Source: a virus. Taken from it: a stretch of DNA of 64,000 nucleotides. Under the pieces are notes generated by a model. The model had not been told where the DNA came from, made no database searches, and saw nothing but the letters and a program-made list of their open reading frames with translations. Location: positions 64,001 through 128,000 of IMG/VR virus record IMGVR_UViG_3300022890_000011. One strand, given 5' to 3'. Shown here piece after piece: positions 1-64,000 of this stretch (positions are counted from its first letter, which is position 1; every line of letters begins with the position of its first letter). A program made the translations under genes and the position numbers.

Positions 1-152
1 AATCAGATAAATACTCAGAAAAACAAAAAGATGAAATGAGAGACATTTTAAAGGAAAGAGGTGTTAGGATTAGAAGTGAATTTGAGGAAGATTATAAAAC
101 AGATAAAGAAATGGAAAAAGAAGCTGAAGAAGCAGTAAAAAAAGTTAAATAA

Positions 153-776
153 ATGTTAACATATAAACTATTTTTAGAATCCACGCATTGTTTTAATTGC
201 GTGGATTGTCATAAAAAGATAAAAGTAAATACCAAAGATTATTATATGGTACATGATCATATTTGGGAAGAAGGAGTACAAGAAGAAAATAGAGGTAATT
301 TAATATGTTTAGATTGTTTAGAAAAAAGATTGGGTAGGAAGTTAAAGATAGAAGATTTTACAGATTATCCTGTTAATGAACCAATTAAAGATGAATTGAA
401 TGAAGGTTTATTTACTGATTATAAAAAGAAGTTTAAGACAAAATACGAAGATTTATTAAAAGAACACTTACATGAAGATATAATTTTTATTGTTAAAGTA
501 ATACAACGGAAAGGAATTAAACAAATAACTAAAAGATTAAGTGAAATACATAAAGTTAAAGCCAAAAATATTTTGGAAGTTTATTTAAAATTTCCTAAAA
601 TATCACATATTTATTCTTATATGTCATATCATGATGAACATACGATGAATACACAAAAATTAAGAAATTTGATTCTTCTTTTAAAAGAACAAAAAACTCT
701 TGGTGAAGAAATTTATTTCACAGAAAGTAATAATGGCTTGTGTATAAAATTATATATTGATAAAAATGGGAAATAA
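153..776 (+). CDS. Phage hypothetical protein with N-terminal Cys-rich putative Zn-binding domain
   Basis: CVDC...YYMVHDHIW...CLDCLEKRLGRKL..EDF; N-terminus MLTYKLFLES belongs to the capsid-targeting-like family. Confidence 0.5.
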   Translation: MLTYKLFLESTHCFNCVDCHKKIKVNTKDYYMVHDHIWEEGVQEENRGNLICLDCLEKRLGRKLKIEDFTDYPVNEPIKDELNEGLFTDYKKKFKTKYEDLLKEHLHEDIIFIVKVIQRKGIKQITKRLSEIHKVKAKNILEVYLKFPKISHIYSYMSYHDEHTMNTQKLRNLILLLKEQKTLGEEIYFTESNNGLCIKLYIDKNGK

Positions 777-1098
777 AATAAATCCAATTGCAATTAAATC
801 GCTAAAAAAATTTTTAGAAGAATATTTTAAAAGATTTAGTATCTCACCTTTTTTAAGTTTTACACATGGTTCTTATTTTATTCAATGTAGAGTTGAAAAT
901 AGTTTGAATTTTGATGAAACTCTTAAACTTATTGATATGGTTGAAACTTTAAATAGAGAAAACAATCTTTTACATCCTGCTATATTAGGTTGTATTGTCA
1001 ATTACCATCAACCTTCTATTGAATTAAGATTTTCAATAGATGCAGTAGAAACAAAATTTAGACATTTAATTGAAGCTGATAAAATGAATTTAATATAA
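757..1098 (+). CDS. Hypothetical protein with C-terminal KLGL-type tail
   Basis: Ends EADKMNLI*. Confidence 0.5.
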   Translation: MIKMGNKINPIAIKSLKKFLEEYFKRFSISPFLSFTHGSYFIQCRVENSLNFDETLKLIDMVETLNRENNLLHPAILGCIVNYHQPSIELRFSIDAVETKFRHLIEADKMNLI

Positions 1099-1448
1099 TG
1101 AGACACCTAAAAACATATTTTGAGTCTTACGATGAATCGAATGACGAATTTAACGAAGAAATAATTGATAATTTTGATGAAGTTAGTGAAGAAATTATTG
1201 ACATAATTAAAAATATCGAAAATAAAACCACTGACATTGAAAGCGCGATGGAAAAATTAGACTTTATGATAGAAGGTTCTGGAGTAGAAACTATTAATAA
1301 GGGGGAAGAAGAGGATGATTATTGGTTAAATATAAAATCAATTTATGTTAATATTGGAGATCCTGATATGAAAACAATCTTTTATAATGTAGAAGATAGT
1401 GAGTGGTATTGTAAAAGTTACAATGAGTATATTAAAAAAGAGGATTAA
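1098..1448 (+). CDS. Acidic hypothetical protein, capsid-targeting-like N-terminus
   Basis: Starts MRHLKTYFES; TAATG-coupled to the upstream ORF. Confidence 0.5.
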   Translation: MRHLKTYFESYDESNDEFNEEIIDNFDEVSEEIIDIIKNIENKTTDIESAMEKLDFMIEGSGVETINKGEEEDDYWLNIKSIYVNIGDPDMKTIFYNVEDSEWYCKSYNEYIKKED

Positions 1449-2476
1449 TCCTCTTTTTTTATTCTATTATAATCAATTATAATATTTATTTTAAACAATA
1501 ATGGTTGCCTTTGTTTTTTGGTTAATAATAAACCTTTGTTCTTTATTCTTATGATTTCTCCATTTTTTGTTTCTTTTGGAATAGTAAATTTATATTTTTT
1601 ATTGTCTAAATGTTTATGTTCATACTTATATCCATTAATAGCATCTTCATAATGTACATCTAATTGATAAATTAAACCATTTTTTAAAGGTTGATATTTT
1701 TCATCTGGAATATAATTAATAAGTAAAACTAAATTACCCACTTTACCTGGATAGTATTTAGAATGATGTCCATAACCTGATAAATATTCTTTACTTGAAC
1801 CTGTTAATTTGTATATATTATCTAAATTAAATTTAACTTGTTTTATTTTTACTTTATCACCGTTACAAGTTTTACAAGTGTCTGTAAAAATTTTTCCTAT
1901 ACCTTGACATTGAGGGCATTGTACGATCATTCTAGTTCCTTTAAATTTTGGGTCTTGTCCAGTGCCATCACAAACTTCACATATTTCTGAATGACCATTT
2001 TTATCAAACCCTGTTCCATCACAATCTTCACAACTTATATATCTTTGATAATCTACTTCAGTTGTTTTATTATTATAAACATCAGCAAGAGTTACATCAA
2101 TTTGTTGTTGTATATCTAAATCTTCTCTAAATCCTTGTTGATCTCTAAAACCTCTATTACCACCAAAAAATGAATCAAAAATATCTTGTGGACTTCCACC
2201 AAATGGATTAAAACCTCCACTACCTGGAAAACCAAATCCTCCCGTTGGGTTATAATTTGCACCATGGGGACTCATCATATCATACTGTTCTCTATTTTTA
2301 TTAAGAATAGTATTAGCTTCGTTAGCTTCTTTGAATTTTTCTTCTAATTCTTTGTCACCTTTTGTTTTGTCTGGATGATATTTTACAGCAAGTTTTCTGT
2401 AAGCTTTTTTAATATCTTCTTCTGAAGCGTCTTTTGTAACATCTAATATTTTGTAATAATCTTTATTTGGATCCAT
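1445..2476 (-). CDS. dnaJ: DnaJ/Hsp40 co-chaperone
   Basis: J-domain with HPD, G/F-rich linker, four CxxCxGxG-type Zn-finger repeats, C-terminal substrate-binding domain. Confidence 0.95.
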   Translation of the reverse strand: MDPNKDYYKILDVTKDASEEDIKKAYRKLAVKYHPDKTKGDKELEEKFKEANEANTILNKNREQYDMMSPHGANYNPTGGFGFPGSGGFNPFGGSPQDIFDSFFGGNRGFRDQQGFREDLDIQQQIDVTLADVYNNKTTEVDYQRYISCEDCDGTGFDKNGHSEICEVCDGTGQDPKFKGTRMIVQCPQCQGIGKIFTDTCKTCNGDKVKIKQVKFNLDNIYKLTGSSKEYLSGYGHHSKYYPGKVGNLVLLINYIPDEKYQPLKNGLIYQLDVHYEDAINGYKYEHKHLDNKKYKFTIPKETKNGEIIRIKNKGLLLTKKQRQPLLFKINIIIDYNRIKKED

Positions 2477-2553
2477 AGTTTAATGATTTTCGTTATAATT
2501 TATATTATAGTACAATATAAGAAAAAAGTATGAATTTAAAAAATAAATTTATT

Positions 2554-2582
2554 AAAAAAGCCATTTTTAAAATGGCTTTTTT
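2554..2582. terminator. Intrinsic terminator closing the T9SS-cargo operon
   Basis: AAAAAAGCCATTT-TTA-AAATGGCTTTTTT inverted repeat with A/T tails just downstream of the minus-strand gene ending at 2601. Confidence 0.75.
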
Positions 2583-2600
2583 ATTTATTATAAATAATTT

Positions 2601-5600
2601 TTATCTTATTACTGTTACAGCACCAACTTCTACATGTTCTACACCTAAATGGTCTTTAAATATACAATACCAAGCATATACACCATTTTTAACATAATCA
2701 TTTATTTTACCATCCCATGTTTCTTTTATATCAAAGGATTCAAAAATCATTTCACCCCATCTATCATATATGAGTAAATTAAAGTCATTATTTATATTTT
2801 TGCCATATACTCTAAAATAATCATTTATACCATCATTGTCTGGTGAAAATGCTGTTGGTGCATAAAATGTGTATTGGTCTTGAACCTGTATATCTGTGTA
2901 TATTGTATCTCTACAATCATGATTTGTTGTAACTATTAGTTGAAGTATATAAGTTCCAGAATAATATGGATATACATGTATTGGGTTAACAATCGTAGAA
3001 TATTTACCATCACCAAAAATCCAATAATTTGTGACATTTAATAATGACATATTATTTATATAAATAGTTGGATTTATTATATTTACTATTTCATTATCAA
3101 CAATAAATTTAGCAGTTGGTAATGGATATACAGTTATCATATTAGTAATTGTGTTTGTATTTGAACAACCTTCTGATGAAGTTACAGTTAATGATATATC
3201 ATATACACCATAATCTTCAAATGTGTATGTTGGTGAATTACTATATGAAAAATTATCTCCAAAATCCCAAACATATGTCTGATTACTATCTAGACTTATT
3301 TCAAGAAAATTAACAGTAAGTGGTTGACACCCGCTCATAATATTAGATGACATGCTTATTGTAGGTTTATCATACACATTTATTGTATATGATTGTGTAG
3401 CTGTTGAACCACAATTGTCTGTTACAGTAAAATTATATGTTGTTGTTTGACTAGGATATGTAATATACGGTGAACTTTCATTATTATTATTTATTAGTAT
3501 TGTATATGGTGGTACTCCTAATGAAGGTGAAATGTTTATAGTTGCAGGTTCCCCTGGACAAACATAATCAGTATTTGAAAATATTGATAGTTGTACTGAT
3601 GTAGAAACTCCTATTGTTGTTGAAACATAATTACTTAAACAACCATTAGCATCTTCAATATGAACTACATATGTTGTTTCTATTATAGGTGATACATCAA
3701 TATTATTTATGGTTGTACTTGTGTTACTCCAAACATAATTGAATGGTAGTATACCACCAATACTTGATACTGAAATATTTGTACTTTGACCATTACATAT
3801 AGTGTGATCAGGTGTCATTGAAATAATTATTTCTGTTGGTTCATCTATTGTAAAATTAGTTGTAATTGAACAATCATTTAAATCTGTTATTATAATTGTA
3901 TACATACCAGGTGTTAAATTATTAAAATTTCCTGTTGATTGTGATGTACCATTAATAGAATATGTTAATGGTTGAACTCCTCCAGAAGCATTAATATTTA
4001 TATTTCCATTATTATATCCATAACAAGTTATATTTGTTGATGATTGAGTATTTATTATAATTTCAGGTGGTTCGTTTATTATTATTGGACTTATTATAGT
4101 ACAACCATTTAAATCTGTTATCAAAACATCATAAGTATTTGCACTTAATCCAAAGAAACAACCACTTAAATTTGTAACTATTCCTATATTATATGTTAAT
4201 GGTGGTAAACCACCAGAGCCAGTTATTGTAATTGTACCATTATTATTTCCAAAACAATCAACATTAGTTGAAGATATAGAATTAACAGTTAATATAGTGT
4301 TTTCATATATTGTTGAAGTTATTGAATCAGTACAACCATTTGAATCTGTTACTGTTACATTTATATCGCCATCACAAAGATTTATAGCTGTTTGTGTGGT
4401 TTGTGAATCATTCCAAAAATATGTATAGTTTGGTGTTCCACCATTTACTGTTACTGTAGCATCACCATCACAAAAACCGAAACAAGTAATATTTGTTGTA
4501 GAAATTGTTGCAGTTGGTTCTTCAAATATTTCAATATCAAATATAGTTACATCATTACAAGAATTTAGTATTGCCGTTTGTGTAATTGAATATATGCCAG
4601 GTGTGTTCCAAGTTATTCCAGTTGGATTTTCTGTTGTATCGTTTAATATTGAACCACCTGGAAAAGACCAAGTCCAATGTATAATTCCTCCAGTATCACC
4701 AGTATTCGTAAAATCAAATGAATTACCATTTAAACATTGATTAGGGTTTGTAATAAAACCTGATATAACATTACCAGTAGCACCAACAGTAACTATTTCT
4801 GTTTCAGTACAACCATTATCATCTGTAATTGTGATAATATATGGTCCTGCTGATAAACTATCAAACACATTAGTAGAAACTTGTCCTGAGCCTATATCAT
4901 ATAATAATGGTGGTGTTCCGCCATTAACTATAATAGTTACACTACCATCAGATAGACCACAAGTTTCTGGTGTGTTTGTTGATGTTATAGTTAATAATAT
5001 AGGATCAATTATAGTTATACTTGTAGATCCTGTACAACCCATATCATCAGTTACTATTACAGTATAAGTTCCTGCATTTAATCCTGTTATATTTTGAGTT
5101 GTGTCTGTATTTGACCACAAATAAGTATAAGGACCTGTTCCTGTTGTCATATTTAGTATTCCGCCTGTTCCATCAAAACTCCCACAACATAAAGGATTAG
5201 TAAATATAGAATCAACTATTAAATCAGGTAAAACAGTAACAGTAGTTGGAAATCGACAACTTACAGGCATCCATCCACATGATAAGCCAGGATTAACTAT
5301 ATCAACTGTTGATGTTTGGCAAATCCAGTCAATTTCTGTATTAGTATCTGTATTCCCTATTCTTTGTAAACTTGTATTTACTCCAGAACAAGGTAAAATG
5401 GCACCATTACCAATCCACTCTGGTCCTATTGTAATATTAAAACCATTAATTGTGGTATTCATACTGGCTATTTCCGCAGCAGACCATCCCCAAACACAAA
5501 AATCTACAACATTACCAACATCATCAATAATAATTGACCAACTTTGACTTGTTCCATTCCAAAAAATATTATTTCCCCAGTAATTAGCTGGATATCCAGA

Positions 5601-6653
5601 ATCATCACATCTCCAAACAACTGAACATGCAGTAAATGAAGAAGGTAGTTGCCAAAGTATTGAGTTTACAGAATTTATATCAGAATAAGAATCGCTAACT
5701 GCAGCAACCCAACCTGTAGTATTAATAGTTGTAGAATATAAATTAGAAATTTCAAGATAATCTTCACTACCAGAACCTCCCATAAATCCTTCTAATCCAG
5801 ATTCTGTGATTAGTATTGTACCAACTGTAGATGTTTGTCCTGTGGTTTGTGTCCAATATGTTGTAGTTGTTGTTAATGGAGGTGTTGTATAAACACCTGT
5901 TGTATCTAAAAGATTACCACCAATTTGGTCACTCCACCATTCATAATTTCCTAAAAGACCAGTTGCTGTAAGTGTGGTAAAATCGCCTGCACAAAGAGTT
6001 GTATTTCCAGTAATAGTAGGTGCTGGAATTACTTCAATTAAAAATGTATCTGAAACAATAATTCCTGGACAAACATCACATCTAACTTCGATAGTAAAAG
6101 TTGTAGTAGTTGGAGGAGAAGCATAATAAACGGATGTTGTGCTCCATGGTTGTATCACAGTTGCACCGTCTAAAATTTGATATTCATAATTGCCTGTACA
6201 ACCACCATTAATGGTAAAATTAATCGTATCTTGACCACCACCACAATTCATTATTACTTGTGGGTCTGGAGTAACAGAAGTTGGTCCACATGGGGGAGGT
6301 GGACAGTTTGCGATAACATTATTAATATTTGCACTAACACTACCACTGCCAACTAGAGTCCCCTGACTATCAGTTAATGTAAAATGACATTCTGAGGTCC
6401 ATGAACCAATAGGGTTAAATATTATATCTATATCATCTCCAAGATTAACAGGAACATCATAACAGACAGGTCCTGACCCAGTAGTGAAAGCAGGGCCGTA
6501 AGTTGCAACTAATGCCCCATTTACAAAAACATCGATTGTGTTACCATTCCAGCCATCACCATAGTCATCTGTTAGACAAACCTCATAAATGCATTGACTA
6601 TTAACAATTAAAGTACTTAAAAATATTGCAATTAAAAAAATTATTTTTTTCAT
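2601..6653 (-). CDS. Large secreted PKD/SprB-repeat adhesin-like protein with T9SS type B (gliding-motility-associated) C-terminal domain
   Basis: Sec signal MKKIIFLIAIF; SprB-like repeats (GGTPPYTY..W / L.AG.Y.V..TD.NGC); PKD WDFGD; C-terminal PTAFSPDNDGIND...IYDRWGE...G.VTVIR. Confidence 0.9.
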   Translation of the reverse strand: MKKIIFLIAIFLSTLIVNSQCIYEVCLTDDYGDGWNGNTIDVFVNGALVATYGPAFTTGSGPVCYDVPVNLGDDIDIIFNPIGSWTSECHFTLTDSQGTLVGSGSVSANINNVIANCPPPPCGPTSVTPDPQVIMNCGGGQDTINFTINGGCTGNYEYQILDGATVIQPWSTTSVYYASPPTTTTFTIEVRCDVCPGIIVSDTFLIEVIPAPTITGNTTLCAGDFTTLTATGLLGNYEWWSDQIGGNLLDTTGVYTTPPLTTTTTYWTQTTGQTSTVGTILITESGLEGFMGGSGSEDYLEISNLYSTTINTTGWVAAVSDSYSDINSVNSILWQLPSSFTACSVVWRCDDSGYPANYWGNNIFWNGTSQSWSIIIDDVGNVVDFCVWGWSAAEIASMNTTINGFNITIGPEWIGNGAILPCSGVNTSLQRIGNTDTNTEIDWICQTSTVDIVNPGLSCGWMPVSCRFPTTVTVLPDLIVDSIFTNPLCCGSFDGTGGILNMTTGTGPYTYLWSNTDTTQNITGLNAGTYTVIVTDDMGCTGSTSITIIDPILLTITSTNTPETCGLSDGSVTIIVNGGTPPLLYDIGSGQVSTNVFDSLSAGPYIITITDDNGCTETEIVTVGATGNVISGFITNPNQCLNGNSFDFTNTGDTGGIIHWTWSFPGGSILNDTTENPTGITWNTPGIYSITQTAILNSCNDVTIFDIEIFEEPTATISTTNITCFGFCDGDATVTVNGGTPNYTYFWNDSQTTQTAINLCDGDINVTVTDSNGCTDSITSTIYENTILTVNSISSTNVDCFGNNNGTITITGSGGLPPLTYNIGIVTNLSGCFFGLSANTYDVLITDLNGCTIISPIIINEPPEIIINTQSSTNITCYGYNNGNININASGGVQPLTYSINGTSQSTGNFNNLTPGMYTIIITDLNDCSITTNFTIDEPTEIIISMTPDHTICNGQSTNISVSSIGGILPFNYVWSNTSTTINNIDVSPIIETTYVVHIEDANGCLSNYVSTTIGVSTSVQLSIFSNTDYVCPGEPATINISPSLGVPPYTILINNNNESSPYITYPSQTTTYNFTVTDNCGSTATQSYTINVYDKPTISMSSNIMSGCQPLTVNFLEISLDSNQTYVWDFGDNFSYSNSPTYTFEDYGVYDISLTVTSSEGCSNTNTITNMITVYPLPTAKFIVDNEIVNIINPTIYINNMSLLNVTNYWIFGDGKYSTIVNPIHVYPYYSGTYILQLIVTTNHDCRDTIYTDIQVQDQYTFYAPTAFSPDNDGINDYFRVYGKNINNDFNLLIYDRWGEMIFESFDIKETWDGKINDYVKNGVYAWYCIFKDHLGVEHVEVGAVTVIR

Positions 6654-6676
6654 TTTATTTATTTATTTATTTTTAT

Positions 6677-9600
6677 TTATCTAATTAGTGTTACTACACC
6701 TGTATGTTCATTATAGACATCGTTATCTAATTTAAATTTACATAACCAAGTATATACACCATTTTTTACTATTTCTTTACTATTATTTCTTACACGACCG
6801 TTCCAACCTTCATTTATATCATTAGTTTCAAATATAATTTCTCCCCATCTATCAAACACATATAATGTAAAATTACTTTTTGTATTTATACCATTACCAA
6901 AGACTCTAAAATAATCATTAATTCCATCAAAATCTGGTGAAAATGCTGTAGGTGCATAAAACGTATATTCATTTGTAATAGTTATTTCCATGTATACAGT
7001 ATCTCTACAACCTTTATCACTTTCCGCAATTAATTGTACATTATATGTACCTGTTGGGTATGTTGGATAAACATGATATGGATTTATCATAGTTGAACCT
7101 GATTCATCTCCAAAATCCCAGTAATATTTTATTGCACCTTCTGAATAATTATTAAAATATATAGTAGGATTTATAATACTAACTATTTGTGGATCTGCTA
7201 TAAATGCGGCTTTCGGTACTTTATATACATATATTAGATTATTTATTGTTTGTGTATTTACACAATTATTTGAATCAGATACTTGTAAAGTAACATCATA
7301 TATACCACTTTCATTATATTCGTATATTGGACTATTACTATAAGATACCGAGTTATCTCCAAAATTCCATAACAAATTACCATTATTTGAACTATTAAAT
7401 GATACTGTTAATGGTACACAACCACTTATTATATCACTTGAAAATGAAACTATAGGTAAATCATATACTGTAAAATCAATACTTGCATCATCAATAGAAC
7501 CACACATATCAGTTATTGTAAATGTTATAGTTTCACTTTGATTAGGATAATGAAAATATGGAGTAGTTATTGTATTACCATTATAAGTAATTACATATGG
7601 TGGTACTCCAGAAGAGCCAACTAATTCTATATATACTTTTTCTCCGATACAAAGACTTGCATCAGTAGGTATTACTGTTAAATTAACACCTGGTTGTATA
7701 TTAACAACTGTTGAAACTACATTACCAAGACAGCCATTAACGTCTGTAACTTGACATACATAACTTGTATTTGATGTTGGAGAAACTATAATATTTGGTG
7801 TATTATCCATATGAGCCCATAAATAATTATATGGTGGGTTACCGCCAATAATGGTAACAGAAATATTTGCGTTTGCACCATTGCATATTGTTTGATTAGG
7901 TGTAATATTTACAATTATTTCATCTGGTTCAATTAATGTAAATGGTGTAGTAATTGAACATCCATTATCATCTGTTATAGTTATATTATATATATCAGGA
8001 GATAAATTAACAAAATTACCACTTGTTGATGAATAAGAACCAAAATTATATGTTAATGTACCTATACCACCACTCGCATTAATAGTTATTGTTCCGTCAT
8101 CATAATTATAACAAGTTGAATTTGTAAATGATTGGTTATCAATAACTATTGCATTTGGTTCAGTAATTATAATTTCTTGTGTCACTGAACAATTATTACA
8201 ATCAGTTATAGTAACATTATATGTATCAGCACCTAAACCAAAAAATTGTCCTGTTTGATTAGTTATACCTCCAAGTGAGTATGTAATAGGAGAACAACCA
8301 CCTGATGCAATAGTAGTTATTGTTCCATCGATATTACCATTACAAGAAGGTTCTGTAAATAGAAAATTATCTATATTGATTGGATTTGCTGCATTAACAA
8401 TTCCATTATTTATTGATGTGCAATTATTTGCGTCAGTTATTGTAACATCATAATTATTAGGACATAAACCAATTATTGTTTGTGTTATATCTGTAGTATT
8501 CCATTCATATGTATAAGGATTATTTCCATTTAATGGATTTGCTGTTGCTGTTCCATCACATAAATTTACACAAGTTTCATCTGTAGTTATAACTGTTACA
8601 AATGGCATTTCAAACACTTCAATTGTTAATGTATCAGTATCGTTACAACCTCCAAGATGTGTTGTTTGCGTTACATCATATTGTCCGGGAATAGTCCATG
8701 TTACGCCTGTTGGATTTTCATTTGCTGAAGACGACGGTGTTCCACCTGAAAAAGACCATGTCCATGTAATTCCACCACCTGTATCTCCTGTATTTGTAAA
8801 ATTAAAAGAATTACCTATTAAACATTGATCTATACTGGTAGTAAAACCTGAAGCAACAGAACCACTTGTACCTACTGTTACTAATTCTGTGATAGTGCAA
8901 CCATTAACATCTGTAATTGTAATGGTGTATGGACCTGCAAGAAGACTTGTAAAATTGCCTGTTGCCTGTCCGCCTGAGCCAATATTATAGCTTAAAGCTC
9001 CTGTTCCTCCTGTTGCAGTAACAGATATTGCACCATCTGATGATCCACATACTTCCGGTGTAGAACCCGAAGAAGATACTGTTATTTCTGGAGGAATTGT
9101 AACACTGATATTTATTACGTTCGGTGCACAAGTTGGATCGGTTACTGTTAAAGTAATATTTGGCGTTGAACCAGATGTGGAATAAGTTACAGTATGTGGT
9201 CCAACTGTATTTGCTGTAGCTAGAGTTGCCCCTGTTCCAAAATTCCATACATAAGTAGCACCAGGGTCAACAGTTCCCGGAACATAAGTAAATGTAATAG
9301 GTGAATCATAACAGTCTGGTGTCGTTGCAGTAATACTACCGGGAGGCGTTACACAACCCATGCAAGGAGCAGGAGCAGTATATGTTATAGTATAATTACA
9401 ACCATCATCAGTAAAATAAGAGTATAAAGTATGTGTGAGACCATCAGCCGGAATACCAGTTATACTAAAATTAGTAGGACTAAAAAAGTTTGGAGTAGGT
9501 ATAAAAGAATCAAAAAAACCGGGACCTGCATCGTCTTCAATAATTAAACTTCCTGTTGCAGGTGGATTAATATATACAATCGTACCTGTAATATCATAAG

Positions 9601-10159
9601 TATTTGTAACAGGATCACATGGACCAACATTTACTGTAATATTTGTCATTGTACAAGGAACAACAATACTGCAATCAGTTTCGCCGGTACTTGTTCCAGA
9701 TGAAAATTCCACATCAGTTGTACTATTAGAATAATTTGTTAAAAGAAACATATAAAATTCACCAACTTGGGCATTTGGAATATAACAATCTTCCACAGAC
9801 GCTGTGCTATAGCTACAATCTACAGTGTTACCAGCTGTTAATCCTGCTGTACATGCACCTGTTGCAGTAGTAAATGGTCCCCAACATATAAAATCAATAT
9901 CATACACACCAGGAGTTGATTCCATATGAATATTAATATTTCCCGCTACAGAAATCTGTAAAAAATACCAAACCGGATTTGGTTGTGTTAACAAACAACC
10001 ATAGTCTGGTCCTGTTTCTGAAGATGTTCCGGTTGCTAAAGGATAGTTATAAACCGAATCTGTACAAAATGGCTCTGCATCATTGCAAAAGGGTTGCTGT
10101 GCGTAACTTGTTATTCCAAATACTAATAGTAATATTAGTAAATTAATTATTTTTTTCAT
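6677..10159 (-). CDS. Second PKD/SprB-repeat protein with T9SS type B CTD (paralog of 2601..6653)
   Basis: Signal peptide; shared block QC..GNSF.FTNTGDTGG; PKD; PTAFSPDFDGIND...FDRWGE...VTLIR. Confidence 0.9.
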   Translation of the reverse strand: MKKIINLLILLLVFGITSYAQQPFCNDAEPFCTDSVYNYPLATGTSSETGPDYGCLLTQPNPVWYFLQISVAGNINIHMESTPGVYDIDFICWGPFTTATGACTAGLTAGNTVDCSYSTASVEDCYIPNAQVGEFYMFLLTNYSNSTTDVEFSSGTSTGETDCSIVVPCTMTNITVNVGPCDPVTNTYDITGTIVYINPPATGSLIIEDDAGPGFFDSFIPTPNFFSPTNFSITGIPADGLTHTLYSYFTDDGCNYTITYTAPAPCMGCVTPPGSITATTPDCYDSPITFTYVPGTVDPGATYVWNFGTGATLATANTVGPHTVTYSTSGSTPNITLTVTDPTCAPNVINISVTIPPEITVSSSGSTPEVCGSSDGAISVTATGGTGALSYNIGSGGQATGNFTSLLAGPYTITITDVNGCTITELVTVGTSGSVASGFTTSIDQCLIGNSFNFTNTGDTGGGITWTWSFSGGTPSSSANENPTGVTWTIPGQYDVTQTTHLGGCNDTDTLTIEVFEMPFVTVITTDETCVNLCDGTATANPLNGNNPYTYEWNTTDITQTIIGLCPNNYDVTITDANNCTSINNGIVNAANPINIDNFLFTEPSCNGNIDGTITTIASGGCSPITYSLGGITNQTGQFFGLGADTYNVTITDCNNCSVTQEIIITEPNAIVIDNQSFTNSTCYNYDDGTITINASGGIGTLTYNFGSYSSTSGNFVNLSPDIYNITITDDNGCSITTPFTLIEPDEIIVNITPNQTICNGANANISVTIIGGNPPYNYLWAHMDNTPNIIVSPTSNTSYVCQVTDVNGCLGNVVSTVVNIQPGVNLTVIPTDASLCIGEKVYIELVGSSGVPPYVITYNGNTITTPYFHYPNQSETITFTITDMCGSIDDASIDFTVYDLPIVSFSSDIISGCVPLTVSFNSSNNGNLLWNFGDNSVSYSNSPIYEYNESGIYDVTLQVSDSNNCVNTQTINNLIYVYKVPKAAFIADPQIVSIINPTIYFNNYSEGAIKYYWDFGDESGSTMINPYHVYPTYPTGTYNVQLIAESDKGCRDTVYMEITITNEYTFYAPTAFSPDFDGINDYFRVFGNGINTKSNFTLYVFDRWGEIIFETNDINEGWNGRVRNNSKEIVKNGVYTWLCKFKLDNDVYNEHTGVVTLIR

Positions 10160-10496
10160 TTCTTTCTTTTTTATTTAATTTTTCATCATACTTTTTTTCC
10201 ATGAATATATTTCTATCTTGAATTGCATCGTTTAATGCAGGTTTAAATGCATTTTCAATCCAGTCAAGTTTAAATGATTCTTTATATTCATCTTTACTAT
10301 ATAAAACATGTTCATACTTTTTAAGTACATCAGCAATTCTTTTATTATAATACTCTATTTTATTCATATTTGAATAGTCTTCATATTTATATTCTACTTT
10401 AGTCATTTCCCATAATTTTTCATTTATCTTATACTCTTGCGAATATAAAACTATTGAAAATATACATATTAGCATTATCATAATTATTTTTTTCAT
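10143..10496 (-). CDS. Small secreted hypothetical protein
   Basis: MKKIIMIMLICIFSIVLYSQE signal peptide; lies inside the T9SS-cargo operon. Confidence 0.6.
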   Translation of the reverse strand: MKKIIMIMLICIFSIVLYSQEYKINEKLWEMTKVEYKYEDYSNMNKIEYYNKRIADVLKKYEHVLYSKDEYKESFKLDWIENAFKPALNDAIQDRNIFMEKKYDEKLNKKERNEKNN

Positions 10497-10505
10497 CTTT
10501 TTTAT

Positions 10506-11330
10506 TTATTTTTTAATTAATGTTACTGTTCCTTGTTTTTCTATCCATTTACCATTATCATCTTGAACTGATAAAATCCATACATATACACCTTTTATAT
10601 TATTTTTACCATCCCAACTAAAATCTGGGTTTACAGATTCAAATACTAATTCACCCCATCTATTATAAATCATAAGTTTATATCTTAAATATTCGAGATT
10701 TGTTCCTATAATATTAAATTCATCATTTTTACCATCATTATTTGGTGTGAATGCATTAGGCAAATAATAAGTAGGTGTTGGAGTATATACTACTATGGTT
10801 GTATCGATAAATATTGAATTATCATCTACTGAATCGAGTTTCAATTCAATATATAATTCTTCATTTTCTTTTAATTTATTTTCTTGAAGAAATTCTTCTA
10901 ATTCTTCTAATTCTTCTACTTCTAATTCTTCTACTTCTAATTCTTCTTCGAAATTAACATCAGTAAAAATAGGTTCTTCTAATTGTATTTCAATATTATT
11001 TTCAACTAAAGGTATAATTTCTTTTGAATTGGTTTTAAATTTAGTTGCAACTTCTTTTTTAACTTCAATTGGTGATAAATATATTTCTTTAAAAATTGGT
11101 ATTTTTGTTTCAACTATAGTTTTGGTTAGATTGATAGGTTTATAATTGTAATAGAATATACCACTAGTAATCAGAAGTATTGTAATAATTGAGTAAATTA
11201 TATATTTTGTGTTTTTATATTTTATGTTTTTATTAGGAAGTTTCTTTTTGAATTTTTTCCATGATGAATTATCATAAGGTGATTTGTAATTTTCTACTTT
11301 GTTTTTGATTATTGAATAAAATCCGTCCAT
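10506..11330 (-). CDS. Single-pass membrane protein with T9SS type B CTD (anti-sigma-like N-terminus)
   Basis: N-terminal PYDNSSWKKF, one TM helix, acidic linker with ELEVE repeats, PNAFTPNNDGKND...YNRWGE...GTVTLIKK. Confidence 0.75.
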   Translation of the reverse strand: MDGFYSIIKNKVENYKSPYDNSSWKKFKKKLPNKNIKYKNTKYIIYSIITILLITSGIFYYNYKPINLTKTIVETKIPIFKEIYLSPIEVKKEVATKFKTNSKEIIPLVENNIEIQLEEPIFTDVNFEEELEVEELEVEELEELEEFLQENKLKENEELYIELKLDSVDDNSIFIDTTIVVYTPTPTYYLPNAFTPNNDGKNDEFNIIGTNLEYLRYKLMIYNRWGELVFESVNPDFSWDGKNNIKGVYVWILSVQDDNGKWIEKQGTVTLIKK

Positions 11331-11358
11331 GTTTAAAAATTTTTTACTTATATTATAT

Positions 11359-11385
11359 AGACGTAAAAATAAAATTTAGGTTGCC
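11359..11385 (-). promoter_or_regulatory. ECF sigma-type promoter upstream of the T9SS-cargo operon
   Basis: Minus strand reads GGCAACC-TAAATTTTATTTTTA-CGTCT, i.e. AAC-N16-CGT, about 30 nt before the ATG at 11330. Confidence 0.6.
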
Positions 11386-11411
11386 TTAAAAAATTTATTT
11401 ATTTTTATTTT

Positions 11412-11866
11412 TTACATTAATCCTAATTTATCAGCTTCCATTGTTGAATCATCTATTATTGAATCCATTAAAAATGATGTCAATTCAGACGAATTTATTG
11501 AAGATATTTTGTCGTGTTTATGAAATTTAAATAACCATCTTCATTTTCTTTAATTTCAATGAGTGAGTCCCAATCAAAATCAGGTAATTCTTCAACAACA
11601 TCAATATCATATTCATAGTATTTTGAATTATTAGATAGTAAGAGGATTCAAGAATTTTTATTTTCTTTAGGATATTGAATTAATATTTTATGATTTTTTA
11701 ATTTTCCTGGTATTCTTAATATAAAGATATCATGGTTTTTGTCTGAATCTTCTTCACTAAAAGTACTGAATTTTTCTAATTCCTTGATCCTGTTTATTAA
11801 TTCTTCATTTAGGTTTTTTATTTGATGATTATCATTGAATTCATAAAATTTAGTCTTCATCTTCAT
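11412..11866 (-). pseudogene. Broken hypothetical gene (capsid-targeting-like start, KLGLM tail)
   Basis: Frame stays open about 50 codons past the TGA at 11648-50; a -1 shift near TTTAAAT then gives an end MEADKLGLM*. Confidence 0.55.
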
Positions 11867-12179
11867 CTAATTTCTTTTTTAAATTCATTTGTAATAAAGC
11901 TTTAATTTTTTTAATAGCTTTCTTTCTTTTTTGACCTTCATTAGAAATTGGATTTTCTAGATTATCTTTCCATTTATCTTTGAATATACTACCTTTACTT
12001 GTAGCACCACCAGTTTTGTACCATTCTCCACCTATTTGTCCCCCCTGGCCACCAGCTACATTATCAGTAGATATTTGTGTTCTGTTATCGCCACTAAATT
12101 GTGTTAAATTTGGTCCGTTGTAAGTATCATATGGTACACCTTCATGTACTTTTTTATATTCTTTAAACTTTATAATCAT
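11850..12179 (-). CDS. Hypothetical protein, capsid-targeting-like N-terminus
   Basis: MIIKFKEYKKVHEGVP; Gly-rich centre. Confidence 0.55.
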   Translation of the reverse strand: MIIKFKEYKKVHEGVPYDTYNGPNLTQFSGDNRTQISTDNVAGGQGGQIGGEWYKTGGATSKGSIFKDKWKDNLENPISNEGQKRKKAIKKIKALLQMNLKKKLDEDED

Positions 12180-12254
12180 GTATATTTTTTAATTTTTTAA
12201 TTAAATCTTCATTATATTTAATCCTTAATAAATTTATATTTTCACTAAAATTCA

Positions 12255-12497
12255 TTATAATTTTAAATTATTCTTTTTAATTATATTTACTAAGATATTT
12301 TCAACTGATGTTAACCGTTTATCTATATTTTTGATATTACTATTAACTTTTTTAAAATTTGTTTCCATTGTTTTTCTTTGATAAGATAATTCAACTAAAA
12401 TTTTATCCATTTTATTTTCATTTAAAATATCTTCGTTTAATGTTAAATTTGGTACACCTTCATATACTTTTTTATATTCTTTAAATTTTATAATCAC
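12255..12497 (-). CDS. Chimeric coiled-coil protein from a local tandem duplication
   Basis: N-terminus matches 11850..12179; C-terminus (DKILVELSYQRKT...NNLK) matches 12502..12924. Confidence 0.6.
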   Translation of the reverse strand: MIIKFKEYKKVYEGVPNLTLNEDILNENKMDKILVELSYQRKTMETNFKKVNSNIKNIDKRLTSVENILVNIIKKNNLKL

Positions 12498-12501
12498 AAA
12501 A

Positions 12502-12924
12502 TTATTTTGTTTTTAAATTGTTTAAATGTATAATTTCAACTAAAAATTTATTAGTTGTATTAACATTTTGAATTGTTTCTTCTAGTCTTTTTTCAATTTT
12601 ATCAAATCTTTTTTCAAATGTTTTTCGTTGATATGATAATTCAATAAGTATTTTATCAAATTTTACATCTTCGGTTAATAAATCATATGCCTCATTTAAT
12701 TTTTCAAACATAGAACCTTCTCCTAAATTTACAATATGATTATAAACATCATTTTCAGACATATCTAATGTTTCTGCTGTATCTTCTAATGCTTGCCATA
12801 TATCACTAGATTTTTTAAATTCTTCATAATATGTATTATATACATTTTGAGATATTTTAATATCAGATTTTATTTCTGATTGTACTTGTGTTTCTAAAAA
12901 TTCGTATAATTTATGTATTTTCAT
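12502..12924 (-). CDS. Hypothetical protein with C-terminal coiled coil
   Basis: MKIHKLYEFLE start; DKILIELSYQRKTFEKRFDKIEKRL. Confidence 0.55.
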   Translation of the reverse strand: MKIHKLYEFLETQVQSEIKSDIKISQNVYNTYYEEFKKSSDIWQALEDTAETLDMSENDVYNHIVNLGEGSMFEKLNEAYDLLTEDVKFDKILIELSYQRKTFEKRFDKIEKRLEETIQNVNTTNKFLVEIIHLNNLKTK

Positions 12925-12938
12925 AATTTTATATTATT

Positions 12939-13709
12939 TTAATCTAATTTTCGTGTAGTTTCTGCATCGAATAATTTCTCATTAATATAATCTATAAGTT
13001 CATTGTATTCATTGTTAGAAATAAATTTGTCAAATATTGTATTATAAAGATCATATTGATGAATAGCATTAAAAAATATATCACATTCTAATTCATCTAT
13101 ATCTTTTTCATATGAAATATTAATTCTATAAAATTCTTCTTCCATTCCTTCAAATTTAATATTATAATCACACATTTGTAGACCTGTGTCTTCAGATAAA
13201 TTGCGATTATCCATATCAACACTAACCACACCATCAATCATATTTATATCTTTTTTAATTTCGTGAAATTGTGTATTAAAATCTGATTCGTTTTCTATAT
13301 TCGATTTTATATTTTCATCTCCCCAAGTATAATTCGGTTCTGAGAAATAATTTTCAAATGTTTTTAAAAAATAATCCTCATTCATTGATTCTTTTGGATA
13401 ATCCCAGTCTGTATATTTGCTTATATACATTGTAGATTTATCTTCAGATTCATAACTTTCTTTTTTAGATTTTTTAGATTTTCTTTTAGATTTTGGTTTA
13501 TCTTTTTTCTTTTTCTTTTCATCTTTAGAAACTTGATGAGTTGAAGATCCAGCTGGAAGATCACCAGAACCTTTTATAGAACCTGCCACATCACCTGGAG
13601 TAGATGAAGGTTGAGGAGTAACCACTGCACCCATACCACCTGTATTTCCAGCGGTCGCCATTGCCATGCCTTCTTCATTTATAAAATCATTGTATCTTTT
13701 TATTTTCAT
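12939..13709 (-). CDS. Hypothetical putative virion/internal head protein
   Basis: MKIKRYNDFINEE start; GNTGGMGAVVTPQP motif; Lys-rich stretch. Confidence 0.5.
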   Translation of the reverse strand: MKIKRYNDFINEEGMAMATAGNTGGMGAVVTPQPSSTPGDVAGSIKGSGDLPAGSSTHQVSKDEKKKKKDKPKSKRKSKKSKKESYESEDKSTMYISKYTDWDYPKESMNEDYFLKTFENYFSEPNYTWGDENIKSNIENESDFNTQFHEIKKDINMIDGVVSVDMDNRNLSEDTGLQMCDYNIKFEGMEEEFYRINISYEKDIDELECDIFFNAIHQYDLYNTIFDKFISNNEYNELIDYINEKLFDAETTRKLD

Positions 13710-13734
13710 AATAATTTTTTAGCTTTTTCAGAAT

Positions 13735-14232
13735 TTAATAAATTTTATTTAAAATACCACGAGACTTAATATGATACCAATCTGTAAATGTTATTTCTTT
13801 ACTGGTTTCAGATCTATATGCATCAATATTTGACATTCTGTTTCCCATCCATCCATATTTTGAAAATTCACCTGATTTTGTTTTGACATATATTTCAATG
13901 AAAAAATCTTCACCATGATAATCATAACTTTTAGTAAAAGTTTCTAAAAAACTATTAATATCAATATTCAAATTGTAAAAATAACTAATAATCGAAATAT
14001 TATTTGAAATATCATAATCCATAATTCCATTTATATTTGTTATTATTAATTTAAAATTACTATCAGTTTCTCTTAATTTAATTTCTTCTTTAGGTTTACT
14101 AAAACCTTCTAATATAAAATCATCAAAAGATTTCATATTTCTCCAAACAGAACCAGGCACTTTTTTTGGTTGAGGAGTGACTATAGGTCCCATTCCACCT
14201 TGATTTCCTTTAGTACTATATGATTTACCCAT
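13735..14232 (-). CDS. Hypothetical protein sharing the GNxGGMGxxVTPQP motif
   Basis: GNQGGMGPIVTPQP followed by internal MKSFDDFILE. Confidence 0.5.
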   Translation of the reverse strand: MGKSYSTKGNQGGMGPIVTPQPKKVPGSVWRNMKSFDDFILEGFSKPKEEIKLRETDSNFKLIITNINGIMDYDISNNISIISYFYNLNIDINSFLETFTKSYDYHGEDFFIEIYVKTKSGEFSKYGWMGNRMSNIDAYRSETSKEITFTDWYHIKSRGILNKIY

Positions 14233-14319
14233 AAAATTTATTTAATTTGATTTATATTAATGGTATATATAAAAATAGAATTTTCATTTAATATATAGTC
14301 TAAAAATAGAAATAATAAA

Positions 14320-14895
14320 ATGATAAAAATATATGAGAATTTTGTAGAACAAAATGCAATAGTTGAGAAACTTAATGCATTAATGAAAGGATTTATGAAA
14401 ACTATTAAACAATGGTTTACAACAGGTTCATTTTCAAAACACGGTCTCACATTATACGATCTTGAAGAAAGTTCGATTACAGATAAATTAGAAAAAAGTC
14501 TGATATTTTCATTTAGTGATGATAGCAACTTTTATCAAGTAGAATTTGTCATCAGATTAGCCGATTATCAAGAAGGAATATTCAAAAAAGCTTTTCTTAA
14601 AGTTAAAAAATATGCTCTACACGAACAACCAACTGATAGTTTATCTGGTATGATGGTTGATGTGTGGGATTCTAATGATCCAAATAATAATCCAAAAGGT
14701 GATGGTCAAATTGACATTTCTGAATTTACAGAAGATAAAATTATTGACATAATCTCTGAAATGGATAATGAGCCTCAAGCTCCTGGTACTAGTGAAGAAG
14801 GTACAAAATCTATGGAGGGTGATGTTGTTAAACAAGAATTACCACAACCTCAAACACAAGAAGGTGGTGAATTACAAGATGAATTTGAATTTTAA
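14320..14895 (+). CDS. Acidic hypothetical protein
   Basis: MIKIYENFVE start; preceded by TAATATATA. Confidence 0.55.
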   Translation: MIKIYENFVEQNAIVEKLNALMKGFMKTIKQWFTTGSFSKHGLTLYDLEESSITDKLEKSLIFSFSDDSNFYQVEFVIRLADYQEGIFKKAFLKVKKYALHEQPTDSLSGMMVDVWDSNDPNNNPKGDGQIDISEFTEDKIIDIISEMDNEPQAPGTSEEGTKSMEGDVVKQELPQPQTQEGGELQDEFEF

Positions 14896-14910
14896 AAATA
14901 ATATTTTTTT

Positions 14911-15429
14911 ATGAGTAAACTAAAACCATTAAAAATTGTTGCAAGTTCACAAGTATTAAGAATATTTTCAAAAATAGAAATATTTGTTCTCGATTTAGGT
15001 TTTAATTTAACAGGTCCTGTTGATTATAAGAAAAAGGAACCTATGAAAATTAAAATTTCAGACCCATTTATTAAAAAATATAAAGCTGATTATAACCGAT
15101 ATATACATAAATTTGGTGATATTGGTATATTAAAATTTTATAGTGATGAAAATTTACTTTTAAATGAAATGTATATTTTTGATGATGATAATATTTATGA
15201 AATAGAATTAGATATTACTGAAATTAAAAGAGAACCAAGAAAATATTTATCAGTAATCATAGAAAAAATTAATACTCATCAAAAAATGCCAAATATAATT
15301 TCAAGTCCTTTAAGTGAAGTTAAAGGTTATGGTAACGTGCCTGATGAATTAGAATCACCTAAACTAAGTTTACCAAAAGAGGAATTTATAAGACAAATGG
15401 TAGAGTATCATGAGAATCAATTTAAATAA
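14911..15429 (+). CDS. Hypothetical protein
   Basis: 172-aa ORF in a co-directional run. Confidence 0.5.
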   Translation: MSKLKPLKIVASSQVLRIFSKIEIFVLDLGFNLTGPVDYKKKEPMKIKISDPFIKKYKADYNRYIHKFGDIGILKFYSDENLLLNEMYIFDDDNIYEIELDITEIKREPRKYLSVIIEKINTHQKMPNIISSPLSEVKGYGNVPDELESPKLSLPKEEFIRQMVEYHENQFK

Positions 15430-15452
15430 TTATAAAATCAATTTAAAATAAT

Positions 15453-16742
15453 ATGTCAAATAAGAAAGCAAAAACAGGTTTAATACAAGACCAAAAAGCC
15501 TTACATCCAGGATGGAGAAGCGGTGGACAAGGTAAACAAAAACAAACTGCAAATTTTATTGGTGATCAATTATATAAACCAACATCAACGGTTGAAACAC
15601 CTAAAGGTCAAAATGCATATAATCAACCAAATATTATTAGCGATAATGTTATAGATACTGATATGGATGCTTATAATCAACCAAATATTGAAGATGATAA
15701 TTTAATGCTATCTGATGAAGAAGTATATATTCAACCAAATATAGAAAATGATAATGTTCCAAATGATTATTTTGATGCCTATTCACAACCAAATATTGAA
15801 AATGATAACGTGATATCATCTAATGAAGATGCTTATATTCAACCAGATATTGAAGATGATAATTTAATGACTACGAATGAAGAAGTATATATTCAACCAG
15901 ATATTGAAAATGATAATTTAATGCCATCTAATGAAGATGCTTATTTACAACCGGAATTAATTGAAACTACTTTACAAGGTGATGTAGAGGTTTATGAACA
16001 ACCAACTGTTGTTTTTGATAATGAGATGGTAACTGGTTTAGATGCTTATTTACAACCTGAGTTAATTAAAGATAAATTTGAAGGTGATACAAAATCTTAT
16101 GAACAACCAGATATTCAATTAGATAAATATGATGGTGATAAAGATGTTTATAAACAACCAAATCCTTTAAAAACCGAATTTGAAAAAAATCCAATTTCTT
16201 ATAAACAACCTGAAATTGAAATAAATAAATTTGAAGGTGAAAGAGATGCATATACTCAACCTAATATTCAACAAATGATTGATGAAGAAATGGCTAAATT
16301 AGGTAATATATATAATGAAGTTACACTCAAAGCTATTAGAAGAAAATTAGAACATGAAATGGTTTATAAATTTCAACAAAAAAAGAAAAAAGTTGAATTG
16401 GGTAATATTGGTGTAACTAAAGAGAAAGAAGAAAAATTAGAAGATAAATTATATGCTGAAGGATATGATGAAAATACTATAAAAGCAATTGATAGAAAAT
16501 TACAAGGTGAAATTTTATATGAACAAAAGAGTTTAGAAAGTGCTAGAAAAAATATAATGGTTAAAAAATCTCTTGGTGATGTTACACAAAAAATTAATGT
16601 AGGGTTTAATTTAGGTAACATATATGATGAAACTATTATAACAAATGCAACTAAAAATCTAGATAATCAAAGATCAACATCAAATGATATTGAAGAAAAA
16701 ATTAAAGAAATCGCAAGAAAAAGGCAAATAGGAGAATTATAA
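15453..16742 (+). CDS. Acidic repeat protein
   Basis: About 12 imperfect 18-20-aa repeats with core [DE][AV]YxQPxIE. Confidence 0.65.
   Translation: MSNKKAKTGLIQDQKALHPGWRSGGQGKQKQTANFIGDQLYKPTSTVETPKGQNAYNQPNIISDNVIDTDMDAYNQPNIEDDNLMLSDEEVYIQPNIENDNVPNDYFDAYSQPNIENDNVISSNEDAYIQPDIEDDNLMTTNEEVYIQPDIENDNLMPSNEDAYLQPELIETTLQGDVEVYEQPTVVFDNEMVTGLDAYLQPELIKDKFEGDTKSYEQPDIQLDKYDGDKDVYKQPNPLKTEFEKNPISYKQPEIEINKFEGERDAYTQPNIQQMIDEEMAKLGNIYNEVTLKAIRRKLEHEMVYKFQQKKKKVELGNIGVTKEKEEKLEDKLYAEGYDENTIKAIDRKLQGEILYEQKSLESARKNIMVKKSLGDVTQKINVGFNLGNIYDETIITNATKNLDNQRSTSNDIEEKIKEIARKRQIGEL
15610..16275 (+). repeat. Coding tandem repeat, 54-60 bp period
   Basis: Recurring gatgcttat..tcaacca.atattgaa.atgataat. 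Confidence 0.75.
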
Positions 16743-16952
16743 ATATGAACTTAAACGAAAATAATTTAAATATAAACATATCATTATTAGATTTTTGTAA
16801 ATTTATTAAAAAAGAACATATAGGTAAAGAAGATGATATAGTATATCATTATATAGAAAATTTTTTAAAAATTGAAGAATTTATAGATATTGATAATATT
16901 AAAGATTTATTAGAAAATCAATAAAAATAAACGTAAAAATAAAACAAAATTT

Positions 16953-17624
16953 ATGAAAAAAGGAATGATATCTAAATTGTTAAATAAATCAAAAAATAAA
17001 TGTAAAATTATGGCAAAATCTAAATGTAAAGTGTTATTGGATAATGGTCACGGTGGAATTATAAATGGCATTTATCAAACTGCTGGAAAAAGATCACCTG
17101 TTTGGCCTGATGGTAGACAATTATTTGAAGGTGAATTTAATAGAGCAATTGTTAGTAGAGTTGCAAAATTATTAGATGATAAAGGTATTGATAATATGAT
17201 ATTAGTACCTGAACTTAAAGATATATCTCTTGGAACTAGAGTTAGTAGAGCTAATAAAGAATATATACATGATAAAAGATGTATTTTTTTATCAGTTCAT
17301 GCAAATGCTGGAAAAGGTACTGGATTCGAAGTATTTACAAGTCCTGGAGAGACTAAATCAGATAAACATGCTACTATTTATTTTAATGAATATAAAAAAG
17401 AATTTCCTGAATTAAGAGCAAGACAAGATATAACTGATGGAGATCCAGACAAAGAGGCTAATTACTATGTATTAGTTCATACTTACATGCCCGCTTGTTT
17501 AATGGAATGTTCATTTATGGATACATTAGAACCAGATTGTGAGATGTTGTTTAGTGATGATGATAGAGATAGATTTGCTCAAGCTTTAGTTGATGGTATA
17601 TTAGAAATTGAAAAGACATATTAA
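16953..17624 (+). CDS. N-acetylmuramoyl-L-alanine amidase (amidase_3), candidate endolysin; start possibly at 17010
   Basis: LLDNGHGG, E.EFN, SLGTRV.RAN, LSVHANA, GFEVF, PACLME Zn-ligand and catalytic motifs. Confidence 0.9.
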   Translation: MKKGMISKLLNKSKNKCKIMAKSKCKVLLDNGHGGIINGIYQTAGKRSPVWPDGRQLFEGEFNRAIVSRVAKLLDDKGIDNMILVPELKDISLGTRVSRANKEYIHDKRCIFLSVHANAGKGTGFEVFTSPGETKSDKHATIYFNEYKKEFPELRARQDITDGDPDKEANYYVLVHTYMPACLMECSFMDTLEPDCEMLFSDDDRDRFAQALVDGILEIEKTY

Positions 17625-17629
17625 TTTTA

Positions 17630-17872
17630 ATGAACAAAATGATGAAATTTAAGCACTTTGTTAATGAAAACCTAACCGAAAAAAGATTTATTGATAATTT
17701 CAAGGAAAAATTCTTGTTTTATTTCAATAATAATGAACTATATAATAATAAATTTAAAAAGCATATAGATAAGAGGATATATTCATTTTTTATTGATTTA
17801 AAGAAACATTATAAAAATATGAGAGAACCAGGATGGAAAGACAAATATAATCTCACAGAACATGATAACTAA
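17630..17872 (+). CDS. Short paralog of the C-terminus of 17862..18629
   Basis: FKKHIDKRIY versus FQKHIDKRLY; MKFKHFVNE start. Confidence 0.5.
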   Translation: MNKMMKFKHFVNENLTEKRFIDNFKEKFLFYFNNNELYNNKFKKHIDKRIYSFFIDLKKHYKNMREPGWKDKYNLTEHDN

Positions 17873-18629
17873 ATTTAAATTATTCGAAAGAAGTGATATT
17901 GAACAAAGTGAAAAATTTGAAAAAATTTCTCGTTATATATTACGTGTTATTAAAAGACACTTCAATAAATGTATTAAGAATTTTTTAGATGATGATGACA
18001 AAGAACAATTAAATAATAATTTACAATCATTAAAATATAAAGATACCACTATACAACTTGTAAAAAATATGAATATTTCATATGCTAAAGACACTACTGG
18101 TAATAAATATTTAAATATAGGTTTAGAATCAATATTAGTATTAATAAAAGAAATAGAAACTGCTGCTAAACAAGGTAAATTAACAAAAGATTATATTAAA
18201 AATGTCAATATTTATAACTTATTAGATAAGTGGGAAAAATCTGCAATTATACATGAATTAACACACAAATCTGATGATGAAACATTTGATTTATTTGGTG
18301 ATCTCTTATTAAAGATTTATGGTAAAAAAGAACCAACAAAAGAAGAAATAGAAAAAGATTCTTTTGAAAAATATATGAAAATATATAATGATATTCCAAC
18401 TGAATATAATGCATATTTTATACAAATGACAAATGTAATTATAAATAAAATAAAAATAAATCCAAAAATATTAAATTCTTTTGGTGTATTTAAAAAATAC
18501 TTTTTAATATATTTTAAACATTATTCAAATGATTTATATGATAAAGGCAGGTTTCAAAAACATATTGATAAAAGATTATATTTATTGTACCAGAATCTTA
18601 CAGATAAAGAAAAAGTCAACATTAGTTGA
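17862..18629 (+). CDS. Putative zincin metallopeptidase-like protein
   Basis: IIHELTH (HExxH) plus downstream TEYNAY; MITKFKLFE start. Confidence 0.5.
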   Translation: MITKFKLFERSDIEQSEKFEKISRYILRVIKRHFNKCIKNFLDDDDKEQLNNNLQSLKYKDTTIQLVKNMNISYAKDTTGNKYLNIGLESILVLIKEIETAAKQGKLTKDYIKNVNIYNLLDKWEKSAIIHELTHKSDDETFDLFGDLLLKIYGKKEPTKEEIEKDSFEKYMKIYNDIPTEYNAYFIQMTNVIINKIKINPKILNSFGVFKKYFLIYFKHYSNDLYDKGRFQKHIDKRLYLLYQNLTDKEKVNIS

Positions 18630-18634
18630 CTTTT
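18611..18634. terminator. Bidirectional terminator hairpin between convergent genes
   Basis: AAAAGTCAAC-ATTA-GTTGACTTTT. Confidence 0.7.
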
Positions 18635-18640
18635 CTTGTT

Positions 18641-20166
18641 TTAGAAATCATACCATTTACCATTTTTCTTTGTTTTGTGTAGTTCATTTATTTTAAAACT
18701 CCACGAATTAAAATCAAGTAATCTACAACCTGATTTTATGATAATTTTATGTACTTCTTTATAAATTTTCGCCTCCACTATCTGATAGGGGGCTTGGTAT
18801 CCATTACGATGGACCCATTCGACTCTCCAAAGTCGTAATCTACTTTTAGATTCCATGATTAAACAAGGAAATCATTAAGTATCTGGGTCTTTATATATAC
18901 ACCAAACTTCTTCTACATCATCTAAAACAGTTAATATTTCTGTAGTTGTATTATACACAAATTTATGTTTTGTTTTTAATTGATCTATATTATTAGTGAA
19001 AACTTCTGTAACAAAATCAGAATTAATAGTAAATAAACTATTATTATTAATAAGTGACTTTCTTTTAAGATTCGTCAGTTTCATCTATTATATTTTGTTT
19101 TTTAATTACAATCTCATTTAATATTGATATCATTCGTAGAAAAAATTCTTGATTTTGTTTAAAATTATCTAAGAATTCATCACTACCATATTCTTCAACT
19201 AATTGTTTTTTAGTTTCTAATATAACTGGATCTTTAACTTCATCGTTAAAAAATAAGACATAAAGTTGCTGCAATGTCATATGATAAAAATGCTCTGGTG
19301 CAATCTTACCATTTTCTTCATACAAAAACCAATCATATGTGTATATTTCTTCACCCTTATCAGTTATTAACTTTTTCGGTATTATTTTAATATATGCTTC
19401 CATTAGTATTTTAATTGTATTTCTTCTACATCAAATTCTTCTAAAAATTCATTGAACCAACTTTGCACTTCATTTATTATCTCTTGTTCTTTATCATCTT
19501 CATATGGTATTTTATAAGGTTCTTCATAATTCCATAGTGAACCCATTGATTTTTCTATATATTCAAATTCTAATAAACGATGATATACACCTTTTATTTT
19601 AAATGTTGTTTCAATAAATTCAGCAAATTCTGTTGCATCTATATAGTTATAAATCTTCATTAGTATTTTAATTGTATGTCTTCTTGAGGATTATTCCATA
19701 CTAAATCTATATGATCCATTGTATATAATTCTTCTAGATTTTCAGAATATCTATTTCCTGAAATTTTATACCATCTTCCATCTGGTGCTGCAAAATATAC
19801 ATAATTACCCCATGTAACATCCATATGAAATAAAATATCATATTCATCAAAATAATGTAATATTTCTTCCCAAGTTCTTCCTTTTCCTCCAAATTTAGGT
19901 TTTTCACATCTTTTTACAGGTATTCTTTCATTCATTAAAAATAACCATTTATATGCTTTTTCTCTTTGTTTTCTTGGTAAAATAGTAATTGTAGGTTCAA
20001 AATAATATTCACTTTCTTCTTCATGCTTTGATAAATACCCTTCATTTGATAAATCTACTAGTAGAGGATATTCTTCACTGTCTACTTTAAATTTTATTTG
20101 TTTTTTTCTTTTGTGATAATTGTTAACGAGTTTATATACATCTCGATGTTGATTTGTTATTTCCAT
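18641..20166 (-). CDS. Run of five small hypothetical ORFs (18641..18856, 18875..19084, 19065..19403, 19403..19660, 19660..20166)
   Basis: Tightly coupled ORFs; two of them end in an identical IQLKY*. Confidence 0.5.
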
Positions 20167-20247
20167 TAGAATTTTTTATCTTTAAAAATATATATGTGAA
20201 AATTTTTTTTTTGTTTTTTATTAGAGGAGAAAGAATTTGTTCTCAGA

Positions 20248-20820
20248 CTACAATAACCCCATAGAAATTGAGTCAATTATTTGTTTACAATCTGGATCTT
20301 TTAAAATATTTGGATTTATATCTAGATCATTATTCATTAATAGTTTAAAAAATTCTAAGTTATTATTTATTAAATATTTTTGTATTACTTCTGTTTTAAA
20401 AAAATTACTTGAATATAAATTTTGATACATTCTATATGAAATTAATTTATCTAAACTAACTCTTTTATCTAATAAATAAATAAATTTTAAAACGTCTGAA
20501 TTATCAAATGCATCTACAACACCTAATTCTAAATCACTTTTAAGATAATATTCTGATACTTTCCATTTCTTACCACAATCTTCGGAAAAACAATCTTCAA
20601 TAAATACATTATCTCCAATAAATCTACCTTTTTTAAAATCTATTTTATTATCATATTTTTTCATAGATTCTATGAATTGTTCACCATGTAACCATCTAAT
20701 TAAATAAGATAAATTTGGCATTGAATTTGTAATATCTCTATCAAGAGGATCTTCAAATACAACACTAAAATGATCATGTTTTGCCCATTTATCTTCATTA
20801 TATTTCTTTAAATGATTCAT
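20248..20820 (-). CDS. Hypothetical protein with both terminal tags
   Basis: Starts MNHLKKYNE, ends DSISMGLL*. Confidence 0.55.
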   Translation of the reverse strand: MNHLKKYNEDKWAKHDHFSVVFEDPLDRDITNSMPNLSYLIRWLHGEQFIESMKKYDNKIDFKKGRFIGDNVFIEDCFSEDCGKKWKVSEYYLKSDLELGVVDAFDNSDVLKFIYLLDKRVSLDKLISYRMYQNLYSSNFFKTEVIQKYLINNNLEFFKLLMNNDLDINPNILKDPDCKQIIDSISMGLL

Positions 20821-21061
20821 TATTTATTATATATATTTAAATTTCCTTTGAAAAAAGAATTAATTAGAAGTTAAAATAATATCATAATCTTGCACCAATT
20901 ACTTAATTGGTGGAATTTAGTTGCTGAAAATTCTACTAGTCGCTGAATTAGACGTTACTAACTATTAAATATTCATTTCATTTAGTTTTTTATATCAACG
21001 AGAGCTTTATTATCAAAATCAATTTCGTCATAGATTTTTTCGTTATATTTTTTTAAGTATT

Positions 21062-21502
21062 TCATAATAGTCCTAATTCACCTCCTTGTAGTATATATTC
21101 ATATTTATTTTCTTCTACCCAATTATAAAAATTATATTGAGTAGGATGATGTCCATTTGGATCTGAAAAATATATATCTTCTGTTTCAGCTGTTAATGTA
21201 TAATATAATGGTTCACTTTCTACACTTCCTTCATTTATTACAATAAACCAAATAAAATTTGGTTCTTTTTCAGCTTTAATTTTAATGTAATTTAAAAATT
21301 GTTGTTTTGTTCCTGATGTCATGTTTCTATTTCCAAAAACTATGATATCATCATTATAATGTTCACACATTAATTTAATTGCATTAACAATGTCTTTTCC
21401 TTTTATAAATTTATATCCCCATGATTTTTGATGATTTGTTGGTTTATCATTTTGTATAGGTTTCGATTTAAAAAAGCCTTCGTATGTTTTTAGATTATTC
21501 AT
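21062..21502 (-). CDS. Hypothetical protein with both terminal tags
   Basis: Starts MNNLKTYE, ends QGGELGLL*; followed by a truncated MKYLKKYNE ORF starting at 21065. Confidence 0.55.
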   Translation of the reverse strand: MNNLKTYEGFFKSKPIQNDKPTNHQKSWGYKFIKGKDIVNAIKLMCEHYNDDIIVFGNRNMTSGTKQQFLNYIKIKAEKEPNFIWFIVINEGSVESEPLYYTLTAETEDIYFSDPNGHHPTQYNFYNWVEENKYEYILQGGELGLL

Positions 21503-21536
21503 TTAAATTATATATTAATTTTAATATATAACAATA

Positions 21537-21962
21537 ATGAAATCATATGAAAAATATATAGAATTTAATAAAAAGATTGAATCTTTAAAAAGTGAAATGT
21601 GTATTGAACTTTATAATGAGTTATTAAAAATGAAAAAGTTTGGTGTTAAACCAGAGAGTAATAGTCAAGGTTTAGATCTTATAATACCTTTTAAAGTTAA
21701 AATTTATGATAATGATTATAATGGATTTGGTATTTATTATCACAGGGTACAAGGTAGAGAAAATATTAGTATATATGTTGGTATTGTAGATGATATTGAT
21801 AATTTTGGTTGGGAGGGGTTAATTATAACAGTTTCTGTTAAAGGTTATATTCAAGGAGATTTGATTGAAAATGAACAAAATAAACAATTTAAAATAATAT
21901 TTAAGTTTTTAATGGAAGATGCTCTGCCATATTTAGAGTCAAGAAATTTAGGATTAATGTAA
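21537..21962 (+). CDS. Hypothetical protein with KLGL-type tail
   Basis: Starts MKSYEKYIE, ends ESRNLGLM*. Confidence 0.55.
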   Translation: MKSYEKYIEFNKKIESLKSEMCIELYNELLKMKKFGVKPESNSQGLDLIIPFKVKIYDNDYNGFGIYYHRVQGRENISIYVGIVDDIDNFGWEGLIITVSVKGYIQGDLIENEQNKQFKIIFKFLMEDALPYLESRNLGLM

Positions 21963-22502
21963 ATGAAGTATTTAAAAACATATTCAGAAAATCAATTAAT
22001 TAAAGACCATTTAAGTGATAATGGTAAAACATTAGATTTATCTAATTTAGATTTAACTGAATTACCTGAATTACCTGAAGGATTAGAAAGATTATATTGT
22101 GGTAATAACCAATTACCTGAATTACCTGAATTACTTAAAGAATTAAAAGTATTATATTGTTATAATAACCAATTAACTAAATTACCTGAATTACCTGAAG
22201 GATTAGAAAGATTATATTGTTATTATAACCAATTAACTAAATTACCTGAATTACCTAAAGGATTAAAAAGATTATATTGTTATTATAACCAATTAACTAA
22301 ATTACCTGAATTACCTAAAGGGTTAGAAGTATTATCTTGTTATTATAACCAATTAACTAAATTACCTGAATTACCTAAAGGGTTAAAAATATTAGATTGT
22401 GATTATAACCAATTAACATATAAAGATTTAGATGGTTATTGGAAATGGTTTTGGAAAGAAAATCCAGACCTTCATAATGCAAATAAAATGGGATTATATT
22501 AA
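21963..22502 (+). CDS. Leucine-rich repeat protein (20-aa bacterial LPX, IpaH/YopM-type)
   Basis: Tandem LxxLxCxxNQLTKLPELPxG repeats; MKYLKTY start; NKMGLY end. Confidence 0.9.
   Translation: MKYLKTYSENQLIKDHLSDNGKTLDLSNLDLTELPELPEGLERLYCGNNQLPELPELLKELKVLYCYNNQLTKLPELPEGLERLYCYYNQLTKLPELPKGLKRLYCYYNQLTKLPELPKGLEVLSCYYNQLTKLPELPKGLKILDCDYNQLTYKDLDGYWKWFWKENPDLHNANKMGLY
22051..22420 (+). repeat. 60-bp coding tandem repeat (about 6 copies)
   Basis: Near-identical units tattataaccaattaactaaattacctgaattacctaaagg... Confidence 0.9.
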
Positions 22503-22901
22503 ATGAAGTATTTAAAAACATATGAAGAGTTGTTATATGTAAATTATAAGTATGTTATAGTTTGTAAAAATGAAAAAGAATTTGTTGATGTTCAAAAATA
22601 TATTAAAAAGAATGTACCACAGATAAAATTCAATTTTCAAAAATCTTATTATGATGTTAAAAATGATTTTATTAGTAGTTCAGATTTTAGTAGTAACAGA
22701 ACAATAGATGAAGTTTATCCTAATTTGAAAGATGAAAACTCACCTATTTTTCTTTATATTTTACCAGATTTAGAAATTATTACAGGTGATATTGATAAGT
22801 GGATTGAATATTATGATAAAAAAGGAATACCAGTTATAAAAGGCAATGATATTGAACAATTATCAGTATTTATAGAATCAAAAAAATTAGGACTAATGTA
22901 A
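22503..22901 (+). CDS. Hypothetical protein with both terminal tags
   Basis: Starts MKYLKTYEE, ends ESKKLGLM*; followed by a 9-codon stub MKYLKTYED* (22901..22930). Confidence 0.6.
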   Translation: MKYLKTYEELLYVNYKYVIVCKNEKEFVDVQKYIKKNVPQIKFNFQKSYYDVKNDFISSSDFSSNRTIDEVYPNLKDENSPIFLYILPDLEIITGDIDKWIEYYDKKGIPVIKGNDIEQLSVFIESKKLGLM

Positions 22902-22926
22902 TGAAGTATTTAAAAACATATGAAGA

Positions 22927-23117
22927 TTAAATTAAACCTTTCTTTTTCAATTTTTTAATTTTACCTTTAATTTTACTATTTCCAATATTTAATAATTTTG
23001 AACAATAATCAACACCTTTTAAATAATTGTCTGTTAAAATTATTTCTTCTTCTTTTGTCCATTTATGGTTTTTATTTTCACTCAAAACGTGTATTTTTTT
23101 GTAAATTGATCTTTCAT
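22927..23117 (-). pseudogene. Myb/homeodomain-like HTH remnant, probably a decayed homing-endonuclease N-terminus
   Basis: KWTKEEEIILTDNY...KLLN...KIKKLKKKGLI*; joins the ATG at 23117 if the A7 run were A8. Confidence 0.45.
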
Positions 23118-23118
23118 A

Positions 23119-23292
23119 TTATAATTTTATTTTAGAAATATCTAATTCACATTTTTTAAAATATTCAAATAAAGCAAATTCAATATATCTTGATCTATTT
23201 GTGGTATTTTCTTCTAATTTAGAATGAATTTCTGGAGAAATTGAAATAGAAATTCTTATTCTTTTATTTTTATTGTTTTTTAACCTTTTCAT
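23119..23292 (-). CDS. Ribbon-helix-helix (CopG-like) protein
   Basis: RISISISPEIHSKLEE..NRSRYIEFAL; likely start 23292. Confidence 0.7.
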   Translation of the reverse strand: MKRLKNNKNKRIRISISISPEIHSKLEENTTNRSRYIEFALFEYFKKCELDISKIKL

Positions 23293-23379
23293 ATTGTATA
23301 TATATAAAAATATAAAAGTCATAAAATGACATTTTTTCATCAACATTTTAATTAATTTAAAATAAATAAAATTATAATT

Positions 23380-23556
23380 ATGCCAAGAAATAAAATGAAA
23401 CCGGAAGAAAAAAAAATTAGTTTTGGTATTACACTTGACCCTTTAATTGTTAAATTGTTAAATGAACAATCAGAACTGGAAGGAAAATCTAAATCAAAAT
23501 TAATAGAAGATGTCGTTAAAGAACATTTTAAAAATATAAATTTAGAAGATGACTAA
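23380..23556 (+). CDS. Ribbon-helix-helix protein (58 aa, not in ORF track)
   Basis: MPRNKMKPEEKKISFGITLDPLIVKLLNE...SKSKLIEDVVKEH; overlaps the start of the Mre11-Rad50 gene. Confidence 0.7.
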   Translation: MPRNKMKPEEKKISFGITLDPLIVKLLNEQSELEGKSKSKLIEDVVKEHFKNINLEDD

Positions 23557-26500
23557 AATAGTACATTTAGCAGATATACATATCGTAAATAATCCACATG
23601 AACATTTTAAATATAGAGAACAATTTAAAAAATTATATGATGAACTTGATAAAATTAAACCAACTAAGATAGTTTTAGTTGGTGATACATTAGATAATTT
23701 TATTGAAATATCTCTAGAAGCAGAATTATTAACTTCAGAATTTTTGAACAAATTATCTACATATTGTGAAGTTATTGTTGTATTAGGCAATCATGAAATT
23801 AGGAAAAAAGATTTATCTAGAAAATCTTCAATAGGTTCTATTATTAAGATGATAAATAATAAAAATATTACATTTTTTGAAAAATCTGGTTTTTATGATG
23901 ATTCAACTGAAGATATAGTATGGGTAAATTATTCACATCTTGAAAAAACAATAATCCCTTGGAAAGATATTAAACACAACAAAACAAATAAAACATATAT
24001 TGGGTTATATCATGATCCTATTTATGGTTGTAAATTACCAAGTGGTTTAAGTATGAATAAAAAAAAGTTGCCTAAATTTGAAGATTTTTCCAATAATGAT
24101 TTAAATTTGTTTGGTGATATACATTTGCGTCAATTTTTTGATGATAAATGTGCTTTTTGTGGATCTTTCATGCAATTGAATTTTGGTGAAAAAGTAGAAA
24201 ATCATGGGTTTTTGTTATGGGAAATTGACAATGGTGAAATATCAGTTAAAGAATATAATTTGGAAAATGAATACAATTTTATAAATTTGTGTGTTGGAAG
24301 TGGCGTGAATTATGATAATTTAAATATATTAACAAAACATGCGAAAAAACATTCAAAATTCAAGGTACATTGGAAAGAATTAAGTTCTCAAATTAATCTT
24401 GAAAATGAGGTTAAAATAAGAAATTATATAGGTTCTAAATATAATATAGATCCAAATAAAATTAAGATTGATAAAGAATTTTTATATACATCAATAATAG
24501 AATCACAAATGCTAAGTGAAAGTGTTGACATAACAGATAAAACTATTCAACATGAAATTTTTAATGAATATCTCGAAAATAAAGGATATAGTGAAGAACA
24601 AATTAAACAAATATTAGAAATAGATGATATTGTTGATGAAAGGTTAGAATTAAAACCTATTTTAAATAACATTAATTATTCACTTGATGAATTATGGATA
24701 GATAATTTTAAGTCATATGGTTTAAAAAATAATTTACCATGGAAAGACAGTAATGGAGTTATTCAAATAACAGGAGAAAATCAACAAGGAAAAACAACAA
24801 TAATTGATGCAATAACATATTTATTTTTTGGAACTACAATGGCCACAAATATTTTAGGTGGTGGTAAAAAAGAAAAATTTGGAGATCAAAGATATATTAA
24901 TAATAAAAACAAACATGATTATTGCAAAGTTGATGGTAAAATAACAATTGATGGTGAAACATTAACATTAAAAAGAAGAACTGATAGACAATGGACAAAA
25001 AATAATACAGTTAAGGCTTGTCCTACAATTTTCACTATTTTAAATGATCAAGGATTGCCTTTAAATGAAGAAACAAGAGCTAAAACCCAGAGAAAACTTG
25101 ATTCTATATTGGGTACATTTGATGATTTTGTTAGAATGATTTTAACAAATGCTGATAATTTAAATGCTTTGTTATCTTTGAACAGGTCTATTTTTATAGA
25201 TTCTTTAATTAAAGATGCAGGTTATGATGTATTTGATAAGAAATTAAAAGAGTTTAAATCTTATAAAAAAGAAGAGGAAGAGTCTGAAGAAACTATTAAT
25301 ATAAATATTATTGATGTTGAATCAGATATTAAAGAATCTGAAGAAGAAATATCAGATTATGAAGATTTAAATACAACTAATTTGGATAAAATAGAAATTA
25401 TAGATATAAAACTTAAAACTTCATTTAATGAAAGAGACGAAGAAATTAAGAAATTACATAAGATTGATGCTGAAATTGTAGAGTTAGATATTGATGAGTT
25501 AAATCAAAGACTTGAACAATATAAAGAAGCAATTATAACTAATCAAAATAAACAAACTAAAAATTCTGAATATATGAAGAATCTAAAACAAGAGTTTGAT
25601 GAAGATAAGTTAAAATCTTTGTATAAAGAAGTTCAAAATATAGATAAATCCGTGATGGATATTCAGTTATCTATCAAAGATACAGATAATAAAATATCAA
25701 AAGAAAATCAAGTTATTGATAAAGTAGATGATAAAATTGATAATATGAAAGATAAAGAGATTGATAGAAAGAGATCTTTGATTGATGATATTAATGATAA
25801 AATAAATAATTTAGATTCACTATATCAAAAAGCGGTTGACGATAAGGTTAAAGATGTTGAAAAAGAAGTTAATAGTATTAATAGTGAAATTAAATTAACT
25901 AAGTCTGAATTAAAACATATTAGAGAAACAGGTATTGGTAAGAAGAAAGAGATTTCTAAATTAGAAAAAGAAATTGAAGATTTAGAAGATAGTAAAGTTT
26001 GTCCTACATGTAATAGAGAGTGGGATGATGAAGATAAACAGAAACATATTAGAAATTGGGTAGATAAATATAGAGATAATATAAAAATTTTAGATCAAGA
26101 AATTCAGGGTTTATTTGATAAAGTTAAACCAGAACAAAGTAAATTAATGACATTAAAAAGTTTGATGTTAGAGAAAGAGGAAAAAGTTTTTGATTTAAAG
26201 AATGATATTATAAGTGGATTCAGTGATTTAGAGATATTAAAGGAAGATCATTTAAAGAAGAAAGAGGAATTAGTGGATAATATAACTTCTATTGAGGTTA
26301 TAATTAATGAGATTAAGGATGGTGATTATAAGAATGTCAAAATTCTAGAAGAAAATATACTTAAGGGTTTAACAGTAAAAGAAAATTCTTTAAAACAAAT
26401 TAGAATTTTTCAATTAGAAAATAAAGAAAAAGTACAGCTAATTAAGGATAAAAAATCTGAGATTGAAACTGTCGAAATGGATATAAATCTCTTAGAGAAA

Positions 26501-27295
26501 GAGCAAGAACAAGTTAAGAAATGGCAAGTTCTTTTTAATGATAATGAAAAACTTAAATTAGAGATTGATAAATACAGACTTACTATTGAGAAATTTAATG
26601 AGAAGTTCAAAAGATATAATGAGCATCTTAATTATATTGAAGACAATAAGAAGATTGAGTTATTGATTTCTGATATTGAATTTTCTATATCTGATAATGA
26701 AGATCGTAAAAAATTATTAACAGATAAGATTTCTAATAATAGTATTGAAATTAATATTTATAAAAAAGAAATAGAGAAAAATCTTAAAAAAATTGAAATA
26801 TTTAAAGAACAAGAAAGGAGAAAATCTTTATGGAAAGAATATGAAACACTTGTTCACAGAGACGGATTACCAAGTTACTTACTCAAAAAGTCAATACATT
26901 TAATAAATCATAAATTGAGTGAAATGTTAGGTGGTGTTGATTTTGATGTTTATTTTAACGAAGATTTAAATCTTAGAATGTTTATGAAATCTAGTCCAGA
27001 TGTAGAGCAAAATGCAATTGAAAGTTCAGGTAAGGAGCGAGTTTTTATCGCTGTTGCGTTAAAATCAGCATTAAGACACATAAATAATAGAAGTAAAATT
27101 AATATGTTGTTATTGGATGAGATTATGGGAAAATTATTGAATAAATCTGTTGATGAATTTAGAAATTTACTATTGAATCTAAAAAATGATATCGACAAGA
27201 TAGTTATCATAGAACATATACATCCAATACAACCTGATTATATCATTGATGTAATTAAAAATGAAGATGGAATTAGTTCATTTAATTTAAGTTAA
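23549..27295 (+). CDS. Mre11/SbcD nuclease - Rad50/SbcC ATPase fusion (T4 gp47/gp46-like)
   Basis: Phosphoesterase DIH, GD, GNHE, GDIH; Walker A GENQQGKT; long coiled coil with CPTC zinc hook; signature SSGKE; Walker B LLLDE; IEH. Confidence 0.93.
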   Translation: MTKIVHLADIHIVNNPHEHFKYREQFKKLYDELDKIKPTKIVLVGDTLDNFIEISLEAELLTSEFLNKLSTYCEVIVVLGNHEIRKKDLSRKSSIGSIIKMINNKNITFFEKSGFYDDSTEDIVWVNYSHLEKTIIPWKDIKHNKTNKTYIGLYHDPIYGCKLPSGLSMNKKKLPKFEDFSNNDLNLFGDIHLRQFFDDKCAFCGSFMQLNFGEKVENHGFLLWEIDNGEISVKEYNLENEYNFINLCVGSGVNYDNLNILTKHAKKHSKFKVHWKELSSQINLENEVKIRNYIGSKYNIDPNKIKIDKEFLYTSIIESQMLSESVDITDKTIQHEIFNEYLENKGYSEEQIKQILEIDDIVDERLELKPILNNINYSLDELWIDNFKSYGLKNNLPWKDSNGVIQITGENQQGKTTIIDAITYLFFGTTMATNILGGGKKEKFGDQRYINNKNKHDYCKVDGKITIDGETLTLKRRTDRQWTKNNTVKACPTIFTILNDQGLPLNEETRAKTQRKLDSILGTFDDFVRMILTNADNLNALLSLNRSIFIDSLIKDAGYDVFDKKLKEFKSYKKEEEESEETININIIDVESDIKESEEEISDYEDLNTTNLDKIEIIDIKLKTSFNERDEEIKKLHKIDAEIVELDIDELNQRLEQYKEAIITNQNKQTKNSEYMKNLKQEFDEDKLKSLYKEVQNIDKSVMDIQLSIKDTDNKISKENQVIDKVDDKIDNMKDKEIDRKRSLIDDINDKINNLDSLYQKAVDDKVKDVEKEVNSINSEIKLTKSELKHIRETGIGKKKEISKLEKEIEDLEDSKVCPTCNREWDDEDKQKHIRNWVDKYRDNIKILDQEIQGLFDKVKPEQSKLMTLKSLMLEKEEKVFDLKNDIISGFSDLEILKEDHLKKKEELVDNITSIEVIINEIKDGDYKNVKILEENILKGLTVKENSLKQIRIFQLENKEKVQLIKDKKSEIETVEMDINLLEKEQEQVKKWQVLFNDNEKLKLEIDKYRLTIEKFNEKFKRYNEHLNYIEDNKKIELLISDIEFSISDNEDRKKLLTDKISNNSIEINIYKKEIEKNLKKIEIFKEQERRKSLWKEYETLVHRDGLPSYLLKKSIHLINHKLSEMLGGVDFDVYFNEDLNLRMFMKSSPDVEQNAIESSGKERVFIAVALKSALRHINNRSKINMLLLDEIMGKLLNKSVDEFRNLLLNLKNDIDKIVIIEHIHPIQPDYIIDVIKNEDGISSFNLS

Positions 27296-27516
27296 AATCT
27301 TTTTCACTTTTATAGTTTTTAGTACTGTTTAAAGTTTTTTTAGTTATACACAAATTATTTATTCCACCTATTATAATTGGTAGAATGTTATATTTTCATA
27401 CTTATATATATTAAAAATAAAAACCAAAAAGTATAAAATTAGTATAAAAATTGAAAAAATACTTAATTTAAACATTAATTAAATAATTATATATAATATA
27501 AAATGAAATTATATTC

Positions 27517-27699
27517 ATGAGGAAGAAGATCCCAGATGAGAAAAAGAAGAAAAAAACTGCTGTTTCTATTGACAAGGAATTATCAATTATTTTAATAGAT
27601 TTTTTAAAAGATAAGAATTTAAAAAGATCTAAATATATAGAAAATCTTATCAGAAATGATATGGAAAAACGAGGCAAGGGAATAGAAAGGGAATTCTAA
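27517..27699 (+). CDS. Ribbon-helix-helix protein
   Basis: KTAVSIDKEL...KRSKYIENLIRND; close paralog of 57284..57466. Confidence 0.7.
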   Translation: MRKKIPDEKKKKKTAVSIDKELSIILIDFLKDKNLKRSKYIENLIRNDMEKRGKGIEREF

Positions 27700-27721
27700 C
27701 ATTTACATTTACATTTGGATA

Positions 27722-30700
27722 ATGGAAGTATATAACGTAAAATATTATAAGAGTGGAATTTATGAAGGTATATACACTTTAAAAATAGAAGAAGAAGTTG
27801 TGTCTGGTCTTTTAATAGGCAATCATCAAGTAACACCAAGTGAAATAAAACATAAATTTACATTAATTAAAGATGATAATTTAATAGATGAATATTTAGA
27901 TCAATGGGAATCAAACTACATTTTTAAAAATGACCGAAGTAATAGAGATATTAGATTTGAGAATCAATTTTTAGAAGTTGAATTGACAAGACCTATTTTA
28001 AAATCTATTTGTGAAGATGTTGATAACGGTGTTTATGAATATGAATATCAACAAGATTATTACTCAATGAATTTTGATGTTGATAAATATCAAAAGTATC
28101 TTATTAGAAAAGAAAGAAAAAATAAATTAGATAGAATACGTGAATCCGATAAATAATTTTATTATGAGTCTTAATATTAAAGAAAAATATAATGATATTT
28201 ATAAGTTGATTTTAGAATATGATTTGAATATTTTATTAAAACCAAATAATTCAAATATTGAATTTGTTATTGAATATGATGGTTATCAAATAGAGATAAA
28301 ACAAGGTATAACTGAAAAAGAATTTCAAAAGAAAATTATAAAGTTTCTTAGAAAGATTAAAATGAAGAGGTTGAAAAGTGAATAGAGAGTTTTTAAATGA
28401 TAATAAACAATTAATCAGAGAATATTTGTGTGATTTATGTACTTGTGATGTTGATGTTATTGAATTTTTTTTATATCCTGAAGATGGTAGGTGGAGAGTT
28501 ATGTATATGAATATTGAACTTGATTATTTTAATTATGATAGGATAAAATTAAATGAAAATGATGTTATTAAATATATTAGGAAACGTAAAATAGAGAGGG
28601 TAAAAGACAATGATAACAAATGAACAATATCTTAGTACAAAGTATGGTAAGAAATTAATCGAAATTATTGAAGATGATGATGACTGTTGTGTTTATGTGT
28701 TAGATATAAATGGTATTATCATTGTTCAGAAGTTGGTTTTGTCAGATGAGGATAAAAAAGAGTATTTAAGAATTAGTAGAAAACTAAAATTAGAGAGGGT
28801 AAAAGATGTTTGATTGGAATATAGTTGATGATATGTTAGATCGGTTAGATTTACACATGAGTATTATAAATTTTAATGGTAATGATAATATAGTTTTTCA
28901 GTATAAGGTTGAAAAAATAAGTACTAAAAATATACGGAAATTTAATTCTGATCATGATTTATTAAAATATCTTCAAAGATTAGAACGAAAACTTAAATTA
29001 GATAGAGTTAATGATAAATAGAGAATATTATTTTGATGAATTATGGCCTGAAAAACCTTTGCCATCACCACAAGGAAAAATAATATATCTTGATTATGTA
29101 TATCCTAATTTTAATATAATAGAAATAGAGAAAAACATAATAGAAAGGTTAAATGGAAAACTGGATTGAAGTAAGTGATAGATTAGATACAAAGACGAAA
29201 TATATTTAGTATTGGAGTATGTAGGTAATTCTAGAATAGATGATTTGCCAATTTATAGAATTGGATATAGTAATATTTTGTGTAATACAAATGAATTAAA
29301 TAAATATATTAGATATAATTATGTCAAATCCATTTCTGAGGCTCATACTAACATTACTAGTATTGAGCAAAATGTGATACGTAGATTCACTTTAAATAAT
29401 ATGATTATTAAGATTTATAAATATAATAAAGATGTACTAAATGAAAATTAAGGAAATAACAAAAGAATTGATGACTGAAGCATTTCAAGAAATTCTTAAA
29501 AAATATGATTTAAATGATATTGTAAATGGCGATTTTAAAGAAATGGGATTTGTAATGGATTATCCAGTTAAACTTAATGAAGAAGTTGAAGAGGATGATT
29601 TATATACTATTATAGAGGAAGAAATTATTGAAAAGTTCAAAGATAGATCTGGAATGAAAGAAAAGATTAAAGAAATTAAACGTAAAGAAAGGAAAGATAA
29701 AATTGAGAGACTTAGAAACGAGTAATTTATTAGATATTTATAATTATTGTAAGAGTTATTTGGATGACACATTTTCAGTTTTACAATTAATTAAATCATA
29801 TTGTGTTATTCAAAATAAAGAGTTATTTTTAACAATGAATATTGATGATAATGCATTTGAAAATTTAAGTGAAAAAGTACGATATATTTGTGAGAAGGTT
29901 ATTTCTAAAATTTATCCATCTTTTGATTTAAATCTTATAACTATAAATATAACAAAATCTGATTTTGATTCGATAAATGTTGATTTTGAGTTTAATAAAC
30001 CGGTTCTTAAAGATGCATTATGTAAAGAATTTACATCTAAGGAGTTTATTAGATTAGATAGAAAACGTAAACTTAAAAGAGTTAAATATGGAAGATAATT
30101 TAATATTTGTAGAAGGATATGTTATTAAATATTTACATGATAATATTAATATATTAAGTAATGAGTTAAAAGTACAATTAAATTATTTAGATTCTCAGAA
30201 TTTGAAATATTTTTTTGAGATTATAATTAGTGGTGGTGCTTATTCTTTGCAAGTTAATGAAATGGATTGTAACTTAGAATTTATACCAGATAAAGAATTT
30301 TTAAGATATGTTAGAAAAGAAAAACTAAAAAGAATTAAAGATGCTAGATAAAGATATTATATTATTAATGATTCAATATACTGATAAACAAATTGATGAA
30401 AAATTTAATGAATGTGAAATTGATTTACCAACTGAATCTTTAGAATATAATTATGAAGTTGATTTAGTTAAATCTAAAATAGAGAGATTAAATAGATTAC
30501 AAGAGTCAATTGTAGAAGCTAAAGAAGTATTAAATTATAGATTAACTGAAAATAAATTGACAAATGAATCTATAATTAATTGTTTAGTAGAATGTGAAAG
30601 AATAGACGGTTCTGTTTATTGTAATTATCATTCATTTGATTTTGATGAAAAGAGGTATAATAGAATTATGAGAAAATTAAAATTGAAAAGAGTTAGAGGA

Positions 30701-31153
30701 ATATGAATCAGAAAATAGTTAATAAATTAAATAAAGCTGCTCATAAATTACATCAAAGGTCAATGTACGGTGCAGCTAATCATATTATAGTTAGCGAAGA
30801 ATATATGGAAGTTGTTCAATTGATGTTTGATATTCAAACAATAGAACAAAATATAATAGAAAGATTAAATGATAAGTGGAACAGTGATTAAAAAGTATAA
30901 AGAATTAGGTATTAGGTCTATTATGATTAATGGTAATGATACAATGTTTGTTTATATTGATGATTGGTATTTATTTAAAGATTGGTGTGATTTTCCATTC
31001 ATGGTTATTTCTACTGAAAAAAATTGGAATATGAATTCAATAACCAACAATCCTTGGAGTATTCAAATAGAAGATCCTGAAACTAAATTAAAACTTTTTG
31101 ATAGAAAACTCAGGAAGTTAAAAATAAAAAGAATTAAAAATGAAGAAATTTAA
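27722..31153 (+). CDS. Array of about 13 small unrelated ORFs, 10 ending in an RKxKLxR[VI]-type tail
   Basis: e.g. RKNKLDRI, RKRKIERV, RKLKLERV, RKLKLDRV, RKRKLKRV, RKEKLKRI; overlapping stops and starts. Confidence 0.7.
29011..29169 (+). CDS. 52-aa ORF (not in track) with a major-capsid-like motif
   Basis: PLPSPQGKIIYLDYVY followed by IEKNIIERLN. Confidence 0.5.
   Translation: MINREYYFDELWPEKPLPSPQGKIIYLDYVYPNFNIIEIEKNIIERLNGKLD
30703..30891 (+). CDS. 62-aa ORF with a major-capsid-like motif
   Basis: KLNKAAHKLHQRSMYGAANHIIVSEE followed by IEQNIIERLN. Confidence 0.5.
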   Translation: MNQKIVNKLNKAAHKLHQRSMYGAANHIIVSEEYMEVVQLMFDIQTIEQNIIERLNDKWNSD

Positions 31154-31316
31154 AGTAACAAAAGGCAACGGAGAACCAGTAATCATGGAAGAAACTGAAA
31201 TTTATCCTATGATAGAACAAAGATCATCAGCATTTGCTGGTATGTTAAAAGGATTAAAGGTTGGAGAAGGAGTATATTCTAATGATACAATGACAAATTT
31301 CGAAAGAGTGGAATAA
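31140..31316 (+). CDS. 58-aa hypothetical ORF (not in track)
   Basis: MKKFKVTKGNGEP...FERVE*; fills the gap, coupled at both ends. Confidence 0.5.
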   Translation: MKKFKVTKGNGEPVIMEETEIYPMIEQRSSAFAGMLKGLKVGEGVYSNDTMTNFERVE

Positions 31317-31723
31317 TGAAACAGAATATTGAAATAGGAAATGGTCGAAGTTATCATGTTGACACATTTGACATGGTGGCTGATCCTTCTTTTAAAAATT
31401 CTACTTTAGGAGAAATTGAACATCCTGTACTATCATATACAGAACATTTAGCAAATTGTATTGAAACTAATATTTCATATAATGAGTATATCGTAGAACG
31501 AACGAAAATTAATATACCATATAAAGATAAACAAATATGGAAACCGTTGATTGAAGATTATGTTGATAAACCGTGTTCTTCTTTTTGTCAAGAAAAATTT
31601 TTCAAACAACCAATTAATTTCATTAAAAGTTTTTTTGTTAAAGAAAAAGTTGATTTTTCAATTAAAGATATTAGAAATAATGTTGAAAGAAATAGAAAAG
31701 AAATAAAAAACTTAGAATTATAA
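31316..31723 (+). CDS. Hypothetical protein with prohead-protease-like motifs
   Basis: TFDMVADPSF and LGEIEHP, then SYTEHLA...ISYNEYI. Confidence 0.45.
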   Translation: MKQNIEIGNGRSYHVDTFDMVADPSFKNSTLGEIEHPVLSYTEHLANCIETNISYNEYIVERTKINIPYKDKQIWKPLIEDYVDKPCSSFCQEKFFKQPINFIKSFFVKEKVDFSIKDIRNNVERNRKEIKNLEL

Positions 31724-32118
31724 TGGATAAGAATATTGAAGATTTACAAAAGAAATTAGAACAGTTCGGTATGTTATCTGAACCTAAAATAGAACACAAA
31801 GAAGAAAATATTCCACTTGAAAAAAAGTATATTTTTGCTGATGATAAAAATGCAATAATAGTTTCTTCTTCTAAGAAAGAATTTTTTAGAATTACCAATG
31901 AAGGTGAATTTATAGTTAATGGTGAAAAAATTGATGTAGATAAAGAATTTATACAATCTTTCACAATTGTATTAGAAGAGTTATTAGGAGAATCTCATGG
32001 TGAAATGATGAAAAGAGTTCGCAGAGAAGCAAGACAGGATGTTATTAAAGATTTAGAAAGATTATATGAGGATATAGATGAAATATTAATTAAAGAATTA
32101 ATTGAAAAATGGAAATAG
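31723..32118 (+). CDS. Hypothetical protein
   Basis: EFFRITNEGEFIVNGEKI. Confidence 0.5.
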   Translation: MDKNIEDLQKKLEQFGMLSEPKIEHKEENIPLEKKYIFADDKNAIIVSSSKKEFFRITNEGEFIVNGEKIDVDKEFIQSFTIVLEELLGESHGEMMKRVRREARQDVIKDLERLYEDIDEILIKELIEKWK

Positions 32119-32188
32119 AAAAATTTTTTATATTTTAAAATTTTTGTATTTTGAAGAAAATAGATTTTTAATTTAAAATTATAGAAAA

Positions 32189-32680
32189 ATGTCAACATTA
32201 TTATTATGGTGTACAATTATTGCATCAGCTTCAATATTATCAATTATTATAGGATTTATTATAGATGATGAAAATTTTATTTCTTTTGGTATAGCTTTTG
32301 CTTTTATTATTGGTATTCTTGGATTTGCTATTTTGGCAAATTGTCTTACAAATAAGATGGTAACTACTGAAATATTTCCAAAAGTTGTCATAGAAAAAAA
32401 TGTTAATGTTATCACAGTTATTTGGAGTCATGATGAAATTCAACATGAAACTAAATATTTTGATGAAATTAATAAAATAAATGAACATACAAAATGGACA
32501 ATGATTGAGAAATTCAATCATTATGGTTCTTTTAATGGATCTTATATTAAGTATGAAACACCTATAGAATATATTTATGCAGATACATCAAATGTCGAAA
32601 TAATACAATTTCAAAAAAGCCCACCAGATAGTATTAAAAAAGAGATTAAGTTGAATAAGCCTAATATTATGATAAAATGA
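32189..32680 (+). CDS. Membrane protein with two N-terminal TM helices
   Basis: Two hydrophobic segments; same architecture as 33658, 36822 and 37349. Confidence 0.6.
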   Translation: MSTLLLWCTIIASASILSIIIGFIIDDENFISFGIAFAFIIGILGFAILANCLTNKMVTTEIFPKVVIEKNVNVITVIWSHDEIQHETKYFDEINKINEHTKWTMIEKFNHYGSFNGSYIKYETPIEYIYADTSNVEIIQFQKSPPDSIKKEIKLNKPNIMIK

Positions 32681-32879
32681 TAAATCTTAATAAACCAGAA
32701 TATATTCAACATAAAGAATATATTATAAAAGTATCGGATATTTCTGCATTGAGATTTATATTATCTAGTGGAAAGAAAGAAGAATGGAGTGTTAGTAGTA
32801 ATGAATATGAAATATGTAAAAAGAAATTAATAAATTTATTAGAACCAGTTGATTTGGGTGATCTTTAAAACAAATATAA

Positions 32880-33270
32880 ATGAATATATCTGTATCAAAT
32901 AAAAAAGAAGGTTGGTTTATTAATCTATATATTAATGTACCTTATGATAGGATTTCAATAATGGTTTCTGATATAACTGAATTATATTTTCAAGGTGCAA
33001 AGATTAATACATATCCTGATTATTTTAAAAATGAATTTGATTTTGTTAAGAAAGTAAGAAAGTTTAGAGATAGACTTAAATATATTAAAACTGAGAATTG
33101 GGGTATGACCGAAGAATATTATTTTAAAGATGGTGAATTACATAGGTTATGGGGACCTGCGATTGAATATAAATAGAGGTGAAATTAAAACGAAAGAAGA
33201 ATATAGTAAAATGCCTGAAGTACAAAGATTTACAAGAAAATTAAAATTAGAAAGAGTAAGGAGAAAATAA
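32880..33270 (+). pseudogene. Frameshifted gene with LHRxxGPA motif and RK tail
   Basis: LHRLWGPAIEY then a shift near 33170 to ...FTRKLKLERVRRK*. Confidence 0.55.
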
Positions 33271-33572
33271 TGGATGGATATTATCTAGAAGTAAAAAATA
33301 AAGATGAATCAATAGCTTTTCAAGATGTTTGTCGTGAATTAGGTTATGATTGGTTTTTAACAACAAATAAAAATGTAGAAGATAATTATTATATTGTTCC
33401 AAATTATCCTTGTGTAATGTTTATGCAATCTAAGAATATGTCATTAAGGTGGTGTAGTGTGGAATTTTGGAATAGTTCGAGTTTAAAGCCTTATTATACA
33501 TCTACACAAGAATGTAAAGAATATATGAGAAAATTAAGAAAATTAAAACTTTGGAGGGTAAAAGAATGTTAG
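33270..33572 (+). CDS. Hypothetical protein with RK tail
   Basis: Ends LRKLKLWRVKEC*. Confidence 0.55.
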   Translation: MDGYYLEVKNKDESIAFQDVCRELGYDWFLTTNKNVEDNYYIVPNYPCVMFMQSKNMSLRWCSVEFWNSSSLKPYYTSTQECKEYMRKLRKLKLWRVKEC

Positions 33573-33657
33573 TAATGAATATTATAGCTATAGTAATAGT
33601 ATGTTATTTAGTTAGTGATTATGAAATAAAAGATTTATTAAATTTAAAAGGGAAAAA

Positions 33658-34095
33658 ATGACGTTAGGAATATTAATTTGTAGTGGTTTAACATTACTTG
33701 GGATTATAATATTAATTATAGGAATTGTAAAAGGTTATAAAGGTGAAGGTAAACAAATAGTAGGAACTGTGATATTAGTATTAACTGGTTTTATAGGATG
33801 GGGTGTTTGTAATATTGAATGTGTATCTAAAAAAAATATTGAAAAAATTGATGTTGAAGTTGTCATGACTAGTAAATCAGCAATAGTTGAATATATGTAT
33901 GATGATAGACTTAGACAAAAAGTTTACGAAAATGTTGCAGAATATACTATGATTAGAGATTATGAACTTGAATGGACTATAACAACTAAATATAATCAAT
34001 ATAGTTATGAATCATTTGGAAGTCTCGATTATAGTGTTATTGAAAAGAAAGAAAAAAAGGAAGAAAATAAAGTTAAATCTAATAATTTACAATGA
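33658..34095 (+). CDS. Membrane protein with two N-terminal TM helices
   Basis: Two hydrophobic segments then a soluble domain. Confidence 0.6.
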   Translation: MTLGILICSGLTLLGIIILIIGIVKGYKGEGKQIVGTVILVLTGFIGWGVCNIECVSKKNIEKIDVEVVMTSKSAIVEYMYDDRLRQKVYENVAEYTMIRDYELEWTITTKYNQYSYESFGSLDYSVIEKKEKKEENKVKSNNLQ

Positions 34096-34797
34096 ATAAT
34101 TCTACAAATTTTTTAGCTAACATTTCACCTAATGAAGATGAATCGAAAATAAGATTATTTGAGTTATTTAAAGAATCTTGTGATTCAAATTCTAAATTAA
34201 TTGATATTGTTAACAATGGTAATTTTAGAGATGAAAATAATGTTTGGAAAATTGGTTTAGATAAGTTACCAAAAATACGAGAATATCGTGGATATAAATG
34301 GAATAGAAAAGATGACGTTAAATATACTTATTCTTCTATGAAGAGGTTTAGATTTGCTGATAATGAAACATTAGATATAATTGCCTGTTATTATAATTAT
34401 GCTGAACAATATATTATAAAAGAGAAATATAGGAAATTACAATTCTTTGGTCTTTGGCACATTGATTCTGTTAGAAGTGTAAATATATTTGATAAATTAA
34501 AACCAGTTGTAGAAGATTTGATGCCAATTATGAAATCTGAATATTCTAAATACAATTATGAAATCTGAATATTCTAAATACAATTGGGAAACTGAATATC
34601 AGAAATATGGAACAGATGCATATCAAGAAATATATTTTGGTTGTAAAAAATATTATTTAGAATATGATAAATTATATTGTGAAATTAGTAAAGGAGAATT
34701 AGATTGTCTTAATGAATATTATGAAAATGGTATTAAAGATATATTATTTGAAAAATTAGAAAGAAGATTATATAAATTAAAGAATGAACAGGATTAA
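34092..34797 (+). pseudogene. Single gene split in two by a 28-bp tandem duplication
   Basis: caattatgaaatctgaatattctaaata occurs twice (34525-34580); removing one copy fuses 34092..34568 with 34558..34797. Confidence 0.7.
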
Positions 34798-35077
34798 AAG
34801 TTTTTTACGATATAATTTTTCGAATAAAAAGAAAGTACGAAAATACCTTGGAGGTTATTGGGAATATTGGACTGTTAATGAATTTGGTGAATTGTGGTTA
34901 AAAGTTTCAGAGAAAAATGCTTTTAAAAAAGATTATAAACCTCCTCTTGATAGAGAAACACCATATTGTGAATATTATGATATAGGTTTTTTTGGTAATA
35001 AGAGGGAATTAACTGATAAAATGTTAAAAAGATTAGACAGAAAAAGAAAATTAAAAAGAGTAAAAAATGAAAATTAG
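34784..35077 (+). CDS. Hypothetical protein with RK tail
   Basis: Ends DRKRKLKRVKNEN*. Confidence 0.55.
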   Translation: MNRIKSFLRYNFSNKKKVRKYLGGYWEYWTVNEFGELWLKVSEKNAFKKDYKPPLDRETPYCEYYDIGFFGNKRELTDKMLKRLDRKRKLKRVKNEN

Positions 35078-35393
35078 AAGTGGTTTTGTAAGTAATTCTT
35101 CAAGTAGTTCTTTTATAATTGAAAGAAAGAATCTTACTAAGAAACAAATAAGTAAGATTAAAAATCATATTGATGAACATAATAAAATGGATCCTTTGGA
35201 TCAATATAATCATTGTGATGGATGGTCTATTTATGAAAATTTACCAGAAGGTTATAGTGAATATGATGATAAAGTAAAAAGAAAATATCGTCAAGGACAT
35301 ATTGAAGGGTATTGTAACATGGATAATTTTAGTATGTATAGTTTTCTGGAAGAAATAGGTGTGCTTGATAATGATATTAATTGGACATATTAA
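35067..35393 (+). CDS. MKIRxGFVSNSSSSS-leader protein 1
   Basis: MKIRSGFVSNSSSSSFII; MDNF motif shared with 40301..40753. Confidence 0.75.
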   Translation: MKIRSGFVSNSSSSSFIIERKNLTKKQISKIKNHIDEHNKMDPLDQYNHCDGWSIYENLPEGYSEYDDKVKRKYRQGHIEGYCNMDNFSMYSFLEEIGVLDNDINWTY

Positions 35394-35437
35394 TTAAACA
35401 ATTAAGAATAAAAATCATAAAAAAAGAAAAATTAAAT

Positions 35438-35743
35438 ATGAAAATTAGAAATGGATTTGTAAGTAATTCTTCAAGTAGCTCATTTGTCATAATTGGATTT
35501 ATTCCTACAAAAGATGAATATGAAAAGTATGAGGAACAATTAGAAGATTTTGATCACACTTGTGAATCTTTTGACAATGGTGATGCGTATGGATTTTTTA
35601 TTGCAGTAGATGATGGAGAAGGTGACCAAGTAGAGAGTGAGATTGATTTTGATCAAATCACAAAATGGAGAGATGAACTTATTGAAAAGTTTGAAATTGA
35701 TGAAGAAAGAATTAAGTTATATTCAGGTATAATGATGTCTTAA
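35438..35743 (+). CDS. MKIRxGFVSNSSSSS-leader protein 2 (start 35438 rather than 35381)
   Basis: MKIRNGFVSNSSSSSFVI; acidic body. Confidence 0.75.
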   Translation: MKIRNGFVSNSSSSSFVIIGFIPTKDEYEKYEEQLEDFDHTCESFDNGDAYGFFIAVDDGEGDQVESEIDFDQITKWRDELIEKFEIDEERIKLYSGIMMS

Positions 35744-35799
35744 ATGAGATAAATTATGATTAAAAAAGAAGATTTAGAATTAAAAAATAAATAAAAAAT

Positions 35800-36306
35800 A
35801 TGAAAATTAGAAATGGATTTGTAAGTAATAGTAGTTCCAGTTCATATATATGTGATGTGTGTGGACATGATGAATCAGGTTGGGATTTGTGTTTATCAGA
35901 TGCAGAAATGGTAGAATGTGCATCAGGACATGTAATGTGTTGTTCGCATGTTGAAGCAACAAAAGCCGAAATATATATTGCTATGGTTGAAGAAGGAATA
36001 GAAAAATATGGTAATACATATGATCATGAAGATAAATTGAAAGAAATTCAAGTTATTGAAGATGAAAAAGAAAGAGAAAATTTTTGTAATGATGCTTTAT
36101 ATGAAACAGATTGGGAATATTCTTTTCCTTCAAAATTGTGTCCTATTTGTTCATTAAAGCAAATAAATGATAGTGAATTAGTACAATATTTAAAACATGG
36201 TGTAGGAATTGACATGGATTCTGTTATGAAAGATATGCGAAGTAAGTTTAAGGATTATGATGAATTTCAAACATTTTTAATAGAAAGGAGGAAAAATGAA
36301 AATTAG
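35800..36306 (+). CDS. MKIRxGFVSNSSSSS-leader protein 3, Cys-rich Zn-binding body
   Basis: Leader then CDVC...CASGHVMC...CPIC. Confidence 0.75.
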   Translation: MKIRNGFVSNSSSSSYICDVCGHDESGWDLCLSDAEMVECASGHVMCCSHVEATKAEIYIAMVEEGIEKYGNTYDHEDKLKEIQVIEDEKERENFCNDALYETDWEYSFPSKLCPICSLKQINDSELVQYLKHGVGIDMDSVMKDMRSKFKDYDEFQTFLIERRKNEN

Positions 36307-36829
36307 ATTAGGATTTGTAAGTAACAGTAGCTCAAGTAGTTATATTTGTGATATTTGTGGTGAAGATGCAACAGGTTATGATATTTCTTTAGAAGAATAT
36401 GAGATGTATGTTTGTAAGAATGGTCATGTTTTTTGTGAAGAACATATGAAAGTTATTCCAACAAATATTGAATTATTAAAAGTTATTTTTGAAGGTGAAG
36501 TGAAAAAGTATAAAAAATGGCTTGAAGATAATCCTGGTGAAGATTATGAAAAATGGTTAAAAGAGGCTGAAGATAATATTAATGAATTGAATACTCTTTC
36601 AGAATCTGAAATTGAAAAAAAAGTAGATGATGAATGGTATGATTATATTAGTGAATCAAGGTATGAATATCCTCCTAAATATTGCCCGTTGTGTAGATTT
36701 GATTATTTATCAAAAAAAGATGTTTATGAATATGTTGATAAGAAATATTCAATAGAGAAAGTTAAAAAAGAAATCAATGAAAAATTTGATAATTATGAAC
36801 AATTTAAAAACCATTTAAAAAATGATTAA
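36296..36829 (+). CDS. MKIRxGFVSNSSSSS-leader protein 4, Cys-rich Zn-binding body
   Basis: Leader then CDIC...CKNGHVFC...CPLC. Confidence 0.75.
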   Translation: MKIRLGFVSNSSSSSYICDICGEDATGYDISLEEYEMYVCKNGHVFCEEHMKVIPTNIELLKVIFEGEVKKYKKWLEDNPGEDYEKWLKEAEDNINELNTLSESEIEKKVDDEWYDYISESRYEYPPKYCPLCRFDYLSKKDVYEYVDKKYSIEKVKKEINEKFDNYEQFKNHLKND

Positions 36830-37768
36830 TACACTAATACTTGGAGGATTTGCCATAATATTGACTTATTGTGGAATTATGCTGTTTATAAATGCAAAGA
36901 AACGAAATGATGAGTGGGCTGCATTTCATGGTATTTTGTCATTAGTTGTCATAATATTTTTTCTTGTCTTTGGAAATGTTAAAATATACGAACATGAAAT
37001 AGATATAAGCGATAAATGTATTATGTTTGATATTAATAATGGTGTTTGTGTTGAATATCAAGGTGTGTATTATACAGATAAAAGTGTTTCTGCTAGAAAA
37101 TATAAATACGATTCACCAACTGTCATATTACATGATACATATACATTATTTTCAGATTCTAAGGATCAAGAAAATTATATAAAAATAAAACCTAATAAAA
37201 AGAAAAAGAAAGTAAATGAAAAGAAAGTAACAGATAAAGTTACTGATAAATGGCCATCGGATACTATCGGGGACTTTAATAAGGAACAAAAAGTAAATTC
37301 TGAAAATCAGAATTTTAAGAAAAATATAACAACTTTAAATTAAAAAACATGTTTTTAGGATTTTCAATAATAATAATATTATTCTTTGCAATTTTATTTA
37401 TTTTTTCTATAAAGAAAAATTATGAAGGAAATGTAGTTTATTCTAGTATATTTGGTGTGATTTCAATAATTTTTTTAACATGTGCATTATTTGTATTACC
37501 AGTTAAACAAGAACTAATAATATTAGATGAAAGTGAATATTTATATGAAACTTTTATTGAAAATGGAAAATTAAATGTAGAAATCGAGTGGAAAAATAAA
37601 AGTTTTTTCACTAAATCAGGGGTTGGTTATTTAGAAGGTGATTGTGAAGTAATTTTAATTCGAGAAATATCATCATTCGGCACCACCATTAATATATATG
37701 ATGATTACATTTTATACATAGTTCCAAAAGAGAAATTAGAAAAAGTTAACGATAAATATAAAAAATAA
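36822..37768 (+). CDS. Two membrane proteins with N-terminal TM hairpins (36822..37343, 37349..37768)
   Basis: Paired hydrophobic segments. Confidence 0.55.
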
Positions 37769-38787
37769 TGAGTCATTTTACAGTCCTAGTAATAGGAGAT
37801 AACCCAGAAGAACAACTAGCACCATTTCAAGAAAACAATATGGATGATTGTCCAAAAGAATATTTAGAATTCTATGAAACAGAATTAGGATATCAAGAGG
37901 AATGGGATTTAAACGAACTCAAGATCAGAAAACATTATCCAAATAAAAAAATTGATATCACGGAAGATCAACTTGAGCAATTGTGTGTAAAAGGCACAAT
38001 TAATATGGAGAAAGAATTTGAATCATGGAACAAAGTTAATGAAAATGATATTTGTGAACTTAATTGTAATCAAATAGTGAGTTTTGGTGTTGTTAAAGGT
38101 ATTTTATTTGATGAAGAAAGCAAACTTCAAAATTTTGTAATTATTCAAATGGAAAATAAAGAGAAAACTATTCAAGAACAGTATGGTACTTTTGAAAATT
38201 TTGTTTCTGAATACCATGGATTGTCTGAAAGAGATTCAGAATATAATAGATATGGTTATTGGGAAAATACTAGAGCTAAATGGGATTGGTATGAATTAGG
38301 TGGTAGATGGAGTGGTTTTTTTAGATTAAAAAATGGTTCGCATGGAAGTTTAGGTAGACCAGGTGTATTTGATAATATTCCTGAACATGGTACAGTGGAT
38401 CAAGCTTATAAGAAGGATATTAATTTTGATTTAATGAGAACAGAAAATTTTGAAAGAGCTTCAGAAAAGTGGGAAAAATGGGAAGAATTGAATAATTCTA
38501 ATACAGAAGACGCAAAAAATAAAGCTTATTGGTCATTTGGTATTATTAATATTGGAGATAAAGATAATTTTATACCAGAAGATAAAATAAGTTATTTGAA
38601 AAGACAAAGTAATATAAACACATTTGCAATTTTAAAAGATGGTGAATGGTATGAAAAAGGTGAAATGGGTTGGTTTGGTATGTATAATGATGAAATGAGT
38701 GAAGATGAATGGGGAGAAAAATTTGATGAACTTTTAGTTAATTTAACAGGTGACACATTACTTAGCGTATATGATTGTCATATTTAA
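37768..38787 (+). CDS. Conserved phage hypothetical protein (Trp-rich)
   Basis: MSHFTVLVIG...AKWDWYELGGRW...GEWYEKGEMGWFG...YDCHI*, a pattern recalled from uncharacterised large-phage proteins. Confidence 0.6.
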   Translation: MSHFTVLVIGDNPEEQLAPFQENNMDDCPKEYLEFYETELGYQEEWDLNELKIRKHYPNKKIDITEDQLEQLCVKGTINMEKEFESWNKVNENDICELNCNQIVSFGVVKGILFDEESKLQNFVIIQMENKEKTIQEQYGTFENFVSEYHGLSERDSEYNRYGYWENTRAKWDWYELGGRWSGFFRLKNGSHGSLGRPGVFDNIPEHGTVDQAYKKDINFDLMRTENFERASEKWEKWEELNNSNTEDAKNKAYWSFGIINIGDKDNFIPEDKISYLKRQSNINTFAILKDGEWYEKGEMGWFGMYNDEMSEDEWGEKFDELLVNLTGDTLLSVYDCHI

Positions 38788-38852
38788 AAATATAAAAATA
38801 TGAGAGAAAAAGATTATAAACAAGTATCATTTCAAAATAAGTTAAAATTATA

Positions 38853-39113
38853 ATGGAGATTTATAAATCATTTTGTATAGATAAAATAAGTAGAACTTTG
38901 GTTGGTTATAATAAAATTTGTATAGTTCATTTTATGATAGATTCTGTTTTAATAGGTTATTATAAAGGTTGTCATACTTATCCATTTAATGTTGATCAAG
39001 GTGCATATGTTATGGAAAAAATGTCATTTCTTGATTTAATACTTAGATTTGAAATTGATGCTAAAGATTATGTACCTGAATTAATTGAAGGCAATAAAAT
39101 GGATTTATTATGA
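38853..39113 (+). CDS. Hypothetical protein with KLGL-type tail
   Basis: Ends EGNKMDLL*. Confidence 0.5.
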   Translation: MEIYKSFCIDKISRTLVGYNKICIVHFMIDSVLIGYYKGCHTYPFNVDQGAYVMEKMSFLDLILRFEIDAKDYVPELIEGNKMDLL

Positions 39114-39562
39114 AAAGATTATTTATTATAAGACACGGAAAAGCAGAAGATCACGATCAATCAGATTTTGAAAGATCTTTAACAAAAAAAGGCAAAAGGG
39201 TTAGTAGAGAAGTGGCTAAATCGTTATATAATGATGGATACCAAATTGATAATTTTATTACGAGTCCTGGTTTTAGATCATTAGAAACTTGTATAATATT
39301 TGCAGATGAATTTGGTTATAATGTTGAAGATATAATAATTAATAGTGATTTATATTTTAATGTTACAACTAATGAATATCAAAATATTTTTGACCAATGT
39401 CCGGGTTCTGATAATATTGCTATAGTTGGACATAATCCGTTTTTATCATTTTTAGTTCATCATCTAACTGGTAAAATTGTTAATATGATTAAAAGTGGAG
39501 TGTCAGTTATAGAATTTAATGATGGTATGACAGAAGCTAAATTAATTTTATATAAAAACTAA
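39110..39562 (+). CDS. sixA: SixA-like phosphohistidine phosphatase
   Basis: IIRHGKA, DFERSLT..G, SP..RS.ET, IVGHNP. Confidence 0.88.
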   Translation: MKRLFIIRHGKAEDHDQSDFERSLTKKGKRVSREVAKSLYNDGYQIDNFITSPGFRSLETCIIFADEFGYNVEDIIINSDLYFNVTTNEYQNIFDQCPGSDNIAIVGHNPFLSFLVHHLTGKIVNMIKSGVSVIEFNDGMTEAKLILYKN

Positions 39563-39634
39563 TGAAAATAACAAAACAAGAAGGTGGAGATATAGAATAT
39601 CAAATTGAAGAAGATATAATCGAATTAATTAAAG

Positions 39635-39985
39635 ATGAAAATTAGAAAAGGATTTGTGAGTAACAGCTCATCAAGTAGTTATATTTGTGATATTTGTGGT
39701 GATGCTTTTGAAATGTGGGATGAGTCTCCTACTTCATGTGAATATGGTCATTATTTTTGTTATGATTGTATTCCAGATAACTGTGAAGGTGAAGGAAGTG
39801 TTGAAGAAAAGGATTGTCCTTATTGTTCATTTGAGAAAATTTCAGAATATGATTTTAATAATTATATTTTAGCTAAATATAATTTAAATAAAGGAGATAT
39901 TGAAAATGAAATTTATGAGAGATTTGAGAACTTTTCAGAATTTATAATTTATATTAACGAAAATAAGAATAGAAAATGCGATTAG
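39635..39985 (+). CDS. MKIRxGFVSNSSSSS-leader protein 5, Cys-rich
   Basis: Leader then CDIC...CEYGHYFCYDC...CPYC. Confidence 0.75.
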   Translation: MKIRKGFVSNSSSSSYICDICGDAFEMWDESPTSCEYGHYFCYDCIPDNCEGEGSVEEKDCPYCSFEKISEYDFNNYILAKYNLNKGDIENEIYERFENFSEFIIYINENKNRKCD

Positions 39986-40311
39986 AAAATTTAGAAACAA
40001 GAGTAATTGGTTATATTGGTGTAGATGCAGGTATTGTGTGGATTGGAGACCCATGTTATATAATGCATAAAGATAAACCTTATAAATCTATTGGTAAAGA
40101 TTGGGGTGATTTTTGTGATAAACTTGGTGATAGTTATGTTAAATCATTTAATTATGACATGGGGCACGAGGGTTTAGGTGTTTGTACATCTACTAAACAC
40201 GGTGATGGTCATTATCCAGTTATCGGGTTTTTTGAACCAGGTGCACAAAGACCATCATGTGTAATGGTTGATTTTGATAACATTTTTAATAACGAAGAAG
40301 ATGAAGATTAG
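39976..40311 (+). CDS. DUF4241-like hypothetical protein
   Basis: GVDAGIVWIGDPCY...GDGHYPV. Confidence 0.5.
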   Translation: MRLENLETRVIGYIGVDAGIVWIGDPCYIMHKDKPYKSIGKDWGDFCDKLGDSYVKSFNYDMGHEGLGVCTSTKHGDGHYPVIGFFEPGAQRPSCVMVDFDNIFNNEEDED

Positions 40312-40753
40312 AAGTGGTTTTGTAAGTAATAGTAGTTCATCATCTTTCTTAATTTTAAAAGAAGGATTAAGTGATGAACAAATTAGTTCTGTGATAGAAC
40401 ATAAGAAACATGCTGATAATTATTTTAATAGTAATGATAGATTAACTGATGAATATCATGAGAATGAAGAAGATGGTTATTCACCTTTTCATCAATTGTA
40501 TGGATTTTGGGATATAGATGGTTATGATGTGTGGAATATAGAAGATCATTTAAATTATATATTAACTGAAAATGGTATGGATAATTTTGATTTGATGAGT
40601 TTTTGTATTGATATATTTAATATACCAAAAGATAATATTTATACGGTTGAAAGTGATATGTATTATTATATTAATGATGTAGATAGTTTTGTAAAACAGA
40701 CAATTACAGAAAGTCGTAAAAATAAACTCGAAAGAGTAAAAAATAAAAAATAA
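40301..40753 (+). CDS. MKIRxGFVSNSSSSS-leader protein 6, also carrying an RK tail
   Basis: MKIRSGFVSNSSSSSFLI ... SRKNKLERVKNKK*. Confidence 0.75.
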   Translation: MKIRSGFVSNSSSSSFLILKEGLSDEQISSVIEHKKHADNYFNSNDRLTDEYHENEEDGYSPFHQLYGFWDIDGYDVWNIEDHLNYILTENGMDNFDLMSFCIDIFNIPKDNIYTVESDMYYYINDVDSFVKQTITESRKNKLERVKNKK

Positions 40754-40756
40754 AGA

Positions 40757-41242
40757 ATGGGAACGAGAAGTTCAATTGCAATTAAAACAGAAGATGGTAC
40801 ATATAAAGGAATATATTGTCATTGGGATGGTTATTTAGACCATAATGGTATTATACTATATGAATCTTATGACACTTATGAAAAAGTACTTGAATTAGTA
40901 AATTTAGGTGATGCTTCATCTTTAGATCATAGTTCTAAATTAGTTGAAGGACATACATATGATACAAAAAAAGAAGGATGTTCCACATTCTATCATCGAG
41001 ATAGAGGTGAAAAATGGGAGGATGTTGCTCCAAAAGAGTTCGATACATATAAAGAATTGTTAGATTATTTAGGTCAAGGATATGATTATATTTTTGAAGA
41101 TGGTGAATGGTATGATAATGGAAAAGGTAAATTAGAGGATTTACTTATTAATACTGAACATGCTTCAAGAGTAAAGGAATTAAAGAAAAAGAGAATACAA
41201 ACAGATAGAAAACTTAAAATAGAGAGAATAAATGAAGATTAG
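40757..41242 (+). CDS. Conserved phage hypothetical protein with RK tail
   Basis: MGTRSSI...IYCHWDGY...FYHRDRGE; ends DRKLKIERINED*. Confidence 0.6.
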   Translation: MGTRSSIAIKTEDGTYKGIYCHWDGYLDHNGIILYESYDTYEKVLELVNLGDASSLDHSSKLVEGHTYDTKKEGCSTFYHRDRGEKWEDVAPKEFDTYKELLDYLGQGYDYIFEDGEWYDNGKGKLEDLLINTEHASRVKELKKKRIQTDRKLKIERINED

Positions 41243-41792
41243 AAGTGGTTTTGTAAGCAATAGTAGTTCATCATCTTTCATATTAAGAAAAGATGATTAT
41301 TTTCCTGATTCATATAGCTTAGCGGCTAGCATGATAAAAGTTAGAGAATGGAATAATGATGGTGAACTAGTTGATAAATTAATTAGTAAAGTGGAGGCTG
41401 GTGAAAGTTATCCTAATATTAGTTTTGCATCTTGTAATTATGATACGTTTATAGTTGATGAAGGAGATTATTTATTATGTGAAACTTGTAATAATCATGC
41501 ACATTGGAATATAACTGATTATGGTGATAATATTAGTTTTGCATCTTTACCAGAAGAAATAAGATTAAAATATAGTAGAGATGGTGATATGAATCTTACT
41601 GGAAAATATAGTGAAGAAGAAAAAGATTGTGATGAATTTTGGTTTGTAGAACATGATATAATTGGTAAATTAGCTTCTAAATATACTAATGGAAAATATA
41701 ATAATGATACATATTGTTCTGAATGTTATACTGATTATGTTGTAATTGATGGTGTTGCACAATGTCCAAGATGTAGAAAAGTAGATGAATAA
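41232..41792 (+). CDS. MKIRxGFVSNSSSSS-leader protein 7
   Basis: Leader; SCNYDT, TCNNH, C-terminal CSEC...CPRC. Confidence 0.75.
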   Translation: MKIRSGFVSNSSSSSFILRKDDYFPDSYSLAASMIKVREWNNDGELVDKLISKVEAGESYPNISFASCNYDTFIVDEGDYLLCETCNNHAHWNITDYGDNISFASLPEEIRLKYSRDGDMNLTGKYSEEEKDCDEFWFVEHDIIGKLASKYTNGKYNNDTYCSECYTDYVVIDGVAQCPRCRKVDE

Positions 41793-42431
41793 GTATTTTA
41801 AAGATATATTAAATAATTCTCAGTTTACAATGATATCAGGAAAAACTAATAGTGGCAAAACTAGATTTTTAATGTGGTTAGCTGCTTTATGTTCAGAAAA
41901 TAACAAGGTCTTATACATTTCTACAGAAATGAGTGAAAGACATGTTATTAATAATTTTTCACCATTATTGAATGTTGATTTACATAAAAAATGGATTAGA
42001 ACTGCTAGAAAACTTAAAATGGATAGAATTAAAGGTAATATCGAATATAAAAATATACCAGGTATTGTTATTAAACATACTCAATATGTTGATGATATTA
42101 AAAAATTGGTTGGTGATTATGATGTTGTTGTTATTGATTCTATATTAATTTAATATTGGAAAAAGATAGAAGGTTATATTCATATAAAGAACAAAATGAT
42201 TTTATTAATATATTTACGGGAAAAGTTATTATATCATCTCAATTATATAGAAATGGAGATATTTTAACATCTAGTTTTCCAATGAAATTGTTTACGAATA
42301 GTGATTCTGTATTTTCTATTGAAAAAGAAGATAATTTTTTATTAAGTAAGATTGAATGTCACAAAAATAGATATTTACCTATTGGTTTAGTACCTAAAAA
42401 ATTTGATTTATCAAAAATGAATTTTGTTTAA
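41785..42431 (+). pseudogene. DnaB/RecA-fold ATPase domain split by a frameshift
   Basis: GKTNSGKT, LYISTEM, VVVIDS, then (other frame) SSQLYR, SDSVF, KNRY; removing one AT from TATAT at about 42141-45 gives DSINLI and joins the two ORFs. Confidence 0.7.
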
Positions 42432-42629
42432 AAATAAAATATTAGAGATGAGAGAATTTTTATTAGAATTAAAGAATAAATATCCAAATGATCAAGATTT
42501 TGGTGAAAAAATGAGAGAATTGTTATTAGATGAAGAATTATTATATTTTTTATCTGAAATTGAAGAAGATTTTATAATGAATGTTTGGTATGATGATAAA
42601 GTAAATGAATTAAAAAAGAAATATTTATA

Positions 42630-42812
42630 ATGAAATATTAAAAATTATTTGACGAAGAAGTATTAAAAAATATGATACTTTCAAATTTATATGAATCTTT
42701 TGATAGAGGTGGTATTGAATTAGAAGATTATGTTGATGATCTTGATTTAGAAGTACGTGTTTATATATCAATGATTGAACCATGGAAAACGACAATAAAA
42801 TTCGAAGATTAA
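42630..42812 (+). pseudogene. Capsid-targeting-like ORF with a nonsense codon at position 4
   Basis: ATG AAA TAT TAA AAA TTA TTT GAC GAA = MKY*KLFDE; frame then open to 42812. Confidence 0.45.
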
Positions 42813-42857
42813 AAACTTAAAATTTATTTAAGTATAAATAATAAATACAAGAAAAAT

Positions 42858-43607
42858 ATGAAAATTAGAAACGGATTTGTAAGTAATTCAAGTAGTAGTT
42901 CATTTGTTATAATGTCTACAAATAAAATAGAGTCAAATGATGATATATATGAAAAGTTTTTGATACCTGAAGCATCACCTTTAAGTAGTTTGTCATATGA
43001 TATATCTCGCACTTTTTTTAATCAAAGTGAAGAAATGTCATATGAAGATATAGTAGATGAATATTATTATGGTGATAAAGAACTTATTCTAGAAGATGTG
43101 TCTCTCTTACATGAAGAATGTAGTTGGTTGTTTAGTTTAGAAGAATTACAAAAAATAAAAGATGAAAAATTATTTGTAAGATATGGTTCTGTTTCTAGTG
43201 ATAGTGGAGAACCAATTGATCAGTTGATATATTATGGTGCAGATATTAATATAGATACAGAAGATTTTAAAATAAATAGAAAATTAATGGAACAATTTAC
43301 AATTATGTTTAATGGAAAAGAATTTAAAATTAAATCACGAGAACATGAATTAATATTCTTTTCTATGTGGAAAGCAATAAGCCAAATATTACCTGAATTT
43401 ATTGGAGAAGAATATTATGCTCAATGCAATAATTCATTTATAAATGTAAATAAAGCAATTAATAAACAAAAACATAATCATGAATTTTTTAACGCCTTCT
43501 TCATGAAAAAAAATATAATCAATGAAAATACTGTAATTTTTATTAAACCTGTAAAAGCGTGTTATGATTGGAAAAAGAAATATGACAAATATATATTTGT
43601 AATATAA
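42858..43607 (+). CDS. MKIRxGFVSNSSSSS-leader protein 8 fused to an inserted ORF (from ATG 43287)
   Basis: Leader; direct repeats at 43257 and 43655 bracket the second half. Confidence 0.7.
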   Translation: MKIRNGFVSNSSSSSFVIMSTNKIESNDDIYEKFLIPEASPLSSLSYDISRTFFNQSEEMSYEDIVDEYYYGDKELILEDVSLLHEECSWLFSLEELQKIKDEKLFVRYGSVSSDSGEPIDQLIYYGADINIDTEDFKINRKLMEQFTIMFNGKEFKIKSREHELIFFSMWKAISQILPEFIGEEYYAQCNNSFINVNKAINKQKHNHEFFNAFFMKKNIINENTVIFIKPVKACYDWKKKYDKYIFVI

Positions 43608-43688
43608 AAAAAATATTTCCTGAAATGTAGCACCAAAAGAAATAAGATTATTAGACAGAAGATTTTAAAATAAAAATAGAAAATTAAT

Positions 43689-44210
43689 ATGGAAGAAGAA
43701 ATATTAAACGTTATACAGAATTTACCACCAGATAAATTATTAGAATTATCTGAAATGGTAGTAAAAACATTAGAGACTAATATAAAATTTGAATCATTAG
43801 AATTGAGTGCTAGACATGAAAAATTAGTTGAAACTATTAAAACACATTTAAAGGAGATAAAAGATATTTATGAATCGTCTACTTTATTTGAAAAATATTC
43901 AAAAATATCTGATGATATTAGAACAAGAATCAGTGATTTGAATAGTGATACTTATCATAATATTGAAAACAGATCAGATCAAGTTGAAGATATTAAAGGT
44001 ACTTGTAGTGATATGTATGATATTAAAGAAGAAATAAAAGAGTTAATTTCAGAAATGGATGAACATGATATTGAAATTATAAATGAAATAATGTTAGATT
44101 TAACTGATTTGATGCATGATCTTGAGAGTTATATTGAGAGTGGTGATATAATTGTAAATCAACATGAAATTCTAGAATATAAAATTGAAGATTTTTTAAG
44201 AAATTTTTAA
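43689..44210 (+). CDS. Acidic coiled-coil hypothetical protein
   Basis: Helical heptad pattern. Confidence 0.5.
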   Translation: MEEEILNVIQNLPPDKLLELSEMVVKTLETNIKFESLELSARHEKLVETIKTHLKEIKDIYESSTLFEKYSKISDDIRTRISDLNSDTYHNIENRSDQVEDIKGTCSDMYDIKEEIKELISEMDEHDIEIINEIMLDLTDLMHDLESYIESGDIIVNQHEILEYKIEDFLRNF

Positions 44211-44228
44211 TTAAAATAAATAAATAAT

Positions 44229-46508
44229 ATGAAAATAAGCCAAAAAGACCAACAAGACATTCTTGATAAGAATAAAAGATTAGAATCAATTAAACCAATT
44301 CTTAAATCAGAATTTATTGGAATAGATGATGTTATAGATAATATAATTGAATCTATAAGACCATTTTATGTTTTTCCAAAATCTCTTAAAAGACCTTTAG
44401 TGGTTAACTTATGGGGATTAACTGGAACTGGTAAAACATCTATTGTTGATAGAATAGTTGATTTATTAGAATTAAATAATAGATATTCTAAATTTGATGT
44501 TGGTGAATATTCTTCATCTAATTCAGATTGGAAATTAAAACAAGATTTAGGAGAAGCTACTTCTAATATTGATACCAAAAATATGATATTTGCATTTGAT
44601 GAGTTTCAACTAGGTAGAACTATTAATGAGATGGGAGCTGAAGTTGATAGAATTGCTTTAAGACCTATGTGGGAAGTTATTGATCATGGAATTATTTACG
44701 AATTTAATTACTCATATTCACGTGTATTTGATATACTTAAGAAAATAAAACAATGTGCTGATTCTGGTGTAGAGGTTAAAAAAGGTTATGTTGTTAAAAA
44801 TGAACATGTTTATAATTCAGTTTTTAGACGTGAAGAATTAAGACCTTGTGATTTTAAGGTTTGTACATATCAAGAACAAATAGAAGATGAAGATGAAAAT
44901 CATAATCATCCCGATAGAGAACCACCAATAGTTGTTAGTAGAAGTAATAAAATAACAGAAGAAGCTAAAGAGATTAGAATTAATAAAATAGTCGATCCTG
45001 ATTCAGTTTCATCTTATTATTTTGATATTTCAGATGAAGAAATGAAACATTTTGTACAACCTAGAATGATTAAATATTATCATTATTGTAAATTTTATGA
45101 AGCTAACCCTGCATTTTTTGAAAATGAGTTTAATTTTAAAAAACATATTGATAAGTTTAATTTGCCATTTCCATTGTTAATTGAAATGATTAGTAAAAAT
45201 TTCATTATGAATTCATCATTAATGAGAAAGAAAGATTTTTCACAATCATTAGTATTTTGTGTTGGTAATGTTGATGAAGCATATACAATGGCTTTTTCTT
45301 CTGATCCTGATGCGGATGCGGATTTATTTTGGGAACATTCTTTAAAGATTAATATTCCTAAAATGAAAAATGCTTTATCTCATAGATTTAGAATGGAACA
45401 AATTGGTAGATTAGGTAATAATCATATTGTATATCCAGCTCTCAATAAAAATTCTTATGAAAAGATTATTGAACTTTATTTTAACAAAAGAGTTGAACAT
45501 TTTGAAGAACAATTTGGAATTAAATTAGAAGTGGATGAAAGTTTAAAAGATATTATGTATAAAGAATCAGTTTTTCCGTCCCAAGGTGTGAGACCAATTT
45601 TATCATCTTTTAATACATTAGTAGACTCTTATGTTTCAAGATTGATTTCGGATTTAATTTTCCAAAATCCTACATGTGATAAAGTTAACTGGAAATATAG
45701 CAGAAAAGATGAGAAATATATTATTTCATCAACAGGAGAGAAAGAAGAAGTTATTATTGAATATCCAGTTAAACTTAATATTGAAAATTTAAGAGAATCT
45801 GATTATTCAGAGAATCAAGCATTTACCGCTGTTCATGAAGCTGGTCATGCAGTTATTTCTGTTGTTGCAGCCGATTTAGTTCCAAAAGAAGTTGTTTCTA
45901 AAACAGCATCTATTGCTGAAGGTTTTTGTAGAATTGAATATCCAGAACAAATGACTAGAGATTTATCTATTAAACAAATCAAAGTATTATTAGCTGGTAT
46001 TGAATCTGAAAGATTTCTATTTGGTGATGAATTAATTAGTTCAGGTGCTTTTTCTGATTTATCAAGAGCAACTGATTTAGCTGTGTCTATGATTAAAGAA
46101 TTTGGTATGGGCGAAAGTCTTTGTCAAATAAGAGCGACAACAGATTCCACTATGGTTGGTATGAAAGTAATGAGTGAAGATTATGAAGAAGTTATCGCTA
46201 AGATGATTGATGATCTTCAAAAAGATGTTCAAAAATTATTAAAAGATAATGAAGAGTTTTTATTAGAATTGTCTCATTTTTTATCTAATAATTCTAAGAT
46301 TGAGAAGGATGAACTAACTAAAATGGCTAAAAAATATCATACAAAATTCAGAGATAAAGATCATTATTATGATTTTAAAGATACTATTAAAACTCGTATG
46401 AACAAGATTGATATGTCAGAATCACCAGATTCTATTGTTAAAGAACAGATTTATGAGTTTTCTCAAAATAAGAAGAAGAAAAATAATGGAAACGGAAAAT
46501 CAAAATAA
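44229..46508 (+). CDS. Soluble AAA+ ATPase fused to an FtsH-like peptidase M41 domain
   Basis: FIGIDDVI, Walker A GLTGTGKT, Walker B FAFDE, QGVRP; TAVHEAGHA, LLAG..SE, GA.SDL.RAT..A..M...FGM; no TM segment. Confidence 0.85.
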   Translation: MKISQKDQQDILDKNKRLESIKPILKSEFIGIDDVIDNIIESIRPFYVFPKSLKRPLVVNLWGLTGTGKTSIVDRIVDLLELNNRYSKFDVGEYSSSNSDWKLKQDLGEATSNIDTKNMIFAFDEFQLGRTINEMGAEVDRIALRPMWEVIDHGIIYEFNYSYSRVFDILKKIKQCADSGVEVKKGYVVKNEHVYNSVFRREELRPCDFKVCTYQEQIEDEDENHNHPDREPPIVVSRSNKITEEAKEIRINKIVDPDSVSSYYFDISDEEMKHFVQPRMIKYYHYCKFYEANPAFFENEFNFKKHIDKFNLPFPLLIEMISKNFIMNSSLMRKKDFSQSLVFCVGNVDEAYTMAFSSDPDADADLFWEHSLKINIPKMKNALSHRFRMEQIGRLGNNHIVYPALNKNSYEKIIELYFNKRVEHFEEQFGIKLEVDESLKDIMYKESVFPSQGVRPILSSFNTLVDSYVSRLISDLIFQNPTCDKVNWKYSRKDEKYIISSTGEKEEVIIEYPVKLNIENLRESDYSENQAFTAVHEAGHAVISVVAADLVPKEVVSKTASIAEGFCRIEYPEQMTRDLSIKQIKVLLAGIESERFLFGDELISSGAFSDLSRATDLAVSMIKEFGMGESLCQIRATTDSTMVGMKVMSEDYEEVIAKMIDDLQKDVQKLLKDNEEFLLELSHFLSNNSKIEKDELTKMAKKYHTKFRDKDHYYDFKDTIKTRMNKIDMSESPDSIVKEQIYEFSQNKKKKNNGNGKSK

Positions 46509-46550
46509 GTTTGATGAAGAAATGAAACATAATCCTATTATATCATTTGA

Positions 46551-46790
46551 AGATTTGATCCGTCAAGCAAAACATGTTCTAATTGTGGTTCAATCAATAA
46601 AGAATTGACTTTAAAGGATAGGGAATGGATTTGCTCTAAATGTGGAAAAGAACATGATAGAGATATTAATGCTGCTATAAATATAAGAAATTTTGGGTTG
46701 AGGAACCAACCCAGTGTCACCCAAAGTGAATGGTTACATTGTGCTTGTGGCGTATAAACACATTAGTCTTTAGCTAATGTGTAAGTTCAT
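46551..46790 (+). mobile_element. tnpB: IS200/IS605 tnpB 3' remnant with right end
   Basis: Unannotated frame [13 protein letters not shown]...[22 protein letters not shown] ending 46757, then hairpin ACACATTAG-TCTTTAG-CTAATGTGT and AAGTTCAT. Confidence 0.88.
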
Positions 46791-46861
46791 AAGAGGTTAT
46801 TTAGTAGTGAAAGCATAAAACAATAAATACGATTGGGAAAAATTAATAAAAAATATTAATA

Positions 46862-47194
46862 ATGAAAGAAAAAGTAGAAAAATTATTAGGTTTAATAGGT
46901 AATGAAGATCTTTTCAAAAAATTGAGAGATGAATATTTAAAACATTTAAATGAACAGATAGATGATCCTGAGATATTTGAAGAATTTATGTGTCTTATAA
47001 TAAATGAATTTAAATATGAAACATTCAGAGATGAAACTAGTAAGAATTATATGGAAATTTATACAGAGGAAGAAATGGATTATATGTTGAATTATTATAG
47101 TAGTGATATAGGACAAAGTATAATTGAAAAGAATACTATTATGGTAACAAGAAGTATGACATTGAGCCAAAAGATTGTCGTTAATTTCTTCTAA
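46862..47194 (+). CDS. DUF2059-like protein, probably 3'-truncated
   Basis: YTEEEMDYMLNYYSSDIGQSIIEK. Confidence 0.5.
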   Translation: MKEKVEKLLGLIGNEDLFKKLRDEYLKHLNEQIDDPEIFEEFMCLIINEFKYETFRDETSKNYMEIYTEEEMDYMLNYYSSDIGQSIIEKNTIMVTRSMTLSQKIVVNFF

Positions 47195-47437
47195 TTTATC
47201 TAATATCTCTTGACTATTATTATCATTTATTCCACCTGGATTTAACATTTCAATTCTAGTTTCACCTTCTTTTATAGGTAAAAAAAATTGAATAATATCA
47301 TGATAATCTTTTTCTAAAGAATAATATTGTTTAAAATAATTAAGACCTTGTCTTGCTTGCTGTTTACTTAAACCATCGACATTTATATAAAATATAAATA
47401 TTATTTTATCTTTGATTGATTGTTTATTTAAATTCAT
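46946..47437 (-). CDS. Small protein with T4-portal-like motifs
   Basis: IFYINVDGLSKQQARQGL and FFLPIKEGETRIEMLNPG; the 3' part is antisense run-on into 46862..47194. Confidence 0.5.
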   Translation of the reverse strand: MNLNKQSIKDKIIFIFYINVDGLSKQQARQGLNYFKQYYSLEKDYHDIIQFFLPIKEGETRIEMLNPGGINDNNSQEILDKLEEINDNLLAQCHTSCYHNSILFNYTLSYITTIIIQHIIHFFLCINFHIILTSFISECFIFKFIYYKTHKFFKYLRIIYLFI

Positions 47438-47442
47438 TAATT

Positions 47443-49077
47443 ATGTTTATTTTTATAATAATCATCAATTTTATCAAGAATCATAGCACTAAATATATAT
47501 TTGTTACAGGAGGAGTTTCTTCATCATTAGGCAAAGGTATTATTTCTGCATCACTTGCAAAACTTTTACAGGCAAGAGGATATCGGGTTACTATTCAGAA
47601 ACTTGATCCATATATTAATATAGATCCCGGAACTCTTAATCCTTATGAACATGGCGAATGTTTTGTTACTGATGATGGTGCTGAAACAGATCTTGACCTT
47701 GGACATTATGAAAGATTTTTGAATATTAATACTTCACAAGCAAATAATGTTACTACTGGTAGAATTTATCAAACAGTTATTGATAAAGAAAGAAGAGGTG
47801 ATTTTTTAGGAAAAACAGTTCAGATTATACCTCATATTACTGATGAAATAAAAAGAAATATTAAATTTTTAAGTAAAAAACAAAAATATGATTTTATTAT
47901 TACTGAAATAGGTGGTACTGTTGGTGATATTGAATCGTTACCATATATTGAATCATTACGACAGTTAAAATGGGAAATGCCAGGAAATGTCATTACAATA
48001 CATCTTACTCTTTTACCTTATTTGAATGCAACAGGAGAATTAAAAACAAAACCAACCCAACATTCGGTAAAAACACTTCTCGAAGCAGGGGTACAACCAG
48101 ATATTCTTATATTAAGAACAGAAAAATCGATTAATAATGATATTAGAAAAAAAGTAGCTTTATTTTGCAATGTTGATATTTCTTCTGTAATTGAATCAAA
48201 AGATGTTTCAACTATTTATGAAGTGCCTGTTTTAATGCAAAAAGAAAAATTAGATAGAATAGTACTTTCTAAATTACAAATGCCTTTAAAAGAAGAGCCA
48301 AAACTTACACCATGGAAAGATTTTCTTAAAAAATACAATAACCCAAAAAAAGAAGTTAAAATTGGATTGATTGGTAAATATATTGAACTTGCTGATGCAT
48401 ATAAATCAATAATAGAATCTTTTATTCATGCTGGAGCCGAAAATGAATGTCGGGTAAACCTTGAATTAATTAATTCGTCAGATCTAACAAATAACACATA
48501 TTCTAATAAACTAAAAGATTTAAAAGGAATTATAATAGCTCCAGGTTTTGGTCACCGTGGTTTTGAAGGAAAAATCTTAGCTGCAAAATATGCCCGTGAA
48601 AACAATATTCCTTTTCTTGGTATTTGTTTGGGAATGCAATGTGCAGTTATTGATTTTGCAAGAAATGTGATTGGTTATGAAAAAGCAAACTCTTCTGAAA
48701 TGTCAAGAAATACGTTATATCCGGTTATTGACCTTATGGAAGATCAAAAAGAAATACTTGAGAAAGGTGGAACAATGCGATTAGGATCATTTCCTTGTAA
48801 TATAAAAAAGAATACAAATGCATATAATGCATATAAAAAGAATAAAATAGTAGAACGTCACCGACATAGATATGAATTTAATAATGCATATTTAAAAGAT
48901 TTTGAAAAATCAGGCATGATGTCTACAGGAATAAATCCCGGTACAGGTTTGGTTGAAATTATTGAAATACCAAAACATAAATGGTTTGTTGGTGTTCAGT
49001 TTCACCCAGAATACAGAAGTACGGTTTTAAATCCACATCCATTATTTGTAAATTTTGTAAAAGCAACTTTAAATTGA
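47443..49077 (+). CDS. pyrG: CTP synthase
   Basis: TKYIFVTGGVSSSLGKG, KLDPYIN.DPGT, EIGGTVGDIES, KTKPTQHSV, GICLGMQ, ERHRHRYE, QFHPE. Confidence 0.98.
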   Translation: MFIFIIIINFIKNHSTKYIFVTGGVSSSLGKGIISASLAKLLQARGYRVTIQKLDPYINIDPGTLNPYEHGECFVTDDGAETDLDLGHYERFLNINTSQANNVTTGRIYQTVIDKERRGDFLGKTVQIIPHITDEIKRNIKFLSKKQKYDFIITEIGGTVGDIESLPYIESLRQLKWEMPGNVITIHLTLLPYLNATGELKTKPTQHSVKTLLEAGVQPDILILRTEKSINNDIRKKVALFCNVDISSVIESKDVSTIYEVPVLMQKEKLDRIVLSKLQMPLKEEPKLTPWKDFLKKYNNPKKEVKIGLIGKYIELADAYKSIIESFIHAGAENECRVNLELINSSDLTNNTYSNKLKDLKGIIIAPGFGHRGFEGKILAAKYARENNIPFLGICLGMQCAVIDFARNVIGYEKANSSEMSRNTLYPVIDLMEDQKEILEKGGTMRLGSFPCNIKKNTNAYNAYKKNKIVERHRHRYEFNNAYLKDFEKSGMMSTGINPGTGLVEIIEIPKHKWFVGVQFHPEYRSTVLNPHPLFVNFVKATLN

Positions 49078-49198
49078 TAAGAAAAGGAATTGATAAGAGT
49101 TTTTAAACAATAGTTTAAAATTAATATATAAAATAAATTTTTTTAAATTCTAAAATTTACTATATTGTAATAGTAAATTTTTAAAATTTTATAATAAT

Positions 49199-51205
49199 AT
49201 GGATGATGTAGAAAATAAAAAATCAAATAAAAACAGTAATTCTGATACACCAACATTAGATTCTTATGGTGTTGACTTGACAAAAGCCGCAATGGAAGAT
49301 AGGTTAGACCCCATAATTGGTCGTGAAGTTGAAATTGAAAGATTGGCTCAAATTTTGAGTAGACGCAAAAAGAACAACCCAGTATTAATCGGGGAGCCTG
49401 GAGTTGGTAAAAGTGCCATAGTAGAGGCTTTGGCTATTAGAATCATAAATAAAAAAGTGTCAAGAGTTCTTTTTGATAGAAAAGTCATGACTTTAGATTT
49501 AGCTTCAGTTATTGCTGGTACTAAATATAGAGGTCAATTTGAAGAAAGGATGAAGGCTATCTTAGATGAATTATCAAAAAATGAGGATGTAATATTATTT
49601 ATTGATGAAATACATACAATAGTTGGAGCAGGTGGTGCATCTGGTTCACTTGATGCTGCAAATATGTTAAAACCAGCTCTTGCTAGAGGTGATATTCAAT
49701 GTATTGGTGCAACGACATTAGATGAATATAGACAACATATTGAAAAAGATGGAGCGTTGGAGAGAAGATTTCAAAAAATAATGGTAGAGCCAACTTCTTC
49801 TGAAGAAACAGTTGAAATACTTCATAAAATTAAAGAAAGATATGAAGATCATCATAATGTAGAATATACTGATGAAGCATTAGAAGCTTGTGTTAAATTA
49901 ACTAATAGGTATATTACAGATAGATGTTTACCTGATAAAGCTATTGATGCTCTTGATGAGGCTGGTTCTAGAGTACATATTTCTAATATTGTTGTTCCTC
50001 AATCTATTTTGGATCTTGAATCTGAATTAGAAATAGCTAAAAAAGATAAATTAGAAGCAGTTAAAGCTCAGAAGTTTGAAGATGCTGCAGAGGCTCGTGA
50101 TTATGAAAAAGATATTTTAAGTGATATTAAATCTGAAAAAATAGAATGGGAAAAAGAACTTTCAAAAAATAAAGAAAAAGTTGACGAACATGATATTGCT
50201 GAAGTTGTTGCGATGATTACTGGTGTTCCAGTTAATAGAATTGCTCAATCAGAAGGTAATAAACTAGTAAAAATGGATGTAGACCTTAAAGGTAAAATTA
50301 TTGGTCAAGATGAAGCACTAAGTAAAATTGTTAAATCTATTAAGAGAAATAGATCTGGGTTGAAAGATCCAAATAAACCAATTGGTACATTTGTATTCTT
50401 AGGTCCTACAGGGGTTGGGAAAACGTGGTTAGCTAAAGTATTATCTGAATATTTATTTGATAGTAAAGATGCTTTAATTAGAATTGATATGAGTGAATAT
50501 ATGGAGAAGTTTGCAGTTTCAAGATTAGTTGGTGCTCCTCCAGGATATGTTGGTTATGAAGAAGGCGGACAATTATCTGAGAAAGTTCGTAGAAAGCCAT
50601 ATTCTGTTGTGTTATTAGATGAAATTGAAAAGGCACATCCAGATGTATTTAATATTTTACTTCAAATTTTAGATGAAGGTAGATTAACTGATAGTTCTGG
50701 TAGAAGAATTGATTTTAGAAATACATTGATTATAATGACTTCTAATATTGGTACTAGACAATTAGCTGAACATGAAGGTGGTGGTATCGGTTTTGATACA
50801 AAAGCAAAATTAGAAGGTAAAGAATCACATAATAATAGTGTTGTACAGAGTGCTTTGAAAAAAGCTTTTGCACCAGAATTTCTAAATAGATTAGATGATG
50901 TAGTTGTATTTAATTCATTGGATATAAATAGTATTAAAGATATTATTGAAATTGAATTAGAGGGTTTATATTCTAGAGTTGAAGAACTTGGTTATAAAGT
51001 TAAATTGTCACCGAAAGCAAAAGATTATATTTGTGAAAAAGGATTTGATCCTAAATATGGTGCTAGACCTTTAAAAAGAGCAATACAAAAATATTTAGAA
51101 GATAAATTAGCAGAAACTCTAATATCTACAAATATTAAGCAAGGTTCTACTATTTCAGTTGGATATAGTAAGAAAAATGATGAAATAACAATTAATGTAA
51201 AGTAG
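49199..51205 (+). CDS. clpC: ClpC-like Hsp100 ATPase lacking the N-terminal Clp-repeat domain
   Basis: NBD1 GEPGVGKS, KYRGQFEER; UVR-like middle domain; NBD2 GPTGVGKT, GAPPGYVGY; IGF loop. Confidence 0.93.
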   Translation: MDDVENKKSNKNSNSDTPTLDSYGVDLTKAAMEDRLDPIIGREVEIERLAQILSRRKKNNPVLIGEPGVGKSAIVEALAIRIINKKVSRVLFDRKVMTLDLASVIAGTKYRGQFEERMKAILDELSKNEDVILFIDEIHTIVGAGGASGSLDAANMLKPALARGDIQCIGATTLDEYRQHIEKDGALERRFQKIMVEPTSSEETVEILHKIKERYEDHHNVEYTDEALEACVKLTNRYITDRCLPDKAIDALDEAGSRVHISNIVVPQSILDLESELEIAKKDKLEAVKAQKFEDAAEARDYEKDILSDIKSEKIEWEKELSKNKEKVDEHDIAEVVAMITGVPVNRIAQSEGNKLVKMDVDLKGKIIGQDEALSKIVKSIKRNRSGLKDPNKPIGTFVFLGPTGVGKTWLAKVLSEYLFDSKDALIRIDMSEYMEKFAVSRLVGAPPGYVGYEEGGQLSEKVRRKPYSVVLLDEIEKAHPDVFNILLQILDEGRLTDSSGRRIDFRNTLIIMTSNIGTRQLAEHEGGGIGFDTKAKLEGKESHNNSVVQSALKKAFAPEFLNRLDDVVVFNSLDINSIKDIIEIELEGLYSRVEELGYKVKLSPKAKDYICEKGFDPKYGARPLKRAIQKYLEDKLAETLISTNIKQGSTISVGYSKKNDEITINVK

Positions 51206-51992
51206 GTTAAATATATATAATTAAATGTGGAATAAAGAAAAAGATAAAGAATATAAAAAATTAAAGCGTTCTGGATATACTAAAGAACAATTAAAAAAAC
51301 ATTTTGGTGAAGATATATATGATTCAAATTATTTACAAAAATCTGAAAAATTATCATTTTTAAAAGATTATAAATCCTATTTGTTAACTGAAATAAAAAT
51401 AACACCAGAAGAAACAGAATATATTATTAAAAAAGAAAAATCAATATCATATAATGACAAATATGATTATGTTATAAATTTTGAAATAGATGCCAATAAA
51501 TATGTTTTAATTTTATTTTATGTTATATCTAATAATATTCATTCATATGAATTATTATTTACCACAACACAACAATATATCGAATATACGATAGAAATGG
51601 ATAATATATTATCTTTACCTGGTAAACATTTCACTGATAAAGAACAAGAATTTTTAAAAAAGATTGTTGAAAAAGAAACAAATTTTGATGAAGTAATGAA
51701 ATTGATGAAATCAATTTCATATATTTTACTTGATATTTATACAGATTATACATCTATTGATTGTTTTTCAATTCATTCAACAGATAATCCCACAAAAATA
51801 AAATTATACAGAAATATTATAAAAGATTCTTTTAAGAATATAAAAGAAAAGAAAATTGGTGATATTTTTTATTATGAATTTGATTTAGAAGATTTTGATT
51901 AAAATAAAAACAATAAGGTTATGTTTTAGAATAATGTATAAAAGTTTAGTTGGATATAGTAAGAAAAATAATGAAATAACAATTAATGTAAA
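51157..51992 (+). repeat. 45-bp direct repeat (51157-51201 / 51948-51992) flanking ORF 51225..51902
   Basis: agttggatatagtaagaaaaat(g/a)atgaaataacaattaatgtaaa, one mismatch; duplicates the clpC 3' end. Confidence 0.9.
51225..51902 (+). CDS. Hypothetical protein (inserted gene)
   Basis: 225-aa ORF between direct repeats; preceded by AATATATA. Confidence 0.6.
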   Translation: MWNKEKDKEYKKLKRSGYTKEQLKKHFGEDIYDSNYLQKSEKLSFLKDYKSYLLTEIKITPEETEYIIKKEKSISYNDKYDYVINFEIDANKYVLILFYVISNNIHSYELLFTTTQQYIEYTIEMDNILSLPGKHFTDKEQEFLKKIVEKETNFDEVMKLMKSISYILLDIYTDYTSIDCFSIHSTDNPTKIKLYRNIIKDSFKNIKEKKIGDIFYYEFDLEDFD

Positions 51993-51997
51993 ATAAT

Positions 51998-52423
51998 ATG
52001 GAAAAATTTATTACAGCATTTGCAACAGATAATGAAAAATCATTTACAAATAATCATTTTGGAGATGCTGATTGTTATATGATTTATGAAATTTCATTAT
52101 CTGATGTTAAATTTATAAAAAAAATAAGTAATACATCTGAAGAAGAAGATGAAGAAATTCATGCTGACCCTAAAAAAGCTAAAAGTGTTGCAAAAATGTT
52201 AAAAAATGAAAATGTTAATGTTGTTGTTTCTAGAATTTACGGGCCAAATATAAATCGAATTAAAAAAAAATTTGTTTGTGTTTTAATGGATAATGAAGAA
52301 ATTTCTGAATGTCCAAATATAATTCAAAAAAAATTAAATGTTATAATTGATGAGTGGAATAAGGGAGAAGATAGAAATTATCTTAATTTTAGGGGTGAGA
52401 AAAACGAAGATTTAAATAAATAA
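51998..52423 (+). CDS. NifB/NifX-family (FeMo-cofactor-binding fold) protein
   Basis: AFATD......HFGDADCYMIYE, H...K, V.VVVS..YGPN. Confidence 0.75.
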   Translation: MEKFITAFATDNEKSFTNNHFGDADCYMIYEISLSDVKFIKKISNTSEEEDEEIHADPKKAKSVAKMLKNENVNVVVSRIYGPNINRIKKKFVCVLMDNEEISECPNIIQKKLNVIIDEWNKGEDRNYLNFRGEKNEDLNK

Positions 52424-52432
52424 ATATTTATA

Positions 52433-52819
52433 ATGGAAAAACAAGTAAATAGAGCAATTGAAAATATTTACGGTAATGAATATTGGTTGAATATTGTCAT
52501 AAATGTAGATAAAGATTATAGTAAATCTAATAAATAAATTGTAAAAGATATTAATGATACATTTAAAAAAACTTTTGATGTTAATGAAAAAATACCAAAA
52601 ATTTTTGCGTCTTGGGTAGATAATTATACAGGTGGATTTTTTGTTATATCATTATATAAAGAAAAAACTAATTGGGGTAATAATTTTACATGGGCTTCAA
52701 CATTTTATGATTCAGAAGAAGAATTGAACTCAGATAAAGAATCAAATAAAAATGAGGTTTGGATGAATTATGATGAAATGAATTCACATTTTGATGCTTA
52801 TAAATTAGGATTATTATAA
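52433..52819 (+). pseudogene. Gene with in-frame TAA and KLGLL tail
   Basis: Single in-frame TAA at 52535-37; frame ends DAYKLGLL*. Confidence 0.6.
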
Positions 52820-52915
52820 TTTGATAAAATTTATCAAATTATTGATAAAAAAAGAAGAAATTATCAAGAAAACAAAATAATATGGGAGAACTTAAAATAA
52901 AAAGAATATAAAGAT

Positions 52916-53629
52916 ATGGGAAACAAAATGAATTTTTTATTCGATTATTATAAATATATTAAAAATGTAGATAGTTTAGATACATCAACTGATTTAAAGG
53001 TATATAATATGTTTAAAAAACACACAAAGAATGATAGTTTAGTTATTGTAGAAGGTTTAATAACTACACATCCTATTAAAAAATCAGTAGATATAATAAA
53101 AAGAAGATTCCCAAAATTAAGTGTTAAAGTTGAAGATGAAGGTGAAATATATATAGAAGGTGAAATGAAAAAATTAAAAAATTACATTCCACTTTTTACA
53201 AATTTAGGTTACTTTGTTTCACTTTATACCATCAATGGACAAGATTGGATTAAAGAATATAGTGATAATATAAAACCGATTGCACTATATTTAGAACCAA
53301 AATATGATTTAAAAATAGATGTTATTCCAGAAAAATTATATCATTCTTCTCCAATTAAATTTAAAGACAAAATATCAAAAATTGGATTTATACCGAAAAC
53401 TGGTAATAAATTGTCAAACCATCCTGATAGAATTTATCTTACCGATAGTTTAGACACAGCTATTAACTTTGGATATAATATTATAAAATCTGGATTTTGT
53501 GTTTATGAAATTAATGGTTCTAATATAAAAAATTTATATAGTGATATAAATTTAAGAAATAGTGGATATTATACCCAAGAAAATATATCACCAAATAACT
53601 TTAATTTAATTAAAGAAATAGAAAATTAA
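52916..53629 (+). CDS. Putative ADP-ribosyltransferase-fold protein (C-terminal domain)
   Basis: KLYHSS...I.KIGFIPK...PDRIYLT...YEI...D......YT.ENISP, as in Tpt1/KptA-like phage ART domains. Confidence 0.5.
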   Translation: MGNKMNFLFDYYKYIKNVDSLDTSTDLKVYNMFKKHTKNDSLVIVEGLITTHPIKKSVDIIKRRFPKLSVKVEDEGEIYIEGEMKKLKNYIPLFTNLGYFVSLYTINGQDWIKEYSDNIKPIALYLEPKYDLKIDVIPEKLYHSSPIKFKDKISKIGFIPKTGNKLSNHPDRIYLTDSLDTAINFGYNIIKSGFCVYEINGSNIKNLYSDINLRNSGYYTQENISPNNFNLIKEIEN

Positions 53630-53821
53630 ATATTTTTTATTTTGTTAAAATTTTTCTATATTGAAATATGATTAATTTAGATGAAATAAATGAGATACAC
53701 AAAGAAATACAAAAGATACTAAGTATATCAACGGTTTTTAAAATGAAGGTTGAGAAATATAAGGACGATATAATCGAATTTGAAAATTTTTTAAAAACTC
53801 AAATTATTAAAAATAAATAGA

Positions 53822-54102
53822 ATGGAAAAAGTTAAAGAACAAGTTAAATTTTGGATGATAGAAGGAATTCAAAAAGTTTTAAATGGCGAAGAAGATAATA
53901 TCAAATTATTATATACTAGACCCTATGATGTAATTGAATATATTGAATCTATAGGAGGCATTGATGAAGATAATGGTGAAGATTTTGATTGTAGGTTGGC
54001 AATGGGATTACCGGAAACAGATTACATATAAAGATAAAAAATATATGATATCAGGTGATGGATATTATCAAGATTATGCAACATTTGGATTAGATAAATA
54101 AA
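53822..54102 (+). pseudogene. Frameshifted hypothetical gene
   Basis: After EDFDC an alternative frame continues GWQWDY...MISGDGYYQ...DK*. Confidence 0.45.
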
Positions 54103-54138
54103 TAGAATGTAAGAAAAAAGATAATAGAAAGAAAAACA

Positions 54139-54223
54139 GGGGAGATGGTGAAATGTTATCATATAATGCAAGGACTCATGAGGAAACGGCATTATGTTTT
54201 GAGTTCGAATCTCAATCTCTTCA
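54139..54223 (+). ncRNA. tRNA-like cloverleaf with expanded anticodon arm
   Basis: Acceptor GGGGAGA/TCTCTTC; D arm GTGA-AATGTTA-TCAT; TAATGC/GCATTA stem with 19-nt loop; T arm TTGAG-TTCGAAT-CTCAA; ends A-CTA. Confidence 0.65.
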
Positions 54224-54436
54224 CTAATTAAAACTATCTCAAATGAAAAAAGAAAGAAAAACATCAAAACGATTTAACAAAGATGAATAGACAAGAAATA
54301 ATTAGAATTGAATCTTTATTACAAGAGTGGTATTGTAAAAATTGTGATAATATTAAAGATCAAGATGATAAAGAAGATTATCTAAAGATATTAGAAGCAT
54401 TAAGAGAATATAAAATTAAATTAAACTAAAGACGAT

Positions 54437-55696
54437 ATGCAAAAAGAAAGAATTAAAGTAAAACCTACAATTTATAAAGATAAACCAATTCACGTACACG
54501 AAATAGAAATGTTTGATGGAAATATTGGAATTGTTAAAGACACCGAATTTATTAAAGTTTTTAAATCAGATGATTATAATTTTTATTTTAATAAGATTGA
54601 CGGGGAATTCATAAGATGGGGTACCGGAGATTACACAAAAGAACCACCAAAAAAAGTTTCTAAAAAACAAATTGAATTGTACCAATTATGGACAATTTTC
54701 TGGGGTGAAGATGTAGGGAATTTCAAAGATTTTGTTAGAGACCTGGAAACGGATGGTAGTGTTACAAATACAGTGCCGGAAATCTTAGATTTTGAGGTAA
54801 GTGATAAGTGTGCAGGTGTGAGTATGGCTGGTGGTAAGGCTTCGCCTTGTAAATTTTGTTATAAATCGAATAATAATAATGGATCTTATATGACAACTGA
54901 AGATTTTACTAAAGTTATGGATAAGATGCCAAAATCTTTATGTCAAATAGCTTTGGGAATTGGTAATGTAGATCAACCAAATTTATTTGATCTAATGGAT
55001 GTGTGTATTCATCGTGGAATCGTGCCAAACTTGACTTTGAATGGAGATCGAATGACTGATGAGATTTGTGATAAATTATCAGAAAGATGTGGAGCAGTTG
55101 CTGTTAGCTATTATGATAAAGATTTAACATTTAATTCAATTTATGAATTGGCTACTGTTAGAAAAATGTCTCAAATTAATATTCATTACTTTTTATCTGA
55201 AGAGACATACGAACAAGGTTTACAGTTAATTGATGATGTTCAAAATGATCCAAGAACTAAAGATTTAAATGCTATTGTTTTTCTTTCAGCAAAAATTAGA
55301 GGAAATGCCGAAAAAAATAATTATCATATTCTTAGTCAGGATAAATATAATATAATTTCACAAAAAGCTTTACATATTGATGTGGCTGTGGGGATGGATA
55401 GTTGTAGTGCATTCAAGACCCTGATTAGTTTTAAAGATGAACCTAATTTTGATTCTTTACAAAATATGATAGAGAGCTGCGAATCAACTATTTATAGTAC
55501 CTATATAAATAAAAAGGGAATTTTTTTTCCATGTAGTTTTGCCCAGGGCATCGGTGATTGGAGTGAAGGTATAAATGTTTTAGAGTGTAATAATTTTTTA
55601 AAAGATGTTTGGCATAACGAAAAAACAAGAAAATTTTCATGTGAAGTTGTAAATTGTAGAAATCAGTGCAAATCTTGTGCTATATTTGAAATTTAA
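54437..55696 (+). CDS. Radical SAM enzyme with Twitch/SPASM-like C-terminus
   Basis: PEILDFEVSDKC-x12-CKFCY; QIALG; NLTLNG; AVAVS; C-terminal CES...YIN..G.FFPCSF...C...C..C. Confidence 0.85.
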   Translation: MQKERIKVKPTIYKDKPIHVHEIEMFDGNIGIVKDTEFIKVFKSDDYNFYFNKIDGEFIRWGTGDYTKEPPKKVSKKQIELYQLWTIFWGEDVGNFKDFVRDLETDGSVTNTVPEILDFEVSDKCAGVSMAGGKASPCKFCYKSNNNNGSYMTTEDFTKVMDKMPKSLCQIALGIGNVDQPNLFDLMDVCIHRGIVPNLTLNGDRMTDEICDKLSERCGAVAVSYYDKDLTFNSIYELATVRKMSQINIHYFLSEETYEQGLQLIDDVQNDPRTKDLNAIVFLSAKIRGNAEKNNYHILSQDKYNIISQKALHIDVAVGMDSCSAFKTLISFKDEPNFDSLQNMIESCESTIYSTYINKKGIFFPCSFAQGIGDWSEGINVLECNNFLKDVWHNEKTRKFSCEVVNCRNQCKSCAIFEI

Positions 55697-55701
55697 AAAA
55701 A

Positions 55702-56529
55702 TTAAGGTTTCCATTCTTTAATATTATCGTCCAATTTTGTTAATATTTTTCTACATTTGTATCCTTTGTAAGTGTTTGTTTTACCAGTTGAACAACTATA
55801 AAGTGCAGTTGCATGTAATTTAATATCAGTATAATCTTTACAAAATTCACTAACTTTTATTTTATATTCCTTTCCATTTGGAAATGTAATAATATAGAAT
55901 TTAGTGTTTTTGTAGTAAGGATTATTTTTACCTTTTAAGTGTTTTTCTATATAATTATTTTTTTCATCTTTTGAAGCCTTATTTATCCAACATTTATCTT
56001 TTAATTCCTGTTCTGATAATTTTTTTTGATAATTATTATCACCAGTAATATTATTAAGCCATAATTCCCTTTCTTCTTTTGACATTCTTTTTGAAAAATG
56101 TTTTTCTCCTGAAACAAGGTGACCATTTTTATACATACCATTATTCTCACCATATCTATATTTTATTAACCATTTTTTACGTTCTTCTTCAGATAGCCTT
56201 GATAGCCAGTGATTTTCGCCAACTGAACCATAATTACACAAACCACCTTCTGTTAAATTGTATCCATTTTTATTAGGTGCATATGAATTATATTTTTTGA
56301 TATAATAGATTTCTCGTTCTTCTAATATATCACTATCGCATTCTTCTACAACTTCCCATTTAAAATTTTCAACACCATATTTAATTAAAGCTTTATGAAA
56401 AATAGAAAATTTTACACCACTTTTAGCTTCTTTAATATGTTCCTTTTTTCTGATTTTAAGAGTTCTGCCTGTTAATCCGATATAATGTTTACCGTTAATG
56501 TTATTAATTACTTTATAGATTATTCCCAT
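55702..56529 (-). CDS. GIY-YIG homing endonuclease with NUMOD-like DNA-binding repeats
   Basis: MGIIYKVIN.INGKHYIGLT, R..EH, REIYYI, GYNLTEGG; GENNGMY and GKNNPYY repeats. Confidence 0.88.
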   Translation of the reverse strand: MGIIYKVINNINGKHYIGLTGRTLKIRKKEHIKEAKSGVKFSIFHKALIKYGVENFKWEVVEECDSDILEEREIYYIKKYNSYAPNKNGYNLTEGGLCNYGSVGENHWLSRLSEEERKKWLIKYRYGENNGMYKNGHLVSGEKHFSKRMSKEERELWLNNITGDNNYQKKLSEQELKDKCWINKASKDEKNNYIEKHLKGKNNPYYKNTKFYIITFPNGKEYKIKVSEFCKDYTDIKLHATALYSCSTGKTNTYKGYKCRKILTKLDDNIKEWKP

Positions 56530-56536
56530 AGTTATT

Positions 56537-56701
56537 TTATATGATTATATTTTCAATATTCTCGCCTTTTAATTTCAGGTCTTTGTATATTAACCATTCT
56601 ATATATTTTGATCTGTTATTAAAATTTTCTTTTATAACCTTTGTTAATTTAGGATCTAGTGAGATTGAAATTGTAGTCTTTGATTTTTTAGATTTTTTCA
56701 T
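56537..56701 (-). CDS. Ribbon-helix-helix protein (54 aa, not in track) directly upstream of the GIY-YIG gene
   Basis: MKKSKKSKTTISISLDPKL...NRSKYIEWLIYKDL. Confidence 0.7.
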   Translation of the reverse strand: MKKSKKSKTTISISLDPKLTKVIKENFNNRSKYIEWLIYKDLKLKGENIENIII

Positions 56702-57283
56702 ATAGTTATATATTAAAATTTAAAAGTCAAAAAGTAACATTATAGTAACATAATAAAACAAGAAATAACAAGATATATAGTTACTATACATTAAACAATA
56801 ATGTCACCAAATAATATTTATTAATAATAATGATGTATAGAATAATTATAAAAGAAGGCAAAGAATGGGTTCAGTATTGAAGGGATTTCACTCAGACATT
56901 TGAAAAACATTCATTATGCAAATAAAGAACAAGATACAATAAATCAAATAATTGAGTTGTTAAAAGATTTAGAATAAAAGTTTTACAAAAATAGTAATAT
57001 AGGTATATATTAAAAAACAAATGTTAAAAATAATAAAAATTATGAATCGTTTTGAACTGAAATCTTGATATAGTTAAGAATTTTTTCTGGACAGATTTTA
57101 AATATTAATATCCTATTTATGAGATCAAAAAATAATAAAAATTAAATGAAAAACATTAAAATGAAAATTAAAATTAATTTTAAAATTAAAATGAAAGTAA
57201 ATATCATAAAAATTGTAAAAATCATTATTACAATTATTTTAATCTTTGTATAAACATTTTTGAAATTTTCAGATAATTAATTA

Positions 57284-57466
57284 ATGAGAAATAAATTATC
57301 AGAAGAAAAGAAAAAGAAGAAATTTTCGGTTTCAATTAACAAAGATCTTAACATTAAATTGGAGGAATATTTAGAAGATACGAATATTAATAAGTCTAAA
57401 TATATTGAATCTTTGGTTAGAAAAGACCTAGAAGACAGGGGAGAAGATGTTGAAAAAGAATTTTAA
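57284..57466 (+). CDS. Ribbon-helix-helix protein
   Basis: KFSVSINKDL...NKSKYIESLVRKDL. Confidence 0.7.
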   Translation: MRNKLSEEKKKKKFSVSINKDLNIKLEEYLEDTNINKSKYIESLVRKDLEDRGEDVEKEF

Positions 57467-57527
57467 AAAATTTTTTATATTTCTATATTTCCTTATATTC
57501 ACATAATTATAAATTTAAAATAAAAAC

Positions 57528-58479
57528 ATGAAAAAATTAGTAAGTATTATGATAGTACTATTTTTTAGTATTATTTGTGTTTATAGGCAATGCACAAAAA
57601 AATTATTGTCAAGACCAAATTAAAGATATTGATTATACTTTAGATGAAAAAGGATATCCAGTGTTTAGTTATATAATATATGATGTGGATACATCTTTTA
57701 TAAATTTATTACAATTGAATTCATATAAAACATATAAAATTGATGGTAGTTATAGAATTTATTGTAATATTTCTTATAATTTTGAAGACAAAACTTACAA
57801 AGACTTTCAGGGAATAGAACATTACAATAATCTCATCATTAAATTTACTGTTTCTGATTATATTATTAAATTTTATAAAAAAGATAAAAAAGATATAAGA
57901 GAATTCTATCCTTTAATTGAAAAAGAAAAAAGAATCCAAGCATATAGATTTAATAAAATGAAAAAGGTATTAGATATAAAGTTTGAAATTTTAAAACAAC
58001 AAATTATACAACGTCATTTCAACCCCAAAATTGTAAAACCAAATTTGACAAATAATTTAACATTCATACAGGGTTTGAATACATTTGTGATAGATAGTAC
58101 AAAGACAATTGACACAATATCAATACCGTTGAGAAATGTTATATTTGCCTTTAATGATAAAATATCAAAATTAGAATCCAAAAATATTCAAGCTGGTAAT
58201 GATTTAATTAATTTTCATGAACAATATTCCTCAGGAATAAGATTAATTGGTCTTGGAATTGTATCAAATATAATTGGAGTAGGAGTTTTATCTGGTGTTT
58301 TATCAGATGAACCATATATTGAATTAGGTTGTGGTCTTATGGTTGGTGGTAGTATTTTAACTATTGCTGGAGGTGTAATAATGATTGATGCTCATAAACA
58401 CATTAAAATGGCTGGGAGAGATTTAAAAATGCAAGTTTCACCAAATAAAGTAAGTATTAAAATGAAATTATACCGTTAA
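57528..58479 (+). CDS. Secreted/membrane protein; signal peptide separated by a frameshift in a T6 run
   Basis: ATG 57528 MKKLVSIMIVL joins the 57577 frame if T6 (57561-66) were T5; C-terminal Gly-rich TM pair. Confidence 0.55.
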
Positions 58480-58491
58480 AAAAGAAAAATT

Positions 58492-60655
58492 ATGAAAAAA
58501 TTATTGATTGTTTTAATTATGATAGGGTTTTTATCATGTGAAAAATCTAACAAAATTCAAACAAAATTTATTTATGGAAAATGGATAAGCCAAAGTGAAT
58601 GTGGAACAATATATCTTACTAAAGATAATTGTAAAATTAAAAATGGTTTTTTAATTTTTGAAGATTTAAAAGTTAGAATAATTAATGTAAATGAAAATAC
58701 ATTGGCATTGGATTATGAATGTTTAATTTGGAAGAAACCTAAAGTTTTAACTCCATGTTTGATAAGTTTAGGATATATTTTAGACGATAATGGGAATATT
58801 ATACAAGATACTATAAATTAAAAAGCAAAATAAAAATTATGAAAAAATTATTGATATTGATATTAGGACTAATTATAAGTTTATTATTTACAAGTTGTAA
58901 AAAAGAAGAGTTAAAAAATTTGTCTAATAAACAAGTAATAATAGAAGAGTCAGGTGTTATAAATGAATGGTGTGATATAGTAAAGGTTATACCTGATTTT
59001 AATTATGGTAATAGATTTACAGAAGAAATATATGATCATTATGGATTAGAATTGGAATCGAGTGGTATATTTAAATCAAGTTTGTTATATTATCCTAAAA
59101 CTGATGGTATTATTTCTTCCAGATATGACACAAATTATATTCATAATTTTGGTAGATTAATACGAGATTTTGATGATGATTTGAATTTTAATATATCAGA
59201 AAATAATTTCTATGATAATACATGCTTACCAGGTACATATAGTATTTCAGAAAATGGTATATTTAGAATTAAATTTAATTTACACTTAGAAAGACAAGTA
59301 TATGGTCAAGATATAAAAATAATTATATTTAAAATAAATAAAGCTAGTATATTTTTTAACAAATCATCAATTTCATGGCATACACATCAAGGTATAACAG
59401 AATATACTGAAGAAATATATAAAATGCCTACAAATCTTTTCATTTCTCAACCTTTAGAATTAACTAGTAATGATATTGATTGTATACCAGGTGATATGAT
59501 AGGTATAAAAATAACACCATTAGGTAATGCTAATGTTTTTTTAAATTATATTATAATTCAAAAAGCAAAATAAAAATTATGAAAAAGTTATTATTAATAT
59601 TAAGTTTAATTATGTGTATAACATTTAGTTATTCACAGAAAACAACAGACACATTATATATAGATGAAATATATGAAGATGCATCTAAAAGTTTATTTTC
59701 TACAAAAATATTAGAATTTGATTCTATTTCCAAGCAAGATTTAATGAATAGATTTGAAGCTTGGGGTGGTCAAAATTTTAGGAATTATAGTGAGGTTAAA
59801 ACAAGTAAAACAGAAAACCAAATAACTCTAATGTATATTGGTGGTCATTTTAATGTTTATAGTGGTATGTATATAAAATTAGTTTCTGAATTTAAAGATA
59901 ATAAAATTAGGTTATCTTTTTATGATGATGGTAATACATATTATTATTATCCAGCATCTAAATACCAACCAGGGTATAAAGTAGAATCTCATAAATATAA
60001 AATTAAACATTATTTTAATGGATTTGGTTCAGCTAATCCATATTTATCATATGGTAATAAAATTGTATATAAAACTAAAGATGGTTATATTACAAAGTTG
60101 TTTAGTAGGAGAGTTGTACTATATGCTCTTCAATATAAAAAAGATATTAAAAATACTATAATTTCAATTGATAAATTCCTTAAAATTCAAACAGACGCTA
60201 ATACTGATTCTGATTGGTAATCTTATATTAAAATTATGAAAAAGTTATTATTAATGCTTATTATTTTTACAATTGGAATTACAAGTTGTAAAAAAATAGA
60301 AATGGAAAATCAAATTGATGGTATATGGAAAAGCACACCCACCATATACAAATATGATGATAATTATGATGAGTATTATGATTTTTATGAATTTGATGGA
60401 GATAAAGTAATTTATAAACATATCTCAATACGTGTAGATTCTGATGGTGAAAATGTATGTGAAGATGGTTATGAAGGAACTTTTAAATTAAAGAAAAGAT
60501 ATTTAATAATTGAATTGCCTAACGATGCATTTAATATTCCGATAATTAAATTTGAAGACATTATTAGTATAAAATATGAATTAACTGATACAAAATTGAT
60601 TTTATATTTTCAAAGTTACGATACTGAATATTCTGCAATATATTTTAAGCAATAA
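58492..60655 (+). CDS. Array of four Bacteroidota-style exported proteins (58492, 58839 and 60236 lipoproteins; 59579 with a SPase I signal)
   Basis: All start MKKLL; lipoboxes LSC-EK, TSC-KK, TSC-KK; I.G.W lipocalin-like motif in two. Confidence 0.7.
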
Positions 60656-60738
60656 TTGTTTTTTATAAAAAAATTTTCTTATATTCTCACAATATTAAAA
60701 TTAAAAATAAAAAAAAAGAAAAATTAAGTAATAAAATT

Positions 60739-61556
60739 ATGAAAAGATTTATGGGTATGATGCCTTCAAGTGAAGTAAAAAAAGAAAAACAATTTAAAGT
60801 TGGTGTAGGACAACTTATAGTAACTGTTCAATCAGGAGAAAATGGATGGACTATATTATATGCTGATAGTTCATCTGAATATAAAGATGTTGTTGATACA
60901 ATTGAAAACAATTTTAATGAAGCATTAGATGTATTAACAACACATTTTTCAAATATAAATGAAATTTAAAAAATGGAACAACCAAAATTCATACACGATT
61001 GCGATAATTGTATTTTCTTAGGAATATATGAAGAATATGATTTATATTATTGTGATAATGAACCTACTATAATTGCAAGATATGGTGATAATGGACCAGA
61101 TTATATGAGTGGGATGATATTTGCACAGCCAGATAAAAGTGAACCATTATATAAAGCAAAACAATTAGCCATTGAAAAAGGGTTATTATAAATTGTTTTA
61201 AATTTCCTTATATTAAATGAATGGAAGAATATAGATTTAAAATATTTGATTGTGAATATGGCATTAAATTGTACGATTGTATGAAATTTGATGTATCATA
61301 TTTAAAATCAAATGGAAGAAATGAAATGTCATCTAAAGAGGTGTGGGTTGATTGGATTACTGCTATAACATCAACATGGCCTAAACACCAACTTGTTATA
61401 TATGCAAGAGGTGAGTCTTTTGATGTTTATGGTTATGATACTGTAGAAGTATTTGAGAGAGATTATGATACAAGTAAAAATTATCTAAATTTTAAAATTA
61501 GTAGTAGAAAAGATTTTAATATGATAATAGAATCAAAAAAATTAAACTTATTATAA
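60739..61556 (+). CDS. Three small hypothetical ORFs
   Basis: 60739..60969; 60973..61191 (HDCDNC, ends EKGLL); 61221..61556 (ends ESKKLNLL). Confidence 0.5.
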
Positions 61557-61579
61557 ATAAATTAAAAAAAAGAAAAAAC

Positions 61580-61951
61580 ATGGAAGCAATTACAATAACA
61601 TCATCACCAAAAACACCTGAAATTAATTTTAAAGAAGGTCTAATAGAAATAAGTGGTAGATCAATACCAGAAAATTCAATTGAGTTTTATAAACCAATGA
61701 TAGAGTGGTTAAAAGAATATGTAAATGAACCTATTAAAACTGAAGTTAATATAAAATTAGAATATTTTAATACAAGTTCATCAAAGTGTCTTTTAGATGT
61801 ATTTAAAAAATTAGAAGATATTAATAAAAAAACCGAAGTAATTATTAACTGGTGTTATGAAGAAGATGATGAAGATATGCTTGAAGCAGGAGAAGATTAT
61901 GAATCAATAATTAAAATACCATTTAATATGGTGGAAGTTGAGGAAATTTAA
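61580..61951 (+). CDS. siaC: SiaC/DUF1987 family regulatory phosphoprotein
   Basis: TPEINF..G.IEISGRSIPEN..EFY.P; LEYFNTSSSK; INW.YEEDDEDMLEAGEDY. Confidence 0.85.
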   Translation: MEAITITSSPKTPEINFKEGLIEISGRSIPENSIEFYKPMIEWLKEYVNEPIKTEVNIKLEYFNTSSSKCLLDVFKKLEDINKKTEVIINWCYEEDDEDMLEAGEDYESIIKIPFNMVEVEEI

Positions 61952-61984
61952 GAGGTTTCAAAATATTTCATTTATTTTTAGCAT

Positions 61985-63324
61985 AAAACACACAAGTCTT
62001 TAAATTGTATGATATAAGCGTTTTCAAAATGGCAAAAAGCCATTATATTTTATTTATATATATTATTATAAATAAAGTTGTATAAAATGAAAAAATGTTA
62101 TTCTATAAGATTATTTCCTACAAATAAACAGATAAATCAATTAACTGAATTGTCTGTTATAAGAAAAGATATATGGAATAAACTTTTAGAAATTGAACAA
62201 AACGAATACAAAACCAATAAATTAATTCTAAATAAATTTGACCTAAATAATTTGTTACCTAAATTAAAAGAAAAATACCCAGAATGGAAAAAATTAAACT
62301 CAAAAGCAATACAAACAATTGCAACTGAATTATATGGCTCTTATAGATCATTTTTTAATTTAATAAAAAAAGATAAAAATGCAAGACCACCAAGAGAAAT
62401 ATCAATTGAAGATTATCATACAATTGCCTGGAATCAATCTGGTTGGATGATTAAAGAAAATAATAAAATTATAATCAATAAAATACCATTCAATTATAAA
62501 TCAAAAATAGATATAAAAGAATTAAATATAAAAGAAATAAGAGTTAAATATGTTAGAAATAAATGGTTGTGTGATTTAATTGTCGAAGAACCAATAAAAT
62601 ATGAAGACAAATTAAATATAAAAACAAGAGTTTTAGCAGTTGATTTAGGTTTAATTAAATTGGGAACAGGTGTTAGTAATGATGGTGAAGTCGTTGTTTT
62701 AAAAAATAAATCAAAGAAAATAAATGATTACTATCAAAAACAAATAGCAAAAATACAAAACAAGAGAAGTAAAACGAAAAAAGAATCAAATAGGAATAAA
62801 AAGTTAAGAAAAGTGTTAAATAAATGTTATCACAAAAAGAATCAACAAATAAAACAAACTCTACATATTCAGAGTAAAAAGTTATCGAATATGAATTACA
62901 ATACAATTGTAATTGGTGATCTGACAGTTAAAAAATTAATGTCTAAAGAAGGCGTAAATAAAAAGAAGAAGGGAATTAGAAAATCATTTCATAAGTCTAA
63001 TATCACTATGTTTCTTCAATTTCTTGGATATAAATGTCAATCAAAAAATATCAATTTAACAAAAATTGATGAAAAATGGACAACACAATTAAATTGTTTA
63101 ACTGGAAAATTATTCAAGGAAAAAATAAAACTTGGAGACAGAAAAGTTAAACTATCAGACACTATAATAATAGACCGTGATTTAAATTCAGCCATAAATA
63201 TAATGAAAAGATGGTTTGGAAATCATATTGCTTCTATGAACGAGCCACTTGATTTTTCAAGTGTTATTAAAAAGAATAATCTTTTTAATGAAACATATTA
63301 GTCTTTAGCTAATGTGTAGTTCAT
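61985..63324 (+). mobile_element. Non-autonomous IS200/IS605-family element (TnpB only)
   Basis: Left hairpin CACACAA-GTCTTTAAA-TTGTATG (about 61989-62011); right end ACATATTAG-TCTTTAG-CTAATGTGT-AGTTCAT (63293-63324); no tnpA in the window. Confidence 0.8.
62078..63301 (+). CDS. tnpB: TnpB RNA-guided nuclease
   Basis: YSIRLFPT..Q HTH; RuvC-I AVDLG; IVIGDL; IDEKWTT; RuvC-III DRDLNSAINI. Confidence 0.9.
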   Translation: MYKMKKCYSIRLFPTNKQINQLTELSVIRKDIWNKLLEIEQNEYKTNKLILNKFDLNNLLPKLKEKYPEWKKLNSKAIQTIATELYGSYRSFFNLIKKDKNARPPREISIEDYHTIAWNQSGWMIKENNKIIINKIPFNYKSKIDIKELNIKEIRVKYVRNKWLCDLIVEEPIKYEDKLNIKTRVLAVDLGLIKLGTGVSNDGEVVVLKNKSKKINDYYQKQIAKIQNKRSKTKKESNRNKKLRKVLNKCYHKKNQQIKQTLHIQSKKLSNMNYNTIVIGDLTVKKLMSKEGVNKKKKGIRKSFHKSNITMFLQFLGYKCQSKNINLTKIDEKWTTQLNCLTGKLFKEKIKLGDRKVKLSDTIIIDRDLNSAINIMKRWFGNHIASMNEPLDFSSVIKKNNLFNETY

Positions 63325-63351
63325 CACAATTTAATAGTATAAGATTGATTA

Positions 63352-63874
63352 ATGTACACAGAATTAGTATTAAAAATAGAACTCATAAAATATATAGTGA
63401 ATAGAGAATATGATATTGAGAATGAATATCATAGGAGTTCACTTATATTAACATTAATAGATGATGTGTTACGGGGATTTATAAAAAATGTAGAAGATAT
63501 AGAAGTTTCAATTGATGAATGTAAAGATGGATATTAAAGAATTAGAAAAATTAATTAGACATGAAATAAGTTGGCTACGGTATTATGCTCTTCGTGAAAC
63601 TAGATATGCTTTAACAGAAGATTCTAATATTTATGAAGATTTGATTTCTATTGGATATACAAAAAGAGTGATTCCACTTGATAAAAGATGTTCAGCAGCT
63701 ACATTAACATCAGATAATAAAATTGAACATGGTATTGATTTAAGTGAATTAAGATATGATTATTCTTTGCGTGATGTAGAGAATAATAAATATACTCCTT
63801 TGGAAGTGTATTTAATTTTATTTCCAGAAAAGAAAAATTCTATAATAGAAGAAATTAAAAAGAGTAATAAATAG
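63352..63874 (+). CDS. Two hypothetical ORFs
   Basis: 63352..63537 and 63512..63874, overlapping and co-directional. Confidence 0.45.
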
Positions 63875-64000
63875 TATAAACAATTAAAATTAGTAAATAT
63901 GTCAAATGAAAGCAAAAATTTAAACAAAAAAAGAAGAATTAATAAAAAAATGGTTAAAAATATGGAAAAAGCTTTAACCAATTTTGGAATTAAAAAAGAT

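Follow-up and report, generated by a model that had tools for sequence, protein, structure and literature searches.

Short megaphage genes resembling excerpts of T4-like capsid, prohead protease and portal proteins as candidate inert binding mimics

Satellites encode small interference proteins that act on the head assembly or terminase of another phage, as illustrated by P4 Sid, PICI CpmAB and Ppi, and PLE TcaP. Among the head proteins, the S77/gp21 prohead protease uses a Ser-His-Asp triad, ordered His, Ser, Asp along the full domain. The clip of the portal protein gp20 is the docking site for terminase and neck, and a peptide of gp20 288-311 binds gp17 and blocks packaging (PMC4493910), while free Gol peptide promotes cleavage of EF-Tu by Lit (PMC3014915). 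Defence triggers are reported among capsid, portal and terminase proteins and also prohead proteases, with the capsid A-domain bound by Avs7/8/10 (10.64898/2026.01.04.697583; 10.64898/2026.03.04.709575). Several Avs sensors, which read whole folds, are activated by truncated or catalytically dead targets. The anti-defence mimics and anti-Avs proteins of the EVADES survey are likewise small accessory phage proteins proposed to neutralise sensors through binding, and a word search of that survey found no capsid-derived decoy (10.1101/2025.06.06.658234).

In contrast to the satellite proteins, which are satellite-encoded and do not consist of excised motifs bearing a common tail, the mini-genes described here belong to an uncultured, autonomous megaphage, whose genome, at least 513 kb long and equipped with a terminase gene, does not fit a helper-dependent satellite. 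No description of such genes was found in the literature searched, mostly without subscription papers. A preliminary description of the window (the whole stretch of 64,000 nucleotides analysed) had picked out four ORFs as fragments of gp23-, gp21- and gp20-like proteins, and all four, with every motif quoted for them, lie where it placed them; ORF1b had not been flagged. The features are as follows:

27722..33270, plus strand: array of small, mostly overlapping ORFs that hosts ORF1, ORF1b, ORF2 and ORF3
29011..29169, plus strand: ORF1, 52 aa; residues 11-36 resemble gp23-like capsid (T4 gp23 ~111-136), then an IE[KQ]NII tail
29212..29451, plus strand: ORF1b, 79 aa; the N-terminal ~21 residues resemble a lineage-specific capsid segment (SRID motif), then a variant tail
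30703..30891, plus strand: ORF2, 62 aa; residues 2-39 resemble the gp23 helix-turn-strand-helix (T4 gp23 ~350-387), then the shared tail
31316..31723, plus strand: ORF3, 135 aa; prohead-protease patchwork, with the Asp motif at 17-26, the His motif at 31-37 and scaffold repeats at 40-61
46862..47194, plus strand: DUF2059 gene (profile E 3.7e-10), truncated by the inversion
46946..47179, minus strand: ORF4 read-through; its 77 codons run antisense to the DUF2059 gene and lie outside the clip family
47180..47437, minus strand: native part of ORF4, 86 codons; a free-standing portal clip domain without the 14-residue distal loop, its stop codon lost
47180..47487, no strand: inversion of ~308 bp with respect to relatives, moving the clip gene and the last 15 DUF2059 codons onto the minus strand

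What each ORF retains of gp23, gp21 or gp20 is a conserved surface or motif, with the rest of the fold or the catalytic residue missing. We ran profiles of ~80 megaphage-lineage capsids, proteases and portals against all 556 ORFs of the contig, with twenty genome-equivalents of shuffled or reversed ORFs as the null (maxima 10.2 bits on capsid and 12.9 bits on protease profiles). ORF1 (12.7 bits, E 1.2e-3), ORF2 (17.6 bits, E 4e-5) and ORF3 (27.3 bits, E 4e-8) all exceed this null and come out first or near the top of the contig's ORFs, while ORF4 alone stays inside it (7.5 bits against 11.9 on the portal profile) and is connected to the portal by its family. The gp23, gp21 and gp20 ancestry proposed earlier is supported, as is the view that the ORFs are too short for a structural role. 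With public profiles the matches are weak for ORF2 (Pfam Gp23, PF07068, E 0.1, 12.4 bits) and ORF3 (PHROG head maturation protease, E 0.13), with none for ORF1 or ORF4. Codon usage (LLR 0.20-0.31) makes ORF1-3 and the first 88 codons of ORF4 look coding.

The gp23 pieces, at 52-79 aa, fall short of full gp23, marked by an HK97-type fold of ~450-600 aa and a Pfam score >24.4 bits; homology to gp23 segments holds for ORF1 and ORF2. ORF1b lies at the edge of the null (9.9 bits, E 8e-3) and its TTG start codon is uncertain, and with a counterpart in LR745206 (E 5e-5) it is a borderline candidate for a third, weaker gp23 piece that could also be a chance resemblance. All three bear one shared helical tail, previously recognised in ORF1 and ORF2 and overlooked in ORF1b, and an R-K-x-K-L-x-R-V-type tail ends 11 ORFs of the array. 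The capsid part of ORF1, at the 99th percentile of capsid conservation, comprises the end of the Gol region and the next strand. Gol, a 29-residue region, spans gp23 94-122, and ORF1 (111-136) overlaps only its last residues. ORF1 resembles the Gol peptide, which acts outside the capsid, in being a conserved short gp23 stretch that overlaps the C-terminal end of Gol; however, Gol sits inside an intact gene and activates defence, while ORF1 lacks the 20-residue core, cannot be counted as Gol and reaches the next strand. ORF2 matches part of the A-domain, reaches 17.2 bits with capsids of a second lineage as against 8.3 with those of the megaphage lineage, and has counterparts in LR756501 and LR756502.

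ORF3 shares its His motif, Asp motif and scaffold repeat with the T4 gp21-type prohead protease (PF03420) and its megaphage protease-scaffold fusion. In contrast to these proteases, its motifs are adjacent and reversed, with Asp before His, there is neither a Ser nucleophile nor a barrel, and the C-terminal half is unrelated to prohead protease. ORF3 therefore falls outside S77/gp21 and, judged from these motifs, cannot work as a protease. In one assembly a nonsense variant removes its last 26 residues; further assemblies of this phage, at 99-100% identity, are too similar to yield a dN/dS.

ORF4 had been drawn as a single gene at 46946-47437, and this does not hold: only 47180-47437 is native, the remainder being antisense read-through (codon-usage LLR -0.37, marked as antisense junk) that differs in variant P0001. 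In the relatives L114 and L115 the DUF2059 gene precedes the clip gene on one strand, and BLASTN switches strand at 47174-47177. The inversion cost the clip gene its stop codon; its right end abuts a CTP synthase gene, and no inverted repeat was noticed by eye at its ends. An assembly artefact was rejected, since independent JGI, Logan and ENA assemblies have the same state. The family profile of ORF4 aligns with T4 gp20 283-371 (HHalign 95.8%, pairwise E 7.6e-9), establishing homology to the clip domain. The family comprises 103 clusters, with Portal_T4 as its commonest Pfam (6/79 members), and all relatives have 65-242 aa, unlike a full gp20 portal (PF07230), which unites wing, stem, clip and crown in a single chain of ~520 aa. 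Like the T4 gp20 clip (residues 279-358; PF07230; PDB 3JA7, 6UZC), the family has the same strand-helix-strand-strand order, covers the gp17-docking tip and is predicted to make head-to-tail self-contacts. It differs in being free-standing at ~90 aa with no wing, stem or crown, with the distal loop deleted and a variable docking helix, and the window copy is in addition inverted and without its stop.

The clip model (pLDDT 84) is strand-helix-strand-strand-helix, and fold searches with it returned generic matches (Z up to 5.5) and no portals, which was not counted against homology. A three-copy model of the family scores 0.46 against 0.05 for the best control, with head-to-tail contacts resembling a clip ring, runs that agree in at least 92% of contacts and pLDDT of at least 76; the mark it passes is reached by 20/30 solved pairs and 1/23 single chains, although three copies lie beyond this calibration and the pass may reflect memory of portal structures. 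The family carries a conserved signature of its own, but its docking helix is the least conserved part: columns there reach 17-48%, whereas four core residues reach 92-98%. The clip gene evolves faster (dN/dS 0.31-0.58) than its neighbours (0.09-0.19). The window copy is most likely a disabled allele, and an intact paralog elsewhere in this phage is coupled to a dead terminase ATPase.

In addition, this phage encodes a further two clip minis, a capsid collage and this dead terminase, an ATPase-only paralog in which Walker A Lys is changed to Ile and Walker B Glu to Asn, identically in this phage and in LR756500. It overlaps a clip mini by 8 nt here, the pair lying at G001 345586-345981 and 345974-346873, and adjoins the real terminase gene in LR756500, and it is absent from LR745206, LR756502 and 79 other loci of the IMG/VR scan. 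Non-contiguous parent motifs are stitched together in ORF3 and at G001 62113-62649 and 63736-64365. Every window piece has a counterpart in LR745206, LR756500, LR756501 or LR756502, counterparts of each one are present in three complete megaphages, and the same pieces occur in other genomes at E down to 1e-20. When 131 long protein families were compared with 2147 small ORFs of four genomes (E<1e-3), 41 matches were found against 2 in the shuffled set, and the parents were capsid (11), protease/scaffold (5), the ClpC UVR motif (4), terminase (2, one of them a split real gene) and portal (2). Head and packaging genes dominate among these parents, and other large late genes are not among them. 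No orthologs of ORF1-3 were found in IMG/VR scans or in the ESM Atlas (scores under 0.8), word-indexed protein searches gave truncated capsids only, and DNA patterns for the shared tail gave chance matches only. No Cas7 was found in two genome pieces of this phage.

Copies in complete genomes are far from their own parents (pooled pS 0.60; 172/363 identical residues use another codon), which rejects a DNA- or RNA-level decoy and recent duplication there and indicates that the minis are old protein-level copies, not recent DNA duplicates. Orthologous minis remain open between LR745206 and LR756502 despite near-saturated silent sites. Selection on such minis is purifying, but their pN/pS of 0.39-0.74 does not fall below that of the median small ORF (0.49), and dN/dS from mini-parent alignments is biased downward because these were picked for similarity. 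No head genes of this phage were found in G000, G003 or G001 for comparison with the pieces.

Our best explanation, to which we give about an even chance on the sequence evidence, is that the minis derive from head and packaging proteins as excerpts that were acquired long ago, are kept for a purpose and act by binding. They would be expressed from an accessory operon (a promoter scan did no better than shuffles), and each piece would occupy a partner of the true protein, blocking or diverting it. The favoured partner would be a host factor able to sense head or packaging proteins, with Lit- or CapRel-type motif sensors, Avs-type receptors and protease-sensing systems as candidates. The bias towards head and packaging parents, the counterparts in megaphages, the protein-level copying, the open orthologs, the stitched motifs, the shared dead terminase changes, the docking role of the clip, the reported defence triggers and the three-copy clip model argue for binding mimics; selection as on ordinary small ORFs, the fast-evolving clip gene with its variable docking helix, the broken ORF4 of this window and the nonsense variant of ORF3 argue against them. 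Capsid is also made in large excess over accessory proteins, a further point against. As truncated targets activate Avs sensors and Gol peptide promotes Lit, the pieces could trigger instead of shield. The decoy or dominant-negative function suggested earlier is plausible; a host sensor as the partner, making the pieces immune decoys, is a tentative and somewhat doubtful choice, and a viral partner of either kind is rather unlikely. Similarly, it may be, though we think it fairly unlikely, that megaphages maintain inert, tagged excerpts of their own triggers (capsid, portal clip, protease, terminase ATPase) as a library by which bacterial sensors are saturated.

The strongest alternative, which has a considerable if less than even chance of being correct, is that short stretches of highly expressed head genes were taken up long ago into tagged accessory ORFs as recycled parts. 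Selection would then act on the tail, on a helical scaffold, on some new role at the level of the fold, or hardly at all, and nothing but conserved blocks would still be recognisable. Selection equal to that on ordinary small ORFs fits this, as do the clip family's own signature and variable docking helix, the inversion of ORF4, the truncation of ORF3 in some assemblies, and one orthologous pair whose tail seems better preserved than its capsid piece. Most detected pieces come from capsid stretches ranking in the 84th-99th percentile for conservation, which is what detection bias would produce; however, two piece types come from average or variable regions (39th and 29th percentile). Recycling also leaves unexplained why no other large late genes are among the parents, why distant parent motifs were spliced together, why two distant terminase paralogs share identical dead substitutions, and why the LR756501 clip helix agrees with the portal of the same genome at 14/19 residues against 9 for other portals.

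Two versions of the mimic reading with viral partners have little probability each. As dominant-negative weapons against co-infecting T4-like phages, the pieces would cap proheads or occupy a rival's terminase, in line with the inhibition of packaging by the gp20 288-311 peptide and with four minis, ORF2 and three from other genomes, that score higher on a foreign capsid lineage than on the megaphage lineage; yet most minis resemble their own lineage, with a risk of self-poisoning, and with the phage's own capsid not recovered, ORF2 is only putatively foreign. It is similarly improbable that they regulate the phage's own assembly, for instance with a clip ring and dead ATPase holding terminase inactive until proheads are ready. 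The dead terminase beside the real one in LR756500 and coupled to a clip mini here, and clip helices like the own portal in LR756501 and weakly in LR745206, favour regulation, while the patchy spread of the dead terminase and the place of ORF1-3 in an accessory array that lacks the TATATA element present before many other genes oppose it. Chance resemblance of short AT-rich ORFs, suggested by public profiles that reach only E 0.1 and by ORF1b and ORF4 alone inside the null range, is very improbable overall and is rejected for ORF2, ORF3 and the ORF4 family, given ORF1-3 above all shuffled nulls, the HHalign result and the same pieces in other genomes.

If the minis are decoys, they would counter bacterial pattern recognition in a general way and provide a ready map of sensed epitopes, and a library of own triggers would list the epitopes that bacteria actually watch. 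If their partners are viral, they would represent naturally occurring inhibitors of DNA packaging and head assembly. On the dullest reading, too, they explain a group of megaphage genes that had lacked annotation and establish a portal-clip family that is large and has no name. They also caution that a weak match to gp23 or portal in a huge phage need not mean a structural gene.

The preliminary description had read four small ORFs of the window as excised motifs of T4-like head proteins: ORF1 (29011..29169, plus strand) and ORF2 (30703..30891, plus) from the gp23 capsid, ORF3 (31316..31723, plus) from the gp21-type prohead protease and ORF4 (46946..47437, minus) from the gp20 portal. All four ORFs and the quoted motifs are present; the bounds of ORF4 as drawn are wrong, and the gene is a damaged allele. 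Pfam and PHROG profiles match the flagged ORFs with E near 0.1 at best, and tblastn against 50,697 phage records finds, with weak E-values, complete gp23 genes for the queries ORF1 and ORF2 and, for ORF3, complete protease-scaffold genes of huge phages. Profiles built on about 80 lineage proteins and run on 556 ORFs, with 20 genome-equivalents of shuffled ORFs as the null, bear out the proposed capsid and protease origins (ORF1, 1.2e-3; ORF2, 4e-5; ORF3, 4e-8; all above the shuffled null). ORF1 aligns with T4 gp23 111-136 and ORF2 with 350-387, while the unflagged ORF1b (29212-29451) is a third, borderline capsid piece. ORF3 is a patchwork in which the Asp motif precedes the His motif, reversing the parent order, and scaffold repeats follow; no Ser motif of the prohead protease is found in it. 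Within the 166.6-kb contig that holds the window (G000), the tail IE[KQ]N[IV]I is present in exactly three ORFs, the capsid-piece ORFs 1, 1b and 2, and appears to be a less basic form of RKxKLxRV, the tail with which 11 of their neighbours terminate. For ORF2 the better match is a foreign capsid lineage (17.2 bits, versus 8.3 for the megaphage lineage), for ORF1 the reverse, which is only a hint with the phage's own capsid not recovered. A 93-aa mini-gene product outside the window (G000 8689-8970) carries prohead scaffold repeats and a basic tail (E 3e-7). In two minus-strand window proteins (12939-13709 and 13735-14232) a Gly-rich segment matches the insertion at the N-terminus of the lineage capsid (small profile, E 2e-4 and 0.2), and the megaphages LR745206, LR756502 and LR756500 have counterparts.

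The portal origin claimed for ORF4 is upheld by its family. A search with its first 88 residues returns 103 clusters of relatives (65-242 aa), with no full-length portal among them, and the family profile aligns at 95.8%, with a 14-residue deletion, to gp20 283-371; this is the gp20 clip domain (279-358), the docking site of terminase and neck (PMC4493910). The two nearest relatives have the clip gene directly after DUF2059, both genes on one strand, and there it stops about ten residues past ORF4 codon 86. Gene order and strand, compared with these relatives, define one feature of the window:

About 47180-47487: inverted segment

The inversion cut the final 15 codons from DUF2059; these codons now lie on the minus strand, upstream of ORF4. 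Past the inverted segment ORF4 continues for 77 codons antisense to DUF2059, with codon statistics of antisense type. The inverted state is identical in independent assemblies, and we infer that ORF4 is probably a disabled allele. Compared with its orthologs, its native part is under weaker purifying selection than its neighbours (dN/dS 0.31-0.58 versus 0.09-0.19, rough values with silent sites near saturation). The CTP synthase gene (47416-49077) starts where the inversion ends on the right, and antisense DUF2059 sequence forms the N-terminus predicted for it. If the inversion were reversed on paper, the clip gene would be joined to this gene in frame, so a simple flip probably does not describe the whole event, which would have been more complex. 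An IS200/IS605-type remnant lies at 46540-46790, a full copy terminates the contig, and assembly L021 has an adjoining deletion of ~250 bp that removes the DUF2059 start.

G000 is a phage contig of 25% GC with core genes about 30-50% identical to those of LR745206, and no capsid, portal or prohead protease gene was found in it. A 348-kb record (G001), retrieved by its IS-end pattern, shares a whole IS with G000 at 99.9%, its final 88 kb has a tetranucleotide correlation of 0.97 with G000, and gene content is complementary (LR745206 genes matched by G000 only, 19; G001 only, 74; both, 2). We infer a single phage with a genome of at least 513 kb; neither piece contains its head module. The real terminase of G001 is a split gene (48602-52477) with intact Walker motifs, and the record holds further pieces:

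62113-62649: capsid collage
63736-64365: clip domain fused to scaffold repeats
345586-345981: intact clip mini
345974-346873: terminase ATPase without nuclease, 299 aa, overlapping the intact clip mini by 8 nt

In this ATPase the Walker A Lys is Ile and the Walker B Glu is Asn. Both changes recur in a 270-aa paralog (35% identity; LR756500 193332-194144) that lies beside that genome's real terminase; no dead terminase ATPase was found at 79 other IMG/VR loci. The fusion and collage cluster (61923-64365, locus L405) with a clamp-loader-like gene and a 66-aa ORF of three short internal repeats and an IEKNII tail, which is coupled to the collage.

Elsewhere in the window, three large secreted-type proteins (2601-11330, minus) resemble by eye Bacteroidota gliding-motility-associated C-terminal-domain proteins and, with CTP synthase, hint at a Bacteroidota host. 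About 25 genes, at 1098-22901 and in other parts of G000, start with a leader resembling the T4 capsid-targeting one, and GLL-type tails terminate 28; G001 has 81 such tails. A serine-rich N-terminal KIRxGFVSNS leader is common to several unrelated proteins at 35067-43607. A 122-aa stand-alone DnaB/RecA-type ATPase piece lies at 41785-42153 (PHROG helicase E 6e-12); Avs20 is triggered by RecA-type cores. Assembly L022 (L022:1-3010) changes to different sequence at an LRR paralog upstream of 22200, a rearrangement or misassembly among LRR genes of 85-90% identity.

Conservation in related phages, proposed as a check, is found for every window piece, with counterparts in LR745206, LR756502, LR756500 or LR756501. 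In each of the first three, which are complete genomes, a single full-length capsid gene is accompanied by about 7 to 12 small ORFs that carry pieces of capsid, protease or portal, many of them terminating in that genome's common tail. In an unbiased census of 131 long protein families against 2147 small ORFs, head and packaging parents and the ClpC UVR motif rank at or near the top alongside ordinary paralog families (capsid, 11; protease/scaffold, 5; ClpC UVR motif, 4; terminase, 2, one being part of a split real gene; portal, 2), with 41 real matches versus 2 in shuffles. Most pieces come from conserved blocks of their parents, two types from average or variable blocks. Silent sites between mini and parent are near saturation, and the minis are therefore old protein-level copies. 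Orthologous minis of LR745206 and LR756502 show ordinary purifying selection (pN/pS 0.39-0.74, about equal to the small-ORF median of 0.49). In orthologous capsid collages (LR745206 291407-291880; LR756502 315773-316270), the common tail motif is inserted mid Gol-region loop.

These comparisons show, at the level of predicted proteins, head-protein origin and recurrence, and the predicted anatomy of the minis shows them to be inert; they would act by binding. We give binding mimicry, over all partners together, an even chance. The parents are proteins sensed by known defences, according to two reports (10.64898/2026.01.04.697583; 10.64898/2026.03.04.709575), and they also bind each other within the prohead, so the choice of partner cannot be made from sequence alone. 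Host sensors are the favoured target, at odds well short of even; rival phages are an improbable one, and own assembly equally so. Against decoys, several Avs sensors are activated by truncated or dead targets (10.64898/2026.01.04.697583), Lit is switched on by free Gol (PMC3014915), and the docking helix is the clip family's most variable part, a variability tempered by LR756501, where it matches the phage's own portal at 14/19 positions. Peptide gp20 288-311 binds gp17 and blocks packaging (PMC4493910), and ORF4 spans this region. A three-copy clip-family model scored 0.46 versus 0.05 for the best control (runs sharing at least 92% of their contacts; pLDDT 76 or higher), passing a mark reached by 20/30 solved pairs and 1/23 single chains, a calibration that three copies lie outside. 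Strand 60-64 of one copy is predicted to contact strands of its neighbour, an arrangement also present in the portal clip; passing the mark may reflect solved portals already known to the predictor. That the minis are instead recycled parts is a substantial prospect, somewhat short of even. Other explanations are highly improbable, and chance resemblance is barely credible.

As whole proteins the ORFs are not members of gp23, gp21, gp20 or Gol, but as excerpts they are homologous to these. Their action may resemble that of known mimic-type anti-defence proteins or of satellite interference proteins, classes to which no test run assigns them. A literature search, with most subscription papers outside its reach, found no published description of such mini-genes, which are apparently undescribed; judged by their predicted products, they are real and lineage-wide. 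Tagged minis also carry the ClpC UVR coiled-coil motif (LR745206 296085-296384, LR756502 320919-321134, LR756500 52386-52610), and the design therefore extends beyond virion proteins.

Follow-up and report, generated by a model that had tools for sequence, protein, structure and literature searches.

Why should some fifteen small phage proteins with little else in common end in the same basic peptide? The question is raised by 64,000 nucleotides of viral DNA (positions 64,001 to 128,000 of IMG/VR record IMGVR_UViG_3300022890_000011; hereafter the window) from a large, uncultured phage whose host probably belongs to the phylum Bacteroidota. A model reading the letters and their ORFs had listed 15 ORFs ending in R-K-x-K-[LIM]-x-R-[VIL], together with one internal copy, and had suggested an address label. 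A six-frame regular-expression scan of the window for [RK][RK].[KR][LIMF].R[VILM] returned 16 matches, all on the plus strand and in frame with ORFs. Fifteen of them lie 3 to 6 residues ahead of a stop codon and account for all 15 listed ORFs; the sixteenth is the internal copy.

Occurrence of the tag in the phage genome

Ten of the tagged genes form one tandem array (27722-31153, plus strand), tightly packed and with no recognised virion gene among them. It opens with a 144-aa ORF at 27722..28156 (core RKNKLDRI, 28115-28138, 5 aa before the stop), followed by 28140..28385, which encodes 81 aa from a GTG or 73 aa from the ATG at 28164 (RKIKMKRL, 28350-28373) and retains its tag in the L049 orthologue, and by the 81-aa ORF 28378..28623 (RKRKIERV, 28579-28602), tagged also in its orthologues P0013 and P0015. 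Next come 28610..28813 (67 aa, g92778p; RKLKLERV, 28778-28801), 28806..29021 (71 aa; RKLKLDRV, 28986-29009) and 29441..29725 (94 aa with a very acidic body; RKDKIERL, 29690-29713). The array ends with 29703..30098 (131 aa from a TTG or 87 aa from the first ATG; RKRKLKRV, 30060-30083), 30088..30351 (87 aa; RKEKLKRI, 30313-30336), 30341..30706 (121 aa; RKLKLKRV, 30671-30694) and 30869..31153 (94 aa; RKLKIKRI, 31112-31135).

Five further tagged ORFs lie downstream on the same strand. The 46-aa ORF 33130..33270 (RKLKLERV, 33235-33258) overlaps ORF 32880-33176 in the +1 frame and is the copy first listed as 32880 after a frameshift; it is plausibly the C-terminal part of that gene, joined to it by frameshifting. 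It is followed by 33270..33572 (100 aa; RKLKLWRV, 33537-33560) and by 34784..35077 (97 aa; RKRKLKRV, 35039-35062), whose final codons overlap the start of a gene with an MKIRSGFV leader. The 150-aa product of 40301..40753 (RKNKLERV, 40715-40738) carries an N-terminal MKIRSGFVSNSSSSSF leader besides its C-terminal tag, and in the 161-aa product of 40757..41242 (RKLKIERI, 41207-41230) residues 1-123 match phrog_1987. The internal copy, RKLKMDRI at 42007..42030 on the plus strand, scores 25 bits against the tail profile and sits between the Walker A/STEMS segment and Walker B of a DnaB/RecA-like P-loop ORF (41785-42153).

The C-terminal position holds across the whole phage record (G000, 166,601 bp). 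When its 345 ORFs of at least 45 aa were scanned with the loose skeleton R..K[LIM]..[LIVM], 21 of the 26 matches fell 0-6 residues from the stop (binomial P = 2.7e-22), with both strands represented and no match at an N-terminus. A 21-column tail profile gave 19 matches at E <= 3e-4 and one more at E 0.04, including minus-strand copies and copies more than 60 kb apart. The tag is thus found on about twenty otherwise dissimilar small proteins, or ~8% of the phage's proteins; it is not on the phage's replication and repair enzymes, such as a 1248-aa SbcCD-like protein.

A portable helical tail

The motif is longer than the RKxKLxR[VI] of the original prediction. That core is present, but it belongs to a 16-residue block, K-x-[YF]-[LI]-R-x-x-R-K-x-K-[LIM]-x-R-[VIL]-[KR], with an N-terminal extension (K-x-[YF]-[LI]-R-x-x) and two to five cap-like residues (N, G, D or E) behind it. 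In the AF2 model of ORF 40757..41242 the tag is contained in a helix at residues 136-160 (mean pLDDT 96.5); that of ORF 28806..29021 consists of a helix, three strands and a long C-terminal helix with the tag, at residues 49-70 (mean pLDDT 84.5). The tag is predicted to form the distal half of a C-terminal α-helix of ~22-25 residues and to end 0-6 residues before the free C-terminus. Of the basic amphipathic helix proposed earlier, helicity is borne out by these models and amphipathicity is not, since the helical hydrophobic moment of the tail does not exceed that of shuffled sequences (mean z -0.34). The closest sequence resemblances in the PDB are the lipid-interface anchor peptide 1z2t (E 0.025) and the basic region of c-Jun (E about 0.5); all PDB matches of the tail are weak (E 0.025-0.6) and denote resemblance, not homology.

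The tag is modular. Neither BLASTP nor hhalign detected similarity among the tail-less bodies, so that the proteins are indeed unrelated at the sequence level, as had been claimed, although some array neighbours may share a small alpha/beta architecture. At least three architectures are tagged, the body types being a phrog_1987 domain, a small alpha/beta fold, an LRR-like repeat (in G001, by eye) and an MKIR-leader protein. The phrog_1987-type body of ORF 40757..41242 comes from a family with some 5,500 members, and among its 119 best homologues 118 lack the tail, the exception being a 59%-identical orthologue; the P-SSM2 and KVP40 homologues are tail-less too. Bodies and tails have median charges of -6 and +6, respectively, and tail net charge ranges from +3 to +9. 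No N-terminal signal peptide was noted on tagged proteins, and a crude hydropathy window flagged a possible transmembrane segment in two of them, g92778p and one from L022 of G003. The suggestion of an address label stands to this extent, that the tail behaves as a portable label on unrelated bodies and is conserved across distant phages.

These are distantly related low-GC giant phages. The same consensus occurs in the contigs G001, G002 and G003, although their ClpC-like protein and its counterpart here share only 48% identity; looser variants occur in G006-G009, and phages at a greater distance have K, A or N in place of the second Arg. A control giant phage, LR756501 (31% GC, 220 kb sampled), had no C-terminal and six internal matches to the loose motif, and the tag was absent from it in the profile search as well. 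No convincing counterpart turned up in 596 Gb of prokaryotic genomes, and we found no published description of the tag, which looks like an undescribed address or docking label.

Selection on the encoded peptide

The original prediction had read the varied Arg codons as a sign of protein-level selection, and both parts of that claim hold. The first invariant Arg is encoded by AGA (14), AGG (3), CGA (2) and CGT (1), and synonymous codon usage in the invariant columns equals that of the genome. Across conserved tag columns, identity at the three codon positions is 0.75, 0.89 and 0.66, the third position being lowest. Between orthologues (window versus L049/L050), tags show 25 synonymous and 19 non-synonymous differences in 96 codons, as against 49 and 126 in the 312 codons of the bodies, so purifying selection is stronger on the tail than on the bodies; AGA<->CGT and CGA<->AGA changes occur at invariant Arg positions. 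Codon usage, codon-position identity and orthologue differences all agree, and at four invariant positions Arg and Lys never replace each other in 31 proteins from at least three phages. By the test that the original prediction had named in advance, nucleotides more conserved than amino acids would have marked the tag as an initiation element for the following gene; they are not more conserved. Its further suggestion, that the tags provide short homology for shuffling the array, is unlikely, as the tags share on average only 60% pairwise nucleotide identity and exact runs of at most 15 nt, bar one pair with 23 nt.

Two readings would nevertheless dispense with a shared function of the peptide. 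The tag might be a cis element, either an RNA-level initiation or coupling signal for the downstream gene or a nascent-peptide pause that aids re-initiation at an overlapping start. In the array, most tagged genes do run 1-14 nt into the next start, and the AAA/AGA-rich tail supplies the A-rich, G-poor leader typical of the phage's start regions. Moreover, GAG is over-used at the variable acidic position of the tag (5/8 Glu codons versus 10% genome-wide), as is GTA at its Val position. However, the synonymous freedom described above is not what such an element predicts, this phage makes no use at all of Shine-Dalgarno sites, and the offset to the next start runs from -14 to +73 nt in this genome, some tags being separated from the following gene by 61-73 nt. 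Of the 11 tagged genes in G001-G003, six lack a same-strand downstream start that overlaps them, two of these six have no same-strand ORF within 360 nt, and some tags precede a gene 51-131 nt away or a tRNA-like sequence. The distance from motif to stop also varies from 0 to 6 codons, and one copy is internal. The cis reading is largely refuted, and we give it almost no credence. Alternatively, the tail could be a leftover without shared function, inherited by fast-diverging tandem paralogues or spread by recombination at shared junctions. The ten-gene array would suit this, as would the helix/beta-strands/helix layout that several 67-87-aa members could share (by eye) and the repeated junction of about 75 nt formed where some tags abut the MKIR leader of the next gene. 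We judge such a history highly improbable, because clearly different bodies are tagged, the tail is so rare among the homologues of one of them, copies lie far apart on both strands with short exact runs in common, selection on the tail exceeds that on the bodies, and the consensus persists in phages with a much-diverged ClpC-like protein.

Candidate readers of the tag

Several known systems offer partial parallels. The CTS of T4 internal proteins and Alt is an N-terminal peptide of about 10 residues whose last residue is Glu and which the prohead protease cleaves. It too is a short terminal peptide that serves as an address label on otherwise unrelated phage proteins, whereas the present tag is a C-terminal, 16-residue basic helix on small soluble proteins and has no L/I-x-E cleavage context. 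In eukaryotic cells and their viruses, the F-box proteins and the poxvirus PRANC module, which is C-terminal on ankyrin-repeat proteins, combine a conserved terminal module with varied binding bodies. The tag is likewise lineage-specific and multi-copy in one viral genome, and one G001 body looks LRR-like by eye; it shows no sequence or structural similarity to the F-box, which has about 50 residues and reads Skp1. Local sequence is nearly identical to c-Jun SRKRKLERI and c-Myc KRVKLD, also basic helices, but the tag lacks a leucine zipper and the bZIP N-x7-R, and the phage has Bacteroidota-type features; this likeness is most likely convergent.

Such resemblances bear on a third possibility, that the positively charged helix is an anchor to nucleic acids (DNA or RNA), to ribosomes or to the anionic inner membrane face, so that numerous small phage proteins would gather on a single extensive surface that cannot be saturated. 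The charge of the tail fits, as does its likeness to the c-Jun basic region/NLS and to alMGS peptide 65-87 (1z2t, segment FVKRYVRKMRKLKL), with which it shares the spacing of K, Y, V, R, R, K, L, K and L over 12 residues; like this peptide and MinD/FtsA-type helices, the tag is terminal, basic and helical. One copy lies inside a DnaB/RecA-like ATPase, and a large surface would have room for 8-24% of a proteome. On the other hand, the tag has no hydrophobic face, with 3-5 hydrophobic residues, and by its hydrophobic moment is no classical amphipathic membrane helix; the strict R/K identity is not expected of a generic polyanion binder, acidic bodies would be repelled by polyanions, and the PDB matches are resemblances. 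We regard this anchor as possible but unlikely.

Rather unlikely, in our estimation, is a degron or tether that delivers to an AAA+ unfoldase-protease (the phage ClpC-like/ClpP pair, the AAA-M41 fusion, or host ClpXP, Lon or FtsH) either the tagged proteins themselves or the targets captured by their variable bodies, resulting in timed removal of tagged proteins or adaptor-mediated destruction of host proteins. Basic C-terminal signals for ClpX exist (C-motif 2, as in MuA ...RRKKAI), and the SspB XB peptide (...LRVVK) is a short C-terminal tether for adaptor docking; both are 5-8 unstructured residues at the very end. As in these peptides, through which many proteins engage one machine, the tag has an L-x-R-V-K-like ending, and it is strictly C-terminal even where no gene follows. 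Among the phage's own genes are those for a ClpC-like unfoldase, without the adaptor-binding N-domain but with the IGF ClpP-docking loop, for a ClpP (located just beyond the window) and for an AAA-M41 protease whose HEAGH site is intact; besides, a processing machine can serve many different clients without becoming saturated. Against this, the 0-6 residues that follow the tag vary and are frequently acidic, a misfit with signals read together with the alpha-carboxylate, and a stable predicted helix with ~16 conserved residues is longer and more structured than typical degrons. Co-occurrence with phage proteases is inconsistent: LR756501 has a ClpC-like gene but no tag in the profile search or in the 220 kb sampled, and AAA-M41 was not found in the tag-bearing contigs G001 and G002, which is a weak point as both are fragments.

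We favour, with a probability of about 0.55, a portable trans-acting protein module that serves as an address or docking handle on many unrelated, small, soluble and mostly acidic proteins. Docking is what we infer from geometry and conservation. In the 21-column alignment, K4, [LI]7, R8, R11, K14, L15 and V18 would share one face of the helical wheel, their conserved spacing (i, i+3/4, i+7) probably producing a mixed basic and hydrophobic stripe. Together with the lack of R/K interchange, a stripe on one face fits docking at one specific reader site better than generic electrostatics, although replacement of the second Arg in distant phages suggests that recognition may be less stereospecific than it looks in this phage. 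A further point against is that, if 8-24% of a proteome is tagged, a stoichiometric protein hub would be saturated; a reader in the form of an extended surface or a processing machine would then be likelier. On the docking reading the partner, whether of the host or conserved among the phages, would most likely be a protein whose groove is both acidic and hydrophobic. The tag may thereby bring about 8% of the phage's proteins to one common partner, where they could be co-localised, tethered as adaptors, or handed over for turnover.

Occurrence and distribution of the C-terminal tag

A six-frame scan of the window for the motif [RK][RK].[KR][LIMF].R[VILM] gave 16 matches, all 16 on the + strand and in frame. 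All 15 ORFs listed in the original prediction bear the motif 3-6 residues ahead of the stop codon, and the same scan recovered the single internal copy, in a P-loop ORF. When the whole record (G000) was searched with a 21-column profile of the tail (alignment A1), 19 matches were obtained at E <= 3e-4 and one more at E 0.04, including two minus-strand genes and copies 9-37 kb beyond the window. Among the 345 ORFs of G000, the loose skeleton R..K[LIM]..[LIVM] lay 0-6 residues from the stop in 21 of 26 matches and was N-terminal in none (P = 2.7e-22), and a count of C-terminal 5-mers in G000, made without any prior motif, placed RKLKL and KLERV in the top ranks. The full conserved region, K-x-[YF]-[LI]-R-x-x-R-K-x-K-[LIM]-x-R-[VIL]-[KR] with a short N/G/D/E-rich stretch after it, is longer than the motif first proposed; R11, K12, K14 and R17 (alignment numbering) never vary. 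The 5-mer count also revealed a second, unrelated class of C-terminal tag (...ENPDLHNANKMGL[LY] / NKLGL; ..NANKMGLL), which ends at least 10 ORFs of G000 outside the window, so that several terminal tags are in use by the phage.

The IMG/VR record, of which the window spans bases 64,001-128,000, comprises 166,601 bp at 25% GC, with an estimated CheckV completeness of about 58%. Two of its genes (2601-6653 and 6677-10159) encode giant proteins that combine SprB repeats and PKD domains with a CHU_C signal for type IX secretion; it also carries a TnpB/IS605 OrfB-like gene with OrfB_IS605 and Cas12f1-like TNB domains (62078-63301 of the window) and a CTP synthase gene. Shine-Dalgarno sequences were not enriched (an SD-like 4-mer at 9 of 157 starts against a background of 5.9%, for ORFs of at least 120 aa in the whole record), and the 25 nt 5' of starts consisted of 45-68% A and 3-13% G; A-rich, SD-less initiation is the Bacteroidota style. 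Taken together, the SprB/CHU_C genes, the other gene content and the SD-less, A-rich starts suggest a large phage that infects Bacteroidota. Gp23 (PF07068) had no match in the record, and likewise none in the control genomes; we therefore do not call the phage T4-like. Scans for sigma-70 promoters and terminators and for the T4 late-promoter motif TATAAATA gave counts at chance level.

The distribution of the tag was examined in IMG/VR by exact-pattern scans and then by profile searches. The same consensus, 2-5 residues before the stop, was found on about a dozen further proteins of contigs 3300023257_000007 (348 kb), 3300022868_000009 and _000015, which have 22-26% GC and an estimated completeness of about 48%, implying genomes near 700 kb; the ClpC-like protein of these three contigs is only 48% identical to that of G000. 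A looser form, R-K-x-K-L-x-[RKAN]-I, occurs in four further low-GC giant-phage contigs, with seven C-terminal matches and no internal match in one 14-kb stretch. The control was the giant phage LR756501 (735 kb, 31% GC), which shares with G000 an SbcCD-like protein at 44% identity: the 220 kb sampled held no C-terminal and six internal skeleton matches, and the tail profile had no match in the whole record. Across 596 Gb of prokaryotic genomes there were 52 chance-like matches, of which nearly all lay out of frame or within very short open frames, and no tagged host protein was found with the AGR-only Arg pattern used, which would miss high-GC cellular copies. A protein database search with the tail alignment, limited to 8,000 candidates, returned, among the matches listed, mainly the phage's own proteins and two orthologues. 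Neither blastn of the tandem tagged array (27722-31153) against GenBank phages nor an IMG/VR search for related loci with the SbcCD-like protein yielded anything.

Conservation of the peptide and of its DNA

The original prediction had read the varied Arg codons of the tag as a sign of selection on the protein, and four concordant results bear this out, nucleotide conservation not exceeding that of the amino acids. R11 is encoded by AGA in 14 tags, AGG in 3, CGA in 2 and CGT in 1, with a genome AGA share of 80%, and synonymous codons in the invariant columns follow genome usage. Leu is encoded by TTA, CTT, CTA, CTC and TTG, and the hydrophobic columns show L/I/M and V/I/L swaps that arise through changes at all three codon positions. 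Mean pairwise nucleotide identity between tags is 60% over 48 nt; in the conserved columns, identity across tags is 0.75, 0.89 and 0.66 at codon positions 1, 2 and 3, respectively. When orthologue pairs were compared with the related, syntenic metagenomic contigs L049 and L050, the 16-codon tags differed by 25 synonymous and 19 non-synonymous changes over 96 codons, and the bodies (the tail-less remainders) of the same pairs by 49 synonymous and 126 non-synonymous changes over 312 codons. Even the invariant Arg positions showed AGA<->AGG, CGA<->AGA and AGA<->CGT changes between orthologues.

An inter-gene nucleotide element, such as an initiation or coupling signal or a PeSL-like recombination cassette of T4-type phages, would be conserved as DNA, but codon position 3 is the least conserved. 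Such an element would also keep a constant spacing to the downstream start, but the offset from tagged gene to next gene start ranges from -14 to +73 nt in G000, and 6 of 11 tagged genes in the related tag-bearing contigs G001-G003 have no overlapping downstream start, two of these having no same-strand ORF within 360 nt. A tRNA-like sequence (GCAGTAGCTCAATAGGTAGAGCA...) comes immediately after one of the six, at 1501-1830(-) of locus L024 (G002:C1:34556-37612). The AAA/AGA-rich tail does suit the A-rich leaders favoured by the phage, and there is a mild nucleotide overlay, GAG being over-represented among codons for the variable acidic residue and GTA among those for Val, which cannot account for the motif. 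A cis-element serving the downstream gene is largely excluded, as is the reading of the shared tail as a historical remnant. An integron attC-like or hairpin DNA site was rejected, inspection by eye revealing neither a conserved GTTRRRY core nor a palindrome in the tag DNA.

Tagged proteins and the structure of the tail

The tag is a module attached to unrelated bodies, as had been proposed. BLASTP of the tail-less bodies found no similarity except for one weak pair, and profile-profile comparison of three array neighbours, with shallow profiles, gave probabilities below 1%. Pfam and PHROGs searches of 20 tagged proteins returned only phrog_1987, for ORF 40757-41242 (residues 1-123), and a match to the leader alone of ORF 40301, which begins with MKIRSGFVSNSSSSSF. 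Other bodies include a small helix/three-strand/helix fold in the AlphaFold2 model of ORF 28806 and, in a related phage, a 218-aa protein that by eye has an LRR-like repeat pattern. About 5,500 proteins make up the phrog_1987-type family; of the 119 best homologues, P0016, the 59% identical orthologue of ORF 40757, is the only one to have the tail, and the homologues of cyanophage P-SSM2 and vibriophage KVP40 end directly after the globular domain. Foldseek found no match to the ORF 40757 model in the PDB at E <= 0.001. An obvious N-terminal signal peptide is lacking in the tagged proteins, a crude hydropathy window flagged only two as possibly membrane-spanning, and median net charge is -6 for the mostly acidic bodies and +6 for the tails.

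Further shared elements were observed around the tagged genes. Eight ORFs (starts 35067, 35438, 35800, 36296, 39635, 40301, 41232 and 42858) open with a near-invariant MKIR[NSLK]GFVSNSSSSS[FY] leader and then diverge into bodies of which several are Cys-rich; PHROGs matched the leader alone (phrog_7397, residues 1-18). ORF 40301 has both this leader and the C-terminal tag, so the two labels are combinable. Untagged small ORFs within the array (29011-29169, 29212-29451 and 30703-30891) share the motif [IL]E[KQ][NR][IV]I[ER]R[LF](N/D)GK, near the C terminus in two and internally in one, and the motif is kept in an orthologous contig (L049:758-940). Immediately 5' of the array, a 60-aa ORF (27517-27699) resembles by eye a ribbon-helix-helix (CopG/Arc-type) DNA-binding protein, and its product is a possible array regulator.

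The internal copy scores 25 bits against the tail profile (E 4e-6 for the genome) and lies inside the fold of P-loop ORF 41785-42153, between the Walker A/STEMS segment and Walker B; this ORF matches DnaB, KaiC and RecA-type ATPases. The copy may be a true handle on the ATPase or may have arisen by convergence. The DnaB/RecA-like gene (41785-42431) appears to be split at 42153/42156, because ORF 41785-42153 ends with Walker B at a TAA and the DnaB-like '...IISSQLYRN' motif resumes in another frame from 42156, which could reflect a frameshift, a pseudogene or an assembly error. Another possible frame change lies at 32880-33270, where a tagged 46-aa ORF (33130-33270) overlaps by 47 nt, in the +1 frame, ORF 32880-33176, which by eye has a MORN/YwqK-like 'HRxxGPAxEY' repeat; the junction ...TAT AAA TAG AGG... 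may mark an error or a site of +1 frameshifting.

The original prediction had pictured the tail as a basic amphipathic helix, of which the helix stood and the amphipathicity did not. AlphaFold2 models of ORF 40757 (mean pLDDT 96.5; one unbroken helix at 136-160, tag at residues 151-158) and ORF 28806 (mean pLDDT 84.5; helix 49-70, tag at residues 61-68) place the tag in the distal half of a long C-terminal helix, and the conserved [YF]-[LI] pair of the proximal half is probably packed onto the body. When plotted on a 100-degree helical wheel, K4, [LI]7, R8, R11, K14, L15 and V18 fall within one 120-degree sector, forming a mixed basic/hydrophobic stripe. Over 31 tags, the mean hydrophobic moment was 0.27, no greater than in shuffled tails (z = -0.34), and basic residues lie all round the helix, which is thus not of the classical amphipathic type. 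Coiled-coil self-association was rejected, as the a/d positions would be R/K.

Known signals and candidate readers

The tag lacks the defining features of the T4 capsid-targeting sequence, terminal degrons, amphipathic membrane-targeting helices, bZIP basic regions and nucleotide inter-gene elements. The T4-type capsid-targeting sequence is N-terminal and has an (L/I)-x-E context for cleavage by the prohead protease, whereas here 21 of 21 terminal copies are C-terminal, none starts in the first 12 residues, and no equivalent of that context is conserved, the conserved Leu being followed by E, K, D, W, L or N. The ClpX C-motif-2 and ssrA-like degrons occupy the last ~3-8 residues including the free carboxylate; the tag core, in contrast, stops 0-6 residues short of the C terminus, and what follows it varies and is frequently acidic. 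The amphipathic membrane-targeting helices of MinD, FtsA and alMGS are alike in helicity but have the segregated hydrophobic face that the tag is without. In bZIP proteins, the basic region has an N-x7-R/K signature and is followed by a heptad leucine zipper, whereas the tag has no upstream conserved Asn and, since the protein ends 0-6 residues past it, no zipper. A positively charged C-terminal tail is common to the tag and the Arg-rich VirB/D4 type IV secretion signal, which works with a coupling protein and a secretion apparatus; we rank this reading low. A nuclear localization signal of a virus of eukaryotes was rejected, because the record encodes TnpB, ClpC/ClpP and proteins with SprB/CHU_C type IX secretion domains, and its SD-less, A-rich starts follow the Bacteroidota pattern. 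No Pfam, PHROGs or PDB family explains the tag, and a full-text literature search found no description of such a tag. We place it with the shared terminal address or docking peptides, as an apparently undescribed one.

The tag is conserved at the protein level, helical, modular, C-terminal and specific to this phage group. Our preferred reading is that it would be a handle for docking or addressing, recognised by a single shared partner, because its conserved residues form a one-sided stripe, Arg and Lys are strictly distinguished, and the tag is conserved across distant phages. The reader might conceivably be one of the machines originally named, the phage ClpC or the AAA-M41 protease. The phage Clp system looks complete, with a ClpC-like unfoldase (49199-51205) and a ClpP gene ~240 nt past the window end (G000:C1:128236-128757). 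The unfoldase is 65% identical to cellular ClpC and keeps the IGF loop at residue 530; its match begins only at about residue 175, so that the adaptor-binding N-domain (~170 residues) is lost. A ClpC-like gene is, however, also present in LR756501, tagless by profile and in the 220 kb sampled, and complex prediction for the ClpC-like protein with a tagged 71-aa protein scored 0.00, a 'no answer' that speaks neither for nor against binding. The AAA-M41 fusion (44229-46508) combines a soluble AAA+ module with an M41 (FtsH-type) peptidase, its HEAGH site intact, and a ~250-residue insertion, but it was not found in the tag-bearing contigs G001 and G002, which are fragments. The tail may instead anchor its clients to a polyanion, binding DNA, RNA or membrane: so many clients would call for a non-saturable target, and the tail weakly resembles a lipid-interface anchor peptide (PDB 1z2t, E 0.025) and, over 10 residues, the c-Jun basic region (E about 0.5).

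Taking the docking handle further, we tentatively propose, at a probability of about one in five, that giant low-GC Bacteroidota phages have a protein-sorting code of their own, in which the C-terminal helix, carried by ~8% of the proteome in this phage, would be the 'zip code' by which a dedicated putative receptor gathers diverse small binder or effector proteins at one site, either an unfoldase-protease or a phage-built compartment or assembly. If this is true and the site is the unfoldase-protease, the tagged proteins would be substrate adaptors that can replace one another, the phage counterpart of F-box/PRANC proteins.

Shared terminal peptides are a means of protein sorting in cells and viruses. 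Phage examples are, to our knowledge, very few, with the T4 capsid-targeting sequence as the classic one; nucleus-forming phages are not known to rely on a simple linear signal for protein import. The tag described here is a compact, readily recognisable helix at the C terminus, and selection clearly acts on it at the protein level; about 1 in 12 proteins of the phage carry it, and it is found again in several uncultured phages of very large size. The identity of its reader would give a first functional handle on dozens of 'hypothetical' small phage proteins together, would yield a 16-residue portable tag usable in Bacteroidota, and would reveal in what arrangement or at what times giant phages deploy their host-takeover proteins.

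Follow-up and report, generated by a model that had tools for sequence, protein, structure and literature searches.

In RiPP systems, the leader is usually the conserved part of the precursor and the variable part is modified. Kinase substrates of the SiaC type combine a STAS-like fold with a threonine that is phosphorylated by a partner kinase. [quoted passage not shown] In phage T4, a short N-terminus is common to unrelated internal proteins; this capsid-targeting sequence is about 10 residues long, ends in Glu, and is cut off by the prohead protease (PMC9026906). In the KpAvs2-Avap1-Avap2 antiphage operon, Avap1 is a radical-SAM protein required for defence against some phages, and KpAvs2 is bound by Avap2, a DUF6375 protein (PMC11564622). 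Here we compare these systems with a set of phage proteins that open with one serine-rich tag, and with the radical-SAM enzyme that recurs in their genomes.

Tagged Proteins of the Phage

The window, meaning the whole 64,000-nt stretch analysed, covers positions 64,001 to 128,000 of IMGVR_UViG_3300022890_000011. Eight ORFs on its + strand open with MKIRxGFVSNSSSSS[FY], each at the coordinate given by the first-pass annotation; a search of the window yielded no further copy there, and a ninth tagged gene lies beyond it, at genome position 147549. By chance, the 16-residue tag would be expected about 6e-14 times in six frames. The features, with the basis of each assignment in brackets, are as follows.

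35067..35393, + strand: tagged protein, 108 aa, of the MDNF body family with weak ferredoxin-like character; modelled in complex with the enzyme (sequence, fold comparison)
35438..35743, + strand: tagged protein, 101 aa, small body family, very acidic (sequence)
35800..36306, + strand: tagged protein, 168 aa, Cys/His body family, probably zinc-binding (sequence)
36296..36829, + strand: tagged protein, 177 aa, Cys/His body family (sequence)
39635..39985, + strand: tagged protein, 116 aa, Cys/His body family (sequence)
40301..40753, + strand: tagged protein, 150 aa, also of the MDNF body family; its tag DNA matches that of 41232 at 47/48 positions (sequence)
41232..41792, + strand: tagged protein, 186 aa, in a separate body family whose C-terminal module is Cys-rich (sequence)
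42858..43607, + strand: tagged protein, 249 aa, whose first ~145 aa are a body family also found in a bacterial STAND cassette (sequence, model)
54437..55696, + strand: radical-SAM enzyme, 419 aa, phrog_7293 (profile, alignment, model)

The body classes first proposed (Cys/His for 35800, 36296 and 39635, MDNF for 35067 and 40301) were recovered, and the bodies are acidic without exception, with net charges of -5 to -25. Family libraries gave no name to any of the eight proteins, phrog_7397 being matched by the tag alone, and searches of the eight for a sulfatase domain, a Cys/Ser-x-Pro-x-Arg motif, or a SiaC-type Pfam match were negative. Promoter-like sites occurred no more often than expected by chance. 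A separate capsid-type N-terminus, resembling that of T4, is found on about 30 other proteins of this phage.

Selection had been proposed to act on the tag peptide rather than on a DNA repeat. The serines are encoded by a mixture of AGY and TCN codons across the nine copies, whose tag DNA has a mean identity of 74% with no identical pair, and to this extent the proposal holds; however, the tag DNA of 40301 and 41232, whose bodies are unrelated, is identical at 47/48 positions, so DNA-level copying has to be allowed for to some degree. These sequences point to copying of tag DNA between unrelated neighbours.

Fifteen of 18 body families are unrelated, and the diversity is considerable, with 1,951 clusters at 50% identity in one body family alone. 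The products of enzyme-linked genes have a median length of 131 aa and folded bodies, and several body families close with conserved C-terminal motifs. Two families are weakly ferredoxin-like (TM 0.44-0.50; Z up to 3.8), and in the Cys/His family the tag leads into another architecture. A fold search with the 42858 model gave a best Z of 3.8, and a sequence search of solved structures with the 42858 family gave no match. In the free model of this family, residues 1-9 are disordered and the domain's first beta-strand is made of residues 13-20. The idea of a free, detachable leader therefore fits the first half of the tag but not the second, nor the near-absence of bodies without a tag. Its counterpart, that the tag is a core strand, is half true for the same reasons: the second half is a strand, although not of one shared fold. 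One body family has a tagless paralogue (94%, E 1.3e-7), and the tag is therefore dispensable for that fold.

The Radical-SAM Enzyme

The enzyme at 54437 is modelled with a pLDDT of 95 and matches radical-SAM structures. The closest solved folds belong to maturases of peptides and proteins, with SuiB/StrB, CteB, and SkfB as the best structural matches (E 1.5e-10 to 2e-9) and anSME also represented (4k39, E 5e-7), which bears out both its identity and its kinship to modifying enzymes. Pfam PF04055 did not detect the window's copy, the Pfam SPASM profile matched at E 0.69, and a sequence search of solved structures with the enzyme profile returned only repeat-protein matches, which were judged spurious. 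The SAM cluster cysteines C125, C138, and C141 are conserved at 93-100%. Their C-x12-C-x2-C arrangement, initially called unusual, is present, but the C125-C138 spacing varies as a loop insertion among 90 phage homologues (3 residues in 34/90, 12 in 5/90, 17 at most). Only four additional cysteines are invariant (C323, C348, C366, C414), suggesting one auxiliary cluster and a Twitch-like enzyme; of the original SPASM/Twitch description, the full two-cluster SPASM domain has to be dropped. A distance of 10.8 kb, containing unrelated FtsH-like, CTP synthase, and ClpC genes, separates the enzyme from the nearest tagged gene.

Like AtsB and anSMEcpe, which act on Ser or Cys within a short motif close to a protein's N-terminus, this enzyme combines the radical-SAM fold with an Fe-S domain at the C-terminus. 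It differs from them in having one auxiliary cluster instead of two, in sequence (15-17% identity), and in its putative substrates, which are non-sulfatases of 100-250 aa from many families with another motif. With the RiPP SPASM/Twitch maturases, including the cyclophane-forming FxsB, it would share the pattern of one enzyme with many substrates, and a peptide is predicted to pair with its N-terminal beta-sheet and enter the barrel. Here, however, the substrates would be folded proteins and not short leader-core precursors, the conserved rather than the variable part is predicted to occupy the barrel, and the enzyme is encoded mostly by large phages. No protease or transporter accompanied the enzyme in the loci inspected. 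The FxSxx systems of Kaur et al. were considered and rejected, as the peptides there are C-terminal.

Linkage of Tag and Enzyme

Co-occurrence of leader and enzyme holds in both directions. Among 119 viral loci picked by tag, 44 encode the same enzyme family (1-15 kb), on the strand of the tag in all 44 and often abutting it; the enzyme is found elsewhere in the record for 28/47 further tagged records, and in all ten near-complete tagged phage records. Conversely, a tag lies within 10 kb in 71/80 enzyme loci, and at least five of the remaining nine records have tags further off. Two points count against the pairing: the 10.8 kb between enzyme and nearest tag in this genome, and the lack of a tag on the short contigs of two of the three close relatives of the window's enzyme that were examined. 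Enzyme loci were gathered by alignment search, a locus search with a single enzyme sequence having given no matches. There are 172 cultured-phage records with the enzyme, and KP15 and Vibrio phage D479 have both enzyme and tags. The system is mostly one of large phages, although not exclusively phage-encoded as first described, since the serine tag also occurs in cellular (bacterial) operons that have no capsid genes.

Four dialects of the tag were distinguished, each beside its own radical-SAM clade (46/120, 84/120, and 80/119 loci). In the enzyme tree, three dialect groups each make up one side of a branch; this is a quick tree with a midpoint root, and we claim from it neither a donor nor an order of events. 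An aromatic residue at position 7, Ser or Thr at 9, and Ser12 are kept in all four dialects, and across 261 N-termini, collected with no constraint on tag residues 9-12, these positions are conserved at 99-100%. Enzymes of the FETNSS and DUF6375 types have no auxiliary-cluster cysteines, which weakens the case for a single oxidative chemistry in all dialects. In one dialect, tag Lys4 and enzyme Glu58 match in charge, which was rejected as a sign of co-evolution because it is a single clade-level change.

Prediction of the enzyme with the 35067 protein, one of the checks initially proposed, gave a score of 0.79 against 0.47 for the best of three controls. The score mark is reached by 58/80 solved pairs and 2/110 mismatched pairs, counts that are only roughly valid here. 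At least 67% of contacts agree between runs, with a partner pLDDT of only 40-44. The predicted interface consists of residues 1-18 of the tagged protein and nothing else: residues 2-6 bind the enzyme's N-terminal beta-sheet and the serine run touches inner residues of the barrel, the best-resolved contacts being those of residues 1-7 and not the serines. The score may reflect likeness to solved radical-SAM/peptide complexes, and we take the model as support for docking of the tag, short of proof.

DUF6375 and Bacterial Avs2-Like Cassettes

One dialect is DUF6375, the Avap2 family, an assignment confirmed by Pfam; the K. pneumoniae operon was represented by DUF6375 loci of the same gene order. 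In these, beside an Avs2-type STAND gene, a radical-SAM gene overlaps a gene of ~135 aa, and the invariant N-terminal peptide of DUF6375 is in register with the tag at positions 1-3, 6, 7, 9, and 12. The profile match between DUF6375 and a tagged family is weak (37%, E 3.6e-4; bodies alone <8%), and PF19902 matched neither the eight tagged proteins nor 59 members of the 42858 family. Resemblance over a short N-terminal stretch, the order of the genes, and this profile match are suggestive of homology only. DUF6375 was not detected in 306 sampled genomes, where the control was silent too. Profiles of the Avap1-type enzyme and the window's enzyme align (96%, E 5e-9), as radical-SAM enzymes may do generally; the Avap1-type enzymes differ in forming a remote clade on a long separating branch and in having no auxiliary cysteines.

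A closer bacterial cassette combines the window's own tag and the 42858 body family with an Avs2-like STAND gene, and the STAND profile built from it matches 32 DUF6375 loci. Unlike the KpAvs2 operon, the phage has nine tagged genes and no STAND gene nearby: none was found beside the window's genes, in a genome record 58% complete, or in the viral loci searched, which makes a conflict role in phages an extrapolation. Ophion, a radical-SAM defence system, was rejected as a parallel because its partners differ.

Proposed Mechanism and Alternatives

We propose, with a probability of roughly 0.7, a two-part protein-maturation system in which the radical-SAM enzyme modifies a serine of the tag. The enzyme would recognise the first ~18 residues of every tagged protein, residues 2-6 joining its N-terminal beta-sheet as an extra strand, Phe7 resting at the bottom of the barrel, and the run of serines being threaded past the SAM cluster. 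As residues 13-20 become the first strand of the folded substrate, the enzyme would act before or during folding. Hydrogen would most likely be taken from Ser12, the sole serine kept in all four dialects, with S/T9, N10, and S11 as alternatives. For the chemistry, we lean tentatively towards oxidation of serine to give the aldehyde formylglycine, whether or not the chain is also cleaved; epimerisation, radical cleavage, or a similar redox-neutral change is a lesser possibility, a cross-link, for example of aromatic-7 to residue 9, is somewhat more doubtful, and some other reaction more doubtful still. Each body probably gains its function through the change, which would act as a built-in reactive group and not an address label.

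The tag might instead be only a recognition leader or docking peptide, with the enzyme modifying the body or C-terminus, or with tagged proteins regulating or inhibiting an enzyme that has another substrate. RiPP precedent, the conserved C-terminal motifs of several body families, and the better resolution of contacts at residues 1-7 all fit such a role, which we nevertheless consider unlikely: unrelated bodies in 15/18 families offer no common target, and the serine run is invariant and meets the barrel's inner residues in the predicted complex. The strand at residues 13-20, the two weakly ferredoxin-like families, and the rarity of tagless bodies could also be read as a diverged superfamily whose tag serves as a structural first strand or for self-processing (serinolysis yielding a pyruvoyl group or a new N-terminal nucleophile), the enzyme being linked otherwise. 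Such a superfamily seems improbable, given that residues 1-9 are invariant though disordered, that the Cys/His architecture differs, that a tagless paralogue exists, and that dialects track enzyme clades. Shared N-terminal address tags are used in this genome, as the ~30 proteins with T4-like starts illustrate, and a sorting signal was therefore weighed together with the kinase-substrate mimicry once suggested by comparison with SiaC. Both are very improbable, the recurring neighbour being a radical-SAM enzyme; the capsid-type tag is another sequence on other proteins, the serine tag differs from the T4 sequence in its partner and has no Glu, and it is present in operons devoid of capsid genes.

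If tag serines are matured as we propose, there is a slightly better than even chance that the resulting proteins act in phage-host conflict, by analogy with bacteria, which attach the same module to Avs2-like immune ATPases. A more far-reaching version, which we regard as speculative and rather doubtful, is that the tag becomes an undescribed protein-derived reactive group, a shared currency of that conflict. In bacteria, one matured tagged protein and a tagless sister would set or arm the Avs2-like ATPase; phages, with their own writer and a recombining tagged array, would mimic, jam, or exploit that step, and Avap1 would be the writer for Avap2.

Significance

No paper naming the tag motif was found, and the literature searched gave no description of the system, which is large. 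Cultured phages such as KP15 and Vibrio phage D479 make it testable, and it provides a concrete hypothesis for an open question in print, what Avap1 and Avap2 do in defence by KpAvs2. A short tag of this kind, able to bring a radical enzyme to unrelated proteins, could become a labelling tool. If the proposal is true, phages modify whole sets of their own proteins post-translationally with a radical enzyme, possibly by new chemistry.

The Serine Tag and Its Carriers

Eight ORFs of the window open with the same 16-residue N-terminus, MKIRxGFVSNSSSSS[FY], exactly as the first-pass annotation had reported (8/8), and a ninth tagged ORF lies at genome position 147549 of the virus record (166,601 bp, 25% GC, estimated to be 58% complete; the window is its 64001-128000). 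The chance expectation for this shared start is ~6e-14. The eight tagged genes are dispersed within a same-strand run of small genes, and the gene of the radical-SAM enzyme lies 10.8 kb downstream of the array.

Features of the window (tagged genes by start)
2601-10159 (-), a pair of large genes of 1350 and 1160 aa, unusual phage cargo, with starts resembling signal peptides
1098-1448 (+), 20248-20820 (-) and 21963-22901 (+), examples of T4 capsid-targeting-like starts
27722-31153, 33270-33572, 34784-35077 and 40301-41242, ORFs or regions with the R-K-x-K-L-type motif
35067 and 40301, tagged, MDNF body family
35800, 36296 and 39635, tagged, Cys/His body family
35438 and 41232, tagged
42858, tagged, body family also found in a bacterial STAND cassette
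44229-51205, host-like genes separating array and enzyme: a divergent AAA + M41 peptidase gene, CTP synthase, and a ClpC without its N-terminal repeat domain
54437-55696 (+), radical-SAM enzyme, 419 aa
55702-56529 (-), opposite-strand gene after the enzyme, GIY-YIG-like start

Other terminal motifs occur in this genome. About 30 ORFs genome-wide start in a T4 capsid-targeting-like manner (MKYLKTYE type); no ORF combines this second address tag with the serine tag. Seventeen ORFs carry a basic R-K-x-K-L-type C-terminal motif, 40301 bearing both this end and the serine tag. Among plasmid records, the sequences nearest to ClpC are from Bacteroidota (66-70% identity), a hint, no more, of a Bacteroidota host.

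The copies encode their serines with differing choices of AGY and TCN codons, as had been noted before, and so do 245 tags of other phages; selection therefore acts on the peptide. The tag is nevertheless still mobile as DNA: when same-locus tags on unrelated bodies (the remainder of each tagged protein) are paired, 17 of 213 pairs (nine of them from one locus) have at least 85% of synonymous codons in common, against 3 of 1,759 when GC-matched tags are paired across separate loci. In the window, the tags of 40301 and 41232 are identical at 47/48 bases.

The bodies are acidic and diverse: 602 of them fall into 182 groups, 18 with at least five members, and profile comparison relates just three pairs among those 18. 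They are almost always tagged (of the 150 best matches to a profile of bodies alone, 149 begin in a tag-like way), untagged matches being mostly contig ends or broken genes. The first-pass annotation had raised the alternative that the leader is simply a core strand of one shared fold. This is borne out in part, as residues 13-20 form the first beta-strand in the free model of 42858, but residues 1-9 are disordered there and most body groups are unrelated. Two body families look weakly ferredoxin-like, a topology that, if correct, would bring the families' conserved Asp/Asn/His motifs and C-termini together near Ser12. At one further locus (L015:7080-7556), an MDNF-family gene adjoining an intact tagged paralogue has lost the middle of the tag and kept its strand-forming end.

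Linkage of Tag and Enzyme

By fold class the enzyme (phrog_7293) is a radical-SAM protein, with a model pLDDT of 95 and structural matches to SuiB, CteB, SkfB, TigE, and anSME. A near-length search returned 796 homologues, and the enzyme occurs in 172 cultured-phage records, chiefly KP15-like Klebsiella phages. Its C-x12-C-x2-C motif had been called unusual; the three cysteines (C125, C138, C141) are conserved, but the usual loop is 3 residues long, and an insertion extends it to 12. One homologue (P0119) contains intein/Hint domains, and in Vibrio phage D479 a homing endonuclease immediately follows the enzyme gene.

Tag and enzyme are linked in both directions, as the earlier proposal of a tag-modifying enzyme would have it. 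A scan of viral sequences with the tag only gave at least 119 loci; the same enzyme family is present in 44 of the 119 listed, on the same strand every time. It lies elsewhere in the record for 28 of the 47 records whose tag locus was without it, including 10/10 of those that are at least 90% complete. Conversely, when loci are chosen by the enzyme, 71 of 80 hold 1-13 tags within 10 kb. At least five of the nine others belong to records with tags farther off, and three are fragments (2-14% complete) in which no tag was found. In KP15, two tagged genes lie ~20 kb from the enzyme; in D479, five lie within 10 kb of it.

The pairing extends to related forms of the tag, each dialect going with its own enzyme clade. 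The KxDFxTNSS form adjoins a sister clade of the window's enzyme in 46/120 loci. The FETNSS form has a radical-SAM neighbor from a more distant clade in 80/119, mostly abutting, and one window-type body family is matched by 61 of the FETNSS bodies. In 84/120 loci, YGSEHS, which is Pfam DUF6375, overlaps or directly adjoins a radical-SAM gene of a remote clade. In all four dialects, position 7 is aromatic, position 9 is Ser/Thr, and position 12 is Ser, sites partly fixed by the search patterns. A quick tree gives each of three groups, the KxD, cassette, and DUF6375 enzymes, one side of a branch to itself. Four extra cysteines (C323, C348, C366, C414) fit one auxiliary cluster. They do not vary within the phage clade, the clade of the bacterial cassette, or one sister clade, and they are absent from the two remote clades (FETNSS and DUF6375 types).

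Structure prediction likewise agrees with the earlier proposal. Enzyme and 35067, modeled with SAM and a cluster, score 0.79, against 0.47 for the best of three controls, and leader residues 1-18 are predicted to sit within the enzyme. The score mark is reached by 58/80 solved and 2/110 mismatched pairs, counts only roughly valid here, and the score may owe to resemblance to solved radical-SAM/peptide complexes. At least 67% of contacts agree between runs, with a partner pLDDT of only 40-44. Tag residues 2-6 are predicted to contact enzyme residues 55-61 and Phe7 to contact 170/198/220/246, with further contacts along the barrel and C-terminal domain; the conserved polar residues D118, Q170, N248, H250, K286, and D321 lie within or near this predicted interface.

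A Bacterial Cassette and a Possible Role in Conflict

The tag pattern occurs at 97 loci in a set of 185,579 cellular genomes, 53 of these loci with the enzyme; many resemble binned phage contigs. One cassette is common to 23 loci: an Avs2-like NACHT/STAND gene (visible in 20), gene X (~135 aa), one tagged gene, and the enzyme. Its hosts are Bacillota, Campylobacterota, Verrucomicrobiota, and Acidobacteriota, plus an Agrobacterium plasmid, and the STAND effector varies (trypsin with an Avs1a-like hydrolase, or SMEK). The tagged protein belongs to the 42858 family and has a paralogue without the tag in gene X (94%, E 1.3e-7). At a Myxococcota locus (L221:1848-4933), the enzyme is preceded by a tandem array of three paralogues from the cassette family, all tagged.

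The gene order of the KpAvs2-Avap1-Avap2 antiphage operon, in which Avap1 is a radical-SAM protein and Avap2 a DUF6375 protein, is also seen at DUF6375 loci. In the published study, Avap2 bound the STAND and defense against some phages required Avap1; a viperin-type product was not found, and the roles of both proteins were left open (PMC11564622). The evidence that DUF6375 and the tagged family are homologous (37%, E 3.6e-4) is only suggestive.

No description of the tag-enzyme system was found in the literature searched. Its mode of action would resemble that of anaerobic sulfatase maturases and of RiPP maturases, yet membership tests place it with neither. The enzyme would alter a tag serine covalently, acting before the substrate folds, with Ser12 the best guess for the residue; by analogy with AtsB (PMC10114670), oxidation of the serine would be the likeliest single chemistry. 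Once matured, the tagged proteins would act in phage-host conflict.
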